Of a stretch of DNA of 64,000 nt, positions 1 to 64,000 are shown piece after piece. How positions within the stretch are numbered: the stretch's first letter is position 1; each line of letters opens with the position of its first letter. Made by a program: the position numbers and the translations under genes. The stretch comes from Escherichia phage HildyBeyeler. Location of the stretch: the sequence record MZ501074; one strand, given 5' to 3'. The notes beneath the pieces were generated by a model, which made no database searches, was not told the DNA's origin, and saw only the letters and a list, made by a program, of their open reading frames with translations.

Positions 1-420
1 AGAAATATCAATATCAAACGGAGTTGCCAGGTTCAACTGCTTCATGATAGACTGGATGCCTTTCAGAATAGTAGCCTTGACTTCCATTACTTTCAGTTTG
101 TTATCAGAACGGTCAATAACAAAGGCGATATAGTTTTTCTTCGGTTTCAGCGGAACACGATTACCATCTTTATCCAGCTCTTTCTCGAAGAAGCCCATCT
201 CATGAACCGGATCAGCTTTACCACGAACAAAGCTCTCTTTGTCACGGTTAAAACGGAGACATTCGAAAGGAGCTACGTTACCCTCTTTATTAGTCAGCCA
301 ATAGACATAACGTGGAAGAACACCAGAAACGATACGAACACGAGTGATGCCGTTGTTGAACTTCAGGAATTCGATTTTATCGTTAGAACCGCCAGTAGTT
401 TCGCCCCAAGACTTAGCCAT
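1..420 (-). CDS. hypothetical protein, N-terminal ~140 aa (gene runs past the window start)
   Basis: ATG at 418-420 on the minus strand, preceded by an AGAGGA RBS; frame is open to position 1; N-terminus MAKSWGETTGGSNDKIEF. Confidence 0.6.
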   Translation of the reverse strand, partial: MAKSWGETTGGSNDKIEFLKFNNGITRVRIVSGVLPRYVYWLTNKEGNVAPFECLRFNRDKESFVRGKADPVHEMGFFEKELDKDGNRVPLKPKKNYIAFVIDRSDNKLKVMEVKATILKGIQSIMKQLNLATPFDIDIS

Positions 421-697
421 ATTTTATTTCCTCTTTAAAGATTAATTTCGATTTGTTAATTGCGATTAGTGGGTTAGTGTCGATTACTAAACGTGGTATC
501 CATACTGGAACATATTGTATGTCCAAACTAGGATCGTTTGTAAACTTGTATTCGGCATAATTTCGTAGACTTAAAATTCCTAGATATTCTGCCAGTTGTC
601 TATTAGACAATTTATTTGGATTATCAACTATTGTTGATTCGTTCAAAATGAATGAGGAACCGACCAATAATTGGTGAGCATCAGGCTCTGTAAGCAT
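413..697 (-). CDS. hypothetical protein (94 aa)
   Basis: ORF track; sits downstream of two minus-strand promoters; weak RBS. Confidence 0.35.
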   Translation of the reverse strand: MLTEPDAHQLLVGSSFILNESTIVDNPNKLSNRQLAEYLGILSLRNYAEYKFTNDPSLDIQYVPVWIPRLVIDTNPLIAINKSKLIFKEEIKYG

Positions 698-804
698 TCT
701 TTTGAATAGCTTAATAATTAGGTCGGAATTTCCTCTAGCTAGTAAGTATAGCTTTTCATAATCGAAGAATTTAATTTTTGTTTTCTCCTCGAATTTATGT
801 ATAT

Positions 805-834
805 ATTATACTAGATTTCGAGAGAATTTAGCAA
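805..834 (-). promoter_or_regulatory. sigma70 promoter (TTGCTA, 18 bp, TATAAT)
   Basis: Consensus hexamers with downstream ATAAATTCGAG box. Confidence 0.55.
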
Positions 835-905
835 CTAAAATTTTTATTTTTCTGCTTCGGACTTTCTTATCAATCCGAAACTTTCTCTCTCAAATTTATG
901 TGTAT

Positions 906-934
906 ATTATACATCATTTATAAGCTGTTGCCAA
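906..934 (-). promoter_or_regulatory. sigma70 promoter (TTGGCA, 17 bp, TATAAT) inside the 3' end of the helicase gene
   Basis: Consensus hexamers with the conserved downstream box. Confidence 0.5.
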
Positions 935-2270
935 ATGCAATTTTAGCTAATTGAACTGCTTTCTCCGGAGTCATAGTAATAGTTTTCCACCCGTTGTTAC
1001 GATATACTGCCATACGTCCAGAAGCCTGTCTTAGTCCAGTGCCACCTTTCATAATTAGATCTACAACAATAGGGTCGAGTTTACCATCGACAATACGTTG
1101 AACACGACCTGCAAGCTGTTCAATGAGAGATTCATTATTAATAAGACTCCCAGTTATTAAACAAGACAGCTCGTTAAGTGAAATACCTTCAGAGAAGATG
1201 CTTTGAGCTGCTGCAAGCACACACGGCCCGCCTTTTGCTATATCTTCCTGAATTTTTAATCGGTCATCTAAGTGGGTTGCTCCTATAATTTCATATGTTG
1301 TAACACCACGCTGTGTAAGAGCTTCTAGTACTATTTGGATTAACTCTGTTCTATCACTTACAATGAGTACTTTATGCCCCATATTCACATATAAATGCGC
1401 TAGGTTTATAATAGTCTCTCGATATTCGGGGTGATTATACACATCGTTAGCACGTAATGCCCACGGTACGTTTTGATTTCCTGATAGCTCAACAGGCACG
1501 GAGTACCTATGAATTGTAGGTGCAACAGTATTATTAACAGGCGGGCTAAAGATCTTATATCCAAAGAAATCTTTGAACATAACTTGTAGACCATCTTTAC
1601 GTTTTAATGTTCCAGATAGTCCAATTTTATAGCGCGCACAGGATATTTCTAGGAAATTAGTGAAAGTTGTAGCCACACAATGGTGAACTTCATCAACTAT
1701 AACAGTGCCGAATACTTTAGAAAGATTATTCGCATGTTTATTCACTGTTTGAATATTACTAACTACAATTGGTGGATCAATATTGTATTTCCCAGAACCT
1801 ATGATGCCCGGTTCAAACCCAAACCATTTACGAACTTCTGCCGCCCACATCTCACGAATAGATGTGTTAGTACAAATTACCAGGGTTTTCTGGCCAAATT
1901 TATACGCAAGTGCGAGGGCTAGGATAGTTTTGCCAAATCCAGGCTTACCATTAATAATACAGGTATCATCACACTCTTCATATATTGGGAGCTGGTCTTC
2001 TTCACGCAGCTTGAACTTAGGTTTTGGTATATCTACCGGAGCTAATGTGCGTTTATCGACTAATTCGTATTTTATTCCTTTAGCATCTAATAAGTCCAGA
2101 CGCGTAATAGGAATCCACTTAATCTCTTTGGCAACAACACCACTATTCTTATACATAATAGGGTATTTACTGGTCATTGTCTCTATGTGATAAGTGGTTT
2201 GCTTACTACAATAATCCCAAAGTTCATCATCGGGCTTGAAATAGGCTTTATTAGATATAACAACCTTCAT
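918..2270 (-). CDS. SF2 ATP-dependent DNA helicase (450 aa)
   Basis: Walker A GKPGFGKT, Walker B-like VIVDEVHH, helicase C-terminal motifs. Confidence 0.75.
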   Translation of the reverse strand: MKVVISNKAYFKPDDELWDYCSKQTTYHIETMTSKYPIMYKNSGVVAKEIKWIPITRLDLLDAKGIKYELVDKRTLAPVDIPKPKFKLREEDQLPIYEECDDTCIINGKPGFGKTILALALAYKFGQKTLVICTNTSIREMWAAEVRKWFGFEPGIIGSGKYNIDPPIVVSNIQTVNKHANNLSKVFGTVIVDEVHHCVATTFTNFLEISCARYKIGLSGTLKRKDGLQVMFKDFFGYKIFSPPVNNTVAPTIHRYSVPVELSGNQNVPWALRANDVYNHPEYRETIINLAHLYVNMGHKVLIVSDRTELIQIVLEALTQRGVTTYEIIGATHLDDRLKIQEDIAKGGPCVLAAAQSIFSEGISLNELSCLITGSLINNESLIEQLAGRVQRIVDGKLDPIVVDLIMKGGTGLRQASGRMAVYRNNGWKTITMTPEKAVQLAKIAFGNSL

Positions 2271-2764
2271 AATTTTATTCTAAGTCTAGGAATTTCAGGC
2301 TCCTCTTGATGGACTTGATAAATAACAGGGCTATTATTTACCAGAATATAGCTTATATAAGCTGGAACATAGGATAATACAAATGGATAAGGGACTTTAG
2401 CCACATAGCATTGGTATTTTCCATTATAAATTCTAGCTGAATGCAAAACTTTAGAGGTGACAACATCATAAAACGTAGTTTTCTTCCAATTAATAAGATT
2501 TCCATCAGAATCTATAAACTGGTTACGCTTTGACCCAACTAATTGAGACAACATTGATATTCTACCCCTAATAGGATAGAGCTTGTATGGTAATTCTTTC
2601 CGTTTCTCAAATAGAATAAGCCTACGTTGAGAAAACGTGCCAGGCAACTTCCTGTTATCTAGCACATATTTATTATATCTTGTTGTAATTACGGAATAAT
2701 CACCTTCTTGCTCAATTGATACAAACGCCCGTAACGCATAGACGGGCAATTTGAAATTAAGCAC
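2267..2764 (-). CDS. hypothetical protein (165 aa)
   Basis: ORF coupled by start/stop overlap to the polymerase and helicase genes. Confidence 0.5.
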   Translation of the reverse strand: MLNFKLPVYALRAFVSIEQEGDYSVITTRYNKYVLDNRKLPGTFSQRRLILFEKRKELPYKLYPIRGRISMLSQLVGSKRNQFIDSDGNLINWKKTTFYDVVTSKVLHSARIYNGKYQCYVAKVPYPFVLSYVPAYISYILVNNSPVIYQVHQEEPEIPRLRIKL

Positions 2765-5324
2765 CGAGAATCCTTTTCACGTTATCCAGATCTTTACATA
2801 TAGCAATAAACTTATCGTCCTTGTACTTGCTATGATCTGGATGCTCTTTATCCATTGCAGCTAATTTCTTATACTCGAACTCTGCATCAAGTAATACACC
2901 CTTGACATAGCGAGTATATTCATCATCATCAATACAAGCGATTGATGGGTGCTGTTTCTTCATCTTACCACAAGAATAGTCACGAGAACCTCCAGCTTCA
3001 GAATCTGAATCAATACCAATCGGACAGCCAGGAATACTGATACCACGGTCTTTCTGAATATTACGAATCAGGATTTCATTGTATTGGTCGATTAAGTCTT
3101 CACGAACAATAGCAACTACGGAGTCATGAACCAGCATAACAATCTTCATCTCTTGCTCTAGGCCAAGAGAAATGATCTCATTATCTGCATCTACAGCACC
3201 TAAAAGGAGACTATCAGAAGAAGCAGACTGAATGATTGCGTTAAATCCAGAACGAATTTCTTCCCCCTGAACGCCACGATCTTCAGAATGGATATTATGC
3301 AGACGACGTTTACGACCAAAGTGACTATAGATAAATCCATGATTCTTGATCTGATCGTGGCACTTATCGATCCAACGCTTAAGCTGTGGGAATTGACCAA
3401 AGTAAGTCTCAATGTACTCTTTAGCATCTGCAACAGTACACTCTACAAACGGTTCCCCAGTTTTAGCTGCTTGTTCGAGCAATGCTTCGTTAACAGAATG
3501 TGCTACTTTAGCTGGGCCAGAACCATACAGAATACCAAAGGTGATTGCTTTAGCTGCTTGACGCAGAGCTGGGAATAACTTTTTAACATCACGAGGTTCG
3601 CATTGGAGCTTAAATACCATGTGTGCGATGTTAGAGTGGAAGTCAGGGTATTTATCAGGTTCATTTCTCATGTTGATAAATACTTGTTGCATATTTCTAT
3701 CACCAGATAGAGCAGCAGCATAATAAACTTCCGCAGTTGTTAAGTCCCACGCGATTACACGATACCCAGGAGGAGCTACTACACAACCCTTGATAATAGA
3801 TTCATCACGAGGTAACTGTTGCAGGTTCAGTTTACCAGAAGAACTCAGACGACCAGAAGTGGTCATATGTTCATGGAAACCAGTACGAATGCACCCATCT
3901 GCATCAATACTCAGAAGAATCTTCTCAACATAAGTAGAGATTAGCTTAGTCAGCTTACGAATCTCTAGCAGAGTTTTAGCAATTGGATGCTGCGTAGCCA
4001 GTTCATTCAGAGCTTCTGCATCCGTAGAATCTGCACCAGTATCTGTTAACTTACCAGTTGGAGTCAAACCAACATAATCGAACAGAAGAACACGAAGTTG
4101 TTTAACAGAGTTCGGGTTAAATGCTTCATTCTGATCTTGTTCTAGCTGTTTAACTTCTGGATAAGTGTACAGTTTCTCACGGGCTTTATTCAGGTTATGG
4201 GTTAACTGATACTGAGCTTCTTTCAAACGATCAATAGAGATAGGTACGCCACGATCTTCGACACGTTGTAAGAATACGCAACCAGGCATCAAAACATCGT
4301 AATACAGACTACAAAGTTTTTCATTCTTCTCAATCTTTGGTAAGAAGAAGTTGTGTAAACGTAGGGTAGCATCTGTATCTTTCGCAGCATATGGCCACAT
4401 AATATCAAATGGAATTAAATCATAGGTGAAATCTTCTTTCTTGATTTTATGTGCTTTGCAGTAATCATCTTTGAACTTATCTAGTTCGAAGTCATAGTCA
4501 CCCATATCGGTATACTTCATTGCTAGGGATTTCAAGCCATGAGTACCCCGACGTTCGTCTAGAACATAGTGCTGCAACATGGTATCATGGAGCCTGCGTT
4601 CTTTATGTGCTTTATCAAAAGTAAGCCCCAGATGGTACTTATAAAAGTGCATATCAAACTTTAAGTTGTGAAAAACAATAGTGTGGTTTTCACTATCTAG
4701 AATTTTCTGGAGATAATATACTGCAACCTCTGTGAGACAATCAGAATCGATATATACACCCTGATATTCTTGGTGAGATATAGAAACACCAAGCAGATAA
4801 CCATCTCGACAGTATAGTGCTGAGGTTTCGGAGTCGAATGCGACGGGTCCGATAACCATATTATACACCATCTTGATATATTCTTCCGCCTCGTCAGGGT
4901 CAGTAATAGGACGGTAATCACCAGCTTTTGCAATCTTCTCACGACCATTGATAATATCGTGGATATTCTCTACTGTTGCATCAAAAACTGGTTTCATTTC
5001 AGGCTTAAAGTGTAACTGGGCTGGGCTGATACTCGCAATCCAGTTAGCATATCCATTATATTCTACACGTTTACCAGTATAGTCACCAATGCCTTTCTTA
5101 CCTGCGAAATACAGGAAAGGTTCAGCACCTACTAGTATAACAAAATCATAATCATTCGGATCAAACGGGTTTTCTGGTGTTCCAATAGTAATGTGCTTTT
5201 TAAGCAAACGACCAGATAACTTCTCGTTACACATATGGAATACATCAACTTCCTCGCCGTATAGCTGGAAATGTTTATCGTAACGAGTGTTACTTAGAGC
5301 TTTATCAACTACTGCGATTTTCAA
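2757..5324 (-). CDS. DNA polymerase, family A (855 aa), probable TTG start
   Basis: 3'-5' exonuclease and polymerase motifs (KAITFGILYGSG, LVHDS); 855 aa as in T5 DNA polymerase; GAGGAG RBS. Confidence 0.9.
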   Translation of the reverse strand: MKIAVVDKALSNTRYDKHFQLYGEEVDVFHMCNEKLSGRLLKKHITIGTPENPFDPNDYDFVILVGAEPFLYFAGKKGIGDYTGKRVEYNGYANWIASISPAQLHFKPEMKPVFDATVENIHDIINGREKIAKAGDYRPITDPDEAEEYIKMVYNMVIGPVAFDSETSALYCRDGYLLGVSISHQEYQGVYIDSDCLTEVAVYYLQKILDSENHTIVFHNLKFDMHFYKYHLGLTFDKAHKERRLHDTMLQHYVLDERRGTHGLKSLAMKYTDMGDYDFELDKFKDDYCKAHKIKKEDFTYDLIPFDIMWPYAAKDTDATLRLHNFFLPKIEKNEKLCSLYYDVLMPGCVFLQRVEDRGVPISIDRLKEAQYQLTHNLNKAREKLYTYPEVKQLEQDQNEAFNPNSVKQLRVLLFDYVGLTPTGKLTDTGADSTDAEALNELATQHPIAKTLLEIRKLTKLISTYVEKILLSIDADGCIRTGFHEHMTTSGRLSSSGKLNLQQLPRDESIIKGCVVAPPGYRVIAWDLTTAEVYYAAALSGDRNMQQVFINMRNEPDKYPDFHSNIAHMVFKLQCEPRDVKKLFPALRQAAKAITFGILYGSGPAKVAHSVNEALLEQAAKTGEPFVECTVADAKEYIETYFGQFPQLKRWIDKCHDQIKNHGFIYSHFGRKRRLHNIHSEDRGVQGEEIRSGFNAIIQSASSDSLLLGAVDADNEIISLGLEQEMKIVMLVHDSVVAIVREDLIDQYNEILIRNIQKDRGISIPGCPIGIDSDSEAGGSRDYSCGKMKKQHPSIACIDDDEYTRYVKGVLLDAEFEYKKLAAMDKEHPDHSKYKDDKFIAICKDLDNVKRILGA

Positions 5325-5385
5325 ATTTAATCTCCTCTTGGTAAGTAAGTATAACTTCAGTGTTTCTTCTCTAACTTACCAATAT

Positions 5386-5415
5386 ATTATACCAAATCTT
5401 TAAGCGATTCAGCAA
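5386..5415 (-). promoter_or_regulatory. sigma70 promoter upstream of the DNA polymerase gene (TTGCTG, 18 bp, TATAAT)
   Basis: Hexamers overlap the 3' end of the primase gene. Confidence 0.5.
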
Positions 5416-6277
5416 CTAAAATTTCAATACGTTTTGCTAACATATCAATTTCATCTTTGTTTAAATCACCTGGATCCTTGCCTTCTGGCAGAAGAAAGTT
5501 AGCCACTACAGGTGTTAAACGCGTTTTTGTACGAATTAGCTTGGCCAATGCTTGTGCAGCTTTATTACCAGAAGCATCATTATCTAGTAAGATAACAACA
5601 ACTTTTACACCGGCAATAATATAAGGACTGAACTTATCTGCAATGTTATCCGAAGTAAACTGATGGGTACCAAAGCAGCAAGAAGCATAGTCTATACCAT
5701 TATCCTCTAGGTTCAGCATATCAAAGATGCCTTCAACTAGAATAAGAACTGGAGTATTATATCGTACAGGAAAAATTGGCGGTGAAACTTGTTTTGGTTT
5801 TACTAAGTATTTAGGAGGGGCAGAACTGTTTATAGAACGACCCAAAAATAGGATATTGCGTCCAACAGCATCTGTGATTGGGAATACAATTCTGCCTTCC
5901 CAGCTCTCTTGGTGTTGGAAAGCAAAATATTTCTTCAAGGTCTTAGAACTGATACCTCGGAAATCACCTTCGAAAAGGCAGGCAGACTCAGGTATTGCAA
6001 GATTCATAGATCCATTTCTAATTTCTGAAATCTTTTTTCGTACCTGTGATAGTCTTGGGGACTGTCGGTACTGAGCCTCATTAAAATAATGGTAAATGCT
6101 CGGTATACCTTTACCGAAGCCACAACTCAAGCAGTGCATGACCCCTGACTCGGGGTCAATACGTAGACTTGGATGTTTATCATCATGTTCAGGATTCAGG
6201 CAGCATATAAGAATATCCCCGCCTGTATCCTTGTACTCAATTCCTTTTAGATCAAGTAGTTCTGTTATTCTACTCAT
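5387..6277 (-). CDS. DNA primase, DnaG-like (296 aa)
   Basis: Zinc-binding Cys/His cluster (CLNPEHDDKHP...CLSCGFGKG) and TOPRIM-like EGIFDMLNLED. Confidence 0.75.
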   Translation of the reverse strand: MSRITELLDLKGIEYKDTGGDILICCLNPEHDDKHPSLRIDPESGVMHCLSCGFGKGIPSIYHYFNEAQYRQSPRLSQVRKKISEIRNGSMNLAIPESACLFEGDFRGISSKTLKKYFAFQHQESWEGRIVFPITDAVGRNILFLGRSINSSAPPKYLVKPKQVSPPIFPVRYNTPVLILVEGIFDMLNLEDNGIDYASCCFGTHQFTSDNIADKFSPYIIAGVKVVVILLDNDASGNKAAQALAKLIRTKTRLTPVVANFLLPEGKDPGDLNKDEIDMLAKRIEILVAESLKDLV

Positions 6278-7740
6278 ATATCGCTGGCCTGTTCACCTGT
6301 TGAATTTTCAGTTTTATCTTTCTTAGCACGTTTAGATTGAGCTGGCTTATCCTTTTCAATAGGGATAATGAACTCAGCTTCCATTTGAGATATATCTTCC
6401 ATTGCTAGGTTGGTAGTGTTATCCATCCGCAGAGTTTCCCAGTTCATCTTAGGCATAAACTTCACGCTACCAGAAGAACGGGTCTTAACGAAGTCAAACA
6501 TAATAGCACCTTGACCATTATCAGCTTTTGCAGCATTAAGATTAGCAGCCATGTCTGCGGAATCAAGAATCCCCTTTGACATACGTGTTCTACCATCTTG
6601 ATCGATCTGGTAAGGAGCTACGCCAGCCACGTTATGTTTCTGGCAGATAGATTTGAAAGACGAGCTAACAACCATCTGTTCTTTCCAGTCATACATATCA
6701 ATGGTTTTAGAATCTGGAAGTCGGGTTTGGTTAATATAGTCAAGTAAAGCTACTGTAACCTTATCCCCATATCTAGCAACTAATTTATTTAACTCTACGT
6801 CAACTGTTGTAATAGACAGCTCAGGGTCATAAACAATAATCATAGGAGTATGTAGCTCATATCCTTCTATTAGCTTACTTTCCATATCGTAGAAATCACT
6901 CATCTTAGCCATTGTGTACTGTTTAACGAAGTTATCGAAAAGCTCTTCACCACCATTAAACATTCTAGCTCTAGTTCTGGCTAATCTCAACAGAGCTGCA
7001 CCTTCTAGAGTATTATTACGCATTGCTAATGCTGATACACCAGCTAACATGGCTAGATTACGTCTAAATACTTCATGTTCTTTCATCTCAATTGAGAAGT
7101 ATGGAGCAATATCCCCATTCAAATATTGCTGAACCTGTATGTTTGAACAGATAATGGATTTACCAGTACCACGCCAACCACCAAGCAGTAACGTTTCTGT
7201 GCGAGCTAAACCAATTTGAGCGTCGAACTCATTACAAATACCAAGAGCGATTAAATTCAGTTTGGTATCTTCTTCTCTCTGGAAAATACGCATGTTATCT
7301 GCGTTGAATACTTTCCCAGTATTCGTTACTTTCTCTTCTAATTTTAAGTGAAGGGAGGCAACTCGGTTAAGAATTTCTCCCTGATCCAGCATTGTTAAAT
7401 CTTGAAGCACGTCTGTTTCTAGAAGCTTCAGGAATAAATCCTGTGTATACTCGGCCTCTAGGACTTCAAGTGCCTGTTCCATGCTAACTTCTGGAATTTG
7501 AGTGTTAGCTAAAACGACTAGAGCTTGAGAAAGGCGGGCGTTCCTATTAGCCTCAAGCATCAGTGCGTCAATGGACGGCATTGTGTTATATTTTTTATAA
7601 TAATTCTGGACGGCTTGGTAAATTGAGGAGAAAGCGTCATTAAAATGATCTTTATGCAGTTTTGAGAATGTTTCCAATGCTATTTGCTTCTGTTCGGAAG
7701 CTAGAAGCATCTTCAACACTACAGCTTGCACGTTAAACAT
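6274..7740 (-). CDS. replicative DNA helicase, DnaB-like (488 aa)
   Basis: RecA-like core with P-loop GGWRGTGKS; adjacent and translationally coupled to the primase gene. Confidence 0.65.
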   Translation of the reverse strand: MFNVQAVVLKMLLASEQKQIALETFSKLHKDHFNDAFSSIYQAVQNYYKKYNTMPSIDALMLEANRNARLSQALVVLANTQIPEVSMEQALEVLEAEYTQDLFLKLLETDVLQDLTMLDQGEILNRVASLHLKLEEKVTNTGKVFNADNMRIFQREEDTKLNLIALGICNEFDAQIGLARTETLLLGGWRGTGKSIICSNIQVQQYLNGDIAPYFSIEMKEHEVFRRNLAMLAGVSALAMRNNTLEGAALLRLARTRARMFNGGEELFDNFVKQYTMAKMSDFYDMESKLIEGYELHTPMIIVYDPELSITTVDVELNKLVARYGDKVTVALLDYINQTRLPDSKTIDMYDWKEQMVVSSSFKSICQKHNVAGVAPYQIDQDGRTRMSKGILDSADMAANLNAAKADNGQGAIMFDFVKTRSSGSVKFMPKMNWETLRMDNTTNLAMEDISQMEAEFIIPIEKDKPAQSKRAKKDKTENSTGEQASDI

Positions 7741-8314
7741 TATTTAGCAACTCCTCTGTAAAGTTATCCGCTATATTCTGCGGTTTAACCCTCTCTATAT
7801 CTAGAGCATCTAGGGCTGCGAAATCTCCGTACAAGGCTAAAAGCAGCTTATCTCTATACCACAGAGCTTCTCCTAGAGTTTTTAGGGTTTTTCTAAATAC
7901 TTTGGAGTTTTTAGATATGGTTACTTTAAATGTGTTATTTTTTGTTACTTCTATGTTACGAATGCCTAGCTTGTTACCTATAAAGCTATTAGCGGAATTT
8001 TGAGAGGAAGTAACTTCACGTAAGTTATTCCAAGTATTATCAGTTTTAATTCTATTTTTATGATCAACCTTGTCAGGGATTTCTCCTTCCATATATAGAA
8101 AGGCCCACCTATGCGCTCCCATAGATTTTTGTATACCTGACTCTAAGGTTATCTTTATGTAAATATAGCCTGATGAATGCATATAGCCTGCAGGTTTGTT
8201 AGCGTGCTTAGCATTGAACGCAGGATTATTTTCTCTAGGTAGCCAGTAGAAATTTCCAGTATCAGGCTCATATCTTAATAATGTTTTAAGATACTGCTGG
8301 GTAATCTCCCCCAT
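7733..8314 (-). CDS. HNH homing endonuclease (193 aa)
   Basis: HNH motif VDHKNRIKTDNTWNNLR plus an AP2-like C-terminal segment. Confidence 0.8.
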   Translation of the reverse strand: MGEITQQYLKTLLRYEPDTGNFYWLPRENNPAFNAKHANKPAGYMHSSGYIYIKITLESGIQKSMGAHRWAFLYMEGEIPDKVDHKNRIKTDNTWNNLREVTSSQNSANSFIGNKLGIRNIEVTKNNTFKVTISKNSKVFRKTLKTLGEALWYRDKLLLALYGDFAALDALDIERVKPQNIADNFTEELLNNV

Positions 8315-8373
8315 TATGTAGCCTTCTAATATACAAGAAAGGAGAACCGAAGTTCTCCTTATCTGCCTTCTAA

Positions 8374-9141
8374 TTATTCAGCAGCCGCAGCTTTTGCATC
8401 CAGTTTAGCACGCTTAGCGGCACCATCATAGTCCTTAGCAACCAGACCACGACGAGACAGCATAGATTTAACACCGCGCTCAGACTTACCAGTTTTCTCA
8501 GCGATCTCAGCAACAGTCATGTTAACCAGATCCAGACCTTCTAACAGATCTTCACGAGTTTTAGCACTTGAGGTTTCCTGTACCGGCATAGCAGCGATAC
8601 GACCTTCACGAAGCAGACTCAGAGCTTTACCACGGATCTGTTTGATATTACGACCGAAGTGAGCAGCGATAGCTTCAATAGTAGCCCCAGCAACAACCTG
8701 ATTAACAAAGTCAGTTTCTTCATCCGGAGTGAAGGAACGAACAGCAGCAGTTTTTTCGGTTGGTTTAACAGAAGCGGTCATTTCCAGACTCAGGATCTTA
8801 CCCTGTACCTGTTTAGCACCGAACTGACCACCAGCCACAGCAGCAGCGATTTCAGCATAAGTATACTGACCAGCATGAGCGTTCAGGAAATCAACCAGTT
8901 CAGCTTCCTGCTCAGGAGTCCACGGGGATTTCTGTACTTCGTTAGCTTTCTGTACTTCAAAACCTTCTTTACGCAGTTTAGAGCCAACAGAGCGAGCAGT
9001 AACATCTTTGCCAGTTTCAGCAGCCAGTTCAGCGGCGATAGCAGCTACTTGTTCTTGAGAGATTACATCAACACCCAGAGCAGTGGCTTTTGCTTTCAGA
9101 GACTCGGTTACACCTTCTACGTTCCAGTTCAGTTTAGACAT
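8374..9141 (-). CDS. DNA-binding protein with three tandem HTH-like repeats (255 aa)
   Basis: Three internal repeats of the form TxAEIAxxxGxxxxxxxGKxLSL; Ala-rich. Confidence 0.5.
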   Translation of the reverse strand: MSKLNWNVEGVTESLKAKATALGVDVISQEQVAAIAAELAAETGKDVTARSVGSKLRKEGFEVQKANEVQKSPWTPEQEAELVDFLNAHAGQYTYAEIAAAVAGGQFGAKQVQGKILSLEMTASVKPTEKTAAVRSFTPDEETDFVNQVVAGATIEAIAAHFGRNIKQIRGKALSLLREGRIAAMPVQETSSAKTREDLLEGLDLVNMTVAEIAEKTGKSERGVKSMLSRRGLVAKDYDGAAKRAKLDAKAAAAE

Positions 9142-9916
9142 TATTATTTTTCTCCAATAGTTCTTTAATCGACAGGATTTCTATCCCATTCGTTTCGGCT
9201 TTCTTATAAGATGAGGAAGAACGCTTCGATTCATCCTCACAGATTAGGTATTTGACGTCTTTGGTAACGGATTTCTTAACCGTATATCCTAGACCTTCTA
9301 AATAGTTTGTTGCATCCGTTCTATTTGCAAAATCTTGCAAAGATCCGGTAATACATACCGCGATTCCATTTGGCTGGGCAGCTAATTCATCCGTAGTGAT
9401 AATATTAGCTTTAGTGCCCTTAATACCAGTTGAGAATTTCCACGGTAGTTCGATAACATCCTTGCCTTGTGGGGAATTTAGCCAGGCTTTGTAATTTTCT
9501 CCAGCCTTGCCGTCAGCCTTCACATCATGGAAGCTAGTGCAATTTTGGGATAATTTCTTTGCTGCAACCTCTCCAATTAGAGGGATTCCTAAAGAACCGA
9601 GAACTGAACCAAAGTCAATGTCTCCGCGAACTTTAGTATTTAATTCGCTAGTTAACTTAGCGGCAACCTTGCTACCCACGGCTCTAACCAAATCTTCTTC
9701 GGTTAGGTAAAATAGTTCTGAAATCTTCGTCAGCTCCAGCTTCTCAATAGTTTTTGGGCCAAAGCCCTTTAACTTCATTTTTGAACAGAAGTTCTCAATT
9801 AACTTGCTTGATTGCGCTGGACAGTTGGACTTATTACGACAGAATAATTGTCCGTTGACAAGATCTAGCTTAGAACCACAAGAGGGACATTGTGTTGGAA
9901 TTTCGATTTTCATCAA
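9134..9916 (-). CDS. ligB: NAD-dependent DNA ligase, C-terminal subunit (zinc finger, HhH, BRCT)
   Basis: N-terminal Cys4 zinc finger CPSCGS...CRNKSNC, helix-hairpin-helix region and BRCT-like C-terminus. Confidence 0.8.
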   Translation of the reverse strand: MMKIEIPTQCPSCGSKLDLVNGQLFCRNKSNCPAQSSKLIENFCSKMKLKGFGPKTIEKLELTKISELFYLTEEDLVRAVGSKVAAKLTSELNTKVRGDIDFGSVLGSLGIPLIGEVAAKKLSQNCTSFHDVKADGKAGENYKAWLNSPQGKDVIELPWKFSTGIKGTKANIITTDELAAQPNGIAVCITGSLQDFANRTDATNYLEGLGYTVKKSVTKDVKYLICEDESKRSSSSYKKAETNGIEILSIKELLEKNNNV

Positions 9917-9943
9917 ATTTCTTCCTTATCAATTTATATAAAT

Positions 9944-9972
9944 ATTATAGCAAGTATTTAAGCATTTAGCAA
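9944..9972 (-). promoter_or_regulatory. sigma70 promoter between the two ligase genes (TTGCTA, 17 bp, TATAAT)
   Basis: Consensus hexamers followed by AAGGAAG RBS and the ligB start. Confidence 0.65.
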
Positions 9973-10115
9973 CTACAATTTTAATTAACTTTGCTTACCC
10001 TCGCCATAACTTTCTATCCCTCAACTGAATGATAATAGTATATACCTAAGCGGCGAAAATGTCAATAACCACTTTATAATTCCGATATGGTAGATGGGTA
10101 GCAAAGGGTTATGTA

Positions 10116-11087
10116 TTAATCGTATACTCGCTCTACTATGCACGGGATTACACCACCAGCACGAATCACTCGAATCTGGCAACCGATCTCTAGATCGAGA
10201 GAGTTAATATAATCAACGTTATTAAGAGTTGCTTTAACAATTGTAGCATCATCAATAATTACCGGTTCAAAATAACCAACTGGAGTTACTTTACCCGAAG
10301 CCCCCACCTGCCATTCAACTTTAGTAAGAGTTGTAATCTCGCCTTCTTCATCCTCTTTAATAGCGAATGCTCCACGAGGGAATTTATTAGTCCAGCCTTC
10401 ACGGAAGAATTTGTTGTTATCATTAATACGAACAACTTTACCGTCCGTCGGAATCCATTTAAAGAAGGAACGCACATTAACAACTGTTAAGAAGTTCTCA
10501 TTCTCCAGCCAAAGCATATCTTTTAAGTATGATTCTGTAATACCTACAGATTCAGCAGAACACTGGATACCATATGCAACGAAGATTAAACCACCTTCCC
10601 CAATGCGTTGTACGAAATCATCACTATCTTTGAGGTTAATAGCACCAGAGGCAAAGTTACGTTTATTTTCTACTTCTTTTGTAATTAGAACTTCACCAGT
10701 TATTTGAGTAGGTACTTTTTGGGAAATCTTTTTAGGAATATTCAGCAATCTTACGTTGCTTGTGACATCATTCCCTAGAATACCGTTACCACGAGTTAGT
10801 GCTTGAACAAATTCGCCGTTAATATACAGCAGAGAAATTGCACAACCATCTAACTTATCGGTTTCCACCTGACCTAAAGGATTGAATGGTGGTTTATCAC
10901 CACGGTTATAGTAAACTTTCTGTAAAGAATACATACGATATAGATGTGGAATATCACCCTTAGGCCCGATCTCTTCCTCTAATGGGAAGCGTTTTACCAG
11001 ACGATCATATTCTTCATCAGAGATTAAAGACATTCCCTGGTAATATGCTTCTTGGCAACGTTTAATAAAGTCTTTTACATTAGTCAT
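10116..11087 (-). CDS. ligA: NAD-dependent DNA ligase, N-terminal adenylation/OB subunit
   Basis: Adenylation motif KLDG (TDKLDGCAISLLY), Ia domain and OB fold; lacks the zinc-finger and BRCT parts. Confidence 0.85.
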   Translation of the reverse strand: MTNVKDFIKRCQEAYYQGMSLISDEEYDRLVKRFPLEEEIGPKGDIPHLYRMYSLQKVYYNRGDKPPFNPLGQVETDKLDGCAISLLYINGEFVQALTRGNGILGNDVTSNVRLLNIPKKISQKVPTQITGEVLITKEVENKRNFASGAINLKDSDDFVQRIGEGGLIFVAYGIQCSAESVGITESYLKDMLWLENENFLTVVNVRSFFKWIPTDGKVVRINDNNKFFREGWTNKFPRGAFAIKEDEEGEITTLTKVEWQVGASGKVTPVGYFEPVIIDDATIVKATLNNVDYINSLDLEIGCQIRVIRAGGVIPCIVERVYD

Positions 11088-11360
11088 TTATTCTGCCTCA
11101 TAGTACGTGGGTTGTCTGGTAGATCCGTGCCACGTATAATTTTTGCAAAGATGCAAATATGTAGTTTTTACTAGCCTATCCGATAATGGAGAGTATATTT
11201 CAGCTATTAATACTTCTTTTTCGTAATAAAGTGAAATCAGTTTATACCCAGCTCTAGTTTTAGTATACTTTTCCCCATTAATCTTTTCCTCCCACATGAG
11301 TATGAGAGGCTGTCCGATATATGGAAAAGGTTTAAGTGTACTTATATGTATCTTTTTCAC
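11088..11360 (-). CDS. hypothetical protein (90 aa)
   Basis: ORF directly downstream of minus-strand promoter 11391-11419. Confidence 0.5.
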   Translation of the reverse strand: MKKIHISTLKPFPYIGQPLILMWEEKINGEKYTKTRAGYKLISLYYEKEVLIAEIYSPLSDRLVKTTYLHLCKNYTWHGSTRQPTYYEAE

Positions 11361-11390
11361 TTTGCAACCCTCTCATTAATTTATATAAAT

Positions 11391-11419
11391 ATTATATAAC
11401 AAAACTGAGTTGAAAGCAA
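11391..11419 (-). promoter_or_regulatory. sigma70 promoter (TTGCTT, 17 bp, TATAAT)
   Basis: Consensus hexamers with downstream TAAATTAATGAGAG box. Confidence 0.65.
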
Positions 11420-11446
11420 ATACATTTATAAAGAAAAAGCCAAGAA

Positions 11447-11755
11447 CTAGGCATTCTTGGCTTTGAGTTCTTCAGCTCGTTTCTGTACTTCATGTAAAAC
11501 CTCAGATTCGCTAAGAATCTGTGTAAACGCATAGAAAAGCTGTGATGTTGTTTCTAGGGTGTAAGGAAAAGAGAAGCCAGATTTCGTTGGAAACCATTCA
11601 TCATTAATATCAAGAAGCCAGTAACGAATACCCATGTATAGATTCCCACGAAATTCAGATACTGTTAATCTTACTTGTTCCCCCTCCCTCTCCCAAAGTA
11701 TGATGGACTGGTCATCAACGTGTCCTTCATAGTTTTGATTTACCTGTTCGCTCAT
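11447..11755 (-). CDS. hypothetical protein (102 aa)
   Basis: ORF track; co-oriented early gene. Confidence 0.5.
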   Translation of the reverse strand: MSEQVNQNYEGHVDDQSIILWEREGEQVRLTVSEFRGNLYMGIRYWLLDINDEWFPTKSGFSFPYTLETTSQLFYAFTQILSESEVLHEVQKRAEELKAKNA

Positions 11756-11805
11756 TTACATATCCCAAATACACAAAAAGCCCCATATAGGGGCTAATTG
11801 TTTTC

Positions 11806-12102
11806 TTATCGGCCTACTGGAGAAGCACGATCTAACTCTGATTGGAGGCTAGTCACACGACGAACTTTCTCAACAGGAATAAAACGGAAGCTATCATTAG
11901 TACGAGAGAAGACAAGGATTTCGTCATCTTTTGGTTGACGGATACGTTCGCGTTTAATACGCTCCGCCAGATATTTATCTTGGGCCGGATCAAATTCCAT
12001 TGTACCCTGAAGATATGTGGTTCCTTTCTGACGAAGTTTCTCGTAATGAAGATAAAACTCACCAAATTTTTCACACTGTGCAATAATTTCAGCTTTAGTC
12101 AT
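11806..12102 (-). CDS. hypothetical protein (98 aa)
   Basis: ORF track; co-oriented early gene. Confidence 0.5.
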   Translation of the reverse strand: MTKAEIIAQCEKFGEFYLHYEKLRQKGTTYLQGTMEFDPAQDKYLAERIKRERIRQPKDDEILVFSRTNDSFRFIPVEKVRRVTSLQSELDRASPVGR

Positions 12103-12138
12103 AGCTATAGTTCCTTTTGTTGGTGGATTTATCTAAAA

Positions 12139-12549
12139 TTATTTAGTGATGGCTCGAATTGCTTCTGCCAGATGAGCAGCCGCTTTACCGGTCAGTTTGT
12201 CGATAATTGCATCATCCAGAAAATCTGGTGCTAAGCCAGCGTCAGAGAATGCTGAGCGAAGGTCAGCATGAGCTTGGGCTTTGGAGGTACGAGAACCACC
12301 AGAGGCTTTTTCTGCAGTAGATGCGCTAGATTTAGAAGCAGAGCCAGCAGCTTTCTTGATATACACACCTGCTTTAGTCAGCTTCATACGAAAACCGTTC
12401 GGAGTTACACCATTTTCCTGGGCAATTTCGCTAACAATTTCCATGCTAACATTCGGACGTTCATCCTCTGGGAATTGCTCCATACGAGCAACGTATTCGG
12501 AAGACATTTTTTCGAACAGTTCATCAGTCCACTGAGTTGGAGTAGTCAT
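12139..12549 (-). CDS. hypothetical protein with one HTH-like repeat (136 aa)
   Basis: Segment EIAQENGVTPNGFRMKLTKAG resembles the repeats of the 8374-9141 protein; downstream of promoter 12608-12636. Confidence 0.5.
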   Translation of the reverse strand: MTTPTQWTDELFEKMSSEYVARMEQFPEDERPNVSMEIVSEIAQENGVTPNGFRMKLTKAGVYIKKAAGSASKSSASTAEKASGGSRTSKAQAHADLRSAFSDAGLAPDFLDDAIIDKLTGKAAAHLAEAIRAITK

Positions 12550-12607
12550 ATTTTATATTTCCTTAATTAAGAATTAAACAGAATAGTTCTTTCAAACTAT
12601 GAGAATA

Positions 12608-12636
12608 TTATATCAAGAATTATAGGATTAAGCAAC
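12608..12636 (-). promoter_or_regulatory. sigma70 promoter (TTGCTT, 17 bp, TATAAT)
   Basis: Consensus hexamers upstream of CDS 12139-12549. Confidence 0.65.
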
Positions 12637-12652
12637 TGAAATTTTTAAGTAG

Positions 12653-12928
12653 TTACTCCACCAGGCCAACAGCGAGCATATCATCAATGCTGGCAACCTC
12701 CCAATCGTCCGCAATAGCTTCGCATACTGTTAATGAAACAACCTCGCTATATGGATAGTTACCGGCTACCCAGGTATGCTGAGTAGCTACATCTGAGTCA
12801 GCATCTAAAGTTAATAACACTAAGCCGTTATTATCGTTATCCCAGCTTCTACGATATAGCGTTTTTACTTCCCCATCTTTAAGTAAATCAGTTAGTCTAC
12901 TCACTACGTTTTCCTTTTTCTTTATCAA
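12653..12928 (-). CDS. hypothetical protein (91 aa)
   Basis: ORF track. Confidence 0.45.
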   Translation of the reverse strand: MIKKKENVVSRLTDLLKDGEVKTLYRRSWDNDNNGLVLLTLDADSDVATQHTWVAGNYPYSEVVSLTVCEAIADDWEVASIDDMLAVGLVE

Positions 12929-13601
12929 GTTTCAAGGCAGCCTTAACAGCTTCGTTAATCAGTGTGATAACTTCTTCCCGGGACCATTTATACCCCAGAG
13001 ATTTTACGTCTACCCCCAGCTTTTCCAGATGCTTTACAGAAGCCAATTCATAATTCATATAATGAACGTTCTGTTGTTTGCCTTCTGATAGAAGCCATAC
13101 ACGGTAGCAACCAACAGGATTATCCATTGCTTTTTTGATTTCACCGATACACTGGTATCCAGGAACCCAAACAAGCTCACCTACCTCAAATTCTTCTGCT
13201 ACAGCATCATCAGGAATAATTGGTGGATTCAATGGATCTACAATATCATTCAAACGAAGCAGAGCACCATATCGTTCCAGAACAGATTTAACCATTGCTA
13301 CAGAGCGGTAATTACGATCGGCAATCTCTTCAAAAGAATCGCCAGATAGATACTGTTCAATAACGTTGGCTAACTCAATACCTTCAATGAGTGTACCACG
13401 TTTCTTTTTCTTCATTTCGGCAACTTGAATCTGGCGGTCTTGCCACTCTTCAATCATCCTTTCCATAGTTGGATTGGATGATACACCGAGCATTTCACAT
13501 GCTGCTTTCTTAGTACCACCGTTCTCCAGATGCTCTATAACTTTTTTAAAGACTTCATCCGGGATTTCATGGATGTGTTTCTTTCTGCGAGAACCAGCCA
13601 T
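12897..13601 (-). CDS. hypothetical HTH-containing protein (234 aa), first gene downstream of the PN25-like promoter
   Basis: GAGAGG RBS then ATG at 13601; HTH-like GTKKAACEMLGVSSNPTMERMIEEW. Confidence 0.6.
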   Translation of the reverse strand: MAGSRRKKHIHEIPDEVFKKVIEHLENGGTKKAACEMLGVSSNPTMERMIEEWQDRQIQVAEMKKKKRGTLIEGIELANVIEQYLSGDSFEEIADRNYRSVAMVKSVLERYGALLRLNDIVDPLNPPIIPDDAVAEEFEVGELVWVPGYQCIGEIKKAMDNPVGCYRVWLLSEGKQQNVHYMNYELASVKHLEKLGVDVKSLGYKWSREEVITLINEAVKAALKLDKEKGKRSE

Positions 13602-13632
13602 ATTTAAACTCCTCTCTCAAATTTATGAATCT

Positions 13633-13661
13633 ATTATACAGAAAAATTTTCCTGAAAGCAA
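13633..13661 (-). promoter_or_regulatory. strong sigma70 promoter matching T5 PN25
   Basis: Minus strand reads TTGCTT, 17 bp, TATAAT, then AGATTCATAAATTTGAGAGAGG; the reverse complement of 13611-13680 matches the PN25 sequence from memory. Confidence 0.85.
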
Positions 13662-13670
13662 ATAAATTTT

Positions 13671-13913
13671 TTATGATTCTTTGAGCAAAGAAGAAAGTTC
13701 AGCATATACTTTATCTAACTCAAACCCTATGCGAAGAGATACGTTAGTCCTCCGTTGTTTAAGTAACCACTCGGATATGTTAGGGATGCCAGCTAGTCTA
13801 GCAGGAACCACCCTACATAGCTTCTCCGAAGTATCATAAACAGGGACTTTACGTTCTTTTACTGGAAACTTCCTTGTTTCCCATTTTTTATTCTTCACTG
13901 TCATTTCTAGCAC
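13671..13913 (-). CDS. hypothetical protein (80 aa)
   Basis: ORF track; overlaps the end of the upstream gene. Confidence 0.45.
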   Translation of the reverse strand: MLEMTVKNKKWETRKFPVKERKVPVYDTSEKLCRVVPARLAGIPNISEWLLKQRRTNVSLRIGFELDKVYAELSSLLKES

Positions 13914-16677
13914 CTAGCTCTGACATTGCTTCTTCTGCCATAGCCTTCTCTTCCTCTGTCATGAATTTGAAAGGAATTGGCATACACTCGATTTTACAAT
14001 AGGTTCTGTACCAGTCTACGATATTCTCCGTGTTCATATCTTTACCAATACCCATCATACCAAGATACATTCTAGCATATTTTGGGTTAGCACTCTGGCC
14101 TGTTTTAAGGAAGAAATCCTTTTTCTTACCTTTTAGAGCTTCTATGAATGGTTTAATGGTTACATTTGAACACTTCTTAATGTCTTCCCAGAACATCTCG
14201 TGCATCTTATGAAAGAATGCAGCTCGATCATTTGGTTTATCTTTGATATATTGTTCAACATGCTCAACTGTTACATCTTTAATAGACTCAAGATGATAAT
14301 AGCGAACAATAAGTAGTTTAGCTTCATACGCATCAGCATGACGTGGAGCACAATAATCCGGAGTTGAATGTAGAATAGCTTTGATTCGCTCTTCTGTGTA
14401 CTCTTTACCAGCACCTTCAATAGTTCCCCAGCTTTCACTGAAAATATCAATAGTTGCACCCTGATCAAGCAAGTAATAACGTAAAGTACTAGTATAGTTC
14501 CTAGATTCCAGCTCCCTGCGACGTGCGTATAATTGCTGTGCTAACTCCAGCCAACCCTCATCAATGTTATACTGTTCAGAACCTGCGGAGAATCCACTCG
14601 TAGATTTATCAATAAAATAATAAATGTTCTGAGCGCCACGGTCGCGCCTGATTGCTTGGAAACGCATGTTTGGCGCTTGATTACTGGTTCTAGTAATAAC
14701 AAATACGTTATCAAAATAGTTGAAGTCAACTCCACTCGTTACGGATGGACTACATAATAAGCAATCAATTTGTTGATCAATTAGCTCATTAGTTGTGTAA
14801 TCCAGAATACGTCTAATATCCACATCTGATGTGGAGTTTGAGTGGATTTCCTTAACTAACGCACCAGTATTACGACGTAGTGCCATGCCCTTCTCATTCA
14901 GCTCATCAGGGCCACAATCAGATACTAGAATAGATTTCTCACCCATCTCTAGAGAAGTCTGAAGTGCAACCCAAATACTGGATTCATCGGGGAACTCATA
15001 AGCGTGAGCTTTTGACAGCATTTTACGGTGATGATTATAAAATGCTACTGGTTTATCGAACTCAATCAAAGAACCATATGCTTCAATTGTTTCAGCACTA
15101 ATATCACCATCGGATAGTATAATGATTTTTGCAGTTGCAAGAATATCACGAAGAACCTGAATACACTCGCGACGTTGCTTAACAACTGGGGCGAATAATA
15201 GGTCATTCATTACTGCATCACATTCATCGATAAAGATTGCATCAATTTGACCAATAAAACTCTTAAACTTATGTAAAGAGTGGATAGTTGTGGACATACG
15301 GTCAATAGCACCACGCTTAAAATTAAGCATATCTACAGACTTATCATATTGTCCTGCACTAAATTTCTTGGCATTTGAAGACACCAGTGCCCTAGTATTG
15401 GTAATTGCTAAGAAATTACCTTTAATAACTCCTGAATCTAACCAACGCACAACTGCCGTGGTTTTACCTGTACCTAGACTTGCTTTTACAAAAGTCATAT
15501 AACCTTCTGGTGGTACAGTGTTTAATTTCAAGAAGTTATCAGTTTCTAGAGAATTAGTTTCTAATTTTTTAAGTGGAACACCTTTTAATACTTCTGGGAT
15601 CTCACGCTTAGAGTTATTAACAAAGGCTTTTAATGCCTGTTTTCGACCGTTATTAAAATAATCTTGAATATTACGACTATTATCTTTAGTTGCAATATAC
15701 TCAGATAAAGCTGGGCGGATCTCCTTCTCTAGCCAACCAAAATCTACACCATCCTCTAACGCTCGGTGATATAGCTTTGGAATAATACGTAGATATACAC
15801 CATCCTCAGCCTCTTCTAACTCGCTAATGGTTTCTTCTACTTTATCAGAAGCAATCTTTTTGCCTTTAATTTGATCGAGTAAAGAGTAGAATTCCTCTTT
15901 AAACTCCCCTCTAGTTGTTTCATAGTCAACCAGATTATTAGGTAAATTTACTTTAGAACCCTTAACAAATACCAGACGTGAAGCACCCTCCGCTTTAAAC
16001 GGATCAACTATACCATCAGTAAATAAAGGATCTGCAAAGTAATGGAGCTGTACGGAAGAGTAATAAGCTAAGTCGGCAATATCAAAGCCATACTTTTGTC
16101 TACTACTTTCATTGATAGATGTAAATAAGAACTTGATCTGACCCTGTGTAACTTTAACATTAGATTCTAGTATTAAGTGCATTCGGATACCTGGTTTTAG
16201 TCCAGCCGAAGACGATGCATGAGCAATAAACCCTGCATCAAGAGGAAACATATCCTCACTAATACTATTCAACATTCTAATAATATGACGCGCCATGCCA
16301 ACAAGATCAAACTTGTTACAACCTCCTGTATCTACAATACCATCCACGTCCATTGCAATTATATGACTTGGGTTAGATACATTAAAGTTGTCCTTCTTAC
16401 GCCGCACATTATTTTTAGGTGCAAGACATCGACCTCGTACCGCAACGATATGGGGGTCAGACGTTAAACGTCTCATAAGAGGGAGCATTTCTACTAGGGT
16501 TTGAGGATCAACTTCATCAATTACATCAAACTTGAAGGGCATTGAAGCTGGTTTACCTTCAGGATGCTTTGAGGAAAATCTTTTAGCAAAAAGATAATCT
16601 TCTGCTTTAACTTCTCGCCAATTGCCCGTGGCTAAATCGCGATGAAATCCTGCATGACCTTGTAGGATTGAGAACAC
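13888..16677 (-). CDS. putative replication origin-binding protein / SF2 helicase (~929 aa), GTG start
   Basis: P-loop FVKASLGTGKTTAV and DEAD-like IFIDECDAV; the track ORF extends to 16875, but an AGGAG RBS supports the GTG at 16677. Confidence 0.65.
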   Translation of the reverse strand: MFSILQGHAGFHRDLATGNWREVKAEDYLFAKRFSSKHPEGKPASMPFKFDVIDEVDPQTLVEMLPLMRRLTSDPHIVAVRGRCLAPKNNVRRKKDNFNVSNPSHIIAMDVDGIVDTGGCNKFDLVGMARHIIRMLNSISEDMFPLDAGFIAHASSSAGLKPGIRMHLILESNVKVTQGQIKFLFTSINESSRQKYGFDIADLAYYSSVQLHYFADPLFTDGIVDPFKAEGASRLVFVKGSKVNLPNNLVDYETTRGEFKEEFYSLLDQIKGKKIASDKVEETISELEEAEDGVYLRIIPKLYHRALEDGVDFGWLEKEIRPALSEYIATKDNSRNIQDYFNNGRKQALKAFVNNSKREIPEVLKGVPLKKLETNSLETDNFLKLNTVPPEGYMTFVKASLGTGKTTAVVRWLDSGVIKGNFLAITNTRALVSSNAKKFSAGQYDKSVDMLNFKRGAIDRMSTTIHSLHKFKSFIGQIDAIFIDECDAVMNDLLFAPVVKQRRECIQVLRDILATAKIIILSDGDISAETIEAYGSLIEFDKPVAFYNHHRKMLSKAHAYEFPDESSIWVALQTSLEMGEKSILVSDCGPDELNEKGMALRRNTGALVKEIHSNSTSDVDIRRILDYTTNELIDQQIDCLLCSPSVTSGVDFNYFDNVFVITRTSNQAPNMRFQAIRRDRGAQNIYYFIDKSTSGFSAGSEQYNIDEGWLELAQQLYARRRELESRNYTSTLRYYLLDQGATIDIFSESWGTIEGAGKEYTEERIKAILHSTPDYCAPRHADAYEAKLLIVRYYHLESIKDVTVEHVEQYIKDKPNDRAAFFHKMHEMFWEDIKKCSNVTIKPFIEALKGKKKDFFLKTGQSANPKYARMYLGMMGIGKDMNTENIVDWYRTYCKIECMPIPFKFMTEEEKAMAEEAMSELGARNDSEE

Positions 16678-17273
16678 AACAATACTCCTGTGTTGGAAAT
16701 GAAATAAGTTTTCTTTAGGACTATTCAGAAAGAATAGAACAACTGTTACTGTCAATTTCTCAACAATTAATCGCAAATACTGAAGTGGGGTGGCAACTTC
16801 CACTTTCACGCTGCGCTGCTGCCTCATTATACCGCACAAATCCTTGAGGATGGCCGCTAAGCCGGATTTGCTCACCTAATGCTTCATATACTAGCTCATA
16901 CTAGATGCAATATAACTTACAGAATCACGTCTCGGTAGTTTTTCACTCCTCCCATCTCACTTCACAACCACCTCATACTAGGTTGCTTCGAGGCCTTACC
17001 AGGGTTCCTATGGGACGCAGATCGCTAAGTATTCTATTAACTATTTGTTTAAAAACTAACACGTAACAGTTAAAACAACCCTTAATGGGGCAGCCTAACT
17101 GTTCCGTATCGCGGATTGTAAACAAGAAAAAACTTTTTCGTAAAGCTCTAGCAACGTACCTTATGCAGCTATTTACGGGTCATCGATTCCTCTCGCCGTA
17201 AATCCATTGTCAGCTTCACTAAGAAAAATTAGCAAAATCAATTTTTACTAATGTCTCTCAATTCAATATAAAT

Positions 17274-17302
17274 ATTATAGCAAGATTTTGAGCATCATGC
17301 AA
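17274..17302 (-). promoter_or_regulatory. sigma70 promoter (TTGCAT, 17 bp, TATAAT)
   Basis: Consensus hexamers with the conserved downstream box TTGAATTGAGAGAC. Confidence 0.6.
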
Positions 17303-17378
17303 GTAAATTTTTAAGGAGAATGCTATCAGTGTCTTTGAGCACAGTGAAAACCGAGCCAAAATGACTCGGTTATGTGGA

Positions 17379-17573
17379 TTAGACACTTAAAATACTTCTA
17401 ATCTCTTCTATATACTTATCTACTTTTTTAGCATCTATTTTACTTAGTTTTCCTATATCAAAATCAGGATCAGTCAAATATCTTGCCATAAATTTTACTT
17501 GTTTAGCTGAAAGTTGACCCTTATTCCACTTTTTAATTTTACCATAACATACCCAATATTCTTTATTCATCAT
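17379..17573 (-). CDS. hypothetical protein (64 aa)
   Basis: ORF track. Confidence 0.4.
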   Translation of the reverse strand: MMNKEYWVCYGKIKKWNKGQLSAKQVKFMARYLTDPDFDIGKLSKIDAKKVDKYIEEIRSILSV

Positions 17574-17955
17574 TTAGTCCCGAAACATAAATCCCAACAC
17601 GGTTTAATTGTTCTTTGGCTTCTTTGAGAATATCTGGAGTGTACTCCCAAATATCATCTTCCACCTGTAAAAGATGGGGCGAACAACCGTCATCGGGCAC
17701 ACGACATATGGCCAAACCACGTGGATGGAACAAAGAGAAATTTAGTGCAACAATTAAACCCATAGCAGACAACTCATTCCAATCCAATTCCCATTCCCTA
17801 GCGTAGCCTGATAGGAAAACACCAATACAGGGATCGTCTATTTGCTGCTCCGGAAAAGTAAAGGAGGCTTGTCTTACCCCCAACCAACGTTGTAGCAGCT
17901 TCTCCGCACGCTTCACCAAACTAGGATCAATCTGACGCCAATATACTTGTTCCAT
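17563..17955 (-). CDS. hypothetical protein (130 aa), paralog of 17965-18393
   Basis: Shares CIG...W.EL...MGL..ALN..LF.P with the neighbouring gene. Confidence 0.55.
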   Translation of the reverse strand: MEQVYWRQIDPSLVKRAEKLLQRWLGVRQASFTFPEQQIDDPCIGVFLSGYAREWELDWNELSAMGLIVALNFSLFHPRGLAICRVPDDGCSPHLLQVEDDIWEYTPDILKEAKEQLNRVGIYVSGLNDE

Positions 17956-17964
17956 TGTGCCACC

Positions 17965-18393
17965 TTAGGCAGTTAAACCAGGAATTTGATAACCAAAACG
18001 ACGAAGTTTCTGGATACCATCATTTACTTCTTCCGGTGAGTAAGACCAACCGTAATGTTCATCAACTTGAAAGCCAGGAGATTCACTGGTTTTATAGTTA
18101 ACAACAATACGGTGTTTATTGGGCATAAATAGCTTATAGTTTAATGCAAAAACCAACCCCATTTCATCCAGCTCTTTCCAGCCGACAATCTCTTCCAGAC
18201 CATCCTCTACCTGCACAACTAGACCAATACACGGGGCCTCATCAATATCATCTTTAAAAGCAAAGGAGATTTCATTATTTTCACACCATATTTTCAAGGA
18301 GTTAATAGTCTCATTATACAGGCTAGCTGGGAGAGTACGCCAGAAGTTAACCAAAATTGGATTAGCTTCTTTAGAGAATACATTATTGAACAT
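17965..18393 (-). CDS. hypothetical protein (142 aa), paralog of 17563-17955
   Basis: Shares a conserved central block with the adjacent gene. Confidence 0.55.
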   Translation of the reverse strand: MFNNVFSKEANPILVNFWRTLPASLYNETINSLKIWCENNEISFAFKDDIDEAPCIGLVVQVEDGLEEIVGWKELDEMGLVFALNYKLFMPNKHRIVVNYKTSESPGFQVDEHYGWSYSPEEVNDGIQKLRRFGYQIPGLTA

Positions 18394-18395
18394 AT

Positions 18396-18902
18396 TTACA
18401 CCTTAAGTTGTTGTAGGGCTTTACACATTTCAAGATCTGGACTAAATTCTAGCATATAGCTAACAGCCATTAAATCTTGAAGGTTTATTCCAGTTCTACC
18501 GTTGACTATAACCGTTGGATACTGGTACATCATAGCACCAGCGTCATCCAGCACACACCAATGTTTGAGCTTATGCTTTTCAACGAAGCGAAGAACAGAA
18601 TTACCCCTAGATAGCCCACCACCAGTAAAATCCGTTGTACCAAGAAAACGATCAATAAGATCTAATCTGGTCATAATCTGAACGTTCTCCATCTCATTCC
18701 TGACAGAGAACCATGAAGATACCCCAACAATCATTATTGGAGAAGGACGAATAAAGTCCTGAAAAGCCTTGAGAAGCGGCTTAAAAACCCAGTCACTTCC
18801 AAAGAAAATCTTTTCATCATCAGGTGCATGATGGTGGGAGATGCTCGAATTAAGCACCCCATCGATGTCTAGAAAAATAATTGGAGTATTACTTATTTCC
18901 AT
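18396..18902 (-). CDS. HAD-superfamily phosphatase-like protein (168 aa)
   Basis: N-terminal HAD motif I IIFLDIDGVL and a downstream VLDD motif. Confidence 0.6.
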   Translation of the reverse strand: MEISNTPIIFLDIDGVLNSSISHHHAPDDEKIFFGSDWVFKPLLKAFQDFIRPSPIMIVGVSSWFSVRNEMENVQIMTRLDLIDRFLGTTDFTGGGLSRGNSVLRFVEKHKLKHWCVLDDAGAMMYQYPTVIVNGRTGINLQDLMAVSYMLEFSPDLEMCKALQQLKV

Positions 18903-19071
18903 TTCTGTTCCTTTCTAAGAACGTATCATACTCAACCGTATCAACATATATGACACCATAGTCATCGGATTTATAGTCCATTTCCCATAGCTCACATCGA
19001 TAGCACCAACTACCATCCGCCCATACAAATATATCATCGGGATGTGTATACACAGATTTAACTATGGACAT
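18889..19071 (-). CDS. hypothetical protein (60 aa)
   Basis: ORF track. Confidence 0.35.
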   Translation of the reverse strand: MSIVKSVYTHPDDIFVWADGSWCYRCELWEMDYKSDDYGVIYVDTVEYDTFLERNRNGNK

Positions 19072-19886
19072 ATTTGTTTTCCCGGCATATAAGGTCTACC
19101 CTCTAGATGAGCTTCTACACGAGCAATAAAACCAGGATCACTGAAAGCATCTACTGCACCTTTACTCCAGTAAGGAATACCACGATCTTCCAGTTGGTAC
19201 ATATCACTACGAGTCATACCTTGATAGCCTGGTTTCGACGCTAGGGCACTATCATAGTAGTTAACTACCATAAGTTTCGCAGCAGTCCGATTAAGAACAG
19301 GGAATAGTTCCCAGTAGAAGTTAATTACTTGGTTAGAGCAACCAACTACAACGATCATATCTTGACTGGTAATACCATCAAAAATATTGTACATTTCTGC
19401 GTACGCTGGAGCATGCTCACCAAAAAAGATTACATTAGGTTTAACCCATTTATAATCATCTGGGTCAATAGAGTTATACCCAACATCAATAACCCGTTTA
19501 TTACTACTATTGTAGCTATCAGCTACAACAACCTCTTTTAAATATCCGTGAATGTGCAGAATATCACTATGTGGAACGCCAGCACGCTCAATAAGGTCAT
19601 CAACGTTGGTAGTCAAGTTTACTACTTGACCCGGATATTTCTTATACCATTCACCAATACGCAAGTGTGCAAGATTAGGTTCAACAGTTTCTAACTCTTC
19701 ACGCCGCTTGTTGTAAAACATATGGGTTTTATGATAAAAGTTACCACGAAAGGCGTGAATATTACATACTTCTTCTAGATCATAATCATCCCACAGTGCT
19801 TTACCACTAGCAGTATCGGTACGAAAAGCTCGTACACCACTTTCAACGCTCAAACCTGCACCGCTAATAATAATTAATCTACGCAC
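19062..19886 (-). CDS. Sir2-family (sirtuin-like) NAD-binding protein (274 aa)
   Basis: GAGLSVESGVRAFR (compare Sir2 GAGIS..SGIP.FR), NVDDLIERAG and catalytic-His context ILHIHGY. Confidence 0.65.
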   Translation of the reverse strand: MRRLIIISGAGLSVESGVRAFRTDTASGKALWDDYDLEEVCNIHAFRGNFYHKTHMFYNKRREELETVEPNLAHLRIGEWYKKYPGQVVNLTTNVDDLIERAGVPHSDILHIHGYLKEVVVADSYNSSNKRVIDVGYNSIDPDDYKWVKPNVIFFGEHAPAYAEMYNIFDGITSQDMIVVVGCSNQVINFYWELFPVLNRTAAKLMVVNYYDSALASKPGYQGMTRSDMYQLEDRGIPYWSKGAVDAFSDPGFIARVEAHLEGRPYMPGKQICP

Positions 19887-20080
19887 TATACGATTCCTCG
19901 CTTAAATCCTTCGATAATATTTCGGAGTAAAATTGCTTCCTCCGGGCGTACCTTCTCTTGCTTAATAAGCATATCCAATCCAGCAATACAACTAGTTACA
20001 CCAGCATTATAACCAGAGTTCCATTGCTCAATGAGCATGTTTTCTAGATTACTTTTTAGATTCTGATTCAAGAAGTCCAT
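19886..20080 (-). CDS. hypothetical protein (64 aa)
   Basis: ORF track. Confidence 0.4.
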   Translation of the reverse strand: MDFLNQNLKSNLENMLIEQWNSGYNAGVTSCIAGLDMLIKQEKVRPEEAILLRNIIEGFKRGIV

Positions 20081-20255
20081 AAAGTTTCTCCTCTAGTCCC
20101 ATAATACGATTTTCATAAGAAGCACGCAACTTTTCAATTGCCAGCGCACGCACTGTAACCTCATTAGAATTAATAGCTAACTGGGCCAGATCTTCTGTTT
20201 CCATACGTCCGTTGTAAATTAAGCGATATTTAAGGTGTTTCACATTCTTGGTCAT
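20049..20255 (-). CDS. hypothetical protein (~68 aa)
   Basis: ORF track, start moved to the internal ATG at 20255, which has a GGAG RBS. Confidence 0.4.
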   Translation of the reverse strand: MTKNVKHLKYRLIYNGRMETEDLAQLAINSNEVTVRALAIEKLRASYENRIMGLEEKLYGLLESESKK

Positions 20256-20628
20256 TATTAAACTCCACTGCAACTGTTTCTAGGTCTTCGTCAAAAAAAC
20301 TAGAGTATGTATCTTTAAGATACTGTTTAATACTCCAAGTAATATCTTCGTATCCATCTGGACTACGTTGGTATACTTTTAACACTCTATTATACACAAA
20401 TTCAAGATTACATTTTACTTCATCTCTGTCTTCATCAAACAAGCAATATGGGTTATATGGCGATACATCTAGATTTGTTTCCACCCAATCACCAATAACG
20501 GTGGGGTATCCAGCACCATCTATATGAGAGTAATCACCTGTGGCAGCAAAGACAGCCTCAGCAATATCATCCACGCCCAGATGGAAATCACCACATGTAG
20601 ATTCAACTATATAGGGCTTTAATTCCAT
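20230..20628 (-). CDS. hypothetical acidic protein (132 aa)
   Basis: ORF downstream of promoter 20657-20685; no radical-SAM CxxxCxxC motif, so not NrdG. Confidence 0.5.
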   Translation of the reverse strand: MELKPYIVESTCGDFHLGVDDIAEAVFAATGDYSHIDGAGYPTVIGDWVETNLDVSPYNPYCLFDEDRDEVKCNLEFVYNRVLKVYQRSPDGYEDITWSIKQYLKDTYSSFFDEDLETVAVEFNNDQECETP

Positions 20629-20656
20629 ATCTTTCTCCTCTCAAATTTATAAATCT

Positions 20657-20685
20657 ATTATACATAAATTTTTAGCTGAAAGCAA
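20657..20685 (-). promoter_or_regulatory. strong sigma70 promoter, PN25-family
   Basis: TTGCTT, 17 bp, TATAAT on the minus strand with ATAAATTTGAGAGGAG downstream box. Confidence 0.75.
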
Positions 20686-20727
20686 ATAAAATAAAAGCCA
20701 GGTCGACTAGCAACCCGGCTGATTAGC

Positions 20728-22554
20728 TTACTTAAGATTTAAGTGTTTTACTCTACCAAGAACTTCTTTTTGTTTCCCAGAATTGAAAGGCCTACTGCTA
20801 GGGGATCCCAAGTACCCGCAAACCCTACGTGTAACCTCTATTTCTTCAGACCCACAACTCGGACATACAAACCCACGTTCAGAGGCAACAGATTCACCCA
20901 TATACCCACAGTTGAAGCACTCATCAATTGGTATATTAACACCAATATAATGGCTACATTCTAGCCCCTTATCCACCACATACTCAAGAGCTTTGTGGAA
21001 CTTTTTCATTTGAGGTAGTTCCACAAATGATATATTACCACCATTAGCTATTTTGGTAAAATGAGCCTCGTACTCAAATTTAGTATCTGGGGCTACCTTC
21101 TCTCTTACGTCCAAATGGTGACTATTAGTGAGATAGCCTTTATCTGTTAGCCAAGAATACTCTGGGAATCTACGTTCTAGTAATTTATTAAAACGATTAC
21201 ATAGAGACTCACTAGGAGTAGCGTATAAGCTAAATCCAAGATTAGTCTCATTAGCTTTAACTTCGCAACGATTTTTTAGGTGAGTAAGAACTTCTTCTGT
21301 AAATTCAATACAATCCCTATGGGTTTGTGGTAGACCAAACATTATTTGGCACATCTCATAGACCCCAATGTATCCAAGAGATACAGAAGATCTACCCTCA
21401 AAAATAGGCCATACATACTCTTCCCCATCTAAACGCACACCAAAACCACCGTGCATATAAAGAATAGGGGCTTGTTTAGCCTTAACTTTCTTCAGTCTGT
21501 TTAAGAAGAAGTCATGCGCTTCAAAAGCCTCATCCACATATTTGTCTAGAATATCCCAGAAATCTTCAAAAACCCCATCTGCCTCAGCAGCAACCATAGG
21601 TAGATTAATAGACACTACACCTAAATTATTGCGCCCTGCAATTTCTCCGGAGGGGATAGCAGATAAAAAGCTACGACAACCCATAGGTGCTTTAAAATCA
21701 CCAGTAACAGCTACAACTTTCTCATAGCTTAAATAGTCCGGGTACATACGGGTAGCAGAACACTCAAGTGCTAGCTGTTTTATATCGTAGTTAGGATCGC
21801 CTGGATTTTTATTTAACCCTTCTTTAACTGAGAATACTAGTTTAGGGAAGATAGGGGTTGACTCAGCAGCACCTAAACCTTTAATACGGTTTTGGAGGAT
21901 GGCTTTCTGAATCATCCTTTCCTCCCACTCCTGTCCTAGCCCAAAGCCAAGCGTAACAAAAGGAGTCTGTCCATTAGAGTTAAATAATGAATTAGTTTCA
22001 TACTCTAGGGCTTGGAATGCGTCATAACACTCTTTTTCAGTGAGTTCAGTAGCATATACAGCAGCTTTCCTTTCATCCTTGAGCCAACGTAGACCACGAC
22101 CCAGGTGCTTATCATAAGACTTTCTGACATAAGGGGCTAAAACCTCATCGATACGATCAATAGAAGTGCCACCATACTGAGCACCAGATACTTGGGCAAT
22201 AATCTGAGCAGTGATTGCACATGCAGTAGTTATGGATTTAGGAGTTTCAATATTTGCATTACCAATTTTAGTACCATTCTTCAGCATGCCACCAAGGTCT
22301 ACTAAACAACAGTTAGTGTATCCCTGTGCCCTGTAATCCATATCATGGATGTGTATTTTACCTAGATTATGGGAGTCTAATAGATGTTTAGGTAATTCTT
22401 GTGCTACTAAATACTTGTTGATTTCTCCAGCTAATAAGTCTCTTTGGGTATGGAACATCTCACTAGGCTTATTAGCATTATTATGTTGTAAGTCCTTATC
22501 AGCAGTTAGAGTGAGCAGGCCTTTGCAATTCTCAATTAATTCATTCTCTGTCAT
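20728..22554 (-). CDS. nrdD: anaerobic ribonucleoside-triphosphate reductase (class III RNR), 608 aa
   Basis: C-terminal zinc ribbon CFNCG...CPSCG and glycyl-radical motif RVCGYLG. Confidence 0.9.
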   Translation of the reverse strand: MTENELIENCKGLLTLTADKDLQHNNANKPSEMFHTQRDLLAGEINKYLVAQELPKHLLDSHNLGKIHIHDMDYRAQGYTNCCLVDLGGMLKNGTKIGNANIETPKSITTACAITAQIIAQVSGAQYGGTSIDRIDEVLAPYVRKSYDKHLGRGLRWLKDERKAAVYATELTEKECYDAFQALEYETNSLFNSNGQTPFVTLGFGLGQEWEERMIQKAILQNRIKGLGAAESTPIFPKLVFSVKEGLNKNPGDPNYDIKQLALECSATRMYPDYLSYEKVVAVTGDFKAPMGCRSFLSAIPSGEIAGRNNLGVVSINLPMVAAEADGVFEDFWDILDKYVDEAFEAHDFFLNRLKKVKAKQAPILYMHGGFGVRLDGEEYVWPIFEGRSSVSLGYIGVYEMCQIMFGLPQTHRDCIEFTEEVLTHLKNRCEVKANETNLGFSLYATPSESLCNRFNKLLERRFPEYSWLTDKGYLTNSHHLDVREKVAPDTKFEYEAHFTKIANGGNISFVELPQMKKFHKALEYVVDKGLECSHYIGVNIPIDECFNCGYMGESVASERGFVCPSCGSEEIEVTRRVCGYLGSPSSRPFNSGKQKEVLGRVKHLNLK

Positions 22555-22744
22555 TGATTATTTCCTCAATAAACTTTATAGCTACTTTTGGTTCAATATT
22601 GAAGAATTCCGTAGCGCCGTCAAAATCTTTGTACTGGCAATTCTGCTCTTTAAAGTAGTTATGGGCTAATTTTTCTATTCGAACTGCACTACTATATTCT
22701 CCAATTTCAAATACTTTAATTTTTTCGGCATTACTCTTCTCCAC
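22541..22744 (-). CDS. hypothetical protein (67 aa)
   Basis: ORF directly downstream of minus-strand promoter 22760-22788. Confidence 0.4.
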   Translation of the reverse strand: MEKSNAEKIKVFEIGEYSSAVRIEKLAHNYFKEQNCQYKDFDGATEFFNIEPKVAIKFIEEIINDRE

Positions 22745-22759
22745 AGAATTTTCACACCT

Positions 22760-22788
22760 ATTATACTAAACATTATCCACTATGTCAA
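22760..22788 (-). promoter_or_regulatory. sigma70 promoter (TTGACA, 17 bp, TATAAT), divergent from the phoH promoter
   Basis: Consensus hexamers on the minus strand upstream of 22541-22744 and nrdD. Confidence 0.6.
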
Positions 22789-22925
22789 TTAAAATTTTCT
22801 TTCGCCACCTAATACTGTAATATTCCGCGTATAAATAAATGATTATCTAATACCATACATTTCCCGTTAAAAGCAAGCAAATTTTTTATTTAAATGCAAT
22901 ATCATAGGCTTATTTAAAATTGTAG

Positions 22926-22954
22926 TTGCTTTTTACTGCATATACTGGTATAAT
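22926..22954 (+). promoter_or_regulatory. sigma70 promoter (TTGCTT, 17 bp, TATAAT) for phoH and nrd genes
   Basis: Consensus hexamers with A/T-rich upstream region. Confidence 0.65.
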
Positions 22955-23030
22955 ATATTTGTAAGTTGATAAACAAGATCTCTTTGTTGATCCTCTGTTA
23001 GAAGCGAAGTACACTATAGGAGTGTTATGT

Positions 23031-23783
23031 ATGGGAAAAGCACGTCAAAAAAGAGAGAACCGCAATGGTTCAAGAAAGCGTGGCAACAAATATGAGAATA
23101 ACGTAATTCAGGCTGATTTTTCTAATGATTACGCTAACCCAGTTGCTAAATCCCTAGTAGGTAAAAACCGAGAGCAAAAATCATATATCAATATGATCAA
23201 GAACAACACAGTGACTGTGGGTATCGGTGAGCCAGGTACAGGTAAAACCTTTATCCCGTCTGTTCTTGCAGCTCAGGAACTCGTAGACATTCACTCAGAT
23301 ATTGAGCAAGTGATCCTCGTACGTCCTAATGAACCTCTAGGTAAGTCTCTTGGTATGCTTCCTGGTGATCTAGCAGAAAAGCTAGAGCCTTGGTTGGAGC
23401 CAATAGCTGATGGTATGAAATGGGCCATCGGTGATCATGCCTATAGGGGATACGTCGAACGTCAGAAAATTAAATTTTTGGCTATCGAACATGCTCGTGG
23501 CAGAACTTTCAACAACTCCTATGTAATTGTCGATGAAGCTCAGAATATTTCCGTTGAGGCAATGATTTGTCTCCTAACTCGTGTAGGACAAGACTGCCGT
23601 TTAATTATCTGCGGAGATATAGCTCAGAAAGACATTAAAGGTGACTCAGGTCTAGCACTCCTTATGGAAGTCTATGAGAAATACGAAAATGCCCCCTTCT
23701 CAATGATCGAATTGATTGATAACGTTCGTTCTGCTGAGTCTAAAGCATTCTACGATATTTTTAAAGACATGGGGAAGGTGTAA
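23031..23783 (+). CDS. phoH: PhoH-like ATPase (250 aa)
   Basis: Walker A GIGEPGTGKTF, Walker B VIVDEAQN; AGGAG RBS before the ATG at 23031. Confidence 0.8.
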   Translation: MGKARQKRENRNGSRKRGNKYENNVIQADFSNDYANPVAKSLVGKNREQKSYINMIKNNTVTVGIGEPGTGKTFIPSVLAAQELVDIHSDIEQVILVRPNEPLGKSLGMLPGDLAEKLEPWLEPIADGMKWAIGDHAYRGYVERQKIKFLAIEHARGRTFNNSYVIVDEAQNISVEAMICLLTRVGQDCRLIICGDIAQKDIKGDSGLALLMEVYEKYENAPFSMIELIDNVRSAESKAFYDIFKDMGKV

Positions 23784-23784
23784 T

Positions 23785-23982
23785 ATGGGAGACGTTGTAC
23801 ATCTACACCGAAAAACTAAAATACATCGTACTTCACTGAGTGCTGCTAATATGATTACACGTAAGGAAGGGGAAGAAAGTCCTAAGACTACCCTAGCGTG
23901 GAAAATTGTAACCTCAAATCCAAATCGGCCCTTCAATTATAACGAACTAAGTACCTCAATAGATATTCTGCTGAGAACTTAA
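23785..23982 (+). CDS. hypothetical protein (65 aa)
   Basis: ATG overlaps the phoH stop (TAATATGG); GAAGG RBS. Confidence 0.45.
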   Translation: MGDVVHLHRKTKIHRTSLSAANMITRKEGEESPKTTLAWKIVTSNPNRPFNYNELSTSIDILLRT

Positions 23983-24126
23983 GTGGCCAAAAACTAGACT
24001 GACAACACAGAAGGCCTGGGTATGAAAGTACTCGGGCCTTTTCTATCAGAAAATTTTATTTGCCAAATGACTGAGAATAAAGTAAACTATTTCCTAAATC
24101 CTGATAACTATAAAAAGGAAAGCCAA

Positions 24127-26460
24127 ATGAGCCATCGCATTGAAAAGGTAATTAAACGTGACGGTACTGTAGAAGACTTTGCTCCTGAAAAACTCAATGG
24201 TTGGGCAGAGTATGGTTGCAAAACAGTTGATGTAAGTTGGTCTGCCATTACTATGGCTGCTCAAAAAACTCTGCCTAAAGGGGTTGTAGATTCCGACACT
24301 CTGATGGATGCGTTAATTAAAGCTGCTGAAAGTCTTATCAAAGATAATCCAGCATACGACGTGCCAGCAAAGGAATTACGTCTTGCGCAGATGCGTAAAC
24401 GCCTTTATGATTCCTTTGAACCACCTTCTCTACGCTTCTTCCACGATCATATGGTTAGTGTAGGTGCATGGGAAGACATGAGTGCATGGATTACCGATGA
24501 GCAATTTGAAGCTCTGAATCAGGTTATCGACCATGATCGTGACCGTCTTTTCACTAGTGGAGGACTGAAACAATTCTTTGATAAGTATTCCCGTCGTAAC
24601 ATAGCCACCGGTGAAATTTATGAAACCCCGCAGTTTGCCTACATGGGTATGGCAATGGCGATGCTATCTCAACCTAACTGGACAATTCTCGATGCAATCG
24701 ACCTATACAACGCAATGTCACTCCACAAAATCAACGTTCCTACGCCGCCACTGGTTGGTCTGCGCTCTAGTGATCGTGGATTTGCTAGTTGTTGCCTCGT
24801 TGATTCCACTGACACATTGGATTCAATCGACACAGCCGAGCACATCGTTTTTAAAATGGTCGCAGCCAGAGCGGGAATCGGGTATCATCTTGAAAGCAGA
24901 TCAATTGCTGATCCGGTGCGAAATGGGGCATTCCCGCATTCCGGAAAACTGCCATATTATCGACACATTGACCGCTCAGTAAAGGCCAACACTCAGCAAA
25001 CTCGTGGTGGTTCTGCTACAGTGTCTTATCCATACTTTGATCCTGAAATCATTCAGTTGATGCAGGTTAAGCAACAACGTGCTACAGACGAGAATAAAAT
25101 CGATAAGATGGATTATTCTCTGAGCTTCAACAATCTTTTGTTAAAACGTTATCTTAAAAATGAAGATATTACGCTAATGTCATACTTCTATGCTCCGGAA
25201 GTTCATGAAGCGTTTTATAGTGATGACGAGGCTAAATTTGAAGAAATCTATGTGGCAGCGGAGAAACGTGTGGCATCTCTTACAAAGATCGACCACGAAG
25301 GAAAAACAGTTCCAGCAGCTCCTAAAGTCTCTGCAAAAGAAATCCTAGATACTTGGCTGCGTATCCGAATGGAAACAGGACGTATGTATGCCCACCACAT
25401 TGGGGAATCTAATCGTCACGGTAACTTCCTTGATCCGATCCGTATGACAAACCTTTGTGTTGAAATTACTCAGCCTACACGCCCGTTCCATCATATCACG
25501 GAACTGTATAAAACGAAAGAGCAGCTTGACCAAATGAAGCCGGAGGATATTGGGGAAGTATCTCTATGTAACTTAGGTGGTGTTGTACTAGGACGCATGG
25601 AATCTCTAGCTGAGTGGGAAAAAACTTGCTACATCCTCCTGAAATTCGTTGATACAATTATTGAAATTCAGGATTATCCGTTCCCAACTATGGAATATAC
25701 GGCTAAGAAACGTCGTAATGTTGGTATTGGCCTGATGAACGCAGCAGGTGCAATGGCAGCAGAAGGTCTGGCTTATGAAGGTATTGAAGCCCGTAACTGG
25801 ATTCACCGTGAGGCTGAAAAACTGTCTTACTTCCTGCATAAAGCCTCTGTACGCCTAGCTAAAGAACAGGGTGCATGTGAGTGGTTTGATCGTACTAAAC
25901 CATCTAAAGGAATTCTGGTAATCGACACATACAAGAAAACTGTTGATGAGCTGGTATCCGTAGGTCTAGAAATGGATTGGGAATCTCTGCGTGCAGATAT
26001 TCTGAAATACGGTATGCGTAACTCTGTTCTGACTGCGCAGATGCCTGGAGAAAGTTCCTCTGTACTATTGGGTGTTACCAACTCAATTGAGCCACCTCGT
26101 AGGATTGTATCTATCAAGGGTAGTGCAGTGAATAAAGTAATTGCAATTGCTCCGGGTGCAACTGATTGGGATACTCTCATGAGCTATAAACTGGCCTATG
26201 ATATTGATCGCACTGAGTGGATCAAATGGAACGCCGTTTACCAAAAATTCTTGAGCCAGTCATCAAGTTTCCAGATGTATTATGATTACTCTAAATTCGA
26301 GAATGAAATCATTCCTGGCCCAGTAGTAGTTCGTGACTTTATGACTGCGGTTAAGTATGGTATAAAGACCTGGTATTATGCTAACTTTAACACTGCGAAT
26401 GGTGGAGGAGCTGGTGAAGAGGCGGCAACAGGTTGTGCATCAGGCGGTTGTCAGTTATAA
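24127..26460 (+). CDS. nrdA: ribonucleotide reductase large subunit (class Ia), ~777 aa
   Basis: ATP-cone N-terminus (MSHRIEKVIKRDGTVEDF), catalytic core, C-terminal Cys pair; AAGGAAAG RBS before 24127. Confidence 0.9.
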   Translation: MSHRIEKVIKRDGTVEDFAPEKLNGWAEYGCKTVDVSWSAITMAAQKTLPKGVVDSDTLMDALIKAAESLIKDNPAYDVPAKELRLAQMRKRLYDSFEPPSLRFFHDHMVSVGAWEDMSAWITDEQFEALNQVIDHDRDRLFTSGGLKQFFDKYSRRNIATGEIYETPQFAYMGMAMAMLSQPNWTILDAIDLYNAMSLHKINVPTPPLVGLRSSDRGFASCCLVDSTDTLDSIDTAEHIVFKMVAARAGIGYHLESRSIADPVRNGAFPHSGKLPYYRHIDRSVKANTQQTRGGSATVSYPYFDPEIIQLMQVKQQRATDENKIDKMDYSLSFNNLLLKRYLKNEDITLMSYFYAPEVHEAFYSDDEAKFEEIYVAAEKRVASLTKIDHEGKTVPAAPKVSAKEILDTWLRIRMETGRMYAHHIGESNRHGNFLDPIRMTNLCVEITQPTRPFHHITELYKTKEQLDQMKPEDIGEVSLCNLGGVVLGRMESLAEWEKTCYILLKFVDTIIEIQDYPFPTMEYTAKKRRNVGIGLMNAAGAMAAEGLAYEGIEARNWIHREAEKLSYFLHKASVRLAKEQGACEWFDRTKPSKGILVIDTYKKTVDELVSVGLEMDWESLRADILKYGMRNSVLTAQMPGESSSVLLGVTNSIEPPRRIVSIKGSAVNKVIAIAPGATDWDTLMSYKLAYDIDRTEWIKWNAVYQKFLSQSSSFQMYYDYSKFENEIIPGPVVVRDFMTAVKYGIKTWYYANFNTANGGGAGEEAATGCASGGCQL

Positions 26461-26469
26461 TAAAAACAA

Positions 26470-26496
26470 GGAGATCTTCGGGTCTCCTTTTTCTTT
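26470..26496 (+). terminator. intrinsic terminator after nrdA
   Basis: GGAGATC-TTCG-GGTCTCC hairpin followed by TTTTTCTTT. Confidence 0.7.
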
Positions 26497-26506
26497 GAAA
26501 TTTTAC

Positions 26507-26535
26507 TTGCTAATCGCTACCAGATTTGCTATAAT
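26507..26535 (+). promoter_or_regulatory. sigma70 promoter (TTGCTA, 17 bp, TATAAT)
   Basis: Directly follows terminator 26470-26496; precedes the HNH gene. Confidence 0.6.
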
Positions 26536-26561
26536 ATCTCCATTAGTTAAGGAGATTAGTT

Positions 26562-27077
26562 TTGATAACACAAGATGAATTAAAAAGGATTCTGGAGTAT
26601 AATCCAGATGAAGGAACATTTACTTGGTTAAATAACCAGGAAGTACACAATAAAGTAAGGGGACTACCTGCTGGCTGTTTAAAACCCCACTCAGTAGATC
26701 CTAACCGAAAAGACTTAGTAATACAAATCAAGGGTAAGAAGTATCCCGCACAAAATATTGCTTTCCTGTACATGACAGGAAACTTACCTAAAGTTATGGT
26801 TGACCATATAGATGGAGATTCACTAAACTATAAGTGGGCTAATCTAAGAGAAGCAGACTGGCAGTTAAATAGTCAAAATAGAAAAACTAGTAAAAACAAT
26901 ATATTGGGTACTAAGAATATTCGGAAGAAAGGGTCTGGATTTCAAGTTAGAAAATCCATTAACGGAAAAGAATATGTGAAAACTCTCCCAACTCTAGAAG
27001 AGGCGATAGAGTATCGAGATTCTTTAATCCTCTCTATAACCAAAGATCCAACACTACTTAGAAACACAGATAAATAG
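26562..27077 (+). CDS. HNH homing endonuclease (171 aa), TTG start
   Basis: HNH motif VDHIDGDSLNYKWANLR with AP2-like C-terminus; inserted between nrdA and nrdB with its own promoter. Confidence 0.75.
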   Translation: MITQDELKRILEYNPDEGTFTWLNNQEVHNKVRGLPAGCLKPHSVDPNRKDLVIQIKGKKYPAQNIAFLYMTGNLPKVMVDHIDGDSLNYKWANLREADWQLNSQNRKTSKNNILGTKNIRKKGSGFQVRKSINGKEYVKTLPTLEEAIEYRDSLILSITKDPTLLRNTDK

Positions 27078-27085
27078 GAGAACTA

Positions 27086-28231
27086 ATGACAACTTTACTT
27101 AACTTAAACTGGGATCATACCAATAAAGATCTATTTCTCGGTGATTCTCTTGGTATTGCAGATTATGTACGAGTAGCCCATCCAGAGCTGGAAAGGCTGG
27201 CGTTATTAGCTCGCTCTCAATTCTGGACTGAAACTGAAATCAGTCTGGAAGCAGATAAGAAACAATGGCCTAATCTCCCACGAGAAATTCAGGAAATTAC
27301 CCTCCTGAATTTAGCATGGCAGACTCAAACTGATTCCTTTATCAGTCGAGCGCCTGAAGCAGCTATTATGCCACTTGTAAGTCGTCCAGAATTGGAAGGT
27401 ATGCTAAAGCAGTGGAGCTACTTCGAAGACCTGCATAGTCGCGCCTATAGCAATATTATTCGTAATGTGCTGACTGATCCAGCAGAATTTATTGATTCTG
27501 TAACCAAAAACCAGGAAGCATTCGCACGCATCGCTGATTCTGTTGAACTGTTCGATGAACTGTATCAGTTAGGTCAGTATTTCCTCGCAGTACGCGATCA
27601 TCGTGGTGACAATACATATCCAGAAACTGAGTTCCCTGAAGTTAAACGTGAAACTCAGGCTAAACTATTAGACGCTTACTTTGCGATCTATGGTCTGGAA
27701 GCAATGCAGTTTTACGCATCCTTTGCATGTACTTTTGCTCTAGCAGAGAACGATATTCTGCAAGGTATTGCTAAGAACCTGCAATTAATCGCTAAAGATG
27801 AGGCTCTGCACACCCAGATGTCTAAAGCAATCATCCAGATTATGTTCCAGCAGTTTGACAAAGATCTGGTAGATGAAGCAGTGGCTAAAGCACCAGCACA
27901 GCTCCTGAAAACTCTGAAAACTGAAATTGAATGGGGTCATTTCATTTTCAAAGGTCGTAGTCTGATTGGCTTGAATGCAGAACTTCTAGAAGAATATCTG
28001 TACTTTGTGGGGCGTAATGCATTTATGCACATCGGTGTAGAATGGCCTAGTCATTTACCAGTAATCACTAAGAACCCCATTCCGTGGATCATGAACTGGC
28101 TGGATACCACTTCTTTACAGCCTGCTCCACAAGAAATCCAGATTGGTGCAGCCTACCGTGTAGGTCAGGTAACTGAGACCTCTACTGATACTCTGAAAGA
28201 TCTGGGTAATGAATTTGGAGATTTCTTATGA
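27086..28231 (+). CDS. nrdB: ribonucleotide reductase small subunit (381 aa)
   Basis: Di-iron ligand and ferritin-like motifs; follows nrdA. Confidence 0.85.
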   Translation: MTTLLNLNWDHTNKDLFLGDSLGIADYVRVAHPELERLALLARSQFWTETEISLEADKKQWPNLPREIQEITLLNLAWQTQTDSFISRAPEAAIMPLVSRPELEGMLKQWSYFEDLHSRAYSNIIRNVLTDPAEFIDSVTKNQEAFARIADSVELFDELYQLGQYFLAVRDHRGDNTYPETEFPEVKRETQAKLLDAYFAIYGLEAMQFYASFACTFALAENDILQGIAKNLQLIAKDEALHTQMSKAIIQIMFQQFDKDLVDEAVAKAPAQLLKTLKTEIEWGHFIFKGRSLIGLNAELLEEYLYFVGRNAFMHIGVEWPSHLPVITKNPIPWIMNWLDTTSLQPAPQEIQIGAAYRVGQVTETSTDTLKDLGNEFGDFL

Positions 28232-28758
28232 TTACAGCAATGTATGCAGTTGGGCCGAATGGAGAGTTCGGCCTCCGAGGTAAACTTCCCTGGGGTTCCT
28301 TCAAAGAAGAGTTAGATGCTTTCTATTCTCAACTGGACGTGTTGAATCCAGATAACATCATCATTGGTGCGGGTACTTATTTAGCACTTCCAGAAGTTGT
28401 TAGGCAACGTATGATTGGAGAATCCGACCTCTTTATTCGTGCTGACCGACCTCTGGCTGATAGCATCAAAGAAACTTACACTGCCATATCAAGGATAGGT
28501 GATACACTACCTACTTTCCTAAAAGATCAGCAAACAGTAGTTCTAGGCGGAGCTAATCTTCTCCTAGAAATGTATCAGCATGGGCATATAGAAAGTGCTT
28601 TTGTATCTACAATCTTTAGTGAGCAGAAGCTAGAGGCAGATACATACCTAGATAGTATGATACTGGATTATAACTATGAATCCACTCGATTAGTCTATGC
28701 AGTTGGCGCAAACAGTGATAACAGCCTGCGATTTGTACAGGAATTGGTTACTTATTAA
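28228..28758 (+). CDS. frd: dihydrofolate reductase (176 aa)
   Basis: DHFR-like N-terminus with GKLPW; translationally coupled between nrdB and thyA. Confidence 0.65.
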   Translation: MITAMYAVGPNGEFGLRGKLPWGSFKEELDAFYSQLDVLNPDNIIIGAGTYLALPEVVRQRMIGESDLFIRADRPLADSIKETYTAISRIGDTLPTFLKDQQTVVLGGANLLLEMYQHGHIESAFVSTIFSEQKLEADTYLDSMILDYNYESTRLVYAVGANSDNSLRFVQELVTY

Positions 28759-29597
28759 TGCAACAATACTTAAAAATTTTGACAGATGTAATTTTACTAG
28801 GTGAACCCCGTAATGACCGTACAGGAACAGGCACAGTTTCAATTTTTGATTCCTATGCTAAGTTCGATCTACGTGAGGGATTCCCTGCCGTAACCACTAA
28901 ACGTCTAGCCTGGAAATCAGTAGTAGGAGAACTTTTATGGTTCTTGTCTGGTTCCACAAATCTTCATGATCTACGTGTATTCACATTTGGGCGTGACGAA
29001 GGACAGTGGACCATCTGGACTCCAAATTATGAAGACCAAGCTATAAGTATGGGGTATGATAAGGGTAATCTAGGACCGGTATATGGTAAACAGTGGCGTA
29101 ACTTTGGTGGGCGAGATCAGATTCTAGAACTTATTGAAGGACTCAAGAATAATCCTCATGGCCGCAGACATCTAGTTTCTGCATGGAACGTAGCTGAACT
29201 TGATAAAATGGCATTACCGCCCTGCCACTACGGCTTCCAGTGCTATGTAAGTAACGATGGATACCTAGATCTTAAATGGACACAACGTTCTGTAGATTGT
29301 TTCCTCGGTTTACCCTTCAATATTGCTAGTTATGCTTTATTAACGCATATATTAGCAAAACTGACAGGATTAAAACCTCGTTATCTCATCTTTAGTGGTG
29401 GAGATACTCATATCTATAATGACCACATGGAACAGGTAGAAGAACAGGTAAAACGCAAGCCACGCCCTCTACCAACTCTAGTAATGCCAGAGTTTGTAGA
29501 TCTTTACGATTTATTAGAAAATAATACGGCAGCTTGGTCCTTCCAGCTTGAAGGATATGATCCGCATCCGGCTCTTAAAGCTAAAATGTCTTCCTAA
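28758..29597 (+). CDS. thyA: thymidylate synthase (279 aa)
   Basis: Active-site motif ALPPCHYGFQCYV and TS fold signatures. Confidence 0.9.
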   Translation: MQQYLKILTDVILLGEPRNDRTGTGTVSIFDSYAKFDLREGFPAVTTKRLAWKSVVGELLWFLSGSTNLHDLRVFTFGRDEGQWTIWTPNYEDQAISMGYDKGNLGPVYGKQWRNFGGRDQILELIEGLKNNPHGRRHLVSAWNVAELDKMALPPCHYGFQCYVSNDGYLDLKWTQRSVDCFLGLPFNIASYALLTHILAKLTGLKPRYLIFSGGDTHIYNDHMEQVEEQVKRKPRPLPTLVMPEFVDLYDLLENNTAAWSFQLEGYDPHPALKAKMSS

Positions 29598-29603
29598 CTC
29601 AAA

Positions 29604-29630
29604 TAGCCCTTCGGGGCTATTATATTTAAA
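29604..29630 (+). terminator. intrinsic terminator after thyA
   Basis: TAGCCC-TTCG-GGGCTA hairpin followed by a T-rich tract. Confidence 0.65.
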
Positions 29631-29636
29631 TTTCAT

Positions 29637-29665
29637 TTGCTTATTTAGTGAAATTTAAATATAAT
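29637..29665 (+). promoter_or_regulatory. sigma70 promoter (TTGCTT, 17 bp, TATAAT)
   Basis: Follows the thyA terminator. Confidence 0.65.
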
Positions 29666-29690
29666 ATATTTTATAAATTGGAGGTATATA

Positions 29691-29972
29691 ATGATTTCAG
29701 CCAAAGAAGCTCAAGAACTTGCAGGATTAACAGAAGTACCCGCATTCCTAAAGTTTATAGAAGAAAAGATTGTAGAAGCTGCTAAGTCTGGAAATACAGA
29801 AGTAATTATTCGAGATAATCCTTACGCTAGGTGGCTATATAATCCTAGAGAAATGCCAGGAGCAGCTAAATCGGTACTAAAAACCTTATCGGATAAGGGG
29901 TATCACCTCTCACAATACTACCGAGAAGCCGCCTTTGTAGACATGGGTCTTAAAATTAGTTGGGAGGTATAA
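29691..29972 (+). CDS. hypothetical protein (93 aa)
   Basis: GGAGG RBS; follows terminator and promoter. Confidence 0.55.
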   Translation: MISAKEAQELAGLTEVPAFLKFIEEKIVEAAKSGNTEVIIRDNPYARWLYNPREMPGAAKSVLKTLSDKGYHLSQYYREAAFVDMGLKISWEV

Positions 29973-30448
29973 TGTCGGTTTTCCACATTTACACAGATGG
30001 TGCTTGTAAGTCTAACCCAGGTCCAGGTGCTTGGGGTTTTATTGTCTATAATGATAACGACGATCGTTTAGGTTCTAAATCTGGTTATAATCCTAAAACT
30101 ACAAATAATGAGATGGAACTCACAGCTATTGTAGAAGCTCTACGTTGGTCTGTTAAAAAAGATAATAGACCAATTGCTATCTATACTGATTCTGCTTATT
30201 GCAAAAATGGCATGGAAAGTTGGATGTTTTCTTGGCAAAGGAAAGGCTGGAAGAAAGCAGATGGTGAAGTTCCCCTTAATCTAGAACTTTGGCAGGAAGC
30301 ATTTAAATTAACACAGCAGTATATCAACTTTCATAATATTAACCCTACTTTTATTAAGGTTAAAGGACATTCTGGTATTAGTGGTAATGAAGCTGTAGAC
30401 GCCTTATGTAACACAGTTATTACTGAGCAAGAACTTGCCGAGATGTGA
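29972..30448 (+). CDS. rnh: ribonuclease H (~158 aa)
   Basis: RNase H1 signature HIYTDGACKSNPGPGAWG and downstream DSAY/GHSG motifs; GGGAGG RBS. Confidence 0.8.
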   Translation: MSVFHIYTDGACKSNPGPGAWGFIVYNDNDDRLGSKSGYNPKTTNNEMELTAIVEALRWSVKKDNRPIAIYTDSAYCKNGMESWMFSWQRKGWKKADGEVPLNLELWQEAFKLTQQYINFHNINPTFIKVKGHSGISGNEAVDALCNTVITEQELAEM

Positions 30449-30469
30449 TAAGTAAATTAAAAATTCAAT

Positions 30470-30498
30470 TGCTTAAAGCCCTCTAATTTAGTATAATA
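30470..30498 (+). promoter_or_regulatory. sigma70 promoter (TTGCTT, 17 bp, TATAAT)
   Basis: Consensus hexamers with A-tract upstream. Confidence 0.65.
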
Positions 30499-30524
30499 TT
30501 CGTATTGAAAGTGAGGAGGGCTTT

Positions 30525-30809
30525 ATGAGAATTTATAACTCAAATTCATTAGGATTTAAACCATTGAGAAAACGTGCACAATCACCTCGTCAAATAAGAA
30601 AGGCTAATATTGGTGAACCAGAAACACGTCTTCCACCTCCTCCAGAACAACGTTTAGTTTATCTGGACGAAGAATTAGCGGAACGCGAAAGAAAAGCTCA
30701 AGAAGAGATTAAGCATAAGAAAATGTGTACTGCTCCAGCCTACTCCAAAGGGGCTTATCAATATATCTATACAGCCGAGGAGGCTAAAGATGCGGGGCGT
30801 AAAAAATGA
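30525..30809 (+). CDS. hypothetical protein (94 aa)
   Basis: GAGGAGG RBS; own promoter. Confidence 0.5.
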   Translation: MRIYNSNSLGFKPLRKRAQSPRQIRKANIGEPETRLPPPPEQRLVYLDEELAERERKAQEEIKHKKMCTAPAYSKGAYQYIYTAEEAKDAGRKK

Positions 30810-31255
30810 AGATTACTGAATTTAAAGGTACTTATAGTTTTTTATCTAACTTTTATTTATCACCAATTACTTTCGAATATCTAAATGAGATATGGCATGC
30901 TGATACTGTAGAACATGCTTTTCAGGCTATGAAATCCGACCAAAAAGATGATGTAGCTCATGTGCTGCGCTCCCTAAATGCAGGAGTTGCCAAACGTAGA
31001 GGACGTAAATTAACTCTGCGCTCTGACTGGGATAAGGTAAAAGATGATGTAATGTTAGAGCTTTTACGGTTAAAGTTTGCAATCCCTGATTTGAGGGACA
31101 AACTGTTAGCAACAAAAAATGCAACTTTGATCGAAGGAAATACCTGGGGAGATACATACTGGGGTGTTTGCCGAGGCATCGGGGATAATACTTTAGGAGT
31201 TCTTTTGATGCAGGTAAGGTCTGAAATTAAAAGAAGTTTACAGTTAATAAATTAA
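30806..31255 (+). CDS. NADAR-domain (YbiA-like) protein (149 aa)
   Basis: FLSNFY...EHAFQAMK signature of the NADAR/DUF1768 family. Confidence 0.65.
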   Translation: MKITEFKGTYSFLSNFYLSPITFEYLNEIWHADTVEHAFQAMKSDQKDDVAHVLRSLNAGVAKRRGRKLTLRSDWDKVKDDVMLELLRLKFAIPDLRDKLLATKNATLIEGNTWGDTYWGVCRGIGDNTLGVLLMQVRSEIKRSLQLIN

Positions 31256-31263
31256 AAATTCAT

Positions 31264-31292
31264 TTGCTAAACGCTTCAAATTCTAGTATAAT
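31264..31292 (+). promoter_or_regulatory. sigma70 promoter (TTGCTA, 17 bp, TATAAT)
   Basis: Consensus hexamers plus ACTTCATAAATTGA downstream box. Confidence 0.7.
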
Positions 31293-31330
31293 ATACTTCA
31301 TAAATTGATAAACAAAAAGGAAAATAAATA

Positions 31331-31846
31331 ATGGCTAAGCAGAAAAACGCAAAAACTCAAGCAGCAACTACAGTTAAAACTTTCCCTCAGACTGAGGCTA
31401 ACCGCAAAGCTCGTCTGGAACGCCACCTGCGCAAGCATCCTACTGATGCTCAAGCTGCACAGGCACTGAATCGTCCGGCTCCGATTCGTCAAAAGCCGAA
31501 GGCTAAGAATGCTACTCGTTCTGTAACCCGCCTTGTGACCTATGTACAGGGTTATGGCCACAAATCTGTTCCAGTAACACTGAGTTTCAATGCTGGAGCT
31601 GAATTGTTCCCTCGTAATGGCATGGCCATGAAAGATTACGAGAAAGCAGTTAACCAGAAACGCAAGCCAACGGCAGATGTGCTTCGTGACACTCATGGAC
31701 AGTTTGGCTCTGTTAAGCCAAATATCTTTGGCGTAGAGTATAGTAAAGATAGTGTTCGTGCTCTGTGTTACGGTGTAGGCATTAAGTTCACTGGTGATTC
31801 TGCTCGTAAATCTGCTAAACCAGCTCGTAAACGTAAAGCGAAGTAA
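31331..31846 (+). CDS. hypothetical basic protein (171 aa)
   Basis: Lys/Arg-rich; own promoter; terminator follows. Confidence 0.5.
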   Translation: MAKQKNAKTQAATTVKTFPQTEANRKARLERHLRKHPTDAQAAQALNRPAPIRQKPKAKNATRSVTRLVTYVQGYGHKSVPVTLSFNAGAELFPRNGMAMKDYEKAVNQKRKPTADVLRDTHGQFGSVKPNIFGVEYSKDSVRALCYGVGIKFTGDSARKSAKPARKRKAK

Positions 31847-31857
31847 TAGATAGGAGG

Positions 31858-31884
31858 GGCGAAAGCCCCTCATATTTTGGAGAA
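31858..31884 (+). terminator. probable intrinsic terminator
   Basis: AGGGGC-GAAA-GCCCCT hairpin followed by CATATTTT. Confidence 0.5.
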
Positions 31885-31887
31885 ACT

Positions 31888-32124
31888 ATGCGTAATTTTG
31901 TAGTAAAGAATGATTTTAACCGTGCTAGCACCCATAAGTCCGCTAGAGATTATACACGACTTTCTAGTCATGAGGTAATGGATACCTGTTATGAAGAGCT
32001 GGAAGATAACTGGAATGAATGGCCAGACTTTTCTATGGAAGAAAACTGGGATGTTAGTGAAGATATGCTTCCTGGTTTTAAAGACCCCAAGAAGTGGGAG
32101 TCTATTAAAGAGACAGCTCTTTAA
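31888..32124 (+). CDS. hypothetical acidic protein (78 aa)
   Basis: ORF with RBS. Confidence 0.45.
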   Translation: MRNFVVKNDFNRASTHKSARDYTRLSSHEVMDTCYEELEDNWNEWPDFSMEENWDVSEDMLPGFKDPKKWESIKETAL

Positions 32125-32152
32125 TAGTTTTCTACACAATAAAGGATAAGTT

Positions 32153-32854
32153 ATGAAAGTAAAACCATTTGGTATGCTAGATATTGAATCTCTAGGAACT
32201 CCGGGGGATTGTGGTACTACTCATATCGCAATGCCTTCTTTCGCTTTTGTGGCTATGCATGGGATTGATAAAGACCCTGACTTAGTATTTGCTACTTTGG
32301 ATGTGCAGGATCAGCTTAATTCTGGTGCCAAAGTTACAGCATCTACTCTAGCATTCTGGATGGATCAAGCTAAAAATAGCCCGTCTGCTATTCACATTAT
32401 GGAAGCTATGAAGGAACGTAATCCAAAACTGATTGCCTTCCAAAATGGTAAACATCATTGCACTACTAAATTAGGCTCAAACTATGCTGCCTTCTCTATG
32501 GCTCAAAATATTATGGAGTTGGCTCTAGGCGAAAATGCTTTGTATTATGGCAATGGCCCAGAGTTTGATATGACTATCTACTCTGCAAACACGTTCCATG
32601 CTGGAACCAATGAAGAGGTAGTTCCGTGGAAATTCTGGAATTTAGGCAATGTTCGATCTCTTCGTAATCTCTGGATGCAAGCGGGTTATAGTTACAAAGA
32701 TCTAGAGGCTGAAGGTATTAGCTGGGCAAAAGCTAAAATGGAGAAGATGGACACCATTCGTTATGGGATCTATCCGGTTAAGCACGACCCAGCATTCGAT
32801 GCCCTAGTTGAGGGCTATTGTGTTGCAGCTATGATCGAAAAAATGAAAATTTGA
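32153..32854 (+). CDS. hypothetical protein (233 aa)
   Basis: AAAGGA RBS. Confidence 0.55.
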   Translation: MKVKPFGMLDIESLGTPGDCGTTHIAMPSFAFVAMHGIDKDPDLVFATLDVQDQLNSGAKVTASTLAFWMDQAKNSPSAIHIMEAMKERNPKLIAFQNGKHHCTTKLGSNYAAFSMAQNIMELALGENALYYGNGPEFDMTIYSANTFHAGTNEEVVPWKFWNLGNVRSLRNLWMQAGYSYKDLEAEGISWAKAKMEKMDTIRYGIYPVKHDPAFDALVEGYCVAAMIEKMKI

Positions 32855-32855
32855 T

Positions 32856-32884
32856 TTGCTTCCGGCTCCAAAATTCTGTATAAT
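32856..32884 (+). promoter_or_regulatory. sigma70 promoter (TTGCTT, 17 bp, TATAAT)
   Basis: Consensus hexamers plus ATTTATAAATTTGAGA box. Confidence 0.7.
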
Positions 32885-32925
32885 ATATTTATAAATTTGA
32901 GAAAACAATAAAAGGAAAAACAAAT

Positions 32926-33108
32926 ATGCCAGTATCTAAAAATGTTCGTAAAAATGGTAAGAAAGCTACTCGTAATCTGGGTATCCGTCGTATGGCCGAA
33001 CGTCAATCAGGTGTCCAGAAAATCTTTGATCTGTTAAATCGTGCTAATCCTAAAATTGATAACAGTAATGATACTGTTCTGCGCACTCTGCTGGCAATTG
33101 GTCTGTAA
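32926..33108 (+). CDS. hypothetical basic protein (60 aa)
   Basis: Own promoter and RBS. Confidence 0.45.
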   Translation: MPVSKNVRKNGKKATRNLGIRRMAERQSGVQKIFDLLNRANPKIDNSNDTVLRTLLAIGL

Positions 33109-33161
33109 TAGATCAAATTTAAACAAATTCAAATCTCAAACTTCATATAAGGAAGCAAATA

Positions 33162-33800
33162 ATGACTACTCGTATTTCTAAAACTCGCGCTCTGGCAACT
33201 ATCAAATCTCTGGAAGCTAAAATCCGTAAAGCTGCTGAACAGCAGGTTCTGATCGCTGTTGGTGAAGGTAAGGATAAAAATAAGGTTGTAGTTGGCGCTG
33301 CAATCGAAGTAGACGATCTGTCCGCCCGTATTAAGGCAGATTTCCAATCTCTCCTGGATATGATGTCCCAGCGTGATCGTATCAAAGCTGCTCTGATTAA
33401 GAGCAATGCGGAAACAATCGTTGAGATTGGCTCTCGTAAGATGACTGTTGCGGAAGCAATTGAAGCTAAGCGTTCTATGGAACTTAAAGCCCAACTGCTG
33501 GCTAACATGCGTAAGCAGTTCCAAGCCGCTACGGCTAAGTTTAATACGCAGAAAGCACAGTTTGATGCTAAATATGAGCGTTTGCAGGATAGCATGGCTA
33601 CCCGCGATAAGAAAACTTCCGAAGATGAAGTTAAAATGCAGCTCAACCTGCTGGAACTCAAGAATACTCCATTCTTGATTGATCCGCTGGAACTGGAGAA
33701 GCTGATTAAGCAGCATGACGAGGAATACCAGGACTTTGCAACAAATGTTGACTTTGTTCTGTCCGAGTCTAACGCCTCTACCTTCATTGAAGTAGAGTAA
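33162..33800 (+). CDS. hypothetical coiled-coil protein (212 aa)
   Basis: AAGGAAG RBS; preferred over the antisense ORFs covering the same span. Confidence 0.55.
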   Translation: MTTRISKTRALATIKSLEAKIRKAAEQQVLIAVGEGKDKNKVVVGAAIEVDDLSARIKADFQSLLDMMSQRDRIKAALIKSNAETIVEIGSRKMTVAEAIEAKRSMELKAQLLANMRKQFQAATAKFNTQKAQFDAKYERLQDSMATRDKKTSEDEVKMQLNLLELKNTPFLIDPLELEKLIKQHDEEYQDFATNVDFVLSESNASTFIEVE

Positions 33801-34183
33801 TAATTTAAAAGCTAGTAAATCGGTAGACGAAAGCCCAAGCATCTTACCTCGCAGCAGCGGTTGAAATACGAGGTTAAATAAGACCGCTGACCATACTATA
33901 AAGTATAATCTATTGGAGATTATGTTTATTACATCAGACATTTAATCTGACACGTAAAAACAAAGCGTCGTTGATATTACCGACACAACTTCAAAGATCA
34001 ACATTTAAGTATGAAAGCTGAAAAGTTTAAAGAACTCAAACTTCTAAACTTCTAAAGCTAAAAGATGCAAAGTATTCGTTGATGATTCAAACCCTAGATC
34101 AAAGGTACATGGCTCATAAGATATGGCCTGTGGCGCCTCTAGGCTGTTTATCGGTTTACTAGTTTCACAATTTAAAAATGTAT

Positions 34184-34212
34184 TTGCTAATTTATTAAGT
34201 TATCTGTATAAT
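34184..34212 (+). promoter_or_regulatory. sigma70 promoter (TTGCTA, 17 bp, TATAAT)
   Basis: Precedes HNH gene 34243-35064. Confidence 0.65.
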
Positions 34213-34242
34213 ATATTTTTAAATTGATGAAACGAGGCTATT

Positions 34243-35064
34243 ATGGGTAAATTACAAAAACAAATACTACCATATATAGATTATATCCGAGAAATTATAG
34301 AGTATAATCCCTATACTGGTAAATTATTCTATAAGCCTAATAAATATAAGAATAAAACTTGGCATACTTTATATGCTGGGAGAGAAATATGTAGTAAGAA
34401 CTCTGATGGGTACATCAGAGTTAGTTTGCTCTTAGATAATAAACCCACAATTATTTATGGACACCGAATAGCGTGGCTCCTTCACTATGGGGAGGAACCA
34501 CCTGCTATGATTGATCATATAAATACTATACCGTGGGATAATAGAATTATTAACCTAAGAGAGACAAATTTTAAGTTAAACAGACTTAATACTAACAAAA
34601 CGGTAGGTGTAGAGCTGCTGCCAGAAGGATTTGTGTACAGCATTACATTAGGTGAAAAGTTTTTTGTATCCCCCGGCTTCCCCACTTTCGAACAAGCTAA
34701 AGTGGAAAGAGAAAAACTAGTAAATGGTTTATGTAATGCAGAAATTGGGAAGCAGACCAATATTCTAATAGACGATGTTAGAGATTTACCTGAAATGTCC
34801 ATTATTTGTCGTACAGTTATAGGTGCGCTGGAACTATCAGATGTGTTTAGTTTCACAGGATCCTATTTATTTATGGACTCAGATTTAGGAGATTCAGAGG
34901 TACAAGGAAAAGATTTATTAGATCATATACTATTATTAGGTCAAAGACCCCTAAAAGTGATTCTAGTAACATCTAATCCTGTTGACGCAGAGTACATGAG
35001 AGGTACTCTTACGTCTTATGGATACCGAGAAAATCCCAATAGATTAGAATATGATCTATTTTAA
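34243..35064 (+). CDS. HNH homing endonuclease (273 aa)
   Basis: HNH motif IDHINTIPWDNRIINLRETN; own promoter. Confidence 0.8.
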   Translation: MGKLQKQILPYIDYIREIIEYNPYTGKLFYKPNKYKNKTWHTLYAGREICSKNSDGYIRVSLLLDNKPTIIYGHRIAWLLHYGEEPPAMIDHINTIPWDNRIINLRETNFKLNRLNTNKTVGVELLPEGFVYSITLGEKFFVSPGFPTFEQAKVEREKLVNGLCNAEIGKQTNILIDDVRDLPEMSIICRTVIGALELSDVFSFTGSYLFMDSDLGDSEVQGKDLLDHILLLGQRPLKVILVTSNPVDAEYMRGTLTSYGYRENPNRLEYDLF

Positions 35065-35076
35065 GGAGTAAAAAGA

Positions 35077-35526
35077 ATGAAGGCAGCTTTGCTTTTAGTA
35101 GCTGCCCTTACCTTCAGCTTCAATAGTCATGCGACCTACGACTCAAAGCAGATTGATTGCATTGCAAAAAATATCTACTTCGAAGCACGAGGTGAGGGCA
35201 TAAAGGGAATGACGGCGATTGCACACGTTACTAAAAACCGTGTTAACTCTGGTACTTTTCCTGATTCTTACTGTAAAGTAGTATATCAGTCTAACCAGTT
35301 CTCTTGGGTATCTAAGAGACCAAAAGTTGATAAAACTGATGAGGCTTGGAAAACCGCCAAGAATTTAGCTAGAGTGATATACTACGTTGATTCACCACAA
35401 GATCCTACACATGGAGCGTTATACTTCCATAGTGGTAAAGATAAACCGCGCTGGACAAAGAAGTTTAAGAAAACAACTAAGATTGAGGGACATACATTTT
35501 ATAAGCCTGTTGTCACTAAAACTTAA
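35077..35526 (+). CDS. secreted cell-wall hydrolase, SleB/CwlJ-like (149 aa)
   Basis: Signal peptide MKAALLLVAALTFSFNSHA; NIYFEARGE...KNR block. Confidence 0.55.
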   Translation: MKAALLLVAALTFSFNSHATYDSKQIDCIAKNIYFEARGEGIKGMTAIAHVTKNRVNSGTFPDSYCKVVYQSNQFSWVSKRPKVDKTDEAWKTAKNLARVIYYVDSPQDPTHGALYFHSGKDKPRWTKKFKKTTKIEGHTFYKPVVTKT

Positions 35527-35534
35527 AAATTTAT

Positions 35535-35563
35535 TTGCTTAAATACTTAAACTTCTGTATAAT
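35535..35563 (+). promoter_or_regulatory. sigma70 promoter (TTGCTT, 17 bp, TATAAT)
   Basis: Consensus hexamers plus CTTTCATAAATTAATGAGAGG box. Confidence 0.7.
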
Positions 35564-35594
35564 ACTTTCATAAATTAATGAGAGGAAGCGAAAT

Positions 35595-35765
35595 ATGAAA
35601 AACTTGATCGTCATTGGTGTTAACACTCGCGGTATTCGTACTACGAAAACTGTTAAAACTTCTAACGTTGCTGAGATCACTACGAACCCTAAAAAGTTTG
35701 ATTTCGCCAAAGTCTCAGCAGTTATGACAGAACAATCTTTTAACCAAGCGTTAGGAATGAAATAA
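35595..35765 (+). CDS. hypothetical small protein (56 aa)
   Basis: Promoter and GAGAGGAAG RBS; ATG overlaps next gene (TAATG); below the ORF-track cutoff. Confidence 0.5.
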   Translation: MKNLIVIGVNTRGIRTTKTVKTSNVAEITTNPKKFDFAKVSAVMTEQSFNQALGMK

Positions 35766-36208
35766 TGGGAGAGAATATTTTAGATGTTTTGCGTAGAGCT
35801 TTGCAGGATTCTAAGTTTAATGGTTCTGATAAAGAAGTCGCTAAAAGCTATCAGACCATAATCGGGGATCTTCAGCGTATTGATAAAGATTTCATCACTT
35901 CTGAACAATTTGTGTCTTATCTCAAAGCTCAACTAAAAAGCATTAACCAGATGAAAGCTAAACTTCATGGTCAAGATCTTGATAGTTATAGCTTGCAGTC
36001 CGCTCAGTATGAATACATTCTAAATAAGTGGTTGCAGGAGTATCTGCCTCCTCAGTTATCTGATACTGAGATTCGTAAATACTTTGCAGAATTAGTTAAG
36101 CTAAACCCTGGAATTACAAAAGGTATGCTGATGAAAGCGATTAAGGAAGAATTTCCTGGGCGTTATGATGGTGGTACTGCTGCTCAGATTGCTGGCGAAT
36201 TTAATTAA
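35765..36208 (+). CDS. GatB/YqeY-domain-like protein (147 aa)
   Basis: C-terminal KGMLMKAIKEEFPGRYDGGTAAQIAGEF resembles the YqeY domain. Confidence 0.45.
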   Translation: MGENILDVLRRALQDSKFNGSDKEVAKSYQTIIGDLQRIDKDFITSEQFVSYLKAQLKSINQMKAKLHGQDLDSYSLQSAQYEYILNKWLQEYLPPQLSDTEIRKYFAELVKLNPGITKGMLMKAIKEEFPGRYDGGTAAQIAGEFN

Positions 36209-36216
36209 AAATTTAT

Positions 36217-36245
36217 TTGCTAAATGCCTATAAATTCTGTATAAT
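36217..36245 (+). promoter_or_regulatory. sigma70 promoter (TTGCTA, 17 bp, TATAAT) at the head of the tRNA cluster
   Basis: Consensus hexamers plus ATTAATAAATTAGAGAA box; no ORF follows for about 900 nt. Confidence 0.7.
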
Positions 36246-36468
36246 ATATTAATAAATTAGAGAACAGCGGGCCGATTACGCTGAGTGCAGAATCCAAACC
36301 GGAGTGCATTGAATAGAGTCGGTGGGTTAGTTGTAAAACTAGTACACAGTGGGCGGCAATCCCGGTTAGTGGCTAGAACGTGTAAAATGGGGCGTCTGAA
36401 ACCTCTCCCCTAAACTCTTCTCTAGTTTATAAATAGTGGGGTGTGGAAATCACTTATGTAGTAACACT

Positions 36469-36540
36469 GCCGATCTAGTATAAACGGTATTATCAAGCCG
36501 TAACTGGTGGAAGATGTAGGTTCGAATCCTACGATCGGTA
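36469..36540 (+). other. tRNA-like minihelix element (7-bp acceptor-like stem plus T-arm; no anticodon arm found)
   Basis: GCCGATC at 36469-75 pairs with GATCGGT at 36533-39; GTAGG-TTCGAAT-CCTAC T-arm at 36516-32; interior does not fold into D and anticodon arms. Confidence 0.3.
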
Positions 36541-37041
36541 AGAACTGGATAACTGGTGCTTTTAACGTAAAAGCTTCCGAGGTTAGTTGCGCACTGCCTA
36601 AACCACGCGGTAGTTGGTTCCAGACTAACCAACCAGTCTGCTGAATAGTTTTATTACGATTTAACTATGTCCAGGCTAAAGAAGAACTTTAGAAGGTATT
36701 CTAGGTGGTGAAGTTTTTCCTCCATATCGGAGTAGTTTTTCAAGCTACCAACAAAGTGGGAAATGCTGACATGAGAGATGTCACTAATGGTGCACAATAG
36801 CACAGGTAATTCGCGATAACTCCTGTTGAGTAGCAGCAAAAGGCGGGAAGTCATGACCCCAAGCCTAACCGAGTCCTCAATATACCGCAGGACATAACCA
36901 CTAAGTCACCCTGACTTAAACTGGAAAATAATAGACGTTACTGTATTTTGTCTTGAAATACTTAATGAGTGAGACTTATGACTCTCCCGGTATCGTCTGT
37001 ATTTTTAAGAGTTTTTACGAGAGTTCTTAAAAATACTTAAA

Positions 37042-37116
37042 CGGGGTGTAGTCTAAGGGAGAGGCAGGAGTCTTCTAAATTCCTTTATGCAGGTTCGAAT
37101 CCTGTCACCTCGGCCA
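37042..37116 (+). tRNA. tRNA-Arg (anticodon UCU), CCA encoded
   Basis: Hand fold: acceptor CGGGGTG/CACCTCG, D-arm, anticodon loop CU-UCU-AA, T-arm GCAGG-TTCGAAT-CCTGT, G73, CCA. Confidence 0.75.
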
Positions 37117-37150
37117 ATTTTATTAACTGTAACTAAAACAAAGGAAATAT

Positions 37151-38098
37151 ATGTTTAATACTAAAAATATGAAAGAACTGACTTCTGAGCAAAAAGTAAT
37201 TCGCACTATTAAACGTTGGGGTATTGGTTCTGTAGTTGGTTTAGCAGGTTTAATCCTAGCTTTTAATTCATATACTATTGTTTCTGATGGTACAGTTAAA
37301 ACCCAAACATTTCTGGGTAAAGTAGATCCTAACCCAGTATTACCTGGTTTCCATCTTGTAAACCCATTTGCATCTTTCGATACTTTTAGTACAAAAGATA
37401 TTGCTGTAAAATTAGATAAACTTCAGGTTCCTAGCCAGGATAAGTTTAAATCCACTGTTGACCTGACTGTTATGTTGCAGTTTGATGGTTCTAAGGCACC
37501 GATCAACCGTATTAATGCAGGTACTCAGGATCAGGCGTTAGACAAATATGTTACTGAAAAATTACTGTCTACCATCCGTGAGTTTGGTAAGTCTGTACCT
37601 AAAGCACAAGATTTGTTTGATGCTAAAATTCAAGCACAATTACAAACTGCAATTCAACAGGAAGTTGAAGAGTATGCACGCCCTTATGGTTACACAGTTA
37701 AGCAAGTGTTCCTTCAGGATATTACATTGCCACCGGTAATTATGGAACAGGTACAGAATACCAAAGTTCGTGAAGAACAAGTTAATGCTGCGAAAGCTGA
37801 ATTGGCTCGTGTTGAACAAGAAGCACAGCAGAAGGTTAAACAAGCAGAAGCAGATCGTGAAGCTCGTAACAACCAAGCTATTGCAAACGAACGTGATGCA
37901 GATGCTAAACTGTATGCAGCTAAGAAAGAAGCCGAAGCTAACGCCGCTCTGCAACGTACTATTACTCCTGAGATGATTCGCTGGAAACAACTAGAAGTTG
38001 AAATGACTCGTGCTCAGAAGTATCAAGGTGGTGTGCCTCAGACTGTAGTAGGTACTGGTTACGATGGTCAAATGATCATGGATATGCGTAACAAGTAA
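37151..38098 (+). CDS. SPFH/band-7 (stomatin/prohibitin-like) membrane protein (315 aa)
   Basis: N-terminal TM helix, SPFH core, long Ala/Glu-rich coiled coil; terminator follows. Confidence 0.65.
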   Translation: MFNTKNMKELTSEQKVIRTIKRWGIGSVVGLAGLILAFNSYTIVSDGTVKTQTFLGKVDPNPVLPGFHLVNPFASFDTFSTKDIAVKLDKLQVPSQDKFKSTVDLTVMLQFDGSKAPINRINAGTQDQALDKYVTEKLLSTIREFGKSVPKAQDLFDAKIQAQLQTAIQQEVEEYARPYGYTVKQVFLQDITLPPVIMEQVQNTKVREEQVNAAKAELARVEQEAQQKVKQAEADREARNNQAIANERDADAKLYAAKKEAEANAALQRTITPEMIRWKQLEVEMTRAQKYQGGVPQTVVGTGYDGQMIMDMRNK

Positions 38099-38121
38099 TA
38101 GTTACACGTAATCTTCGAAGT

Positions 38122-38161
38122 AAGCCCTGTGTTCCCTGGAGAGCGCAGGGCTTTTCTGTTT
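38122..38161 (+). terminator. intrinsic terminator after the SPFH gene
   Basis: AGCCCTG...CAGGGCT stem followed by TTTCTGTTTT. Confidence 0.6.
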
Positions 38162-38324
38162 TAAGGTAGAGGATAAGTGTGTCTCTTTGGTCACTCAGCT
38201 ATGACAAATACTTTACACTATATCACATTGAAAATCAAGTGGGGATAACAATTTTGGGGTCTATCCACTTACCTGCTACCCTTAAGCATCCTGTTATTTT
38301 CCTCTAAAAAGTTAAAAAATTCAA

Positions 38325-38353
38325 TTGCTTGAATGCTAAATTCTCTGTATAAT
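38325..38353 (+). promoter_or_regulatory. sigma70 promoter (TTGCTT, 17 bp, TATAAT)
   Basis: Consensus hexamers plus ACTTATAAATTTGAGAGAGAGG box. Confidence 0.7.
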
Positions 38354-38385
38354 ATACTTATAAATTTGAGAGAGAGGAATCTAGT

Positions 38386-38904
38386 ATGACTGTTGATGAA
38401 CTAACAGAACATCTCTTATCTAGAGGGTTTGATACAGATAAGTATCATTGCTGGTTAAGTCCGGAAGGATGGCTAACAGTCCCGTTGTATGACTTCTCTG
38501 GGATGTTGAGAGGCTATCAGACTTATAATCCTTCTGCTCCAAAAGGTCATGGTAAGTGCCCCTTTGAAGCTAAATATTTTACTTATTCAACTACACAGTG
38601 TGTATGGGGATTAGAAACTCTCAATGGAGATGAAAAAGTAGTATTGATTGCTGAATCTGTATTTAAGGCAGTTGCGTTACATAACGCTGGTTATCCAGCC
38701 CTGGCAATGTTGGGTTCTTCCCCCGGAAAAGCATTGTTAAAGCAATTGAAATTATTACCTTTTAAATTGGTAGCTGTCGGAGATAATGATCCTGCGGGTG
38801 AAAAATTTGCTAGAAAATTAAACGGCTTTGTTTCTCCTGTAGATGTAGATGAGATGTCTACCGAAAACTTGAAAAATTTTCTTGCTATGAAGCTAAATTT
38901 CTAA
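38386..38904 (+). CDS. hypothetical protein, possible Toprim-like domain (172 aa)
   Basis: VVLIAESVFKAVAL...LVAVGDNDPAGEKFARKL; 3' end overlaps promoter 38882-38910. Confidence 0.4.
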   Translation: MTVDELTEHLLSRGFDTDKYHCWLSPEGWLTVPLYDFSGMLRGYQTYNPSAPKGHGKCPFEAKYFTYSTTQCVWGLETLNGDEKVVLIAESVFKAVALHNAGYPALAMLGSSPGKALLKQLKLLPFKLVAVGDNDPAGEKFARKLNGFVSPVDVDEMSTENLKNFLAMKLNF

Positions 38905-38910
38905 TATAAT
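38882..38910 (+). promoter_or_regulatory. sigma70 promoter (TTGCTA, 17 bp, TATAAT) overlapping the 3' end of CDS 38386-38904
   Basis: Consensus hexamers directly upstream of tRNA-Ser. Confidence 0.6.
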
Positions 38911-38924
38911 ATATTTATAAATTC

Positions 38925-39013
38925 GGAAGAATAGCATAACGGTATTGCAGCAGATTGCTAATCTGTCGGTTTGAAATATAGCCTTGTGGGTTCGATTCCC
39001 ACTTCTTCCGCCA
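38925..39013 (+). tRNA. tRNA-Ser (anticodon GCU), long variable arm, CCA encoded
   Basis: Acceptor GGAAGAA/TTCTTCC, anticodon loop UU-GCU-AA, long extra arm, T-arm GTGGG-TTCGATT-CCCAC. Confidence 0.75.
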
Positions 39014-39019
39014 AATTCT

Positions 39020-39097
39020 GGTTCTCAAGCTCATATGGTATGAGCACCCAGCTCATAACTGGAAGGTACGTAGGTTCGAATCCTCGGGGAGCCACCA
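39020..39097 (+). tRNA. tRNA-Met or Ile2 (anticodon CAU), CCA encoded
   Basis: Acceptor GGTTCTC/GGGAGCC with G-U pairs, D-stem GCTC/GAGC, anticodon loop CU-CAU-AA, TTCGAAT T-loop; T-stem imperfect. Confidence 0.6.
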
Positions 39098-39116
39098 AAT
39101 TAAATAAGGACAACTA

Positions 39117-39305
39117 ATGGAATTATTCATAGTTTCTGTTAAATTTGCACAAGATAGAGAACGTTCGGATGAGTTTAAACAAGGGTACAGACTAGTAAAG
39201 GCTACATCTGAACTCCATGCTATGGACAAAGTAGTAGACTATATGTATAATGTAGAAGATGTTTACTACGTCAATGCTTTAGAAGCCTCAAAAGTAATTG
39301 ACTAA
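39117..39305 (+). CDS. hypothetical protein (62 aa)
   Basis: AAGGA RBS. Confidence 0.45.
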   Translation: MELFIVSVKFAQDRERSDEFKQGYRLVKATSELHAMDKVVDYMYNVEDVYYVNALEASKVID

Positions 39306-39314
39306 GGAGACTAT

Positions 39315-39500
39315 ATGTCTAAGTTTCAAGAACTCAAGCAAGAGCTAGAAGAATGTGCCTGCCCTGAGTGTAGAGGAATTGGTGAAAGTTCTGATGCAGA
39401 AGCAGTGGATACTTTTTGCAATATCTGGGTTTGCCCAAATTGCAAGGGTACAGGTATTAATCCTAACTGTGGTATTTCTCTAGATATTGAAAGAGGATAA
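39315..39500 (+). CDS. small zinc-ribbon protein (61 aa)
   Basis: Two CxxC pairs (CACPEC, CPNCKG); AAGGAG RBS. Confidence 0.5.
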   Translation: MSKFQELKQELEECACPECRGIGESSDAEAVDTFCNIWVCPNCKGTGINPNCGISLDIERG

Positions 39501-39505
39501 TACCT

Positions 39506-39595
39506 GTGAAACTAAAAGATTATTATATTGGTTGGTTTGTGGGACTAGTAGTAGGATTTTCACTAGGCTATAATATGTATCAACTAATAAACTGA
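39506..39595 (+). CDS. small hydrophobic peptide (29 aa), GTG start
   Basis: AGAGGA RBS 7 nt before the GTG; predicted single TM helix; ends 7 nt before a tRNA. Confidence 0.35.
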   Translation: MKLKDYYIGWFVGLVVGFSLGYNMYQLIN

Positions 39596-39601
39596 TTACA
39601 T

Positions 39602-39678
39602 GGGGGTGTAATCGAATTGGCATAGGTACTGTACTTAAAATTCAGGTTTTGTGGGTTCGAATCCCACCACCCCTACCA
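39602..39678 (+). tRNA. tRNA with anticodon UAA (Leu-type) but short variable arm, CCA encoded
   Basis: Acceptor GGGGGTG/CACCCCT, anticodon arm CTGTA-CUUAAAA-TTCAG, T-arm GTGGG-TTCGAAT-CCCAC, A73. Confidence 0.55.
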
Positions 39679-39693
39679 AATTAAGGAAATAAG

Positions 39694-39861
39694 ATGTATA
39701 GACATCCACCTCCGCCAACACGTCGTTCTAGAGAAGTTATTCTCATGGAATTGACGAAAAACTTCAAGGCAACCCTTGAGGATAGAGACTTAGGTACAGA
39801 TGAAGACGTTGATTTTATCTGTAAACTATTAAAAATGAAACTGGAGAAGCAACATGGCTAA
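39694..39861 (+). CDS. hypothetical small protein (55 aa)
   Basis: AAGGAAATAAG RBS; stop overlaps the next start; below the ORF-track cutoff. Confidence 0.45.
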   Translation: MYRHPPPPTRRSREVILMELTKNFKATLEDRDLGTDEDVDFICKLLKMKLEKQHG

Positions 39862-40060
39862 TCCTGAAATTACCATGCAACGACTCATGACTAAAGGTAT
39901 GATATCCGAGGCAGGCATTGAACAAGAAGTAAAAAGTTATTACGAACAGATTAAGGGTATTATAGACTCTGCTAAAAACACAGGAGAAAAAGAACACGGT
40001 GCAGCAATTATGGCTATAACTCTTATTAGTCTAGACTTGGCAGAAGAATCTGGAGTTTAG
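39854..40060 (+). CDS. hypothetical protein (68 aa)
   Basis: ORF track. Confidence 0.45.
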   Translation: MANPEITMQRLMTKGMISEAGIEQEVKSYYEQIKGIIDSAKNTGEKEHGAAIMAITLISLDLAEESGV

Positions 40061-40090
40061 CTCCTCCAAACAGAATTTTTAAAAATGTAC

Positions 40091-40120
40091 TTGCCTTTTG
40101 CTTTAAATTTCTGGTATAAT
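40091..40120 (+). promoter_or_regulatory. sigma70 promoter (TTGCCT, 18 bp, TATAAT)
   Basis: Hexamers plus AGTTATATAAATTGATGAAGGAG box. Confidence 0.6.
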
Positions 40121-40150
40121 AGTTATATAAATTGATGAAGGAGTTAACGA

Positions 40151-40426
40151 ATGCAAAATCGTGTTATAGCAACTGGTATTGAAAGTGCAATCTGTAAATC
40201 CTGGGAAGGCTGGGAAGGTGAGATTGAATGGCTTTATTTCTACGATGTAGAACTTCTGCCGGAAATTAAAGCTAAATGTGTTGAAGCTGGCATGGCTCCA
40301 GATGCAAAAGCTGATATTGATATTTCAATGTCTGAACTTAAAGGTCGTGTAGTTACCGTTAGTAATGAGGGCGAAGAAGTTTTTGAACTTCCGTTCTCCT
40401 TAGCTGTCACTCCTAAGTTCGACTAA
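40151..40426 (+). CDS. hypothetical protein (91 aa)
   Basis: Promoter 40091-40120 and GAAGGAG RBS. Confidence 0.5.
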   Translation: MQNRVIATGIESAICKSWEGWEGEIEWLYFYDVELLPEIKAKCVEAGMAPDAKADIDISMSELKGRVVTVSNEGEEVFELPFSLAVTPKFD

Positions 40427-40434
40427 CTAATACA

Positions 40435-40473
40435 GCACTGAGCAAGTCCTTTAAAATTTGACTTGCTCAGTGC
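40435..40473 (+). repeat. perfect 14-bp inverted repeat (GCACTGAGCAAGTC / GACTTGCTCAGTGC) with an 11-nt spacer
   Basis: Arms at 40435-48 and 40460-73 are exact reverse complements; the 3' arm contains the -35 of promoter 40463-91. Confidence 0.8.
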
Positions 40474-40491
40474 CTTAAAACTTGGTATAAT
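40463..40491 (+). promoter_or_regulatory. sigma70 promoter (TTGCTC, 17 bp, TATAAT); -35 lies in the 3' arm of a 14-bp palindrome
   Basis: Hexamers at 40463-68 and 40486-91. Confidence 0.6.
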
Positions 40492-40625
40492 AGTTATCTA
40501 ATTTGGAAAGTTCTTTTTAAGGTAGTTCTTACTTTAGCAGAGTAAACTTTCGGCAGATGGTGGCAGCCACTTTACCGATATTCCATAGTCAGTGCCGCAA
40601 ACACTGGCTACCTTAAAGAGAATTT

Positions 40626-40713
40626 GGGCGTTTATTCCGTAAGTGGTAGCGGAGGGGATTGTAAATCCCTGGTCATTGCGACTCGAGTGGTTCGACTCCA
40701 TTAACGCCCACCA
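40626..40713 (+). tRNA. tRNA-Tyr (anticodon GUA), long variable arm, CCA encoded
   Basis: Acceptor GGGCGTT/AACGCCC, anticodon arm GGGGA-UUGUAAA-TCCCT, extra arm, TTCGACT T-loop. Confidence 0.65.
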
Positions 40714-40721
40714 AATTTAAT

Positions 40722-40796
40722 GCACCTATCGTCTAATGGCTAGGACATCAGGATTTCAATCTGAGAATCGGAGTTCAATTCTCCGTGGGTGTACCA
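40722..40796 (+). tRNA. tRNA-Glu (anticodon UUC), CCA encoded
   Basis: Acceptor GCACCTA/TGGGTGT, anticodon arm TCAGG-AUUUCAA-TCTGA, T-arm CGGAG-TTCAATT-CTCCG. Confidence 0.7.
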
Positions 40797-40804
40797 ATTT
40801 CTGC

Positions 40805-40881
40805 ATTCCTAGAGTGTTACTGGACAGCATGTCGGTCTCCAAAACCGTACGGTCTAGGTTCGAGTCCTAGTAGGTTTGCCA
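40805..40881 (+). tRNA. probable tRNA-Trp (anticodon CCA), CCA encoded; 5' boundary uncertain
   Basis: Anticodon arm TCGGT-CUCCAAA-ACCGT, T-arm CTAGG-TTCGAGT-CCTAG, 3' G-CCA; acceptor has U-U mismatches. Confidence 0.5.
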
Positions 40882-40887
40882 AAATTT

Positions 40888-40962
40888 GCACCTTTAGCTG
40901 AGATGGATTAGCGCTTGCCTGAAGAGCTTGAGAGGTTGGATCGTTACCAACGGGGTGCACCA
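40888..40962 (+). tRNA. possible tRNA-Phe (anticodon GAA), CCA encoded; non-canonical T-loop
   Basis: Acceptor GCACCTT/GGGGTGC and D-stem GCTG/TAGC are clean; anticodon stem has two U-U mismatches; T-loop AUCGUUA. Confidence 0.4.
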
Positions 40963-40978
40963 AATTGAAGGAGCTGCT

Positions 40979-41252
40979 GATGCATCCTGAAAACTTCTTT
41001 ATTTACTGCGCGGATAAGTCGCTGAAACGTAGAATTAACAAAGTCTATCATTATCGTGCTAGTCAACAGCCTTATGTATACGCTTTTGACGGTGATCACA
41101 TTCCACTAGAACAATTATCTTGTGATTACATGATATTGAAGAACTTTGACGAGACGAAGATCTCAAGCGTTTATAATCGACAGAATCCATTAACGTGGAA
41201 ATATAAGAAGAAAAAGAAAGGCATCAAATTCTTAAAAAATATAGTTGCTTAG
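40979..41252 (+). CDS. hypothetical protein (~90 aa)
   Basis: GAAGGAG RBS 5 nt before the ATG at 40979; the track ORF starts at an upstream TTG. Confidence 0.45.
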
Positions 41253-41273
41253 TTTCCAAAAGTTCTGTATAAT
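41245..41273 (+). promoter_or_regulatory. sigma70 promoter (TTGCTT, 17 bp, TATAAT)
   Basis: Hexamers plus AATTACATAAATTGAACTGGAG box; precedes tRNA-Cys. Confidence 0.65.
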
Positions 41274-41321
41274 AATTACATAAATTGAACTGGAGAAGCA
41301 ACATGATAGAACAAGATAAAT

Positions 41322-41397
41322 CGACCGTTGGCTGAATGGCTTAGGCGAAGGATTGCAAATCCTTTTTATGTGAGTTCAAATCTCATGCGGTCGTCCA
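41322..41397 (+). tRNA. tRNA-Cys (anticodon GCA), CCA encoded
   Basis: Acceptor CGACCGT/GCGGTCG, anticodon arm AAGGA-UUGCAAA-TCCTT, T-loop TTCAAAT. Confidence 0.75.
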
Positions 41398-41399
41398 AT

Positions 41400-41540
41400 T
41401 TGCTGAAAGAATTGTTAAATCAATTCAGGCACGCGTAGGAACACTGTCTCCGTAATTGAAAGATGAGGCACGGTTTGGAGAGGTATGCCGCTACACGCTA
41501 CGGTGCTAACTCCGTCTAGGTGAAAATCCTAGTCAGCAAT
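41400..41540 (+). ncRNA. candidate structured RNA (141 nt) with tRNA-like termini
   Basis: TTGCTGA at 41400-06 pairs perfectly with TCAGCAA at 41533-39; CTAGG-TGAAAAT-CCTAG hairpin sits just before the 3' strand; D-arm-like GAAT/ATTC near the 5' end; no ORF. Confidence 0.35.
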
Positions 41541-41549
41541 GTAAATTTA

Positions 41550-41635
41550 GGGTCGTTGGCTGAACGGTTTAAGCGCCGGACTGTTAATCCGTATCCGCAA
41601 GGATAAAGTAGGTTCAACTCCTACACGGCCCGCCA
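41550..41635 (+). tRNA. tRNA with anticodon GUU (Asn-type) but a long variable arm, CCA encoded
   Basis: Acceptor GGGTCGT/ACGGCCC, 3-bp D-stem, anticodon loop CU-GUU-AA, 15-nt extra arm with GCAA loop, T-arm GTAGG-TTCAACT-CCTAC, G73. Confidence 0.55.
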
Positions 41636-41737
41636 AATTCTGTGTAGAGTTAAGTAAACCGGTAGCCAACCAGCTATCATTGCTGACATCGAATTCAGCC
41701 ACAGATACCATTTTCATTAATAACTAAGGAAACAAGC

Positions 41738-41923
41738 ATGTCCAAGAATGTGATTGCGCAGCTAGAAGTTCATCGTGATAGCACTATCAACAATATTAAG
41801 TGCCGACAAAAAGATATTGAAGCTCAAAAGGCTGATCTTTTAATGAGTATTCGAGAGCTTAATGTACGAAAAGAGTTTCTTAAAGAACTTAATGCAGCTA
41901 TTGAAAAACTCAAAGCTGAGTAA
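41738..41923 (+). CDS. hypothetical coiled-coil protein (61 aa)
   Basis: AAGGAAACAAG RBS. Confidence 0.45.
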   Translation: MSKNVIAQLEVHRDSTINNIKCRQKDIEAQKADLLMSIRELNVRKEFLKELNAAIEKLKAE

Positions 41924-41932
41924 ATGAATTAT

Positions 41933-42009
41933 GCGACCGGGGCTGGCTTGGTAATGGTACTCCCCTGTCACGGGAGGGAATGTGGGTTCAAATCCCATCG
42001 GTCGCGCCA
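41933..42009 (+). tRNA. tRNA-Asp (anticodon GUC), CCA encoded
   Basis: Acceptor GCGACCG/CGGTCGC, anticodon arm CTCCC-CUGUCAC-GGGAG, T-loop TTCAAAT. Confidence 0.7.
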
Positions 42010-42026
42010 GATAAGGTAGGTTAGCT

Positions 42027-42185
42027 ATGGAACGTAGGGAGTTTACTCCAGAAGAGATAGAGCAGATAAAAGAATCTGCTATGAAAAATGCTAGAATATC
42101 TCTGTCACTGGAAGGTATCATTATTAGTGATGTAAACTTTGAAAAAATCAAAGCCATAGCTGATGAACTGGAAAAAGTAATTTAA
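42027..42185 (+). CDS. hypothetical small protein (52 aa) between tRNA-Asp and tRNA-Lys
   Basis: AAGGTAGG RBS; sequence MERREFTPEEIEQIKESAMKNARISLSLEG...; below the ORF-track cutoff. Confidence 0.4.
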   Translation: MERREFTPEEIEQIKESAMKNARISLSLEGIIISDVNFEKIKAIADELEKVI

Positions 42186-42186
42186 T

Positions 42187-42262
42187 ACATCCATAGCTCA
42201 ATGGTTAGAGCTACCGCCTCTTAAGCGGAGGGTTCTAGGTTCAAGTCCTAGTGGGTGTACCA
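42187..42262 (+). tRNA. tRNA-Lys (anticodon CUU), CCA encoded
   Basis: Acceptor ACATCCA/TGGGTGT, D-stem GCTC/GAGC, anticodon loop CU-CUU-AA, T-arm CTAGG-TTCAAGT-CCTAG. Confidence 0.7.
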
Positions 42263-42292
42263 AACAAACTAAACTAGCACGAGAAATATGCT

Positions 42293-42640
42293 ATGATTAA
42301 TGCTAAAGAAGAATTGTTACTTGCCCTAAAGAATACTAATTCTGAAGTTAAGTGTATTAAGATAGAATTCGGTTATTATGGGGACAAAGAAGTTTTGGTA
42401 TTACCCATAGGTTACACAGAAAAAGATATTGAAGATTTTCTAAATAATCTAGACTTTAAATATGATTCTGGTTTCGGTGGACAATTGCTTTATGGTAACG
42501 TATGGTTTACTGATGGAACTTGGTTAGAACGTGGTGAATATGATGGTTCTGAATGGTGGGAATATAAGACTACACCAGCAATTCCAGAGGAATGCCGAAC
42601 AATTAATGGTGAAGTAGATCGTACTTTACTATTAAATTAA
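42293..42640 (+). CDS. hypothetical protein (115 aa)
   Basis: ORF track. Confidence 0.5.
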   Translation: MINAKEELLLALKNTNSEVKCIKIEFGYYGDKEVLVLPIGYTEKDIEDFLNNLDFKYDSGFGGQLLYGNVWFTDGTWLERGEYDGSEWWEYKTTPAIPEECRTINGEVDRTLLLN

Positions 42641-42762
42641 CAAAATCTCAGTGCAGAACACGGAGCTAGCAATTCGGAAATGCTGACTCATGATAAGCTG
42701 CCTATGTACTTGCGAAGCGGTCGTGTCCAAGACTCGGACTCTTGCACTGAAAACAATCAAAC

Positions 42763-42883
42763 ATTCTAGCGTGGTTGATGGGGAAACCAGCTTGGCTAGG
42801 GCAGAAGCTCGTTCGATTCGAGTGAAAGAATGGTTCTCGTAAGTCCGCACAAGTGATAACAGGTTCGAGTCCTGTCTAGAATG
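42763..42883 (+). ncRNA. candidate structured RNA (121 nt) with tRNA-like termini
   Basis: ATTCTAG at 42763-69 pairs perfectly with CTAGAAT at 42876-82; T-arm-like ACAGG-TTCGAGT-CCTGT before the 3' strand; internal GCTCG-TTCGATT-CGAGT hairpin. Confidence 0.35.
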
Positions 42884-42897
42884 ACACTATAAAGTTT

Positions 42898-43012
42898 ACT
42901 TATTATGTAGGTTCCGATAGACCGGCGGGTCTATTCTGGCATTTAAGAGAGGTCTCGCAAACTTCTTTGTCAGCCGTGGGGTTGATAGCCCCCAGGTGGC
43001 CTACACAATAAG
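42898..43012 (+). repeat. 14-bp inverted repeat (13 of 14 pairs) enclosing about 87 nt of hairpin-rich sequence
   Basis: ACTTATTATGTAGG at 42898-911 pairs with CCTACACAATAAGT at 42999-43012; internal hairpins ATAGACC/GGTCTAT and GGGG/CCCC. Confidence 0.65.
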
Positions 43013-43032
43013 TAAATTTATGAAAAATGTAG

Positions 43033-43061
43033 TTGCTATTTAGCTTAATTCTCTGTATAAT
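43033..43061 (+). promoter_or_regulatory. sigma70 promoter (TTGCTA, 17 bp, TATAAT)
   Basis: Precedes HNH gene 43094-43669. Confidence 0.65.
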
Positions 43062-43093
43062 ATATTCTATAAAGTGAAGAGAAGGAAAGCAAA

Positions 43094-43669
43094 ATGGAAG
43101 GATTTAAACCAATACCCGAGTATCCAGAATACTTAGTATCTGAGAAGGGAGAAATATACTCCACTATCAGTAATAAATATTTAAAACCTACCATAAACGG
43201 GAGCGGCTATTACCACTTTGCAGTACGTGAAGATACTAATGAGTATAGATGGCTTCTGCTGCACAGAGTTATATGCAGGGTTTATGGTAATCTCCCCTCT
43301 TTAGATAGTGAAATGGAAGTAGATCATAATGATTGTAATAGGCTTAATATACTCCCTAGTAATTTAGTTGCCAGAGAGAAGAAAGATCATTACGATAAAA
43401 CTACACTGGAGAGAGGAAAAACTATAGGGGGCACTAGATGTATAGTCTGTAATAAGAGGATACACTCTGGTCGAGAATACTGCATAAATTGCAGTCCAGT
43501 TAAACAGACTAAATCCCCAGAGATTACCGCAGAACAGATAGAATATTGGGTATCAAAGTATTCCTGGACTAGAGCTGCAAAAGAGTTAAATTTATCTGAT
43601 AATGGTCTACGAAAACGGTATACTAAATTAACAGGTAAATCCCCAAAAGAAATTAAAAAATCAGGGTAA
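43094..43669 (+). CDS. HNH homing endonuclease (191 aa)
   Basis: HNH motif EVDHNDCNRLNILPSNL and zinc-ribbon CIVCNKRIHSGREYCINC; last 8 nt overlap the 5' end of tRNA-Pro. Confidence 0.75.
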   Translation: MEGFKPIPEYPEYLVSEKGEIYSTISNKYLKPTINGSGYYHFAVREDTNEYRWLLLHRVICRVYGNLPSLDSEMEVDHNDCNRLNILPSNLVAREKKDHYDKTTLERGKTIGGTRCIVCNKRIHSGREYCINCSPVKQTKSPEITAEQIEYWVSKYSWTRAAKELNLSDNGLRKRYTKLTGKSPKEIKKSG

Positions 43670-43739
43670 GGGCGATAAGGTACGCCACCTCGTTTGGGGC
43701 GAGGAAATCTTTAGAGTTCGAATCTCTATACCCTGACCA
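43662..43739 (+). tRNA. tRNA-Pro (anticodon UGG), CCA encoded
   Basis: Acceptor CAGGGTA/TACCCTG, D-stem GGCG/CGCC, anticodon arm CCTCG-UUUGGGG-CGAGG, T-loop TTCGAAT. Confidence 0.75.
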
Positions 43740-43745
43740 AACAAT

Positions 43746-43821
43746 TGCGGGTGGGAGGCATAGAGTTCTTCTTAGTCTCATAAGCTAAGTAAGTCCAGGG
43801 CAGTACTGGAACCCGCTACCA
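43746..43821 (+). tRNA. tRNA with anticodon CAU (Met/fMet/Ile2-type), non-canonical T-loop, CCA encoded
   Basis: Anticodon arm TTAGT-CUCAUAA-GCTAA, T-arm TCCAG-GGCAGTA-CTGGA, acceptor 6 bp with a U1-U72 mismatch. Confidence 0.45.
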
Positions 43822-43839
43822 ATTTCAAGAAAAACGCAG

Positions 43840-43868
43840 TTGCTTAATGCTTAATTTCTTGTTATAAT
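43840..43868 (+). promoter_or_regulatory. sigma70 promoter (TTGCTT, 17 bp, TATAAT)
   Basis: Hexamers plus ATTTATATAAATTGATG box; followed by about 330 nt with no ORF. Confidence 0.65.
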
Positions 43869-44204
43869 ATTTATATAAATTGATGCGAAAATAGCTGCCT
43901 AGATACCAGGTGTATGACGTCTACACTAGCAGAGCTACCGAAAAAGAGATCCCCAGGATAAACGTCGTAGCAAAATTAGTCTGGTATCCATCAATTTAGT
44001 TCACTAAGGTATTAGCTCGACCTAGGACTGGCTGCCAAAAAGCACGATCCCTACGATTCGGGAGAAGTTCTAGATTAGTCCACTAGATTCAGCGGCAACT
44101 GAATAGTGTATTGGGTTTGCGAGATGACGCAGTTCCTTCCGCTCGAAGCGAAGGTGCTGTAGTTACGCCGAGCTAATAGCCTTAGTAAACTAGAAGGAAT
44201 ATCT

Positions 44205-44468
44205 ATGTTTGATCTGAAAGATATGGCTAAAAAGTTAATGTCGCAACGCTATCAACAAAGAACACTCCATAAACGAGTTTCCGATATGAAAAAACGTTGC
44301 AATAATGCTAAATATTATAATAGTCTTAATAAACTATCTGATGCAGATCTTGTTAAAACTGAAGCAATATATAATCACTTAGCAGTAGAGTATGATATAG
44401 TGAATAAAGATATTGCTAGGCTAGAAGCTCAGATTGTAGCAACTGTACTTGACATGTACAGGGAATAA
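44205..44468 (+). CDS. hypothetical protein (87 aa)
   Basis: GAAGGA RBS. Confidence 0.5.
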   Translation: MFDLKDMAKKLMSQRYQQRTLHKRVSDMKKRCNNAKYYNSLNKLSDADLVKTEAIYNHLAVEYDIVNKDIARLEAQIVATVLDMYRE

Positions 44469-44479
44469 ATAAAGAATTT

Positions 44480-44558
44480 GGGGGATGGGTCTGCTGGGAG
44501 TGGACACCTCGCTTGCACCGAGGACATCAGAACGATTCGAATTCGTTATCCTCCACCA
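44480..44558 (+). tRNA. tRNA-Ala (anticodon UGC), CCA encoded
   Basis: Acceptor GGGGGAT/ATCCTCC with G3-U70, anticodon arm CCTCG-CUUGCAC-CGAGG, T-loop TTCGAAT. Confidence 0.7.
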
Positions 44559-44563
44559 AATAC

Positions 44564-44640
44564 GCGTGATTGATGGAATTGGCATACATACCGTCCTTAG
44601 AAGTCGGGTTTTGAGGGTTCGAATCCCTTGTCACGCACCA
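44564..44640 (+). tRNA. tRNA with anticodon UAG (Leu-type) but short variable arm, CCA encoded
   Basis: Acceptor GCGTGAT/GTCACGC, anticodon loop CU-UAG-AA, T-arm GAGGG-TTCGAAT-CCCTT, A73. Confidence 0.55.
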
Positions 44641-44764
44641 AATTTGATGGTCAGAGTAAATTAAACCTACTATCTCGGTTGAGCTGTTTTAATGGGTTCG
44701 AATCCCAGCGAGGCGTAACTGCCTGGTGTGATAGAGGCATCATTCCACTAATATTGGAAAACTA

Positions 44765-44995
44765 ATGAAACGAAAATTAAAAAAATCTTATATAATTAAG
44801 ATAAATAAGCTAAGAAGTAGGGCAAAAGGATGGCCACTTCGGATATTAATTGCGGATAACCATATTAGATACCATGCGGAACAACGTCATTATAAACAGT
44901 GGGAGTCATACTGCCGCTCAAAAGCAGGTCGTTTAGATGGATCTTATGAGTTTCTATTTGGTAAGAAGCCTACTAGAGTAGCTTTAGGTAATTAA
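44765..44995 (+). CDS. hypothetical basic protein (76 aa)
   Basis: ORF track. Confidence 0.4.
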   Translation: MKRKLKKSYIIKINKLRSRAKGWPLRILIADNHIRYHAEQRHYKQWESYCRSKAGRLDGSYEFLFGKKPTRVALGN

Positions 44996-45000
44996 TACTT

Positions 45001-45091
45001 GGAAGAGCAAATCGAATTGGCGACGAAAACCGCTTGGAAAGTGGCTGACCGGTAAAACGGCTTGAGAGTTCAAATCTCTCCTCTTCCGCCA
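45001..45091 (+). tRNA. tRNA-Ser (anticodon GGA), long variable arm, CCA encoded
   Basis: Acceptor GGAAGAG/CTCTTCC, anticodon loop UU-GGA-AA, 18-nt extra arm, T-arm GAGAG-TTCAAAT-CTCTC, G73. Confidence 0.65.
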
Positions 45092-45103
45092 AACAATTTA
45101 TAT

Positions 45104-45198
45104 GGTAGGTCAATCCAACGGCTGGCGCTGGACTCCGACTTGAAATCGGTTGATCGTAGTGATACGGTGTAAGGGTTCGATCCCCTTACCTACCTCCA
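45104..45198 (+). tRNA. tRNA-Ser (anticodon UGA), long variable arm, CCA encoded
   Basis: Acceptor GGTAGGT/ACCTACC, anticodon arm CCGA-CUUGAAA-TCGG, long extra arm, T-arm AAGGG-TTCGATC-CCCTT. Confidence 0.6.
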
Positions 45199-45450
45199 AA
45201 TCTTGAAGTATGCCGGAATCGGTAGACGGGGCTGCCTAAAAGGTTTATAGGGAACATCCACTCCCTGCAACATACCTCATAAAGCGGCTGAGATAAATGG
45301 TCTATCTCGTGAAGGTTCAAGTCCTTCTGCTTCTTGATACATCTATGGCTCAAAGTGTAACGGTGCTATTTGATGCTCTTGGTAAGACTTCCCCGACATG
45401 CGTTCGGGAGTAAGCTGCTAAGACTAGAGTAGAAGAGTTTCTGAGAGCCG

Positions 45451-45568
45451 CCACAATTGAAAATTCGTACTCGTCTTGAGCTGCGTGCAATAGGAGATAA
45501 CTTGATTAGTATTCTAGAACATGCTAATTGAGGATGGTTTCGCTAACCCTGCGAGTTTTCAATTGTGG
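45451..45568 (+). repeat. 13-bp perfect inverted repeat (CCACAATTGAAAA / TTTTCAATTGTGG) enclosing about 92 nt
   Basis: Arms at 45451-63 and 45556-68; the 3' arm runs into the acceptor stem of tRNA-His. Confidence 0.75.
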
Positions 45569-45641
45569 CTATATCATAATTGGTTAATGATCCTGATTGT
45601 GAATCAGGCCTATGTGGATTCGAATTCCACTAGCCACCCCA
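45565..45641 (+). tRNA. tRNA-His (anticodon GUG), CCA encoded
   Basis: Acceptor GTGGCTA/TAGCCAC, D-stem TCAT/ATGA, anticodon arm CCTGA-UUGUGAA-TCAGG, T-loop TTCGAAT. Confidence 0.75.
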
Positions 45642-45666
45642 AATTAACTTAAATAGGAAATAAAAT

Positions 45667-45864
45667 ATGGCTGATTTCTGCAAACAATGCTCCATTGATA
45701 TGTGGGGCAGAGATACTGGTGATCTTTCTGGTTTGATTACAGAAGCCGAAGTCAAAGAAGGTTATGGTGCAGTTGTGGTTTGCGAAGGATGCGGAGTTAT
45801 TCGAGTAGATCATGAAGGCAAACGTTTAGAAGAACCGGAAAATTTAGGAGAAACAAATGAGTAA
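45667..45864 (+). CDS. hypothetical Cys-containing protein (65 aa)
   Basis: ATAGGAAATAAA RBS. Confidence 0.45.
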   Translation: MADFCKQCSIDMWGRDTGDLSGLITEAEVKEGYGAVVVCEGCGVIRVDHEGKRLEEPENLGETNE

Positions 45865-46093
45865 TGCTTTAATTAGTGAAATTATGTTAACACGTCTTGC
45901 AGAACTGCAAACTCTTCGAGATGAATCTCAGAATAACTTATCCTACCATAAACAGATGGTAGATACTCTTACTACTCGTATTGAAACTTACGAGCGTGAT
46001 ATTGCAGCATTACAAGCTCTTTTCTCCGTATCAGCACCAGATACGTTAGAACAGCCTGCTGTATCTCAGCCAGTAGAGACAGCATCTAGTTAA
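45857..46093 (+). CDS. hypothetical protein (78 aa)
   Basis: GGAG RBS; coupled to the upstream ORF. Confidence 0.45.
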   Translation: MSNALISEIMLTRLAELQTLRDESQNNLSYHKQMVDTLTTRIETYERDIAALQALFSVSAPDTLEQPAVSQPVETASS

Positions 46094-46102
46094 TAGCATT
46101 TT

Positions 46103-46178
46103 TGGAGTGTAGATCAATTGGCAGATCGTCGGCCTCTGACTCCGAAGGTTCCTGGTTCGATCCCAGGCACTCCAGCCA
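46103..46178 (+). tRNA. tRNA-Gln (anticodon CUG), CCA encoded
   Basis: Acceptor TGGAGTG/CACTCCA, D-stem GATC/GATC, anticodon loop CU-CUG-AC, T-arm CCTGG-TTCGATC-CCAGG. Confidence 0.7.
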
Positions 46179-46184
46179 AATAAT

Positions 46185-46260
46185 TGGAGAGTAGTGTAAC
46201 GGTTAGCACAACGGCCTTTGACTCCGTTAATGGTAGGTTCGATTCCTCCTTCTCCAGCCA
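46185..46260 (+). tRNA. tRNA-Gln (anticodon UUG), CCA encoded
   Basis: Acceptor TGGAGAG/TTCTCCA, D-stem GTGT/GCAC, anticodon loop CU-UUG-AC, T-loop TTCGATT. Confidence 0.7.
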
Positions 46261-46267
46261 AAATAAT

Positions 46268-46342
46268 GCGTGATTAGTTCAGTGGCTAGAACAACTGGCT
46301 TCCAACCAGTAGACACGAGTTCGACTCTCGTATCCCGCACCA
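46268..46342 (+). tRNA. tRNA-Gly (anticodon UCC), CCA encoded
   Basis: Acceptor GCGTGAT/ATCCCGC (one mismatch), D-stem GTTC/GAAC, anticodon arm ACTGG-CUUCCAA-CCAGT, T-arm ACGAG-TTCGACT-CTCGT. Confidence 0.7.
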
Positions 46343-46356
46343 AATAAGGAATCTCT

Positions 46357-46608
46357 ATGCACGTTTTTGAGTTTCGTAATAAAAGTACCAATAAACGAGT
46401 TATTGTTATTGGGGAAACATATCGAGCATATGAACAAACTGACGGCTCTGTTATCTTGAATGATGAGAAAGGGGGTTTTAGCTTTTATCCAGAAGAACCT
46501 TATGAAGAGTTTCGAAAACAATTTAACCTAGACTGGAGAAAGCATTTAAACACTGTTGCTTCATCTGTAGTACTGCCAACTACCAGTACTGTACTATCTA
46601 ATGGCTGA
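46357..46608 (+). CDS. hypothetical protein (83 aa)
   Basis: AAGGAAT RBS. Confidence 0.5.
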   Translation: MHVFEFRNKSTNKRVIVIGETYRAYEQTDGSVILNDEKGGFSFYPEEPYEEFRKQFNLDWRKHLNTVASSVVLPTTSTVLSNG

Positions 46609-46765
46609 TAACCTAAAAGTCAAGATCGACAAACAAAAGAAACGTGTAGAAGTAGAGATTGGTGAAGAACGTGTAGCCTTCACCTTTGAATTTCTACAAC
46701 AAATGGCAATGACAGTTATGACTGATAAGTCTCCTGTTATTGAAAAAGAAATCCCGTTGAAATAA
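46601..46765 (+). CDS. hypothetical small protein (54 aa)
   Basis: ATG overlaps the upstream stop (ATGGCTGA); hairpin follows; below the ORF-track cutoff. Confidence 0.4.
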   Translation: MADNLKVKIDKQKKRVEVEIGEERVAFTFEFLQQMAMTVMTDKSPVIEKEIPLK

Positions 46766-46773
46766 CGGGTTCT

Positions 46774-46860
46774 GCTGGGTTGGCAGAATGGTTGAATGCA
46801 CCTGATTTGTAATCAGGAGGAGTAATCCCGTTGCAGGTTCGAATCCTGTGCCCAGCACCA
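46774..46860 (+). tRNA. tRNA with anticodon UGU (Thr-type) but a long variable arm, CCA encoded
   Basis: Acceptor GCTGGGT/GCCCAGC, 3-bp D-stem, anticodon arm CCTGA-UUUGUAA-TCAGG, 15-nt extra arm with GTAA loop, T-arm GCAGG-TTCGAAT-CCTGT, A73. Confidence 0.55.
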
Positions 46861-46874
46861 ATTTAAGGACTATT

Positions 46875-47042
46875 ATGTTTAAACTGTTAGTAGTTATCTG
46901 GTATAGTCAATCAAATAGAGCGAATACCTCCCACGTTATAGACTTTACTACTAAAAATGAAGCTGAAAAAGCATATGCTAATTTAATAGAACGCAATAAA
47001 GAATCTCGTAGTATAGTTTATGAAGTGACTAAACTTTATTAA
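46875..47042 (+). CDS. hypothetical small membrane protein (~55 aa)
   Basis: AAGGA RBS before the ATG at 46875; the track ORF began inside the preceding tRNA. Confidence 0.45.
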   Translation: MFKLLVVIWYSQSNRANTSHVIDFTTKNEAEKAYANLIERNKESRSIVYEVTKLY

Positions 47043-47050
47043 AAATTCAT

Positions 47051-47079
47051 TTGCTTTCCCTCTTATTTATTGTTATAAT
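47051..47079 (+). promoter_or_regulatory. sigma70 promoter (TTGCTT, 17 bp, TATAAT)
   Basis: Hexamers plus ATTTATATAAATTAATGAGAGGG box. Confidence 0.7.
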
Positions 47080-47109
47080 ATTTATATAAATTAATGAGAG
47101 GGAAACCAA

Positions 47110-47400
47110 ATGAAACGTTATCTTTCTGTTATGTTCCAAACCGGCGGCCAAAGATACACCTATGAATTTCCACCTTCCTGGAAAATCAGGGAAGGTGATC
47201 AAATAGTTGTGTTGACACCGCGTGAAGAATATAAAGTAGTGACGGTTAAACAAGTATTTCCAAAAGATCATGAACCAGCTATAGGCATCCGATATAAGAT
47301 GATTCATGGCGTGGTTCGTCAAGTACCACGAACTGAGGTAGAAGTAGATAATACTGGAGAAACTAAATTCCATTATACTTCTTACTTAGACAGTGTGTGA
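47110..47400 (+). CDS. hypothetical protein (96 aa)
   Basis: Promoter 47051-47079 and GAGAGGG RBS. Confidence 0.55.
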   Translation: MKRYLSVMFQTGGQRYTYEFPPSWKIREGDQIVVLTPREEYKVVTVKQVFPKDHEPAIGIRYKMIHGVVRQVPRTEVEVDNTGETKFHYTSYLDSV

Positions 47401-47415
47401 TGTAAATATTTTAAT

Positions 47416-47491
47416 GCTTCGGTAGCTTAGCGATCTAAAGCACTCGGCTGATAACCGAGAGATCAGGGGTTTAAATCCCTCCCGGAGTACC
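47416..47491 (+). tRNA. tRNA-Ile (anticodon GAU), CCA encoded
   Basis: Acceptor GCTTCGG/CCGGAGT, D-stem GCTT/AAGC, anticodon arm CTCGG-CUGAUAA-CCGAG, T-loop TTTAAAT. Confidence 0.7.
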
Positions 47492-47510
47492 AAATCTAGG
47501 AATTAAGACT

Positions 47511-47594
47511 ATGCGTCCAGGAAAGTTTAAAAAAGCTAGTTGGTCTAAAGAGTACAAAGAATACTTACTTAGCCTAGTAAAACGTAATAGTTAG
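47511..47594 (+). CDS. hypothetical small peptide (27 aa) between tRNA-Ile and tRNA-Met
   Basis: AGGA RBS; 3' end overlaps the tRNA-Met 5' end by 2 nt. Confidence 0.25.
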
Positions 47595-47664
47595 TTGGCA
47601 GAGTGGTTATGCGCCTCCTTCATACGGAGCGACTACAGTGGTTCAAATCCACTACTAACTACCA
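47593..47664 (+). tRNA. tRNA-Met or Ile2 (anticodon CAU), CCA encoded
   Basis: Acceptor AGTTGGC/ACTAACT (one mismatch), anticodon loop UU-CAU-AC, T-arm AGTGG-TTCAAAT-CCACT; short D-arm. Confidence 0.55.
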
Positions 47665-47677
47665 AACAGGAGATCTA

Positions 47678-48046
47678 ATGAAAGCGTATCAAAATCTTAA
47701 ATCTGGCGTAATTAATATTGTTCATAATAATCAGATTATTCAACTGTACTCTAAAGATGGTGAACTTAAACAAAAGGTTCTAGTTGAAGATCTAGATGGT
47801 ATCACACCTCATTTTGACCCAGAATCCTTTCGTGAAGTCAAAGTGGAAGTCGCCCCTCAAATTGAAGGTGGTCAACACCTAAATGTCAATGTGTTAAGTC
47901 GTGATCAGCTTTTGGATGCGCAGAAACATCCTGAAAAATACCCTCAATTAACTATCCGTGTTTCAGGGTACGCTGTGCGTTTTAACGCACTGACGCGTGA
48001 ACAGCAGAACGACGTTATTAGTCGTACATTTACTCAGGCGATGTAA
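47678..48046 (+). CDS. grcA: autonomous glycyl-radical cofactor (GrcA/YfiD-like), ~122 aa
   Basis: C-terminal glycyl-radical motif [31 protein letters not shown]; AGGAG RBS before 47678. Confidence 0.75.
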
Positions 48047-48127
48047 TGGGGCTTGGATACGGTTTCTACGAACTACGTAAGGTAGTCGAGCAAACTCCAT
48101 TTATCTCCCAAGTTTTAGGAGAAATGT

Positions 48128-48442
48128 GTGGATCGAGCATTAAGACGTCATCACCGGCAACGTGTAAAGAACAACCGCAAGAAGTATTGGACAGTCTTCC
48201 CACATGAAGAAAGCCCTAAACGGTTAGGTATTATCACTACTACTCCTTGTATCTGTTCTTGTTGGATGTGCGGGAACCCTCGCAAACACTTTAAGAATAG
48301 TAAAGCAGGGATGAAAACCTCGGAGATTAGGAAAATGGAAGCAATGATTACGGATATTTCAAATGATGAATTTGATGGCTTCGTAGGATTCGGGGAAGAT
48401 ATTAGCTCGGACTGTTTCGAAGATGAGCTCCCAGGTCTATGA
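48128..48442 (+). CDS. hypothetical Cys-rich protein (104 aa), GTG start
   Basis: AGGAG RBS 7 nt before the GTG; terminator follows. Confidence 0.45.
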   Translation: MDRALRRHHRQRVKNNRKKYWTVFPHEESPKRLGIITTTPCICSCWMCGNPRKHFKNSKAGMKTSEIRKMEAMITDISNDEFDGFVGFGEDISSDCFEDELPGL

Positions 48443-48450
48443 TTAATAAC

Positions 48451-48488
48451 AAACCCCAGCTATTGAATAAGTAGTCTGGGGTTTTTCT
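48451..48488 (+). terminator. intrinsic terminator
   Basis: AACCCCAG...CTGGGGTT stem followed by TTTCTG. Confidence 0.6.
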
Positions 48489-48563
48489 GTATACAGGTAG
48501 ATAATTTATGTATAATAAAATTCATCCACATTAGGTTAATTCAAAAGACTTAATGGAGGTAAT

Positions 48564-48911
48564 ATGAGCCGTACTTATCGTAGACAAACTGGTGATCAGT
48601 GGTGGAAGTCTAAAGCTAATTACACCCAGGGATATACTTTCCTCAAAGCAAGTGACTACTACATTCGTGTTACTTATGCTAAATCCTGGGATGAGGTAGA
48701 ACAGGAAATGGAAGAAGCAACCATTCGTAATGAGAAAAAGGATGGTTATAGCTGGAATTCTGTTAGTAAGAATGTTAAGTGGCATTCTAATAAAATGGTT
48801 CGTCAAGGAAATCGTCAAGAACTCCACCGCGTGATGAAAGACCCAGAAAATTACGACTATAATCGCGATCATGACATGCGTAAGCGTGGGTTACGGTGGT
48901 GCTATGACTAA
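48564..48911 (+). CDS. hypothetical protein (115 aa)
   Basis: GGAGG RBS. Confidence 0.5.
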   Translation: MSRTYRRQTGDQWWKSKANYTQGYTFLKASDYYIRVTYAKSWDEVEQEMEEATIRNEKKDGYSWNSVSKNVKWHSNKMVRQGNRQELHRVMKDPENYDYNRDHDMRKRGLRWCYD

Positions 48912-48928
48912 ATTCTGAAATAATTCAT

Positions 48929-48957
48929 TTGCTAAACCTCTCTTTTCTTGCTATAAT
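48929..48957 (+). promoter_or_regulatory. sigma70 promoter (TTGCTA, 17 bp, TATAAT)
   Basis: Hexamers plus ATTTATAAATTGATGAGAGAGG box. Confidence 0.7.
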
Positions 48958-48987
48958 ATATTTATAAATTGATGAGAGAGGTTTGAA

Positions 48988-49269
48988 ATGAAAACTCGTC
49001 TAGACTGTGCTGTTCATGTTCTTGAACATGATGTTGTGGGAACCTGTATGTCTTATCACGAAGCAGGTCGTTTAATTAAAGAACGTGTGGCAGATGTATG
49101 TGGGTTGAAGATTACTGCTGAGGAAGCTGATGATCTTCTAGACCAGGCACTGGGGAAAACAGAAATATTCCTCTGCGATTCCTGCTCCTGGTGGTGTGAA
49201 GCTCACGAACATTCCTTCAACGATTATGATGTATGCCGTGACTGTAATGAGGGGGACCATGATGAATAA
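48988..49269 (+). CDS. hypothetical Cys-rich protein (93 aa)
   Basis: Promoter 48929-48957 and GAGAGAGG RBS. Confidence 0.5.
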   Translation: MKTRLDCAVHVLEHDVVGTCMSYHEAGRLIKERVADVCGLKITAEEADDLLDQALGKTEIFLCDSCSWWCEAHEHSFNDYDVCRDCNEGDHDE

Positions 49270-49561
49270 GTTTATTGTTGCACTGATGGTTTCAGCAGTT
49301 AGTTTCGGTTCTCTAGCATCTACCAAAGTTTTTATGAAAAACGGTAATGTTAGGGTACAACAGAATGGTATTATTACCGAGTATGGTAAAGTGCGTGATA
49401 TTAAAGAACGTAATGGCAAAGTAGAAATATATACTAATAAAAACTTCTCTACTCCAGCCGTTACTGTTAGCAAACGCGGTGAAATAACCACTCAACGTAC
49501 TAATAGCTCTAGTTCTTTTACTTGTCGTTATGATTGCGACTTTGAAGGTGAAGATGAATAA
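49258..49561 (+). CDS. hypothetical secreted protein (~100 aa)
   Basis: Signal-peptide-like MMNKFIVALMVSAVSFGSLAS; start overlaps the upstream stop. Confidence 0.45.
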
Positions 49562-49904
49562 TTTAGATCCTAGAATTAAATTTGCAATTACAGAAATCCA
49601 AGATCAAATTGATGAAGACTTCACTGTTTGGTCAAGGTCCGGTAACGGGGAATACTGCCAGCTTTATAGCATGAAAATGGGTATCTCAATTGAGCTTAAT
49701 ATCAACTCTGAAGGTAGAGTAGAAGCCCAACCCATGTTCAGTGTTCCAGGCTTCTCTGGATTTGTTGCAGGTATGAAATTGTGTCTACCAAATAACCATC
49801 TTCATCGAGTTATTTGTCAACTAGAGACTATTAAACACTTCTTGCCAGAAGGTAATATTAATGACTACTACCATGAAGTTGTAGCAGCTCATATGATGAA
49901 ATAA
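49554..49904 (+). CDS. hypothetical protein (~116 aa)
   Basis: GAAGG RBS; ATG overlaps the upstream stop (ATGAATAA). Confidence 0.45.
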   Translation: MNNLDPRIKFAITEIQDQIDEDFTVWSRSGNGEYCQLYSMKMGISIELNINSEGRVEAQPMFSVPGFSGFVAGMKLCLPNNHLHRVICQLETIKHFLPEGNINDYYHEVVAAHMMK

Positions 49905-49926
49905 TGCAAACGTCGGAGAGAAGAAC

Positions 49927-50223
49927 GTGAAAAGACTAAACATCAACAGCACAGTGCAGATTCCAGCAACTAAGGATATTTTAACCTTCCTACGGAGTGA
50001 AAACGCTCAGTTTTGGCATGATCATGTTGTAAAGAACGGTAGTACTCCAGATGTAGTTGCCTTTGCTAAAAAACGTATCGAGGAGTACAAAGATCCAGAG
50101 ATTAAAGATGGTATGATTACTATGCAGTTGTGGGTAGCTATGCAAACCTTTGGCCCCACCATGTGTTTAGGAAATACTCCATTATTTACAAATATTTTAA
50201 TTAATGAAAAGGATTTGAAATGA
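49927..50223 (+). CDS. hypothetical protein (98 aa)
   Basis: ORF track. Confidence 0.45.
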   Translation: MKRLNINSTVQIPATKDILTFLRSENAQFWHDHVVKNGSTPDVVAFAKKRIEEYKDPEIKDGMITMQLWVAMQTFGPTMCLGNTPLFTNILINEKDLK

Positions 50224-50504
50224 TTGTTTCTCCATTTGCTCTTTGGTTCGTCATTGGGTCTATAGTTGCTATTTATAGTCTAATAGATGATTTATTCATC
50301 TCCAAGAATAAAGATGTGTTCTTATATGTTGCACACAAAACACGCCCATCAGACCTAGCACCTCTTGATGATAAAACGCTACTAAGATGTGCTAGAGCTG
50401 CAATATTTATTATGGATATTCTGCTAGGACCAGCATCTGTATTTTTCTATTACCGAAAAACTCGTAATATGAAAAAATTTAAAGCAGAAATGCAGAATAA
50501 CTAA
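50220..50504 (+). CDS. hypothetical membrane protein (94 aa)
   Basis: Hydrophobic N-terminus; ATGA start/stop overlap. Confidence 0.45.
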   Translation: MIVSPFALWFVIGSIVAIYSLIDDLFISKNKDVFLYVAHKTRPSDLAPLDDKTLLRCARAAIFIMDILLGPASVFFYYRKTRNMKKFKAEMQNN

Positions 50505-50614
50505 AGAACTCGCGTAGGACCGAGTTGCGTCACCTGCAACTGTTACGGATAAGGGAGTCGTGCCCCTTAGTGCGGTAAGTGGTGAGTTGGTCGCTGACCC
50601 TAACTGGAGATGAT

Positions 50615-50959
50615 ATGACTATATTACTAATTCTTGTTACTACCTGGTTTTTAATCGGTGCTGGATATGCAATAGCTATTATTAGACATTTGGATGAACA
50701 TTCTGCTGAATGGTTTGTTAAATATCTACGTATAGACAACAAGGATCACGAGTTTAAAGATGAAAAGCAGAAAAAAGCAGTTGAAGAAATGACAGGCGAA
50801 GAATGTTTATTCTATATGCGTGCAATAGGATTCTTAGGATTATTTAGTGCTGGCCCACTAGGTTTTACCATAGCTCCTTATAAAGAAACAGTAGACGATA
50901 TTAAGTTATGGAGAAATGCAGGGGTACTACGCAAAGCTAGAGAAACTAATATTACATAA
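50615..50959 (+). CDS. hypothetical membrane protein (~114 aa)
   Basis: GGAGA RBS before the ATG at 50615; two predicted TM helices. Confidence 0.45.
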   Translation: MTILLILVTTWFLIGAGYAIAIIRHLDEHSAEWFVKYLRIDNKDHEFKDEKQKKAVEEMTGEECLFYMRAIGFLGLFSAGPLGFTIAPYKETVDDIKLWRNAGVLRKARETNIT

Positions 50960-51003
50960 GATTGACACTAAGTCAGCTTACTAGCAAAAGCAAATAATGA
51001 CAA

Positions 51004-51038
51004 AGCCCAGCCTGCACTTTTGCAACTGGGCTATTTTT
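51004..51038 (+). terminator. intrinsic terminator
   Basis: AGCCCAG...CTGGGCT stem followed by ATTTTTAT. Confidence 0.6.
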
Positions 51039-51053
51039 ATAATAAAATTTTAG

Positions 51054-51082
51054 TTGCTTAGATGCCCAAACTTTTGTATAAT
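51054..51082 (+). promoter_or_regulatory. sigma70 promoter (TTGCTT, 17 bp, TATAAT)
   Basis: Follows terminator 51004-51038; downstream GTTTATAGATTGAGG box. Confidence 0.7.
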
Positions 51083-51113
51083 ATGTTTATAGATTGAGGC
51101 AAGAGGATTAAAT

Positions 51114-51794
51114 ATGAGGATTATTTCTAAGTTCGCCGATGTGTATGATCTGCAGAACAGTTTGTTTGACCCAGATCGTGTGTGGGAACGTAAAACTGAA
51201 GAGCTAACAATAAAAGCCCCAGATGATGACAACTATACGATCATGCAAGAACGTAGGATTGCTCGTATTGAGGGAAAGATTGGTTACTTTAAAATTTTGC
51301 CTTTCTTCCTAGCTGGGGAGATTTACTGGTTATACCACATTGATGTACTGGATACCCAAGTAAAAACCTTCAGTTTGGACGAGGCGTTAGAAATTTTGGA
51401 GGAGAAGGGATGGTCAACAGGGTTTTCTTTGCTAGACATAAATAGGGGGAAGCCAAAAGAGTCTATCTTAGCATGGCAAGAAGAAGTTACCCCCAAAGCT
51501 AAAGAAGCCTTAACTGAGTTAAGAGTACCCTTAGCAATTCTAGACTCAGTAGTTCCAAATGATAAAGATAACAATAAATACTTCAAGGTTATAACTAATC
51601 CACGCCTACACCTATCAGGAATACCGTGGCAGAGTGTGGAACCTAACTTATATCGACTGCACCAAAGAATCGAGCAGTATATTTGGGGTGTACTAGGAAC
51701 TGGTGAGCCTGATATGATTACTGTGTCAGATAAAGACCGCCTAGCAGCACATGGATTTGATACGGTTACGTCATTCAGGAATATGAAAAGATGA
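51114..51794 (+). CDS. hypothetical protein (226 aa)
   Basis: Promoter 51054-51082 and GAGGA RBS. Confidence 0.55.
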   Translation: MRIISKFADVYDLQNSLFDPDRVWERKTEELTIKAPDDDNYTIMQERRIARIEGKIGYFKILPFFLAGEIYWLYHIDVLDTQVKTFSLDEALEILEEKGWSTGFSLLDINRGKPKESILAWQEEVTPKAKEALTELRVPLAILDSVVPNDKDNNKYFKVITNPRLHLSGIPWQSVEPNLYRLHQRIEQYIWGVLGTGEPDMITVSDKDRLAAHGFDTVTSFRNMKR

Positions 51795-52234
51795 TAAAAA
51801 ACTTTATTAGTTCTCTATGGCAAGGTAAATGGTATATCCTGGGAGCAGGTCTAGCGATAGGCATCGGATTCGGTGCTTATCACTTAGTAGATAAAGTGGA
51901 GACTTTAGCAGGAGATCTTGCGGTAGCTACTAAAAAGATTTCTTCCCTAGAAACTTCCCTCAATAAGGTGAAAGCTGAAAGCGAACTTCGTGAGACTAGA
52001 ATGAATCAGTATTTCACAATGAATAATATTTCGCAAGCAGATCTAGACAAAAAGATTAAGCAGTTAGATAAAGCTCTTAGTCGCCAAGATATTATAGCTG
52101 CAAAGCCTGGATTGGTAACATTAATTGCTAAAAAGCAGAGTAAAGAATTTGAGGAGAGATTAGCATGTCTTTCTGGAAGTGTGGAATACTGCTCGCAGCC
52201 GCAATCACAATCACAGGCTGTGCACAAGAAATAA
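51791..52234 (+). CDS. membrane-anchored coiled-coil protein, candidate i-spanin (147 aa)
   Basis: N-terminal TM helix followed by a coiled coil; 3' end overlapped out of frame by a lipoprotein gene. Confidence 0.4.
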   Translation: MIKNFISSLWQGKWYILGAGLAIGIGFGAYHLVDKVETLAGDLAVATKKISSLETSLNKVKAESELRETRMNQYFTMNNISQADLDKKIKQLDKALSRQDIIAAKPGLVTLIAKKQSKEFEERLACLSGSVEYCSQPQSQSQAVHKK

Positions 52235-52518
52235 AGCCAGAGCCCTCTCATGAGCTACCAACAGCTCACGTAGATTGGCCTAAAGGACTTCAACCTTGTA
52301 GCTTTGACTTTAAGTTTGAAAAGAAAGTAGCTACAAATGGAGAAGAGGGCGTAGTAGTTGTTGTACCATATAAAGATTGGAATATGTTGGCAAAATGCCG
52401 TGAGGCAGAATATTCCTTTATTTCACGACTGACTAGTATGGTTTGCTTCTATCGCCAAGATTTACAAGAAAAACGTTGCTTAATTTACTATCCACCCATT
52501 AACAGTAGGAAAGATTAA
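52165..52518 (+). CDS. lipoprotein, candidate o-spanin (117 aa)
   Basis: Signal peptide with lipobox (AAAITITGC); GAGGAGAG RBS; starts inside the upstream gene in another frame. Confidence 0.4.
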   Translation: MSFWKCGILLAAAITITGCAQEIKPEPSHELPTAHVDWPKGLQPCSFDFKFEKKVATNGEEGVVVVVPYKDWNMLAKCREAEYSFISRLTSMVCFYRQDLQEKRCLIYYPPINSRKD

Positions 52519-53270
52519 TGTCAGTATTAGTAGGTTTACATGGCGAGGCAGGTGCAGGAAAAGATACCGTTGCAAAATTAATTATCGATTGGTGTAATGA
52601 CACGTATCCAACGTGTTTACCACGTCGTTACAGTTTTGCTAAACCAGTTTATGAGCTTGCATCCGTAATCCTCGGGGTAACTCCAGAGTTTCTAGGAGAG
52701 CGCAGGGGAAAAGAAATTGACCAATGGTTTACGGTCACACAATCTCAATTGGAGCGAGCTAGAGACGTATGGTTTAAATATGGTATCGATAAGTTTGAAG
52801 ACTTCTCGTACGTTTGGCCGATTTTTGAGGAAAAATATCTTAATCCTCAACAACTTATCTCAGAGAATAAAGAAGACGGACTTTATAGTTTATTTATTTC
52901 TCCGAGAAAAATGTTACAGCTCGTAGGAACAGAGCTAGGAAGGCAGCTGGTACATGAACGCATTTGGCTCATAATTCTGGAGCAATCCATCGCTAAAGAC
53001 GACCCAGATGTCGCCGTAATAACAGATGTGAGATTCCCCAATGAAGGAGAGTTACTCAGAGAAACGAACCATTTAGATATGGATTCTTTACTAATAAATG
53101 TAGTGCCCGCTGAGCAGAAGTTCACTATTAAATCAGATCATCCATCTGAAAGTGGTATTCCTACAAAATATATCACTCACGAATTAGTTAATAAATTCGA
53201 TGGTATCAATAACCTTAAACTAGAAGTGTATAACTTCTGTGACTTAGAGCTAGAACCACTAGTTGGATAA
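52518..53270 (+). CDS. dnk: deoxynucleoside monophosphate kinase (250 aa)
   Basis: P-loop GLHGEAGAGKDT; size matches my recollection of T5 dNMP kinase. Confidence 0.65.
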   Translation: MSVLVGLHGEAGAGKDTVAKLIIDWCNDTYPTCLPRRYSFAKPVYELASVILGVTPEFLGERRGKEIDQWFTVTQSQLERARDVWFKYGIDKFEDFSYVWPIFEEKYLNPQQLISENKEDGLYSLFISPRKMLQLVGTELGRQLVHERIWLIILEQSIAKDDPDVAVITDVRFPNEGELLRETNHLDMDSLLINVVPAEQKFTIKSDHPSESGIPTKYITHELVNKFDGINNLKLEVYNFCDLELEPLVG

Positions 53271-53282
53271 TCAAGGATTGCT

Positions 53283-53876
53283 ATGGCTAATAAAAAAGAA
53301 GAAAAGACTAACCTGTTTCACTCCATTCGCCAATCTAACGAGTATACCTTTTTCTTTGATGAAGAACTTGGTCCGCCTGATGAATACCGTGATTTATCAA
53401 TGGTACTTATGCAGGCAAATGAGGACGACGAAATTAATCTGATGATTAATGGCCCTGGTGGCTATGTTGATACCGCTGCACAGTTATCTAACTTAATTGC
53501 CAATTGCCGTGGAACAGTTATAGGACATCTGATTGGTCCTAGTGCTTCTGCTTATTGCACAATTTTCCTATCCTGTCATAGATGGGTAGTACATCCACAT
53601 GCTACGCTAATGGGACACACGTTCTCTGGCGGATTCTGTGAGAAAGGTCAAGAAATCAAGAAAGCCTATGAATCTTACAACAAGTTTGTAGAAGATATGA
53701 TGCTAGATGTCTACTATCCGTTCTTCTCAATAGATGAAATCGACGAGATGGTAAAAGACAACAAAAATATCTATCTAGATAGCAAGGAAATTCATAAGCG
53801 TATTGAAATCTTGGCAAAATATCGATCTGAGCAATATAATAAAGCCCAGTTACCTCAATCCTGGGGGCACAACTAA
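53283..53876 (+). CDS. ClpP-like serine peptidase (197 aa)
   Basis: INGPGGYV...GHLIGPSASAYCTIF resembles the ClpP/S14 core; terminator follows. Confidence 0.5.
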   Translation: MANKKEEKTNLFHSIRQSNEYTFFFDEELGPPDEYRDLSMVLMQANEDDEINLMINGPGGYVDTAAQLSNLIANCRGTVIGHLIGPSASAYCTIFLSCHRWVVHPHATLMGHTFSGGFCEKGQEIKKAYESYNKFVEDMMLDVYYPFFSIDEIDEMVKDNKNIYLDSKEIHKRIEILAKYRSEQYNKAQLPQSWGHN

Positions 53877-53892
53877 GAGTAAGTAGTTTTAA

Positions 53893-53925
53893 GCCAGGGT
53901 TTAACGACCCTGGCCTTTCTTTTAT
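53893..53925 (+). terminator. intrinsic terminator after the ClpP-like gene
   Basis: GCCAGGGT-TTAACG-ACCCTGGC hairpin followed by CTTTCTTTT. Confidence 0.7.
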
Positions 53926-53986
53926 CTAAAATTCTTCTTGACAACGACATAATTTTGTGCTCCAAGTGTAACGTTTAAAAACCAAT

Positions 53987-54015
53987 TGAAATTTTCCTCC
54001 AAAATTAGTATAATG
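53987..54015 (+). promoter_or_regulatory. sigma70 promoter (TTGAAA, 17 bp, TATAAT) for the lysis genes
   Basis: Follows terminator 53893-53925; precedes the holin start. Confidence 0.55.
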
Positions 54016-54039
54016 GTACTGGTTAGAGGAGGTTACAAA

Positions 54040-54696
54040 TTGGAAAAGTTCTTACAATTATTAACAGTACTGCTCCAAGAAGCGAAAGACCCAGCATCGC
54101 TTCTTAAACGTCTGCTAACTATCTTAGTTGCTGTCATTATTTTCTTATTTGTTAGTAATACTAGTGAGGTGATGTCATTCTTAAAGACTTTCTCCACGTC
54201 TGCGGTTCTACAGGATGTTCAAACTCAAAGGATAAGTAATTTTCCTAACGTAGCTAGAGAAAAGAGCATGGTGCTTTTTTCCCAAACGGGTGCGGATGCT
54301 GTTTTTGTAGTCAAGTATAAACCCGATGCCATTAATGATTATTCTAACATTATTGCATGGGAAAGCAATGCGCAATTAGATAGGGCTGACTTGGCTGATA
54401 AAGCGGTAAATAAGACGTCTGAGCTATATAGACGTCACTTAGACGGCTTTAACTACGCATCGGATTTAAGTGTAAAAGTAAATAAATACATGGGGTTAAA
54501 TATACCTGCGTTTAAGAACGTTACTTTTAATTACATATACACTTGTCCGTATTTCAATCTAAACAATATCTATGCTGGATATATTGGTATTGCTTGGAAA
54601 GATAATCCTGTAGATACAGCTGATTCTGAACAGTTCAAGGAATATTTAGCAAAGCTCTGTTCCCCACAACAGAGATCTTTAGGTAGGTCAATATGA
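54040..54696 (+). CDS. hol: putative holin (~218 aa), TTG start
   Basis: AGGAGG RBS 7 nt before the TTG; N-terminal TM segment; immediately upstream of and coupled to the endolysin gene. Confidence 0.5.
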   Translation: MEKFLQLLTVLLQEAKDPASLLKRLLTILVAVIIFLFVSNTSEVMSFLKTFSTSAVLQDVQTQRISNFPNVAREKSMVLFSQTGADAVFVVKYKPDAINDYSNIIAWESNAQLDRADLADKAVNKTSELYRRHLDGFNYASDLSVKVNKYMGLNIPAFKNVTFNYIYTCPYFNLNNIYAGYIGIAWKDNPVDTADSEQFKEYLAKLCSPQQRSLGRSI

Positions 54697-55106
54697 GTTT
54701 TAAATTTAGTAAAAGAAGTTTAGATAGATTAAAGGGTGTTCATCCAGATTTAGTAAAAGTAACTCATAGAGCTTTAGAATTAAGCCCATATGATTTTACT
54801 ATTACAGAAGGATTACGTTCCTTAGAACAAAGCGCCCAAAATATTAAGAATGGAACCTCGTTTTTAAAAGACCCGAGCAAGTCAAAACACGTACAAGGGC
54901 TGGCTGTTGACTTTGCTCCTCTTAAAAATGGGGAGATTGATTGGAATGATTTAGAATCATTCAAATTAGTGGCAGATGCCTTCTTTAAGGCAGCAGAAGA
55001 GCTAGGAGTAAAGATTAGATGGGGTGGTGATTGGAACCAGAACGGAAGTTATAAGGATGAAATCCAACGTGGTACTTTTGATGGCCCACATATAGAATTG
55101 ATTTAA
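54693..55106 (+). CDS. lys: endolysin, L-alanyl-D-glutamate peptidase (137 aa)
   Basis: M15-family zinc-peptidase signature (HVQGLAVDF, WGGDW); 137 aa as in T5 endolysin. Confidence 0.75.
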   Translation: MSFKFSKRSLDRLKGVHPDLVKVTHRALELSPYDFTITEGLRSLEQSAQNIKNGTSFLKDPSKSKHVQGLAVDFAPLKNGEIDWNDLESFKLVADAFFKAAEELGVKIRWGGDWNQNGSYKDEIQRGTFDGPHIELI

Positions 55107-55181
55107 GTAAAATACGGCGGGAATACTCCCGCCTTTTTAGGCAAAGGGGGCTTTAATAACTTTTGAAGATAGGAGAAAGCC

Positions 55182-55598
55182 ATGTTTGCAGAACTATTCA
55201 CTACGATGCTGCTAGGTATCTGGAAAATAAGTCTAGTAGTATTCGTTTTAATAATAGTCTTTACTATCCTTGCACTAACTACCAGAAATATCTTATTAAT
55301 AAAGATTACTCATGGACTAGAGTATATAATTATGGGTTCATTCGGCGTTTGTAAATGCAATTGCCATAGAGATACGAAATATTGTTGGTTATGGATGGAA
55401 CTAGAGAATCCTATATCCATAGCTTTGGCTGTTTCATTCGGTATGATTCTTATGGCCCTTACTCTAGCATTAATACCTTTGATGTTAGCTGGGGGAGTTA
55501 CAGCGTATTTCACCCTTTTATCCCCGATACTTATGTACTCAATTTACCCAATAACTATGTATCTAGTTAGGAAAAGATTTATACATGCAGTAGATTAA
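55182..55598 (+). CDS. hypothetical multi-pass membrane protein (138 aa)
   Basis: AGGAGAAAG RBS; several hydrophobic helices. Confidence 0.5.
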   Translation: MFAELFTTMLLGIWKISLVVFVLIIVFTILALTTRNILLIKITHGLEYIIMGSFGVCKCNCHRDTKYCWLWMELENPISIALAVSFGMILMALTLALIPLMLAGGVTAYFTLLSPILMYSIYPITMYLVRKRFIHAVD

Positions 55599-55611
55599 GA
55601 TAAAAAAGTAG

Positions 55612-55640
55612 TTGACTTTTAGCCCTAGTTATTATATAAT
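55612..55640 (+). promoter_or_regulatory. sigma70 promoter (TTGACT, 17 bp, TATAAT)
   Basis: Hexamers plus ATATACATAAATTAGTTAAGAGAGG box. Confidence 0.65.
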
Positions 55641-55673
55641 ATATACATAAATTAGTTAAGAGAGGTATATATT

Positions 55674-56081
55674 ATGTCTGATCGTTTCTATACTCAAATG
55701 GCGGAACATTATAACATGGCTCCATATGAGTTGAACATCGCATTACGTGACCTCGATTCACCAGAGCGTAAAAAACTTGAGAAGAAGGCAGGAACTACTA
55801 TGTCTAAAGGCAAAAAGTTAACTCGTCTTGATCTTAATAAAATTTTAACTGAACTTTTGGGTACTGATATTGAAGGTGCTAAATTACCGCTTCTTGTACT
55901 AGAGACTATGATTAAAAAGGTCAAAAATAAAGAATATAAGAAGGTAGAAGTCCCAGAAGGCAGATTAAAGGCTCCTTATCAGGAAGCATTAACCGAGTGT
56001 TTGGGTGTAAATCTTGATCTGAGCACCGCAACCGTAAAAACTATGAAAAACTTCTTAGAGGCCATTAATAACTATGAGTAA
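55674..56081 (+). CDS. hypothetical protein (135 aa)
   Basis: Promoter 55612-55640 and GAGAGG RBS. Confidence 0.55.
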   Translation: MSDRFYTQMAEHYNMAPYELNIALRDLDSPERKKLEKKAGTTMSKGKKLTRLDLNKILTELLGTDIEGAKLPLLVLETMIKKVKNKEYKKVEVPEGRLKAPYQEALTECLGVNLDLSTATVKTMKNFLEAINNYE

Positions 56082-56364
56082 ATTAGTATATCTATTAAAA
56101 GGTTCCACGTGTCGTCCTTGTGCTCTTTTCGAGCCAGTATTTGATAAAGTAGTCAATGAGTATAATTTGGAAGTCCATAAAGAGACTGATAATACAGAAT
56201 TAATGCAGAAATTTGGCGTACGCCAAGTTCCTGTAGTAGTTCTGGCGGATCGCTTACCTAATGGTCGAGTAGAAGCTAATCATATTTTGATTGGACGTCA
56301 GCTTCGTAAAGAAACTATGCACGAAGCTATTAAAAATTTCCTGGATGATAATCCAGAAGGTTAA
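56074..56364 (+). CDS. thioredoxin-fold protein (96 aa)
   Basis: CxxC redox motif STCRPCALF; terminator follows. Confidence 0.5.
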   Translation: MSKLVYLLKGSTCRPCALFEPVFDKVVNEYNLEVHKETDNTELMQKFGVRQVPVVVLADRLPNGRVEANHILIGRQLRKETMHEAIKNFLDDNPEG

Positions 56365-56370
56365 TAAACC

Positions 56371-56403
56371 AAGCCTGATCTTAGCGGATCAGGCTTTTAT
56401 TTT
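56371..56403 (+). terminator. intrinsic terminator after the thioredoxin-fold gene
   Basis: AGCCTGATC-TTAGCG-GATCAGGCT hairpin followed by TTTATTTT. Confidence 0.7.
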
Positions 56404-56405
56404 AC

Positions 56406-56434
56406 TTGCTTTTTGCTAAAAATTTTGGTATAAT
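56406..56434 (+). promoter_or_regulatory. sigma70 promoter (TTGCTT, 17 bp, TATAAT)
   Basis: Follows terminator 56371-56403; downstream ACTTATATAAATTGATAAGAAGG box. Confidence 0.65.
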
Positions 56435-56491
56435 ACTTATATAAATTGATAAGAAGGCTATCTACGCACTACAAAAAATAGGAGTATTCCA

Positions 56492-56869
56492 ATGAACTAT
56501 GCATATCTAATTATTAATAATAACGTAGTTTGTGGTACTCGCGCTGTTGAGATGGGTATTACAGAAGAAGAGTATAAGTCACTTCCAGAAAAGGAACAAC
56601 AATATTATGTTGAAGAAGCTGCTTGGGAGTATGCTGAGGTTTATCCCGAACAACGTGAAGATCGCGTTACTATTGTTGTTTCTTTGGGGCTGGTTGGCTG
56701 TGATACCGAAGTTGATACAGACCTAGAGACTTTAGAGGAGTGGGAAGAGTTAGATATTTCAGCTAAAAACTCCTTAATCCGTGAAGCCTTTTGGGAAGCT
56801 GTAGATTGCCACGTAGTATTTGAGCCTAATGATGAAGAGGCTGAAAAACATACTAACCATTGGAGATAA
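56492..56869 (+). CDS. hypothetical acidic protein (125 aa)
   Basis: Promoter and AGGAG RBS. Confidence 0.5.
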   Translation: MNYAYLIINNNVVCGTRAVEMGITEEEYKSLPEKEQQYYVEEAAWEYAEVYPEQREDRVTIVVSLGLVGCDTEVDTDLETLEEWEELDISAKNSLIREAFWEAVDCHVVFEPNDEEAEKHTNHWR

Positions 56870-56873
56870 TTAA

Positions 56874-57119
56874 ATGTTAGCAGAGCGAGCAAAACGTTTA
56901 GCTAGGGTTAATAGAGCTGCTCTTCTCAAGAGCAGGAAGAAATCATATAAGTATGTTAAAAGACGGATTATAGCTTCTGTAGAGGCTGGAGGTTCTTATG
57001 TGCAGTTTAACCGTGACGAAATTAGTTATGAAGCTATAAAAGCCCTCAATAAAGATGGTTATACTCTCAAACTATCTAATGAGTATGGCACAACTATTTT
57101 AACTGTTATTTGGGAATAA
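56874..57119 (+). CDS. hypothetical protein (81 aa)
   Basis: ORF track. Confidence 0.45.
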   Translation: MLAERAKRLARVNRAALLKSRKKSYKYVKRRIIASVEAGGSYVQFNRDEISYEAIKALNKDGYTLKLSNEYGTTILTVIWE

Positions 57120-57121
57120 TT

Positions 57122-57973
57122 ATGAAAAAAGAATTTAATGTACATAAAACTCTAGTAGTGCCAGATGATGCCAACTTGTTTTTCGTTGGTGATATTCATG
57201 GGTGCAACGATTTGCTAGAAGATGCACTACAATTAGCTGGCTATAACGGCAAGAAAGATTGCGTTGTATGCGTAGGGGATTTAATTGACCGAGGCACGCA
57301 GAACCTACAAGTTTTAGCCAAATTCCTGTATAATCCACGCTTTATCAGTGTCCGTGGTAATCATGACCAATTTATGATTGTGGGAGATTGGGCTAACTGG
57401 ATGTATAACGGTGGTATGTGGGCTATGAATGAACTAGATGCAGATACCATTAAAAATATTGCCGAAGACATGGCTGAAAAAATGCCAGTATTCCTAACTG
57501 TTAAACATCGTGGCAAGAAGTATGGTGTTGTTCACGGTGCGGTTCCCTACAGGCATAAAGGGGATAATAACATATCTAAAATCCCAAATTGGGACACTCT
57601 TATTCTGGAGGCAGAGCAGGCCAAAGGGCTTGATTTAGCAGATATTATAGACGATGCTCTATGGGATAGGGATGTGATCCAAGATGTATTTTCCCATATG
57701 TCTGAGGATGCTGACCACCCGTATTTTCAAAGATATGCTGGACTTCCAGAAAACTTAATTAATCACATTCCTAAGGTAGAAGGAGTAGAATTCGTATTTC
57801 ACGGGCATACTGGAGTTCCTTACCCAATATTATATAAGAACCGTGTCTATCTTGATACTGGCGGTGTTTTCAACGGGCAGTTGACGGTTGCGCAGGTTAA
57901 TGATGAAACTGGCAAAATCACCACATTTACCACAGACAAAAATGATAGCTGCGGTGTACAGAGGGTTCTTTAA
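57122..57973 (+). CDS. Ser/Thr protein phosphatase, calcineurin-like (~283 aa)
   Basis: Metallophosphoesterase motifs GDIHG, GDLIDRG, GNHD. Confidence 0.75.
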   Translation: MKKEFNVHKTLVVPDDANLFFVGDIHGCNDLLEDALQLAGYNGKKDCVVCVGDLIDRGTQNLQVLAKFLYNPRFISVRGNHDQFMIVGDWANWMYNGGMWAMNELDADTIKNIAEDMAEKMPVFLTVKHRGKKYGVVHGAVPYRHKGDNNISKIPNWDTLILEAEQAKGLDLADIIDDALWDRDVIQDVFSHMSEDADHPYFQRYAGLPENLINHIPKVEGVEFVFHGHTGVPYPILYKNRVYLDTGGVFNGQLTVAQVNDETGKITTFTTDKNDSCGVQRVL

Positions 57974-58260
57974 TGAATGATAGAATGAAAGAAGTACAAG
58001 AAGAGTTACGAGCAATGCGTATTGATGCCCTTCGTTGGAGGGCATTAGTTAATGCTTTCGTAAAAGGAGATACCGGAGTAATATATTCTGGAATAGCAGT
58101 CAATTTTTGTTTTAATTCTCCTGCTGAAATAGAGATAGAAACAAGGCTTACTACCTTCCTTAATGAGGTAGACCTTAAGGAAGGAGAGACTCCCGAGGAG
58201 TTTAAAACTAGAGTATTAACTACCTGGGTTGATAATTTAATACAAAAAAGGAGTAAGTGA
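57973..58260 (+). CDS. hypothetical protein (95 aa)
   Basis: ORF track; coupled to flanking genes. Confidence 0.45.
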   Translation: MNDRMKEVQEELRAMRIDALRWRALVNAFVKGDTGVIYSGIAVNFCFNSPAEIEIETRLTTFLNEVDLKEGETPEEFKTRVLTTWVDNLIQKRSK

Positions 58261-58850
58261 TGAGGGTTAAATTCTGGTCAGACTTGCACTTAGACCACCC
58301 TGGAGCACTACGTTTCCGTCCGTGGTTTAAGAACATGAAAGAGCACGATGAGTATATTCTAGATACTTTGTCCAAGCATATTGGTAAACGAACAAAACTT
58401 ATTTTGCTAGGAGATATTGCAGTAGGTCGTGAAGGTCTGGCCAAATTAAAGTCGGTTATCCACAATGTCCCTAATCAACTCATTATGGGTAATCATGATG
58501 CGGAGCGTCAAGGACTGAGTATTAGGGACTTAGCGGAAGTTTATGACGATATTCAAGCTCTAGGCAAACAGACTGGAGGTGGCAAAAAGTTTTGGCTATC
58601 TCATTGCCCTTTGCACCCCAATGAGCTTCGGGGCAAATTAAATATTCACGGACACGTACATGCTACTTCTATACGTGACCCTCGTTACATCAATGTCTCA
58701 TTTGAAATGAGCAAAACTCCTATTCCTCTAGAAGATATTGTATCAGGTAAGTTTACTAGCTATGATAGAGTAGTTAATTGTACTACTGGCGAAGTATTAC
58801 AAATAGGGGAAGATGTAGCTGCTGTATTACGTGGCGATATAAATGTCTAA
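58260..58850 (+). CDS. calcineurin-like metallophosphoesterase (~196 aa)
   Basis: DLHLDHPG, LGDIAVG, GNHD motifs; AGGAG RBS before the ATG at 58260. Confidence 0.6.
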   Translation: MRVKFWSDLHLDHPGALRFRPWFKNMKEHDEYILDTLSKHIGKRTKLILLGDIAVGREGLAKLKSVIHNVPNQLIMGNHDAERQGLSIRDLAEVYDDIQALGKQTGGGKKFWLSHCPLHPNELRGKLNIHGHVHATSIRDPRYINVSFEMSKTPIPLEDIVSGKFTSYDRVVNCTTGEVLQIGEDVAAVLRGDINV

Positions 58851-58965
58851 GTATATAGCTGGGGCTATAATTAAACGAGTCATACAAGCAGTAGCAATAC
58901 TTATAATCATTTGTATTGCTATTGGTACAGGACTAGGCATTTTAATTAAAAGTTTTATTTGCTAA
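58843..58965 (+). CDS. small hydrophobic peptide (40 aa)
   Basis: ATG overlaps the upstream stop; predicted single TM helix; 3' end overlaps the -35 of promoter 58959-58987. Confidence 0.3.
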   Translation: MSKYIAGAIIKRVIQAVAILIIICIAIGTGLGILIKSFIC

Positions 58966-58987
58966 AATGCCTAAGTTTCTGTATAAT
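58959..58987 (+). promoter_or_regulatory. sigma70 promoter (TTGCTA, 17 bp, TATAAT)
   Basis: Hexamers plus TACTTTATAAATTGATGAGAGGG box. Confidence 0.7.
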
Positions 58988-59017
58988 TACTTTATAAATT
59001 GATGAGAGGGAAACAAA

Positions 59018-59449
59018 ATGAACAAAGTAGATAAAGCTCTAGTTTTTGCAGCAGCAGATAAGTTTGAACAAGTTAAAGCTACTTTCCGAACCCTGTTCCA
59101 GTCTTACGTTCAGGATAAGTCTAATCCTATTTCTGAACGCTTGATGGTTTGGGAGTGTCATGCTTGCAATGCCTTGCTAATTGCTGATTACCGTAGTGAT
59201 ATAGATAAAGATCTTTGTGAAATCCTTATCCCCGAGGAAGCAGAACGTTATCAGTTAATCTCTTTTCAAGATTTAGCAGAACAGATCATCCCTGATGATC
59301 TTTGGGACAAGTATTATGGTGATCCTGAAGACGAAGGAATGACTCCAGAAGCATGTATTGAACTGATCTGCAAAGATCATCCTGAAATTGCAGAAAAATT
59401 TGAGAAAGTTTTTGTTTCTGAGTTCTCCGGTGTTGTTAACGATTGGTAA
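59018..59449 (+). CDS. hypothetical acidic protein (143 aa)
   Basis: Promoter 58959-58987 and GAGAGGGA RBS. Confidence 0.55.
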   Translation: MNKVDKALVFAAADKFEQVKATFRTLFQSYVQDKSNPISERLMVWECHACNALLIADYRSDIDKDLCEILIPEEAERYQLISFQDLAEQIIPDDLWDKYYGDPEDEGMTPEACIELICKDHPEIAEKFEKVFVSEFSGVVNDW

Positions 59450-59466
59450 GTAATTAAAAAATTCAG

Positions 59467-59495
59467 TTGCTTCAAGCCTTAAAATTCTGTATAAT
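59467..59495 (+). promoter_or_regulatory. sigma70 promoter (TTGCTT, 17 bp, TATAAT)
   Basis: Hexamers plus AGTTCATAAATTAATGAGAGAGG box. Confidence 0.7.
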
Positions 59496-59527
59496 AAGTT
59501 CATAAATTAATGAGAGAGGAAATTCTA

Positions 59528-59806
59528 ATGGAAAACATGACTAAAGACTTCGACGCCTCTAACCTTACCAAGACTGAAATGGCCAATGTATTAGCAATTC
59601 TCCTCGACATGCAAGGATTTGAGGGGCAACTGATGAAAATGTCTATTCCGGCGATGAAGAAGATGTATGATTCTCTTAACAAGAACGCCATGGCCTTTAA
59701 CTTAGCAAAACAAGAGGCACGCTTTGCTAAGGAGCACCAAGCAGTGGCAGAACGCCGAGCAGCTAGCTTTGAGCGTGAAGTTAAGCAATTAAAGAAAAAA
59801 TGCTAA
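59528..59806 (+). CDS. hypothetical protein (~92 aa)
   Basis: GAGAGAGGA RBS before the ATG at 59528; the track start at 59510 lies inside the conserved promoter box. Confidence 0.5.
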   Translation: MENMTKDFDASNLTKTEMANVLAILLDMQGFEGQLMKMSIPAMKKMYDSLNKNAMAFNLAKQEARFAKEHQAVAERRAASFEREVKQLKKKC

Positions 59807-60336
59807 CACAAGAAAGATTAAAAGAGCTATTTGAATACCGCCCGGAAACGGGCGAGTTTATTAGATTAGTAAGTATAGGTAATCAAAAAGCTGGTAGTAC
59901 TGCTGGCTGTCTAAGAAAGACTGGGTATATAGAAATAAGAGTAGATAAAGTAGGCTACAAAGCACATCGACTAGCCTTCCTCTATATGGAAGGTTATATT
60001 CCCGAAGTAATAGACCACGTAAATCGTATACGGAGTGATAATAGGTGGGCTAACCTTAGAGAATCTAATAACCAAGAAAATTCTAGAAATAGAACAGCAA
60101 GGAGCAAATCATGGTATTTGGGAATCTTTTGGCATAAACAAAAGCAAAAATGGGAAGTAAGGGTTGTAGATTCGTACAAAAAGTTAGTGCATGGTGGGTA
60201 TTTTGATTTTCTAGATCTAGAATTAGCGGTTCAAAGAGCTAATGAACTACGTTTAGAACTACATGGGCCTAACGCTGTTATAGAAACTTTTGATCATACA
60301 AAACCCTTACCTACTTTAGAGGAATTAAATAAATGA
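59800..60336 (+). CDS. HNH homing endonuclease (178 aa)
   Basis: HNH motif IDHVNRIRSDNRWANLR and AP2-like GIFWHKQKQKWEVRV. Confidence 0.8.
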   Translation: MLTQERLKELFEYRPETGEFIRLVSIGNQKAGSTAGCLRKTGYIEIRVDKVGYKAHRLAFLYMEGYIPEVIDHVNRIRSDNRWANLRESNNQENSRNRTARSKSWYLGIFWHKQKQKWEVRVVDSYKKLVHGGYFDFLDLELAVQRANELRLELHGPNAVIETFDHTKPLPTLEELNK

Positions 60337-60614
60337 TTACAGAAATTCTTATTGGGTTACTAGTTCTTACTACACTAGTAGCGATTGGCGGAGTTATTGG
60401 GATTGTGAATGCACGAAAAAACATGGAAAATATGCTCATTACTAATGATGGGCTACACCACCGCTTGCTAGAGCAAGAGCAGGATATTGAACTAGCACAG
60501 AGACGCTCAGATATTCTTAAAGAAAAATTAAATAATATAGAAGCAATAGTTGGGAATAATAAATTACCTGCTAAAGTAATGCGTACACAGATAATTACGG
60601 AGATTAAAAAATGA
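60333..60614 (+). CDS. hypothetical membrane protein (93 aa)
   Basis: N-terminal TM helix; ATGA overlap with the upstream gene. Confidence 0.45.
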   Translation: MITEILIGLLVLTTLVAIGGVIGIVNARKNMENMLITNDGLHHRLLEQEQDIELAQRRSDILKEKLNNIEAIVGNNKLPAKVMRTQIITEIKK

Positions 60615-60853
60615 TGTTTATTCTAGCGTTTTATTTGATTGTGGTAGGAGTTCTGGTTACTAAGTACCATACATGGGCACCAAAGAATGTAGCTAAGGTA
60701 GCACTATTTGTTATCCCAGTTCCACTTATTATACTTTCTATGTTACTGGTGATGTTAATCGGTAAAGTGACGAAGACCGATATTAAGCGCATTGCTGACG
60801 AATTGCAACAGTCCTGTGATATGATTGAGGATATTATTAAAGATGAAACTTAA
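60611..60853 (+). CDS. hypothetical membrane protein (80 aa)
   Basis: Two hydrophobic helices; coupled start. Confidence 0.45.
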   Translation: MMFILAFYLIVVGVLVTKYHTWAPKNVAKVALFVIPVPLIILSMLLVMLIGKVTKTDIKRIADELQQSCDMIEDIIKDET

Positions 60854-61169
60854 TTTCAATGAGTTAAATACCTTGCATGAGCTGTTACAGTTTGTAAATA
60901 ATAATATTAGTATTCCAGCTGACACACTAGAAGTTCTCACGGTAATCGAGAAAAAGGTAGGAATTGAAATTGAGGACTCTTGGAAACCACTTTCTGTATT
61001 AACGCCACTCAATATGAAAGTGATTGTTAAAAATATCAATACCGGAGAAGAACGTGAGATGGTTCGTACAGAACTGGCTGATAGTTACTCTCCAACGTCT
61101 GTAGTGATGCAACATGATGGTGTTTCTGAAGTTCTACAGACAGCTAATTACGTATGGCGTCTCCCATGA
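60843..61169 (+). CDS. hypothetical protein (~108 aa)
   Basis: ATG at 60843 overlaps the upstream stop; the track ORF began at 60825. Confidence 0.45.
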   Translation: MKLNFNELNTLHELLQFVNNNISIPADTLEVLTVIEKKVGIEIEDSWKPLSVLTPLNMKVIVKNINTGEEREMVRTELADSYSPTSVVMQHDGVSEVLQTANYVWRLP

Positions 61170-61268
61170 TTGATCTAGTACCAATTACTGCGGGACTAAT
61201 AGCACTATTAGTGCTCGCAGTTTTCATTATTGTGGAGCAGGCCAAAGTAATAAGGAGACTTAAAAACA

Positions 61269-61469
61269 ATGATAAAACGTCTTGTTTATCAGACACCAAA
61301 GATTGTAACTGAGTATTTTGTATTACTGCCTCAAATTGTATTTCTAACAGCATTATTTAATATACTTTTTCGACATCTAGGAATAACAGAAAATATATTC
61401 TATACTTCTGGGTTACTTCCTTTTATGTACGAAGGCATCATTATGGCGATTAACGGGGTTCGTAAATGA
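61269..61469 (+). CDS. hypothetical membrane protein (66 aa)
   Basis: GGAGA RBS. Confidence 0.4.
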   Translation: MIKRLVYQTPKIVTEYFVLLPQIVFLTALFNILFRHLGITENIFYTSGLLPFMYEGIIMAINGVRK

Positions 61470-61933
61470 CAGCGCTACAACAACTACAGAATTACTGGTT
61501 TGATAACCAATTTAACGATCTTTTCATCCAGTTGTTTGTCGAAACGAACGGACGCTTCAACTACCGATTCTTTAATAAGTTTCATGAAACAAAATTCTCA
61601 CATACAGAAATTAATGCAGCGATCCAAGACCTAACTGGTTCTAAAGTAATTCAATATCGCGAAGTAGACTTTACACCAGATTGTTTTGGGTTTGAATTGT
61701 TTAAGAAAGCATATAAGTTTGGTAAGTTTGAAGATGCTCGTCAATGGGTTCACGATTTTTGGTATAACACCGATATTGTTCCTAGTCGCGTGCTGATTCT
61801 TAACTGGATTGCTAAGCAACATCCACCTAAAATGCAATCATCCTTCTTACCGACTGCCACAGGAAACCTCTACCATGACAGAAAAGAAGAATCCATTATT
61901 GGAGCAGATGAAGGAGTGGGAGAGCAATATTGA
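61466..61933 (+). CDS. hypothetical protein (155 aa)
   Basis: ATGA coupling with the upstream gene. Confidence 0.5.
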   Translation: MTALQQLQNYWFDNQFNDLFIQLFVETNGRFNYRFFNKFHETKFSHTEINAAIQDLTGSKVIQYREVDFTPDCFGFELFKKAYKFGKFEDARQWVHDFWYNTDIVPSRVLILNWIAKQHPPKMQSSFLPTATGNLYHDRKEESIIGADEGVGEQY

Positions 61934-62246
61934 ATCTGGTCTAATAGACGGTGAAGATATTGTTAATTCCATGTTAGAAGTAACAGTAGATAATATTAAT
62001 CCTATTTTGGAGGGAGAAACCTCAGATCTTATAGGACTCTCTAGCACATTTGATTCTTTGGCTAAATTAGCTTTAGACGATGAAGAGATAACCAAAGAAG
62101 ATCTCGCTACAGCTATGAATATGGCTATTAATGCTTACATCGGTAAACGTACTGATGAACTTGGTAAACAGATCAAAAAGCGTGATGCTACGCTAGGTCT
62201 TATGGAAACGGCCACTATGTTACGAAGTGGTAAACAACTTCATTAA
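61875..62246 (+). CDS. hypothetical acidic protein (~123 aa; start uncertain, 61875 or 61908)
   Basis: Track ORF trimmed to the first in-frame ATG; terminator at 62256-62290. Confidence 0.4.
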   Translation: MTEKKNPLLEQMKEWESNIESGLIDGEDIVNSMLEVTVDNINPILEGETSDLIGLSSTFDSLAKLALDDEEITKEDLATAMNMAINAYIGKRTDELGKQIKKRDATLGLMETATMLRSGKQLH

Positions 62247-62255
62247 TTTTAGGGG

Positions 62256-62290
62256 GCCAGGGCTTAACTGTTCTGGCCTTTTATGTTTTC
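62256..62290 (+). terminator. intrinsic terminator
   Basis: GGCCAG...CTGGCC stem followed by TTTTATGTTTT. Confidence 0.65.
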
Positions 62291-62302
62291 AAGGAAATTC
62301 AA

Positions 62303-62506
62303 ATGCAAGTATATGTCCTTACTAGAGATATAAATGAGTATAATCAGGATGGTGAGTATTTTGTAAAAGTATTCGCTGAAAAGCCAAGTAAACAACAATT
62401 ATTAGATGTTGGAGTACCGGAAGACCAGGCTAAGTGTTTATTACAGGATAAAGAGTTTACTGGAGATGCTTACGAATGTTTCCACCTTAGCTGTGAGACT
62501 ATTTAG
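62303..62506 (+). CDS. hypothetical protein (67 aa)
   Basis: AAGGAAAT RBS. Confidence 0.45.
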   Translation: MQVYVLTRDINEYNQDGEYFVKVFAEKPSKQQLLDVGVPEDQAKCLLQDKEFTGDAYECFHLSCETI

Positions 62507-62507
62507 T

Positions 62508-62954
62508 ATGAGAGAAAAAGTAAATGAATTATTAATCGAGGAAGCTAACAACTTTCCAATAAATAGGTTCGTCAAATCAGATGGGTCTATTAATAGAACT
62601 AAGATTAAGCAGCTACACCCCGACTTCCAGCAAGAAGCGCTAAACCTTATCTTTATCAAGAAAGCCATTGCAGCTCACGGGGCTTTCTTTGGGTATGAGC
62701 GTGTAAATTATAAAACAATGCAGCAGCAAGTCGAGATCTATTGTCCAGACCATGATGGTTATTACTGGCAAACTGCTAGATCTCATTTAGAAGGGCATGG
62801 ATGTCGACTGTGCGCACACAAGGTTGTGCAGCGTGTCACGGATTATGGAACTTATACCGTACCAGCATGTTACCATAAATTTGTAATTGACGATAATCAC
62901 ATAGTTTGGTATAATAAGTTTTCAAAGTTAAGAATGGAGATAAGTAGTGAGTAG
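62508..62954 (+). CDS. hypothetical Cys/His-containing protein (~148 aa)
   Basis: Track ORF trimmed to the ATG at 62508, just after the upstream stop. Confidence 0.45.
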   Translation: MREKVNELLIEEANNFPINRFVKSDGSINRTKIKQLHPDFQQEALNLIFIKKAIAAHGAFFGYERVNYKTMQQQVEIYCPDHDGYYWQTARSHLEGHGCRLCAHKVVQRVTDYGTYTVPACYHKFVIDDNHIVWYNKFSKLRMEISSE

Positions 62955-63237
62955 CTATATTGTATGGTCAAACCCACTAGCAGCACTTAGTAACAAACTA
63001 TTTAAAACAACGTGGGGGTATAATGAAATAGACTTAGGTAGTCACCCAATACCAAACAAACATCCCTTAGTTCCAGAGCTGTATAGGGTAGTGATAAATG
63101 GCGCGGAGTATTTGGTTGATAAATTTGACAGAAAACGTTTACTAGAGGGTATCTACGATAATTCTACATCAATAAATGAATTAGTAGAACATGCCCAAAT
63201 ATATGATAAAAGCTGGATGTTAATATGGAGATCATAG
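62947..63237 (+). CDS. hypothetical protein (96 aa), GTG start
   Basis: GGAGA RBS before the GTG. Confidence 0.4.
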   Translation: MSSYIVWSNPLAALSNKLFKTTWGYNEIDLGSHPIPNKHPLVPELYRVVINGAEYLVDKFDRKRLLEGIYDNSTSINELVEHAQIYDKSWMLIWRS

Positions 63238-63449
63238 TAATTATTTTAGCAGTTATGTTGTTTATTGTAACATTTGTATCATTTGCTATTATGCGCAGAG
63301 CTAGAGAACTAGCGGAAGATATAACAAAATTACGTGGTGAGTTGGCTGCCCTTAAACTACAGCGCGAGGCTTTAAAGTTATTTGTGGTTCAAGTAGCGTG
63401 GAGCATACAACAGAAGACTTCATCACGTATCTCAAACATTACATGGTAA
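63225..63449 (+). CDS. hypothetical membrane protein (74 aa)
   Basis: N-terminal TM helix; coupled start. Confidence 0.45.
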   Translation: MEIIVIILAVMLFIVTFVSFAIMRRARELAEDITKLRGELAALKLQREALKLFVVQVAWSIQQKTSSRISNITW

Positions 63450-63456
63450 TTAAATA

Positions 63457-63642
63457 ATGGAAACTCTTTTTCTTTTAATGCTTGTAGGTTCCCTGCTAGT
63501 CATATTAGCACTTCTACTAATCTGCAATATTCTTAATAATAAGAATTTAGAGTTAAAGTGTGAGAACCAAATCCTTAATCGTGAACTTAAACAATATAAT
63601 CTAGCAGCTCATAAACTGCTAGACAAACTGGAGAATAAATAA
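63457..63642 (+). CDS. hypothetical membrane protein (61 aa)
   Basis: N-terminal TM helix. Confidence 0.45.
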   Translation: METLFLLMLVGSLLVILALLLICNILNNKNLELKCENQILNRELKQYNLAAHKLLDKLENK

Positions 63643-64000
63643 TGTTTACACAACAACCTATTCAAGTAGTACCAGATCATGAACTGAATACATGGGATTA
63701 TAGCTTTAAAGATTTAACTGCTACTGTACAATTCAAATCTATGAAGCTAACCTTTGCACACACTAATATTAAAGCATGTAAAGATTTTGAAGGTAGGCTC
63801 AACAACGCTCGTAAGATTTTTGGTACGGCTCGGATTCCAGCTGATAACCTTATTAACGCATTAATAGATGCGGGCTATAAACTCGTGAAGGCTGAGGTGA
63901 ACCGCCCTAGTACTCCAGTAACTGTTAGTGATCCGTGGCAGTCAGGGCCAATTATAAGGTGGAACAGTCCTAAAATAACGTCGGATTTGCACAATGTTCC
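63642..64000 (+). CDS. hypothetical protein, N-terminal part (gene runs past the window end)
   Basis: ATG at 63642 overlaps the upstream stop; frame is open to the window edge. Confidence 0.5.
   Translation, partial: MFTQQPIQVVPDHELNTWDYSFKDLTATVQFKSMKLTFAHTNIKACKDFEGRLNNARKIFGTARIPADNLINALIDAGYKLVKAEVNRPSTPVTVSDPWQSGPIIRWNSPKITSDLHNV

Follow-up and report, generated by a model that had tools for sequence, protein, structure and literature searches.

Short open reading frames scattered among phage tRNA genes raise the question of whether they are genes at all and, if so, whether any of their products acts on the host. A sequence-only reading of the window, the whole 64,000-nt stretch of DNA analyzed here, had picked out seven such ORFs (c1-c7) and suggested that they might be host-takeover or anti-defense factors. 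The window is T5-like phage DNA with 98.5% identity to Salmonella phage Tennessee, and the ORFs lie in it as follows.

35595..35765, + strand: c1, 56 aa; ortholog of T5.082 (T5 ORF077); Pfam DUF7616, phrog_5077
39506..39595, + strand: c2, 29 aa, GTG start; putative membrane micro-protein with a glycine zipper
39694..39861, + strand: c3, 55 aa; ortholog of T5.074; phrog_7716 (E=2.6e-43)
41933..42262, + strand: tRNA-Asp / c4 / tRNA-Lys(CUU) block, with tRNA-Asp at 41933-42009 and tRNA-Lys(CUU) at 42187-42262
42027..42185, + strand: c4, 52 aa; two-helix protein; phrog_19286; predicted Fic inhibitor
46601..46765, + strand: c5, 54 aa; ortholog of T5.059; Pfam DUF7293, phrog_5919
47511..47594, + strand: c6, 27 aa; in the tRNA-Ile/tRNA-Met spacer; T5.057; phrog_17200
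58843..58965, + strand: c7, 40 aa; putative single-pass membrane micro-protein; phrog_21849

The coordinates, lengths and start codons of all seven ORFs were exactly as first read, the tRNA coordinates agree with the placement of c4 between tRNA-Asp and tRNA-Lys and of c6 between tRNA-Ile and tRNA-Met, and c2 and c7 are indeed hydrophobic. The novelty implied by calling them "below the ORF-track cutoff" did not hold up: every peptide is already deposited as a hypothetical protein, so the ORFs are not new as genes, and four of them (c1, c3, c5 and c6) are numbered genes of phage T5 (NC_005859), matching T5.082, T5.074, T5.059 and T5.057 in position, with orthologs in Tequintavirus/Epseptimavirus. 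Six of the seven matched a Pfam DUF or PHROG family; a search for expression data turned up none on these ORFs. Shine-Dalgarno pairing was -5.8 to -9.1 kcal/mol at c1-c4 (c1, -6.0; c2, -5.8; c4, -9.1), compared with a median of -5.6 for the 46 + strand ORFs that start with ATG and encode 100 aa or more, and of -2.0 when every ATG is taken, and was moderate at c6 (-4.2). Overlaps with a neighboring gene were seen at c1, c3, c5 and c7, and no Shine-Dalgarno was found at the starts of c5 and c7, each of which lies 8 nt inside the stop region of the gene before it. The small ORFs would be read, with presumptive timing, from + strand transcripts that also carry tRNAs, c1-c4 being translated via their own Shine-Dalgarno sequences and c5 and c7 via termination-reinitiation at the 8-nt overlap.

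Conservation and Ka/Ks in relatives, which the sequence-only reading had named as a check, separated the seven. In comparisons with about 25-30 relatives, c1-c5 are genes under purifying selection, and the signal was not significant for c6 (P=0.08) and c7 (P=0.12). The c1 protein is 100% identical to T5.082 and matches PF24592 (E=2.9e-31); the variable sites in c1 number 14 synonymous vs 4 nonsynonymous (P=1e-5). c1 comes first behind an early promoter, as in the T5 record, where a promoter lies directly 5´ of T5.082, and its stop overlaps the start of a YqeY-like gene (35765-36208) by 1 nt. c3 is unbroken in 25 of 26 relatives, has 35 synonymous vs 12 nonsynonymous variable sites, and runs 8 nt into the next gene (39854-40060, a T5.073 homolog). 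The 55-aa c3 start is favored over the 38-aa form used in some records because codons 2-17 by themselves show a synonymous excess (12 vs 5, P=6e-4). c5 was intact in all 22 relatives, with 46 synonymous vs 28 nonsynonymous variable sites (P=3e-11) and a match to PF23965 (E=7.8e-39); its start overlaps gene 46357-46608 and, judged by this arrangement, is translationally coupled to it, and tRNA-Thr begins 8 nt past its end. All three would be small soluble proteins. When every + strand ORF of 25-70 aa between 35 and 60 kb was screened, c1, c3 and c5 stood out together with two neighbors just above 60 aa, and no further ORF below 60 aa did. For c2, which ends 6 nt before tRNA-Leu(UAA), all nine variable sites were synonymous (9 vs 0, P=8e-6). 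It is missing from T5 and present in 122 phage records, most without annotation, and no Pfam or PHROG family was found for it.

The alternative that survives best, with a little less than an even chance in our estimate, is that c6, and possibly c7, are not genes. By this account the 96-nt spacer between tRNA-Ile and tRNA-Met in their precursor transcript would by chance contain an open frame, c6, conserved through recent common ancestry and the constraints on its flanking tRNAs, and c7 would be AT-rich intergenic DNA separating the phosphoesterase gene from the promoter that follows. Codon periodicity was seen in neither. c6 lies between tRNA-Ile (47416-47492) and tRNA-Met (47589-47664), with its final 6 nt within tRNA-Met; T5.057 has the same 84-nt length and the same 6-nt overlap. 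Since the c6 stop codon is inside tRNA-Met, 5´ processing by RNase P would strip it and yield a non-stop fragment. The substitutions fit a chance frame as well (6 synonymous vs 7 nonsynonymous; 3/4/6 variable sites by codon position), the probability of zero stops among 13 neutral changes being 0.49. Among relatives the spacer is either at least 94% identical or missing, so the divergence is shallow, and c6, present in ~225 available genomes, lacks annotation in several curated records. Against this, the frame is intact in 26 of 26 relatives having the spacer, residues 1-9 are invariant, and synonymous changes reach about twice the neutral share. The spacer RNA fold is nothing unusual (z=+0.19) and an Rfam search gave no match, thus no alternative function accounts for the spacer. 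As a protein-coding gene c6 is unproven, and it may be a mere open frame in a tRNA spacer.

The same alternative fares less well for c7, the start of which overlaps the end of a metallophosphoesterase gene (58257-58850). Its changes (9 synonymous vs 14 nonsynonymous, pN/pS 0.51) and the missing annotation in slur09 are in keeping with intergenic DNA; the way the ORF has changed argues for a gene. c7 (hydropathy 2.9) is a 40-aa frame in 10 loci, and a 34-aa frame in two (L046, L047), where an 8-nt deletion is accompanied by a new in-frame ATG. Two more loci (L050, L051) carry a diverged 33-aa transmembrane ORF that has a TGLG motif and the same overlap of start and stop. At only about 65% DNA identity, one copy still has the hydrophobic helix and TGLG, and its other two frames are stop-rich. 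c7, the DNA of which occurs in 212 phage records, is thus probably a gene, its ORF and membrane helix having been retained through three structural variants. We count six protein-coding genes: c1, c2, c3, c4, c5 and, less firmly, c7. On balance we also regard the ORFs as accessory genes belonging to the tRNA-rich part of a T5-like phage; c7 is the exception, lying behind the phosphoesterase gene about 11 kb further on.

The new point of this analysis is the link of c4 to a Fic module. Together with tRNA-Lys(CUU), c4 makes up ~255 nt that are inserted relative to T5, whose slot measures 25 nt; the slot has three states, and the insertion is present in 5 of 23 relatives. c4 occurs in 66 phage records and only about a tenth of T5-like genomes. 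In the five other phages examined, c4 homologs start at most about 20 nt past a tRNA 3´ end and stop 0-4 nt ahead of another tRNA, the flanking tRNAs differing between phages. Purifying selection is strong across phages of four host genera (dN/dS 0.06-0.24, with dS near-saturated in distant pairs). An AF2 model (pLDDT 91) shows two helices, and the sequence contains the invariant motif N21-A22-x-x-S25-x-x-x-E29-G30. Helix 1 would end in S25-x-x-x-E29-G30, the [S/T]xxxE[G/N] signature of the inhibitory helix, which keeps Fic AMP-transferases from using ATP.

A profile search with c4 retrieved a family of 67-71 aa proteins, about 50% identical, in E. coli, Proteus, Klebsiella, Serratia, Yersinia and Pantoea. 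All 14 full-length (67-71 aa) bacterial members viewed are convergent with a Fic gene, with a 4-8 nt overlap, in backgrounds that comprise IncFII plasmids, a conjugative element, integrase islands, and defense islands with KwaB or GmrSD. A P2-like phage shares the arrangement, with a Fic just 37% identical and a 65-aa partner that carries S-F-S-L-E-G and matches the c4 family profile (hhalign 97.5%, E=5e-12). Overall, 15 of 15 full-length non-T5 homologs viewed lie tail-to-tail on an overlapping Fic AMP-transferase gene; for two bacterial members that are divergent or truncated (P0019 and the 34-aa P0021), no neighboring gene was recognizable as Fic. The partner Fic proteins (~337 aa) have an intact HxFx(D/E)GNGRxxR active site (HPF[E/Q]DGNGRxxR), and no internal inhibitory helix motif [ST]xxxE[GN] was found in them. 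They match the PADLOC models PDC-S04 (1e-27 to 1e-32) and SoFic (1e-13), making this clade a candidate defense gene by homology. N21, S25 and G30 do not vary in 28 family members, and conservation is at least 90% at A22 and E29; what stays conserved from the phage branch to the bacterial one is exactly the Fic-inhibitory motif. In a direct comparison with VbhA, motif aligned on motif (42% identity over 26 aa, E=0.005), and a narrow c4 profile reached 68% probability (E=4.6e-5) against the VbhA family, while a broader one reached just 3.8%. Pfam gave no VbhA or YhfG match for c4 (one relative matched YhfG below threshold, E=0.026). No Fic motif was found within the 64-kb window and no partner-type Fic in T5-like phage records.

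The inhibitors of class-I Fic toxins act in trans and are small proteins with [S/T]xxxE[G/N] (PMC5033356), and the Fic defense protein Sofic, reported to protect against T5, is neutralized by a 47-aa neighbor (PMC12249575). Given a family encoded beside Fic, an inhibitory motif and no Fic in T5-like phages, c4 is most likely, on these comparisons, an orphan Fic inhibitor directed at host defense. Made early in infection, it would bind a Fic toxin of the host, a plasmid or a prophage, and its glutamate would enter the Fic active site, resulting in inhibition. In this way c4 could keep the toxin off once the unstable inhibitor of the cell fails, and Fic-mediated abortive infection would not ensue. 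The idea of anti-defense factors thus stands for c4, as a Fic-partner homolog and orphan with an inhibitory motif; c1, c2, c3, c5 and c7 gave no functional pointer. The explanation as a whole, six real accessory genes with c4 as a Fic inhibitor, is one we favor with somewhat better than even confidence.

c4 could also be real and related to Fic partners yet not inhibit a host Fic defense, having another target, a phage-internal role, or no anti-defense benefit as a passenger of a mobile tRNA cassette. Its behavior as an insertion/deletion cassette, always adjoining tRNA genes though different ones, would suit a passenger; selection across four host genera speaks against one. c4 is outside the VbhA and YhfG families, no fold match was found for it, and its N-terminal third is unlike the bacterial proteins, whereas what the two branches share is precisely the inhibitory motif, beside Fic proteins that have no inhibitory helix of their own. 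A Fic defense has, moreover, been reported to act on T5 (PMC12249575). Since the bacterial pairs are convergent and the classical FicA-FicT operon is co-directional, with the antitoxin upstream, the small protein could relate to Fic otherwise, for example as a target mimic or regulator. We consider this alternative less likely than c4 as a Fic inhibitor.

A precedent for such a factor is T4 Dmd, a small orphan protein of a lytic phage that replaces a labile host antitoxin and so silences toxin-based abortive infection. Dmd is unrelated in sequence to host antitoxins and targets an RNase, whereas c4 shares homology with the partner encoded on the host side and would target an AMP-transferase. 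The class-I antitoxins VbhA (PDB 3SHG, 3ZC7) and EcFicA/YhfG are, like c4, small and helical, with an invariant [S/T]xxxE[G/N] preceded by N-A (PMC5033356), and c4 relatives are likewise encoded beside Fic proteins without an internal inhibitory helix. They differ in the C-terminal half (ISDxxFxKI... in c4, LEPDP... in the antitoxins), in the convergent, overlapping gene order of the bacterial pairs, and in that c4 itself has no Fic neighbor. Sofic-AS1 of E. coli H397 is similar as a Fic implicated in phage defense, reportedly active on T5, that is restrained by a small adjacent protein (PMC12249575); Sofic belongs to class II, having an inhibitory helix of its own at the N terminus as well as a C-terminal domain, and AS1 is likened to c4 by description, not sequence.

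That the small genes are mainly by-products of mosaic, homing-endonuclease-driven turnover, selfish or neutral fillers linked to tRNAs or endonuclease sites, is improbable: slot contents do vary widely among relatives (four or more alternatives for c2, including the HNH endonuclease gene hegA in T5, and three states for c4), an HNH endonuclease at 43094-43669 is missing from relatives, and T5 has several such genes interspersed among its tRNAs, but neither dN/dS of 0-0.24 over dozens of substitutions nor the retention of Shine-Dalgarno sites and coupled starts is expected of neutral fillers.

Small glycine-zipper or single-pass membrane peptides occur in phages and bacteria. c2 (G9xxxG13xxxG17xxxG21) and c7 (a hydrophobic helix of 20 residues, flanked by basic ones) match them in size and composition, and no sequence family link to them was found. 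c2 would sit in the inner membrane as a single helix, forming a glycine-zipper oligomer, and c7 would insert there as a single helix. An early-promoter-like TATAAT lies 3´ of the c7 stop.

All seven small ORFs that the sequence-only reading had proposed for this part of the Escherichia phage HildyBeyeler genome (MZ501074) are present, with the lengths and start codons claimed:

c1: 35595-35765, + strand, 56-aa ORF, the first gene behind an early promoter annotated in T5, with coupling to a YqeY-like gene
c2: 39506-39595, + strand, 29-aa ORF, ending 6 nt ahead of tRNA-Leu
c3: 39694-39861, + strand, 55-aa ORF, coupled to its gene neighbourhood
c4: 42027-42185, + strand, 52-aa ORF between tRNA-Asp and tRNA-Lys(CUU), starting 17 nt past the former and ending 1 nt ahead of the latter
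c5: 46601-46765, + strand, 54-aa ORF, likewise coupled to its gene neighbourhood and ending 8 nt ahead of tRNA-Thr
c6: 47511-47594, + strand, 27-aa ORF between tRNA-Ile and tRNA-Met, starting 18 nt past the former and with its final 6 nt within the latter
c7: 58843-58965, + strand, 40-aa ORF

The claimed placement of c4 and c6 between tRNAs held, and the description of the ORFs as having a ribosome-binding site and a coupled start or stop proved accurate, because anti-Shine-Dalgarno pairing was found for c1 (-6.0 kcal/mol), c2 (-5.8), c3 (-6.1), c4 (-9.1) and c6 (-4.2), and the starts of c5 and c7, which lack a Shine-Dalgarno sequence, each overlap the upstream gene by 8 nt. For comparison, the median pairing energy was -2.0 kcal/mol over all ATGs and -5.6 kcal/mol over the 46 + strand ORFs in the window that start with ATG and reach at least 100 aa. 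A promoter and terminator scan of 35.4-48.2 kb, which does not score the weak -35 element of T5-type early promoters, gave a site count no higher than in shuffled sequence and was set aside as evidence. Rfam had no match beneath any of the seven ORFs.

Selection on the ORFs was assessed across ~25 T5-like IMG/VR loci, two annotated GenBank relatives, the T5 reference and 7 metagenomic contigs, the last being the yield of a metagenome scan for tRNA-Ile...tRNA-Met pairs. Variable site-alleles were counted once each, and the synonymous share was tested against a neutral expectation of ~0.26.

Variable site-alleles in the small ORFs (ORF; synonymous; nonsynonymous; P)
c1; 14; 4; 1e-5
c2; 9; 0; 8e-6
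c3 codons 2-17; 12; 5; 6e-4
c3 codons 18-55; 23; 7; 8e-9
c5; 46; 28; 3e-11
c6; 6; 7; 0.08
c7; 9; 14; 0.12

Synonymous changes were in excess in c1, c2, c3 (35 versus 12 nonsynonymous over the whole ORF) and c5, with the opposite pattern in the off-frames of the tested ORFs; pN/pS in longer neighbouring genes was 0.12-0.21. Since the variation in c4 was too small in this first set, diverged copies were fetched from Erwinia phage KEY, Pectobacterium phage My1, Salmonella phages bombadil and STWB21, and Escherichia phage KookSpook, and gave pairwise dN/dS of 0.06-0.24, with dS near or past saturation in distant pairs. By these sequence comparisons, c1 to c5 are confirmed as protein-coding genes under purifying selection. 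The synonymous excess in codons 2-17 of c3 additionally supports the 55-aa start rather than the 38-aa form found in some records. Metagenomic loci reached via the neighbouring 115-aa gene (L026-L038) hold no homolog of any candidate and were dropped from the deep conservation tests.

In a screen of all + strand ORFs of 25-70 aa between 35 and 60 kb, c1, c3 and c5 stood out together with two neighbours just over 60 aa (39315-39500 and 39854-40060), and no further small ORF did. The first of these neighbours, a 61-aa ORF just upstream of c2, has strong coding periodicity (variable sites 6/6/24) and weak matches of the zinc-ribbon/CxxC type; it goes by the name 'antitermination protein Q' in several records, which nothing found here backs. 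Another ORF, 48046-48207 (53 aa), is a CDS in the annotation of relatives and has variable sites mainly at the first codon position (16/3/5). This annotated frame is probably wrong, because its first position is the third position of the overlapping frame 48128-48442.

The ORFs of c6 and c7 are kept as well, but their synonymous excess was not significant (P=0.08 and P=0.12). We consider c7 a probable gene. Its substitutions are mostly conservative (I/V, A/V, A/T, I/L), and the ORF is retained across three structural states: 40 aa in ten loci; 34 aa in L046 and L047, where an 8-nt deletion goes with a new ATG, in frame and immediately behind the upstream stop; and 33 aa in L050 and L051, where DNA identity falls to ~65% with the start/stop overlap, hydrophobic helix and TGLG motif kept and the other frames closed. 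A DNA search of the phage collection found c7 in 212 records. As a gene, c6 is unproven. It is open in 26/26 relatives having the spacer, which is either at least 94% identical or wholly replaced, so that divergence is shallow; the neutral chance of no stop arising was 0.49. The spacer RNA has no unusual fold (z=+0.19) and no Rfam match. Because the c6 stop codon lies within tRNA-Met, RNase P cleavage there, as in standard tRNA processing, would leave a non-stop c6 fragment.

As genes, the seven ORFs are already known, as predicted genes of T5 and its relatives. In the curated T5 record, c1 is T5.082, c3 is T5.074, c5 is T5.059 and c6 is T5.057, the last with the same 84 nt and the same 6-nt overlap with tRNA-Met, whereas T5 has neither c2, whose slot holds hegA, nor c4, whose slot measures 25 nt. 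c1 belongs to Pfam DUF7616 (PF24592, 107.7 bits against a gathering cutoff of 27) and c5 to DUF7293 (PF23965, 132 bits, cutoff 27); c3, c4, c6 and c7 match PHROGs 7716, 19286, 17200 and 21849 over their full length (E 2.6e-43 to 4.3e-21), each without an assigned function, and c2 has no family match in Pfam or PHROG. Exact peptides of all seven are deposited as 'hypothetical protein'. c4 is found in 66 phage records and c2 in 122; most of the c2 matches listed leave it unannotated. A literature search on the four T5 locus tags returned no paper. As a bare list of small ORFs the finding is ordinary; added here are the sorting into five confirmed genes, one probable and one doubtful, the support for the longer c3 start, and the observation that many annotations miss c2.

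Judged by composition, c2, which has a glycine zipper (G9xxxG13xxxG17xxxG21) in its 29 aa, and c7, with a 20-residue hydrophobic core and basic flanks in its 40 aa, most likely insert into the inner membrane. c2 is confined to the ~681-nt form of the segment from tRNA-Ser(GCU) to c3 (38925-39861; same slot in L003-L025), which among relatives has at least four alternative contents (96, ~391, ~681 and 820 nt), the 820-nt form carrying the T5 hegA endonuclease. No profile library searched gave a functional hint for c1, c2, c3, c5 or c7.

The suggestion that small phage proteins in such positions are often host-takeover or anti-defence factors gained support for c4 only, from the Fic neighbourhood of its homologs, its motif and its orphan state; for the others there was none. 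Two homolog searches, one of them an exhaustive profile search, linked c4 to a family of 67-71 aa proteins that share ~50% identity with its C-terminal three quarters and occur in E. coli, Proteus, Klebsiella, Serratia, Yersinia and Pantoea. In 14/14 loci viewed for full-length bacterial members, the small gene is convergent with a gene for a Fic protein (an AMP-transferase toxin), overlapping it by 4-8 nt, and the Fic protein has 337 aa in most of them. The pairs reside on IncFII plasmids, a conjugative element, integrase islands, and islands with KwaB or GmrSD. The Fic partners have a canonical active site, HPF[E/Q]DGNGRxxR, and no internal inhibitory motif, and among PADLOC models they match PDC-S04 (1e-27 to 1e-32) and SoFic (1e-13). 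The HMM matches and the location in defence islands make this partner a candidate anti-phage defence Fic.

Within the phage collection, this Fic was found only in P2-like temperate phages, at 37% identity; one pair lies between the portal gene and replication gene A of a P2-like phage. STYP1, one of these phages, repeats the convergent, overlapping arrangement with an ORF of 65 aa as the partner; this ORF retains S-F-S-L-E-G and is a match to the c4 family (97.5%, E=5e-12). Full-length c4 homologs adjoin such a Fic in 15/15 loci viewed, convergent and not operonic; the exceptions were two divergent or truncated family members without a recognisable Fic neighbour, and two other members are located in other phages. 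Six-frame translation of the window revealed no Fic motif, and none of the T5-like phage records has this Fic, so that c4 is an orphan. On a Klebsiella contig (L069, 3213-5514), the 337-aa Fic and the c4-like gene lie beside a second, SoFic-type Fic protein (Fic_N, Fic, SoFic-like_C), so that a single island bounded by an integrase carries two different Fic enzymes side by side. In Salmonella phage bombadil (L080, 724-1041), a protein of 105 aa joins a cysteine-rich N-terminal half, with several CxxC-like pairs, to the c4 domain as its C-terminal half, which makes it a fusion form of the putative Fic inhibitor.

The conserved residues of c4 fall on a known inhibitory motif. Among T5-like phages, E16-S17-A18, N21-A22-R23, S25 and L28-E29-G30 are invariant, and across 28 family members the block N21-A22-x-x-S25-x-x-x-E29-G30 is conserved most, with S25 and G30 invariant and E29 at least 90% conserved. 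In c4, S25-L-S-L-E29-G30 fits [S/T]xxxE[G/N], the motif of the inhibitory helix of Fic enzymes (PMC5033356). An AlphaFold model (pLDDT 91) predicts a helix at residues 8-28, a loop and a second helix at 35-51, and places S25-x-x-x-E29-G30 at the end of helix 1.

We also compared c4 with known antitoxin families. It had no match to Pfam VbhA (PF18495) or YhfG (PF10832) at E<=1, one c4 relative matched YhfG at E=0.026, below cutoff, and nothing was found in the PDB by sequence or by profile; fold comparison gave generic matches only. BLASTP aligned 26 residues of c4 with deposited VbhA (42% identity, E=0.005), and in that alignment the two motifs coincide; hhalign against the VbhA family alignment gave a probability of 68% with a narrow c4 profile and 3.8% with a broad one. 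Because the broad profile weakened the link, c4 was not filed in the VbhA family. Like class-I Fic antitoxins (FicA/VbhA type), c4 has [S/T]xxxE[G/N] and its homologs adjoin a Fic without an inhibitory helix; unlike them, c4 itself is unpaired with a Fic and the homolog pairs are convergent. We describe c4 as a protein that would work like the FicA antitoxin and is not a member of that family, since the gene order is convergent and the VbhA and YhfG membership tests were negative.

The position between tRNAs is a recurrent feature of c4. Together with tRNA-Lys(CUU), it forms a ~255-nt insertion relative to T5, present in 5/23 relatives. In the other phages checked, c4 homologs begin no more than ~20 nt from the 3´ end of one tRNA and stop 0-4 nt short of another, and the flanking tRNAs vary: KEY has Glu/Phe, My1 and STWB21 have Asp/Lys, and bombadil has Ala on the downstream side. 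Once these tRNAs are processed, a c4 mRNA of ~180 nt would result, with a 17-nt leader containing the Shine-Dalgarno sequence. In KookSpook (L081, 1061-1134), the tRNA that immediately follows the c4 homolog shows clear homology to tRNA-Lys(CUU) of the window but has the anticodon CCU (Arg) and several stem changes, as either an anticodon switch or a decaying tRNA. In two relatives, L004 (9718-9898) and L006 (9718-9900), a ~181-nt sequence with no convincing ORF replaces c4 between tRNA-Asp and tRNA-Lys(CUU); it is unrelated to c4, and we rejected the idea that it is a decayed copy.

The evidence points to c4 as a phage-borne Fic inhibitor, of which we found no description in the literature searched. 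On this reading, the inhibitor of this Fic clade would have an orphan copy in c4, and the phage may use it to keep a Fic toxin carried by the host inactive while infection proceeds. What is observed for c4 is its family link, its homologs' gene neighbourhood, its motif and the selection on it; that c4 binds and inhibits this Fic, and that the Fic clade acts in defence, we infer. The functional reading is based on the motif and the gene neighbourhood. Tentatively, c4 could define a family of phage-borne anti-Fic proteins: the convergent pair of a 65-71 aa protein and a ~337-aa Fic, widespread on enterobacterial plasmids, conjugative elements, defence islands and P2-like prophages, might be a two-gene toxin-antitoxin defence system that a subset of T5-like phages defeats by a captured antitoxin between tRNA genes.

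To our knowledge, the control of defence Fic enzymes and the ways in which phages escape them are largely unknown. Fic AMP-transferases have lately joined the list of anti-phage defences. A small neighbouring protein neutralises one of them, Sofic, which reportedly gives strong protection against T5 (PMC12249575). A conserved small partner with a classical inhibitory motif offers a testable model for the silencing of the Fic clade described here, and its orphan copy in a phage is a candidate anti-defence protein. As candidate c4 illustrates, the tRNA clusters of large lytic phages can hold counter-defence genes in short inter-tRNA gaps.

The 13.5-kb stretch around the small ORFs shares 98.5% identity with Salmonella phage Tennessee and 93-95% with many Tequintavirus/Epseptimavirus genomes, among them that of Escherichia phage IrisVonRoten. 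ARAGORN reported 21 tRNA genes in the window, all on the + strand at 36468-47664, which is the tRNA-rich region of a T5-like siphovirus. One of them, tRNA-Ser at 36468-36541, has the unusual anticodon ACT; its equivalent is labelled a pseudo-tRNA in Tennessee and lies within the 'RNAX' stable RNA in T5. Rfam detected three tRNA-like elements that ARAGORN did not report, at 39020-39094, 40888-40959 and 45104-45194 (38.2, 33.4 and 38.3 bits). The first two are counterparts of tRNA-Met/Ile2(CAU) and tRNA-Phe genes annotated in relatives; the third matches the tRNA-Sec model, and T5 and IrisVonRoten carry tRNA-Ser genes or stable RNAs at the equivalent place. A 191-aa HNH_3/NUMOD4 homing-endonuclease gene at 43094-43669, just ahead of tRNA-Pro, has no counterpart among the ~25 relatives fetched and looks like a recent insertion.

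What the first reader, a model, noticed from the sequence alone, without database searches (positions are those of the whole stretch)
36246..37041. An 800-nt ORF-free, hairpin-rich transcript segment opens the tRNA cluster
A consensus promoter at 36217-36245 is followed by about 800 nt with no ORF longer than a few codons on the plus strand, ending at tRNA-Arg (37042). The segment holds many stable local hairpins, for example GCTTTTA-ACG-TAAAAGC near 36557 and GTTGGTT/AACCAAC near 36613, plus a tRNA-like minihelix at 36469-36540. Everywhere else in this region genes are tightly packed, so a promoter-driven non-coding stretch this long is atypical. It could encode one or more stable small RNAs or a processing scaffold for the downstream tRNAs.
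Basis: seen in the sequence. Interest (0 to 1): 0.65.

Follow-up and report, generated by a model that had tools for sequence, protein, structure and literature searches.

The report
T5 RNAX: large structured phage RNA
The ORF-free stretch is the T5-family gene rnaX, long annotated as a "stable RNA of unknown function"; comparison of relatives shows it is a real, roughly 790-nt, five-domain folded RNA that heads the phage tRNA cluster, and what it does is still unknown.

Summary
The window is a T5-like phage. Positions 36246-37041 correspond to rnaX/RNAX, annotated "stable RNA with unknown functions" in phage T5 (NC_005859) and Salmonella phage 5, and labelled rnaX in BF23. The object is therefore already on record, but it is unannotated in most of the more than 500 related genomes and absent from Rfam.

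The observation largely holds. The promoter, tRNA-Arg, the named hairpins and a tRNA-like element are all present. There are small plus-strand ORFs of 31-45 aa, but stops or frameshifts break them in relatives. Folding energy alone is unremarkable (z = -1.8).

The decisive evidence is covariation. I find five independently closed domains:
- a variable 5' domain;
- a four-way junction carrying a tRNA-like element on a 12-bp stem;
- a hairpin domain;
- a second four-way junction;
- a universal 3' three-way junction with a 17-bp hairpin abutting tRNA-Arg.

Compensatory changes exceed the shuffled and slid controls. Two of the domains recur in three Demerecviridae lineages.

Best reading: a modular non-coding RNA co-transcribed with tRNA-Arg and released by RNase P. 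It is analogous to, but not a member of, the GOLLD/ROOL RNAs of phage tRNA islands. Its function is unknown, and no expression data were available.

The parts
36217..36245 (+). Sigma-70 early promoter (-35 TTGCTA at 36217-22, -10 TATAAT at 36240-45). The predicted +1 is about 36252; the T5 and phage 5 records start rnaX at about 36258-59.
   Evidence: Promoter scan. Annotated promoter P16-17 in NC_005859 and AJ604531. Conserved in all relatives aligned.
36252..37041 (+). RNAX, the whole non-coding RNA (about 790 nt), running from the promoter to the base before tRNA-Arg.
   Evidence: Annotated misc_RNA rnaX in T5 and phage 5. 577 phage records match in distant blastn. No conserved ORF. No Rfam family other than tRNA.
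36252..36430 (+). Domain 1 (variable 5' domain). It is closed by stem 36252-64/36418-30. Inside, the conserved helix GCCGAUU 36271-77 / AGUCGGU 36317-23 flanks a variable hairpin.
   Evidence: Minimum-free-energy fold. Closing stem: the GA insertion on the 5' arm is matched by a UC insertion on the 3' arm in TrudiGerster-type phages, and G->A is matched by C->U in YZU-L1 and phiR201. T5 has deleted the interior and kept only the stem. An HNH gene replaces the domain in MSP1, SE3, atrejo and CitS1.
36436..36606 (+). Domain 2, a four-way junction closed by GUGG 36436-39 / CCAC 36603-06. Its arms are the outer stem with the tRNA-like element, hairpin 36558-74, and hairpin 36582-86/36594-98.
   Evidence: Alignment A8: the closing helix is 100% paired, with AUGG/CCAU in YZU-L1. 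The 36582-98 hairpin changes GGCAG/CUGCC to GACAG/CUGUC. Stitch has GCUG/CAGC where TrudiGerster has GCGG/CCGC.
36449..36557 (+). A 12-bp irregular 'outer stem' (36449-62 paired with 36544-57) that carries the tRNA-like element. The spacers are AACACU on the 5' side (invariant in the 18-sequence alignment A1) and (U/A)AAGA on the 3' side (its AAGA invariant in A1).
   Evidence: (MAFFT alignment, 18 sequences): 99.5% of cells paired and 6 of 12 pairs with changes on both sides. (21 sequences, including phiR201, Sugarland and My1): 8 of 12 pairs. Slid-partner controls give at most 7 of 39 pairs for the whole structure.
36469..36540 (+). tRNA-like element. It has a 7-bp acceptor stem, a D arm and a canonical T arm (UUCGAAU loop), but its 'anticodon' arm is 3-4 bp with a 6-nt loop (GUAACU), and no CCA is encoded.
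   Evidence: Rfam tRNA 39 bits and ARAGORN. T stem and 'anticodon' stem covary. The arm is greatly extended in phB7, Sugarland, IME260 and GZ8. The T arm is missing in Sepoy, BSP22A and Kp150049.
36607..36755 (+). Domain 3. It contains hairpin 36613-19/36627-33, helix 36681-90/36710-19 enclosing hairpin 36691-94/36699-702, and hairpin CUCC/GGAG at 36720-23/36729-32.
   Evidence: GUUGGUU/AACCAAC becomes GUUGAUU/AAUCAAC in YZU-L1. In alignment A3, two pairs carry compensatory changes (AA/UU to GC/GC and UC/GA) and one-sided G-C to G-U changes keep the long helix. The 36635-77 part is predicted by energy only.
36756..36901 (+). Domain 4, a second junction closed by GUGG 36756-59 / CCAC 36898-901. 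Its hairpins are E1 36767-83, E2 36788-36835, E3 36841-66 and E4 36873-93. The E3 loop holds the invariant palindrome GUCAUGAC (36850-57).
   Evidence: (14 sequences): 98.2% of cells paired; 10 pairs changed on both sides against 4.1 +/- 1.1 in shuffles (0 of 500 reach it) and 0-3 in slid controls. Palindromes are listed.
36904..37041 (+). Domain 5 (universal 3' domain):
- hairpin AGUCA-CCC-UGACU, 36904-16;
- conserved UAAACUGGAA, 36917-26 (its AACUGGA core is invariant);
- three-way junction, with P1 36933-42/36989-98, hairpin a 36943-61, CUUAAU 36961-66 (CUUAA invariant) and hairpin b 36967-84;
- 17-bp AU-rich hairpin, 36999-37036;
- tail UUAAA.
   Evidence: Model R1 was built without window-type sequences. 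It finds 36904-37041 at 85.5 bits (E about 1e-17), gives one strong plus-strand hit (at least 79.7 bits) in each of the 27 T5-like RNAX loci searched, and gives none in 37 unrelated loci or in Providencia locus L018. It is also found in Pectobacterium phage My1 (42.9 bits). Minimum-free-energy z = -2.85.
37042..37116 (+). tRNA-Arg(UCU) with encoded CCA. Its 5' processing site would define the 3' end of RNAX.
   Evidence: ARAGORN and Rfam (49.3 bits). In the T5 and phage 5 records rnaX ends at the base before tRNA-Arg.
38122..38153 (+). First terminator-like site downstream on the plus strand. It implies one transcription unit: RNAX, tRNA-Arg, then the SPFH/Band-7 gene (37151-38098).
   Evidence: Terminator scan. 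The T5 record annotates an 'efficient bidirectional rho-independent terminator' at the equivalent place. Band_7 Pfam hit.

Best explanation
Positions 36252-37041 are rnaX, a non-coding RNA that works as a folded RNA on the plus strand.

Transcription and maturation. Host RNA polymerase transcribes it from the early promoter at 36217-45. It forms the first part of a unit RNAX, tRNA-Arg, SPFH gene (shown: promoter, gene order, and no plus-strand terminator before 38122). Its 3' end is most likely made by RNase P cutting at the 5' end of tRNA-Arg (37041/37042). That leaves the 17-bp hairpin 36999-37036 as a 3' cap, while the 5' end is buried in the closing stem of domain 1. These are features expected of a stable RNA (inferred).

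Fold. The RNA folds as five separately closed domains. Helices in each are kept by compensatory mutations (shown). Two domains are multi-helix junctions closed by the same motif, A(A/U)AGUGGG...AACCAC. One of them presents a tRNA-shaped element on a 12-bp stem.

Evolution. Modules have been gained, lost or swapped between lineages. The junction stems and the 3' domain are constant (shown).

Function. I read it as a modular scaffold RNA of the same general kind as GOLLD and ROOL: large structured RNAs of phage tRNA islands. It probably acts in the phage's tRNA or translation take-over early in infection, by binding a protein or another RNA. This last step is inferred; I give it about 0.35. The biochemical function is unknown.

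The overall confidence of 0.8 applies to the core claim: rnaX is a functional, structured, non-coding plus-strand RNA.
For: - Identity with annotated rnaX.
- Wide conservation: 577 records for the whole region, 488 for domain 2 and 520 for domain 5.
- Covariation beyond controls:
  - Domain 2: 14 of 39 pairs against 9.0 +/- 1.2 in shuffles and at most 2 in slid controls; 24 of 39 against 12.9 +/- 1.9.
  - Domain 4: 10 of 40 against 4.1 +/- 1.1.
  - Domain 5: 46 compensatory cells against 16 +/- 3.4.
  - Junction closure and the 36582-98 hairpin.
  - Domain 3.
  - Domain 1 stem.
- Strand: many G-U pairs alternate with G-C or A-U (for example UA:10/UG:10). On the minus strand these would be A-C mismatches, so the plus strand is the folded one.
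- Model specificity: the covariance models hit one site per T5-like genome and no unrelated control locus.
- Breadth: domains 2 and 5 are present in Markadamsvirinae, Sugarlandvirus and Pectobacterium phage My1.
- No conserved ORF.
- Published viable T5 deletions in the tRNA region (30661-38625 and 29191-32442) stop short of rnaX at 40848-41566 (PMC11464382).
- GOLLD/ROOL traits used for the analogy come from PMC12286853.
Against: - No expression, end-mapping or stability data could be examined. 'Stable RNA' rests on GenBank annotation, whose experimental basis I could not trace.
- Folding energies are near those of shuffled sequence for most domains.
- Strong modularity fits a string of separate small RNAs as well as one large RNA. 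Domain 1 is deleted in T5 or replaced by an HNH gene, domain 4 is absent in some lineages, and extra modules occur in others.
- The tRNA shape is not universal; the T arm is lost in Sepoy-type phages.
- No similarity to GOLLD or ROOL models at E <= 10.
- Covariation in domain 5 is modest on the pair-count measure (35 of 500 shuffles reach it).
- The sequences are closely related phages, so shuffle controls overstate significance. The slid-partner controls are the safer comparison.
Confidence: 0.8

Rival explanations
1. RNAX is not one RNA. It is a polycistronic precursor that RNase P (at the internal tRNA-like element and at tRNA-Arg), RNase E and/or RNase III cut into four or five separate stable small RNAs of 130-180 nt. 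These would resemble the other T5 'stable RNAs' (RNAI, RNAIII, RNA1, RNA2 and others).
For: - Each domain is closed by its own stem, and domains are gained or lost independently.
- The window also carries all seven other T5 stable RNAs (73-172 nt), two of them tRNA-like.
- The internal tRNA-like element has a 7-bp acceptor stem, which PMC4201824 names as a major RNase P determinant.
- The repeated closure motif could mark module borders.
Against: - The covarying 12-bp outer stem would keep the 5' and 3' parts paired even if the tRNA-like element were excised.
- The tRNA-like T arm is absent in some lineages.
- The T5 annotators recorded a single 719-nt RNA.
- No processing data are available.
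Confidence: 0.35
2. The functional core is the tRNA mimic. Displayed on a stem, it acts as a decoy or handle for a tRNA-binding factor: a host anticodon nuclease or other tRNA-targeting defence, a tRNA-modifying or processing enzyme, or the phage YqeY-like protein encoded just upstream.
For: - The D arm, T arm and acceptor stem are conserved, with a non-decoding 6-nt 'anticodon' loop.
- T5 tRNAs are known counter-defence factors (tRNA-Lys against PARIS: PMC11464382; tRNA-Tyr against a retron: abstract of 10.1101/2023.03.15.532788).
- The upstream gene has a weak YqeY-domain match (25.2 bits, below the 27-bit cut-off).
Against: - Sepoy-type phages lack the T arm but keep the stem and flanks.
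- Sugarland-type phages and phB7 replace the anticodon arm with a long extension.
- The mimic is less than 10% of the RNA, and the other domains are equally conserved.
- The YqeY gene is not adjacent in Sugarlandvirus.
Confidence: 0.12
3. It is a cis-acting leader: a processing scaffold or regulator for tRNA-Arg and/or the downstream SPFH gene.
For: It lies between the promoter and tRNA-Arg in the same transcription unit. The 17-bp hairpin directly abuts the tRNA.
Against: - ORFs lie between RNAX and tRNA-Arg in 26175I, YZU-L1, CitS1, SE19, IME260 and My1. The hairpin is conserved there all the same.
- The other 19 tRNAs in the window have no such leader.
- No terminator/antiterminator pair was found.
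Confidence: 0.06
4. It is non-functional debris: decayed tRNA genes and homing-endonuclease scars, or it hides a small protein gene.
For: - The region is a mosaic, with HNH genes inserted at domain borders.
- A degenerate tRNA is present.
- Some annotators call small ORFs here.
Against: - Compensatory substitutions across five domains and three phage lineages.
- All ORFs are broken in relatives.
Confidence: 0.04

Closest known systems
rnaX / RNAX of phage T5 (NC_005859, misc_RNA 40848-41566), Salmonella phage 5 (AJ604531) and BF23 (NC_042564)
   Same: Same locus, same promoter (P16-17), and same 3' neighbour, tRNA-Arg. Identity is 97% to phage 5 over the whole length and 93-99% to T5 over the shared parts.
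   Different: - T5 itself lacks about 150 nt, the interior of domain 1, so its RNAX is 719 nt against about 790 here and 785 in phage 5.
- The records give no structure and no function.
- Most other T5-like genomes leave the region unannotated, or call the tRNA-like element tRNA-Ser, -Sec, -Pro, -Leu or -OTHER, or add small ORFs.
GOLLD and ROOL RNAs (large ornate RNAs of phages and prophages)
   Same: - Phage-encoded and located at a tRNA island.
- Roughly 600 nt to over 800 nt, multi-domain, with covariation-supported structure.
- GOLLD has a conserved 3' region and a variable 5' region and sometimes carries tRNAs inside; RNAX has a universal 3' domain, a variable 5' domain and an internal tRNA-like element.
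- Function is unknown for all of them (PMC12286853).
   Different: - No match to either Rfam model at E <= 10, so there is no evidence of homology.
- Their hosts are mainly Lactobacillales, rumen, marine and mycobacterial, not enterobacterial T5-like phages.
- The homo-oligomeric cage assembly that defines their known structures is untested for RNAX.
Other T5 'stable RNAs' (RNAI, RNAIII, RNAIV, RNA1, RNA2, RNA2H, RNA3)
   Same: They lie in the same tRNA region, carry the same kind of annotation, are closed by terminal stems, and are all present in this window. RNA1 and RNA2 are tRNA-like.
   Different: They are 73-172 nt single modules. No sequence similarity to RNAX was found in the window beyond the T-loop motif.
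Bacterial Y RNAs (YrlA), which are tRNA mimics attached to a protein-binding stem
   Same: A tRNA-like module (D and T arms) is joined to a long conserved stem. Some are phage-encoded. D. radiodurans Yrn1 also has a 6-nt 'anticodon' loop (PMC4201824).
   Different: - YrlA is drawn with a stem-loop between its T and D arms standing in for the acceptor stem. The RNAX element instead has the normal tRNA order, and its stem extends beyond the acceptor ends.
- No neighbouring Ro60/Rsr gene was seen here.
- No family other than tRNA appears among the Rfam matches.

Membership tests
T5 rnaX (RNAX) | Located between the YqeY-like gene / promoter P16-17 and tRNA-Arg(UCU), upstream of the SPFH gene | tested here: met
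   Same gene order in the window and in T5 and phage 5.
T5 rnaX (RNAX) | Nucleotide homology to the annotated rnaX | tested here: met
   97.4% identity over 99% of the query to phage 5. T5 matches 36413-36926 at 92.6% and 36904-37150 at 98.8%.
T5 rnaX (RNAX) | Accumulates as a stable RNA in infected cells | not testable with these tools
   Only the GenBank note says so. No paper or dataset was found.
GOLLD (Rfam) | Match to the family covariance model (conserved 3' region) | tested here: not met
   No GOLLD hit at E <= 10 in 36240-37045, nor at E <= 0.5 in longer variants.
ROOL (Rfam) | Match to the family covariance model | tested here: not met
   No ROOL hit.
GOLLD/ROOL-like class (functional analogy only) | Phage-encoded, beside a tRNA island, large, multi-domain, covariation-supported | tested here: met
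   Class traits are from PMC12286853.
GOLLD/ROOL-like class (functional analogy only) | Forms RNA-only homo-oligomers (nanocages) | not testable with these tools
   The only hints are invariant self-complementary loop sequences (GUCAUGAC 36850-57, UCGCGA 36811-16). Palindromes are not enriched overall: 10 observed against 13.2 expected.
tRNA | Cloverleaf with a 5-bp anticodon stem and a 7-nt loop | tested here: not met
   The acceptor, D and T arms fit (39 bits), but the anticodon arm is 3-4 bp with a 6-nt loop in the aligned sequences that keep a short arm. Scores fall below the 29-bit gathering score in Riker and phiR201.
tRNA | 3' CCA end for aminoacylation | tested here: inconclusive
   No CCA is encoded: the acceptor stem is followed by A-AGA, whereas the neighbouring tRNA-Arg gene does encode CCA. 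Post-transcriptional CCA addition cannot be excluded from the sequence.
YrlA / bacterial Y RNA | [quoted passage not shown] | tested here: not met
   The module order is unpermuted and the stem lies beyond the acceptor ends. No family other than tRNA appears among the Rfam matches. The flanking genes examined are YqeY-like and SPFH. Family features are from PMC4201824.

The most novel reading that the evidence does not exclude
RNAX is the enterobacterial counterpart of GOLLD and ROOL. On this reading it is an abundant early phage RNA whose repeated GUGG/CCAC-closed junction modules and invariant self-complementary loops drive RNA-only self-assembly, or capture of tRNAs or ribosomal components, so that the RNA contributes to translation take-over or to escape from tRNA-targeting defence. 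If so, the classical and genetically tractable T5/E. coli pair would be the first easy system in which to find out what tRNA-island giant RNAs do.
Probability: 0.15. Interest if true: 0.85.

Novelty: already known. Interest (0 to 1): 0.5.

Why it matters
The RNA itself has been on record in GenBank for years as 'RNAX, stable RNA with unknown functions'. It is missing from Rfam and from most T5-like genome annotations, and I found no paper on it.

- Annotation. More than 500 phage genomes carry it. Many mislabel its tRNA-like element as tRNA-Ser, -Sec, -Pro or -Leu, or place hypothetical ORFs on it. A covariance model would correct those records.
- Biology. Large structured RNAs next to phage tRNA islands (GOLLD, ROOL) have solved structures but no known function. 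An analogous, covariation-supported RNA of 0.8-1.3 kb in T5-like phages of E. coli, Salmonella and Klebsiella offers a tractable system. Natural variants already exist: T5 lacks the interior of domain 1, Sepoy-type phages lack the T arm, and Sugarland-type phages carry extra modules.

Tried and rejected
- Rfam search at permissive thresholds on the window and on longer variants found only tRNA.
Blastn found no RNAX similarity in any of them.
- IMG/VR scans returned essentially the GenBank isolates already available, plus chance hits.
- Literature searches for RNAX, T5 stable RNAs and T5 transcriptomes found nothing on this RNA.
- Folding-energy z-scores are uninformative for most domains.
- The single-sequence minimum-free-energy pairing GGUUAGU/ACUAACC (36581-87 with 36624-30) was rejected. 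Relatives instead support the local hairpins 36582-98 and 36613-33.
- Coding hypotheses: all five candidate ORFs are broken in relatives.
- Repeats: no second copy of any RNAX module was found elsewhere in the window.
- Palindrome enrichment, as a hint of self-association, is not above chance.
- MAFFT mis-registers helix P1 of domain 5 for window-type sequences, so a covariance-model alignment was used. That alignment leans towards the model structure, and I say so where I cite it.
- Providencia phage PSTCR5 shares only the promoter. Models R1 and R2 gave no hit (E <= 1) in the 5-kb stretch fetched.
Full report
**What the window is.**
The window is a T5-like phage (family Demerecviridae). The best match is Escherichia phage vB_EcoS_HZ_ZJUN2 at 98.8% identity. 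In the T5 RefSeq record the homologous stretch is annotated misc_RNA rnaX, 'RNAX, stable RNA with unknown functions'. It is 719 nt, lies between promoter P16-17 and tRNA-Arg, and is followed by a membrane protein gene and a bidirectional terminator. The Salmonella phage 5 record carries the same annotation (785 nt), and the BF23 record labels the same locus rnaX. The records give no structure or function. Six of my eight literature searches were aimed at this RNA, and none found a paper on it.

**Checking the observation.**
- The promoter TTGCTA-17-TATAAT lies at 36217-45.
- tRNA-Arg lies at 37042-37116.
- The '36469-36540 minihelix' is a full tRNA-like cloverleaf. Rfam tRNA scores 39 bits against a gathering score of 29. 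ARAGORN calls it an odd tRNA-Ser(act).
- The stretch is not literally ORF-free. The plus strand has ORFs of 42, 45 and 31 aa and the minus strand has ORFs of 60 and 66 aa. Each acquires stop codons or frameshifts in relatives, so there is no conserved coding frame.
- Thermodynamic stability is not remarkable. The whole RNA gives z = -1.83. Individual domains range from +0.5 to -2.85.

**Comparative material.**
- Distant blastn finds the region in 577 phage records, domain 2 in 488 and domain 5 in 520.
- In almost every listed record the feature under the domain-5 match is 'none'.
- I fetched about 50 loci. They cover Tequintavirus, Epseptimavirus, Klebsiella Sugarlandvirus, Yersinia phiR2-01 and Pectobacterium My1.
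- Pairwise mapping shows a mosaic. Blocks are conserved in a fixed order, while the segments between them differ, are deleted, or are replaced.
- T5 has lost the interior of the 5' domain. MSP1, SE3, atrejo and CitS1 carry an HNH endonuclease gene in its place.
- 26175I, YZU-L1, CitS1 and SE19 carry a 170-aa ORF between the RNA and tRNA-Arg.
- Many lineages have one or two extra modules. The non-coding stretch reaches about 1.3 kb in Klebsiella phages and about 1.6 kb in phiR2-01.

**Structure: domain 2 (36436-36606).**
- A 12-bp irregular stem (36449-62 paired with 36544-57) encloses the tRNA-like element.
- On a plain MAFFT alignment of 18 sequences this stem is 99.5% paired, and 6 of its 12 pairs change on both sides.
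- The whole domain has 14 compensatory pairs, against 9.0 +/- 1.2 in shuffles (0 of 500 reach it) and 0-2 when partners are slid.
- With 21 sequences aligned to a covariance model, including phiR2-01, Sugarland-type phages, phB7 and My1, 24 of 39 pairs are compensatory against 12.9 +/- 1.9 in shuffles and at most 7 in slid controls. This alignment is fitted to the structure.
- The T stem covaries.
- The 'anticodon' arm is a covarying 3-4 bp stem with a 6-nt loop, so the element cannot decode.
- The domain is closed by GUGG 36436-39 / CCAC 36603-06, with AUGG/CCAU in YZU-L1.
- It also contains hairpin 36558-74 and hairpin 36582-98. The latter reads GGCAG/CUGCC or GACAG/CUGUC in different phages. 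In Stitch-type phages a long insert is closed by GCUG/CAGC, against GCGG/CCGC in TrudiGerster.

**Structure: domain 4 (36756-36901).**
This is a second junction closed again by GUGG/CCAC, with four hairpins. It is 98.2% paired. Ten pairs are compensatory, against 4.1 +/- 1.1 in shuffles and 0-3 in slid controls.

**Structure: domain 5 (36904-37041).**
- From 5' to 3' it consists of a small hairpin, the conserved UAAACUGGAA (AACUGGA core invariant), a three-way junction, the CUUAAU segment (CUUAA invariant), and a 17-bp AU-rich hairpin ending 5 nt before tRNA-Arg.
- A model built only from non-window lineages recovers the window copy at 85.5 bits.
- It gives one strong plus-strand hit in each of the 27 T5-like RNAX loci searched. 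Weaker minus-strand matches of at most 33 bits come from the near-palindromic terminal hairpin.
- It gives no hit in 37 unrelated loci or in Providencia locus L018.
- Pair counts are supportive but more modest. There are 46 compensatory cells against 16 +/- 3.4 in shuffles. There are 8 compensatory pairs against 6.0 +/- 1.0, a value reached by 35 of 500 shuffles.

**Structure: domains 1 and 3.**
- Domain 3 has covarying hairpins, and one long helix is kept by one-sided G-C to G-U changes.
- The closing stem of domain 1 shows a GA insertion on one arm matched by a UC insertion on the other. It also shows G->A matched by C->U.

**Which strand folds.**
Many positions alternate between G-U and G-C or A-U pairs. 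That fits the plus strand only.

**Breadth.**
- Pectobacterium phage My1 belongs to a different subfamily. It has domain 2 at 86 bits; its annotated 'tRNA-Leu' is the tRNA-like element. It has domain 5 at 43 bits, about 370 nt downstream.
- Real tRNAs score at most 32 bits, and over the tRNA part of the model only. A few weak full-length alignments (at most 31 bits) span adjacent tRNA genes.
- Sepoy-type phages keep the outer stem and its flanks but lack the T arm. The tRNA shape is therefore common but not obligatory.

**How it most likely works.**
- Shown: the promoter, the gene order, the absence of a plus-strand terminator before 38122, the non-coding nature, and a conserved modular fold on the plus strand.
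- Inferred: RNase P cutting at tRNA-Arg releases the RNA with a hairpin-capped 3' end and a stem-buried 5' end, which would make it stable. It then acts as a scaffold RNA in the early, tRNA-centred phase of infection.
- I cannot decide between one large RNA and several processed modules.
- The window also holds the seven other T5 'stable RNAs' of 73-172 nt. That makes the several-pieces view credible.
- The covarying outer stem would nevertheless keep the halves together after any excision.

**Comparison with known systems.**
- Membership in T5 rnaX is met on position and sequence.
- GOLLD and ROOL share the lifestyle: phage origin, a tRNA island, large size, a conserved 3' region with a variable 5' region, and internal tRNAs (PMC12286853). 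Their covariance models do not match. This is analogy, not membership.
- YrlA Y RNAs are tRNA mimics on a stem, but the order of their tRNA-like arms is permuted and they are linked to Ro60 (PMC4201824). Neither feature is seen here.

**Verdict.**
The finding is real and correctly interpreted. The object is already annotated, so it is not a discovery of a new entity. What appears not to be documented is its five-domain, covariation-supported architecture, its repeated GUGG/CCAC module closure, and its distribution across Demerecviridae. Interest is moderate: function is unknown, the system is tractable, and the RNA is possibly a counterpart of GOLLD and ROOL.

Noticed in passing
window 41638-41710, 42762-42886, 42905-43007, 44010-44181, 45202-45346, 45347-45453, 45458-45563: All seven other T5 'stable RNAs of unknown function' (RNA3, RNA2, RNAIV, RNA2H, RNA1, RNAI, RNAIII) are present in the window's tRNA cluster at 85-100% identity to T5. 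Each folds with a closed terminal stem, and RNA1 and RNA2 are tRNA-like. None was listed by ARAGORN.
   Followed up: partly
window 39070-39084: A 15-nt exact match to the T-arm sequence of the RNAX tRNA-like element lies just after tRNA-Ser(GCT) (38925-39013). ARAGORN calls no tRNA there. T5 has tRNA-Ile2(CAU) next to its tRNA-Ser3, so this may be a degenerate or missed tRNA.
   Followed up: no
L005 653-1135, L014 653-1132, L259 1317-1799; L003 1616-2125, L010 1627-2136, L259 2416-2925, L261 2387-2896: Relatives carry ORFs at RNAX domain borders. One, of about 160 aa and annotated 'homing endonuclease' in MSP1, sits right after the promoter in place of domain 1. Another, of about 170 aa, sits between domain 5 and tRNA-Arg. 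This looks like homing-endonuclease traffic around conserved RNA sequence.
   Followed up: partly
window 36469-36540 and homologues in GenBank records: Different genome records annotate the same tRNA-like element as tRNA-Ser, tRNA-Sec, tRNA-Pro, tRNA-Leu, tRNA-Gln or tRNA-OTHER. Several records place 'hypothetical protein' CDSs on either strand of RNAX (Sugarland, Riker, Sepoy, TrudiGerster). These are probably annotation artefacts.
   Followed up: partly
window 35765-36208: The gene just upstream of RNAX is variously annotated 'tRNA amidotransferase', 'recombination-related exonuclease' or 'YqeY-like'. Pfam gives only a sub-threshold YqeY match (25.2 bits against a 27-bit cut-off) over residues 90-142. 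A YqeY-type domain next to a tRNA-like RNA is suggestive, but I did not test it.
   Followed up: partly
window 36850-36857 and 36811-36816: The 8-nt palindrome GUCAUGAC is invariant in the loop of hairpin E3, whose stem covaries. A CGCG-core palindrome sits in the E2 loop: UCGCGA here, CGCGCG in T5. Such self-complementary loops could mediate RNA dimerisation, but palindromes are not enriched overall (10 observed against 13.2 expected).
   Followed up: partly
window 36435-36441 / 36601-36606 and 36754-36760 / 36896-36901; TrudiGerster, Kp150049 and KpRe28-2 sequences: The same closure motif, A(A/U)AGUGGG ... AACCAC, brackets domain 2, domain 4 and the extra modules of other lineages. Successive modules are joined by CCAC-(4-6 nt)-GUGG. 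This suggests module duplication, or a shared recognition or processing signal.
   Followed up: partly
window 36844-36861, minus strand: The terminator scan reports a minus-strand terminator-like site inside RNAX. It is simply the reverse complement of hairpin E3 followed by a T-rich run, and is probably not a real terminator.
   Followed up: no
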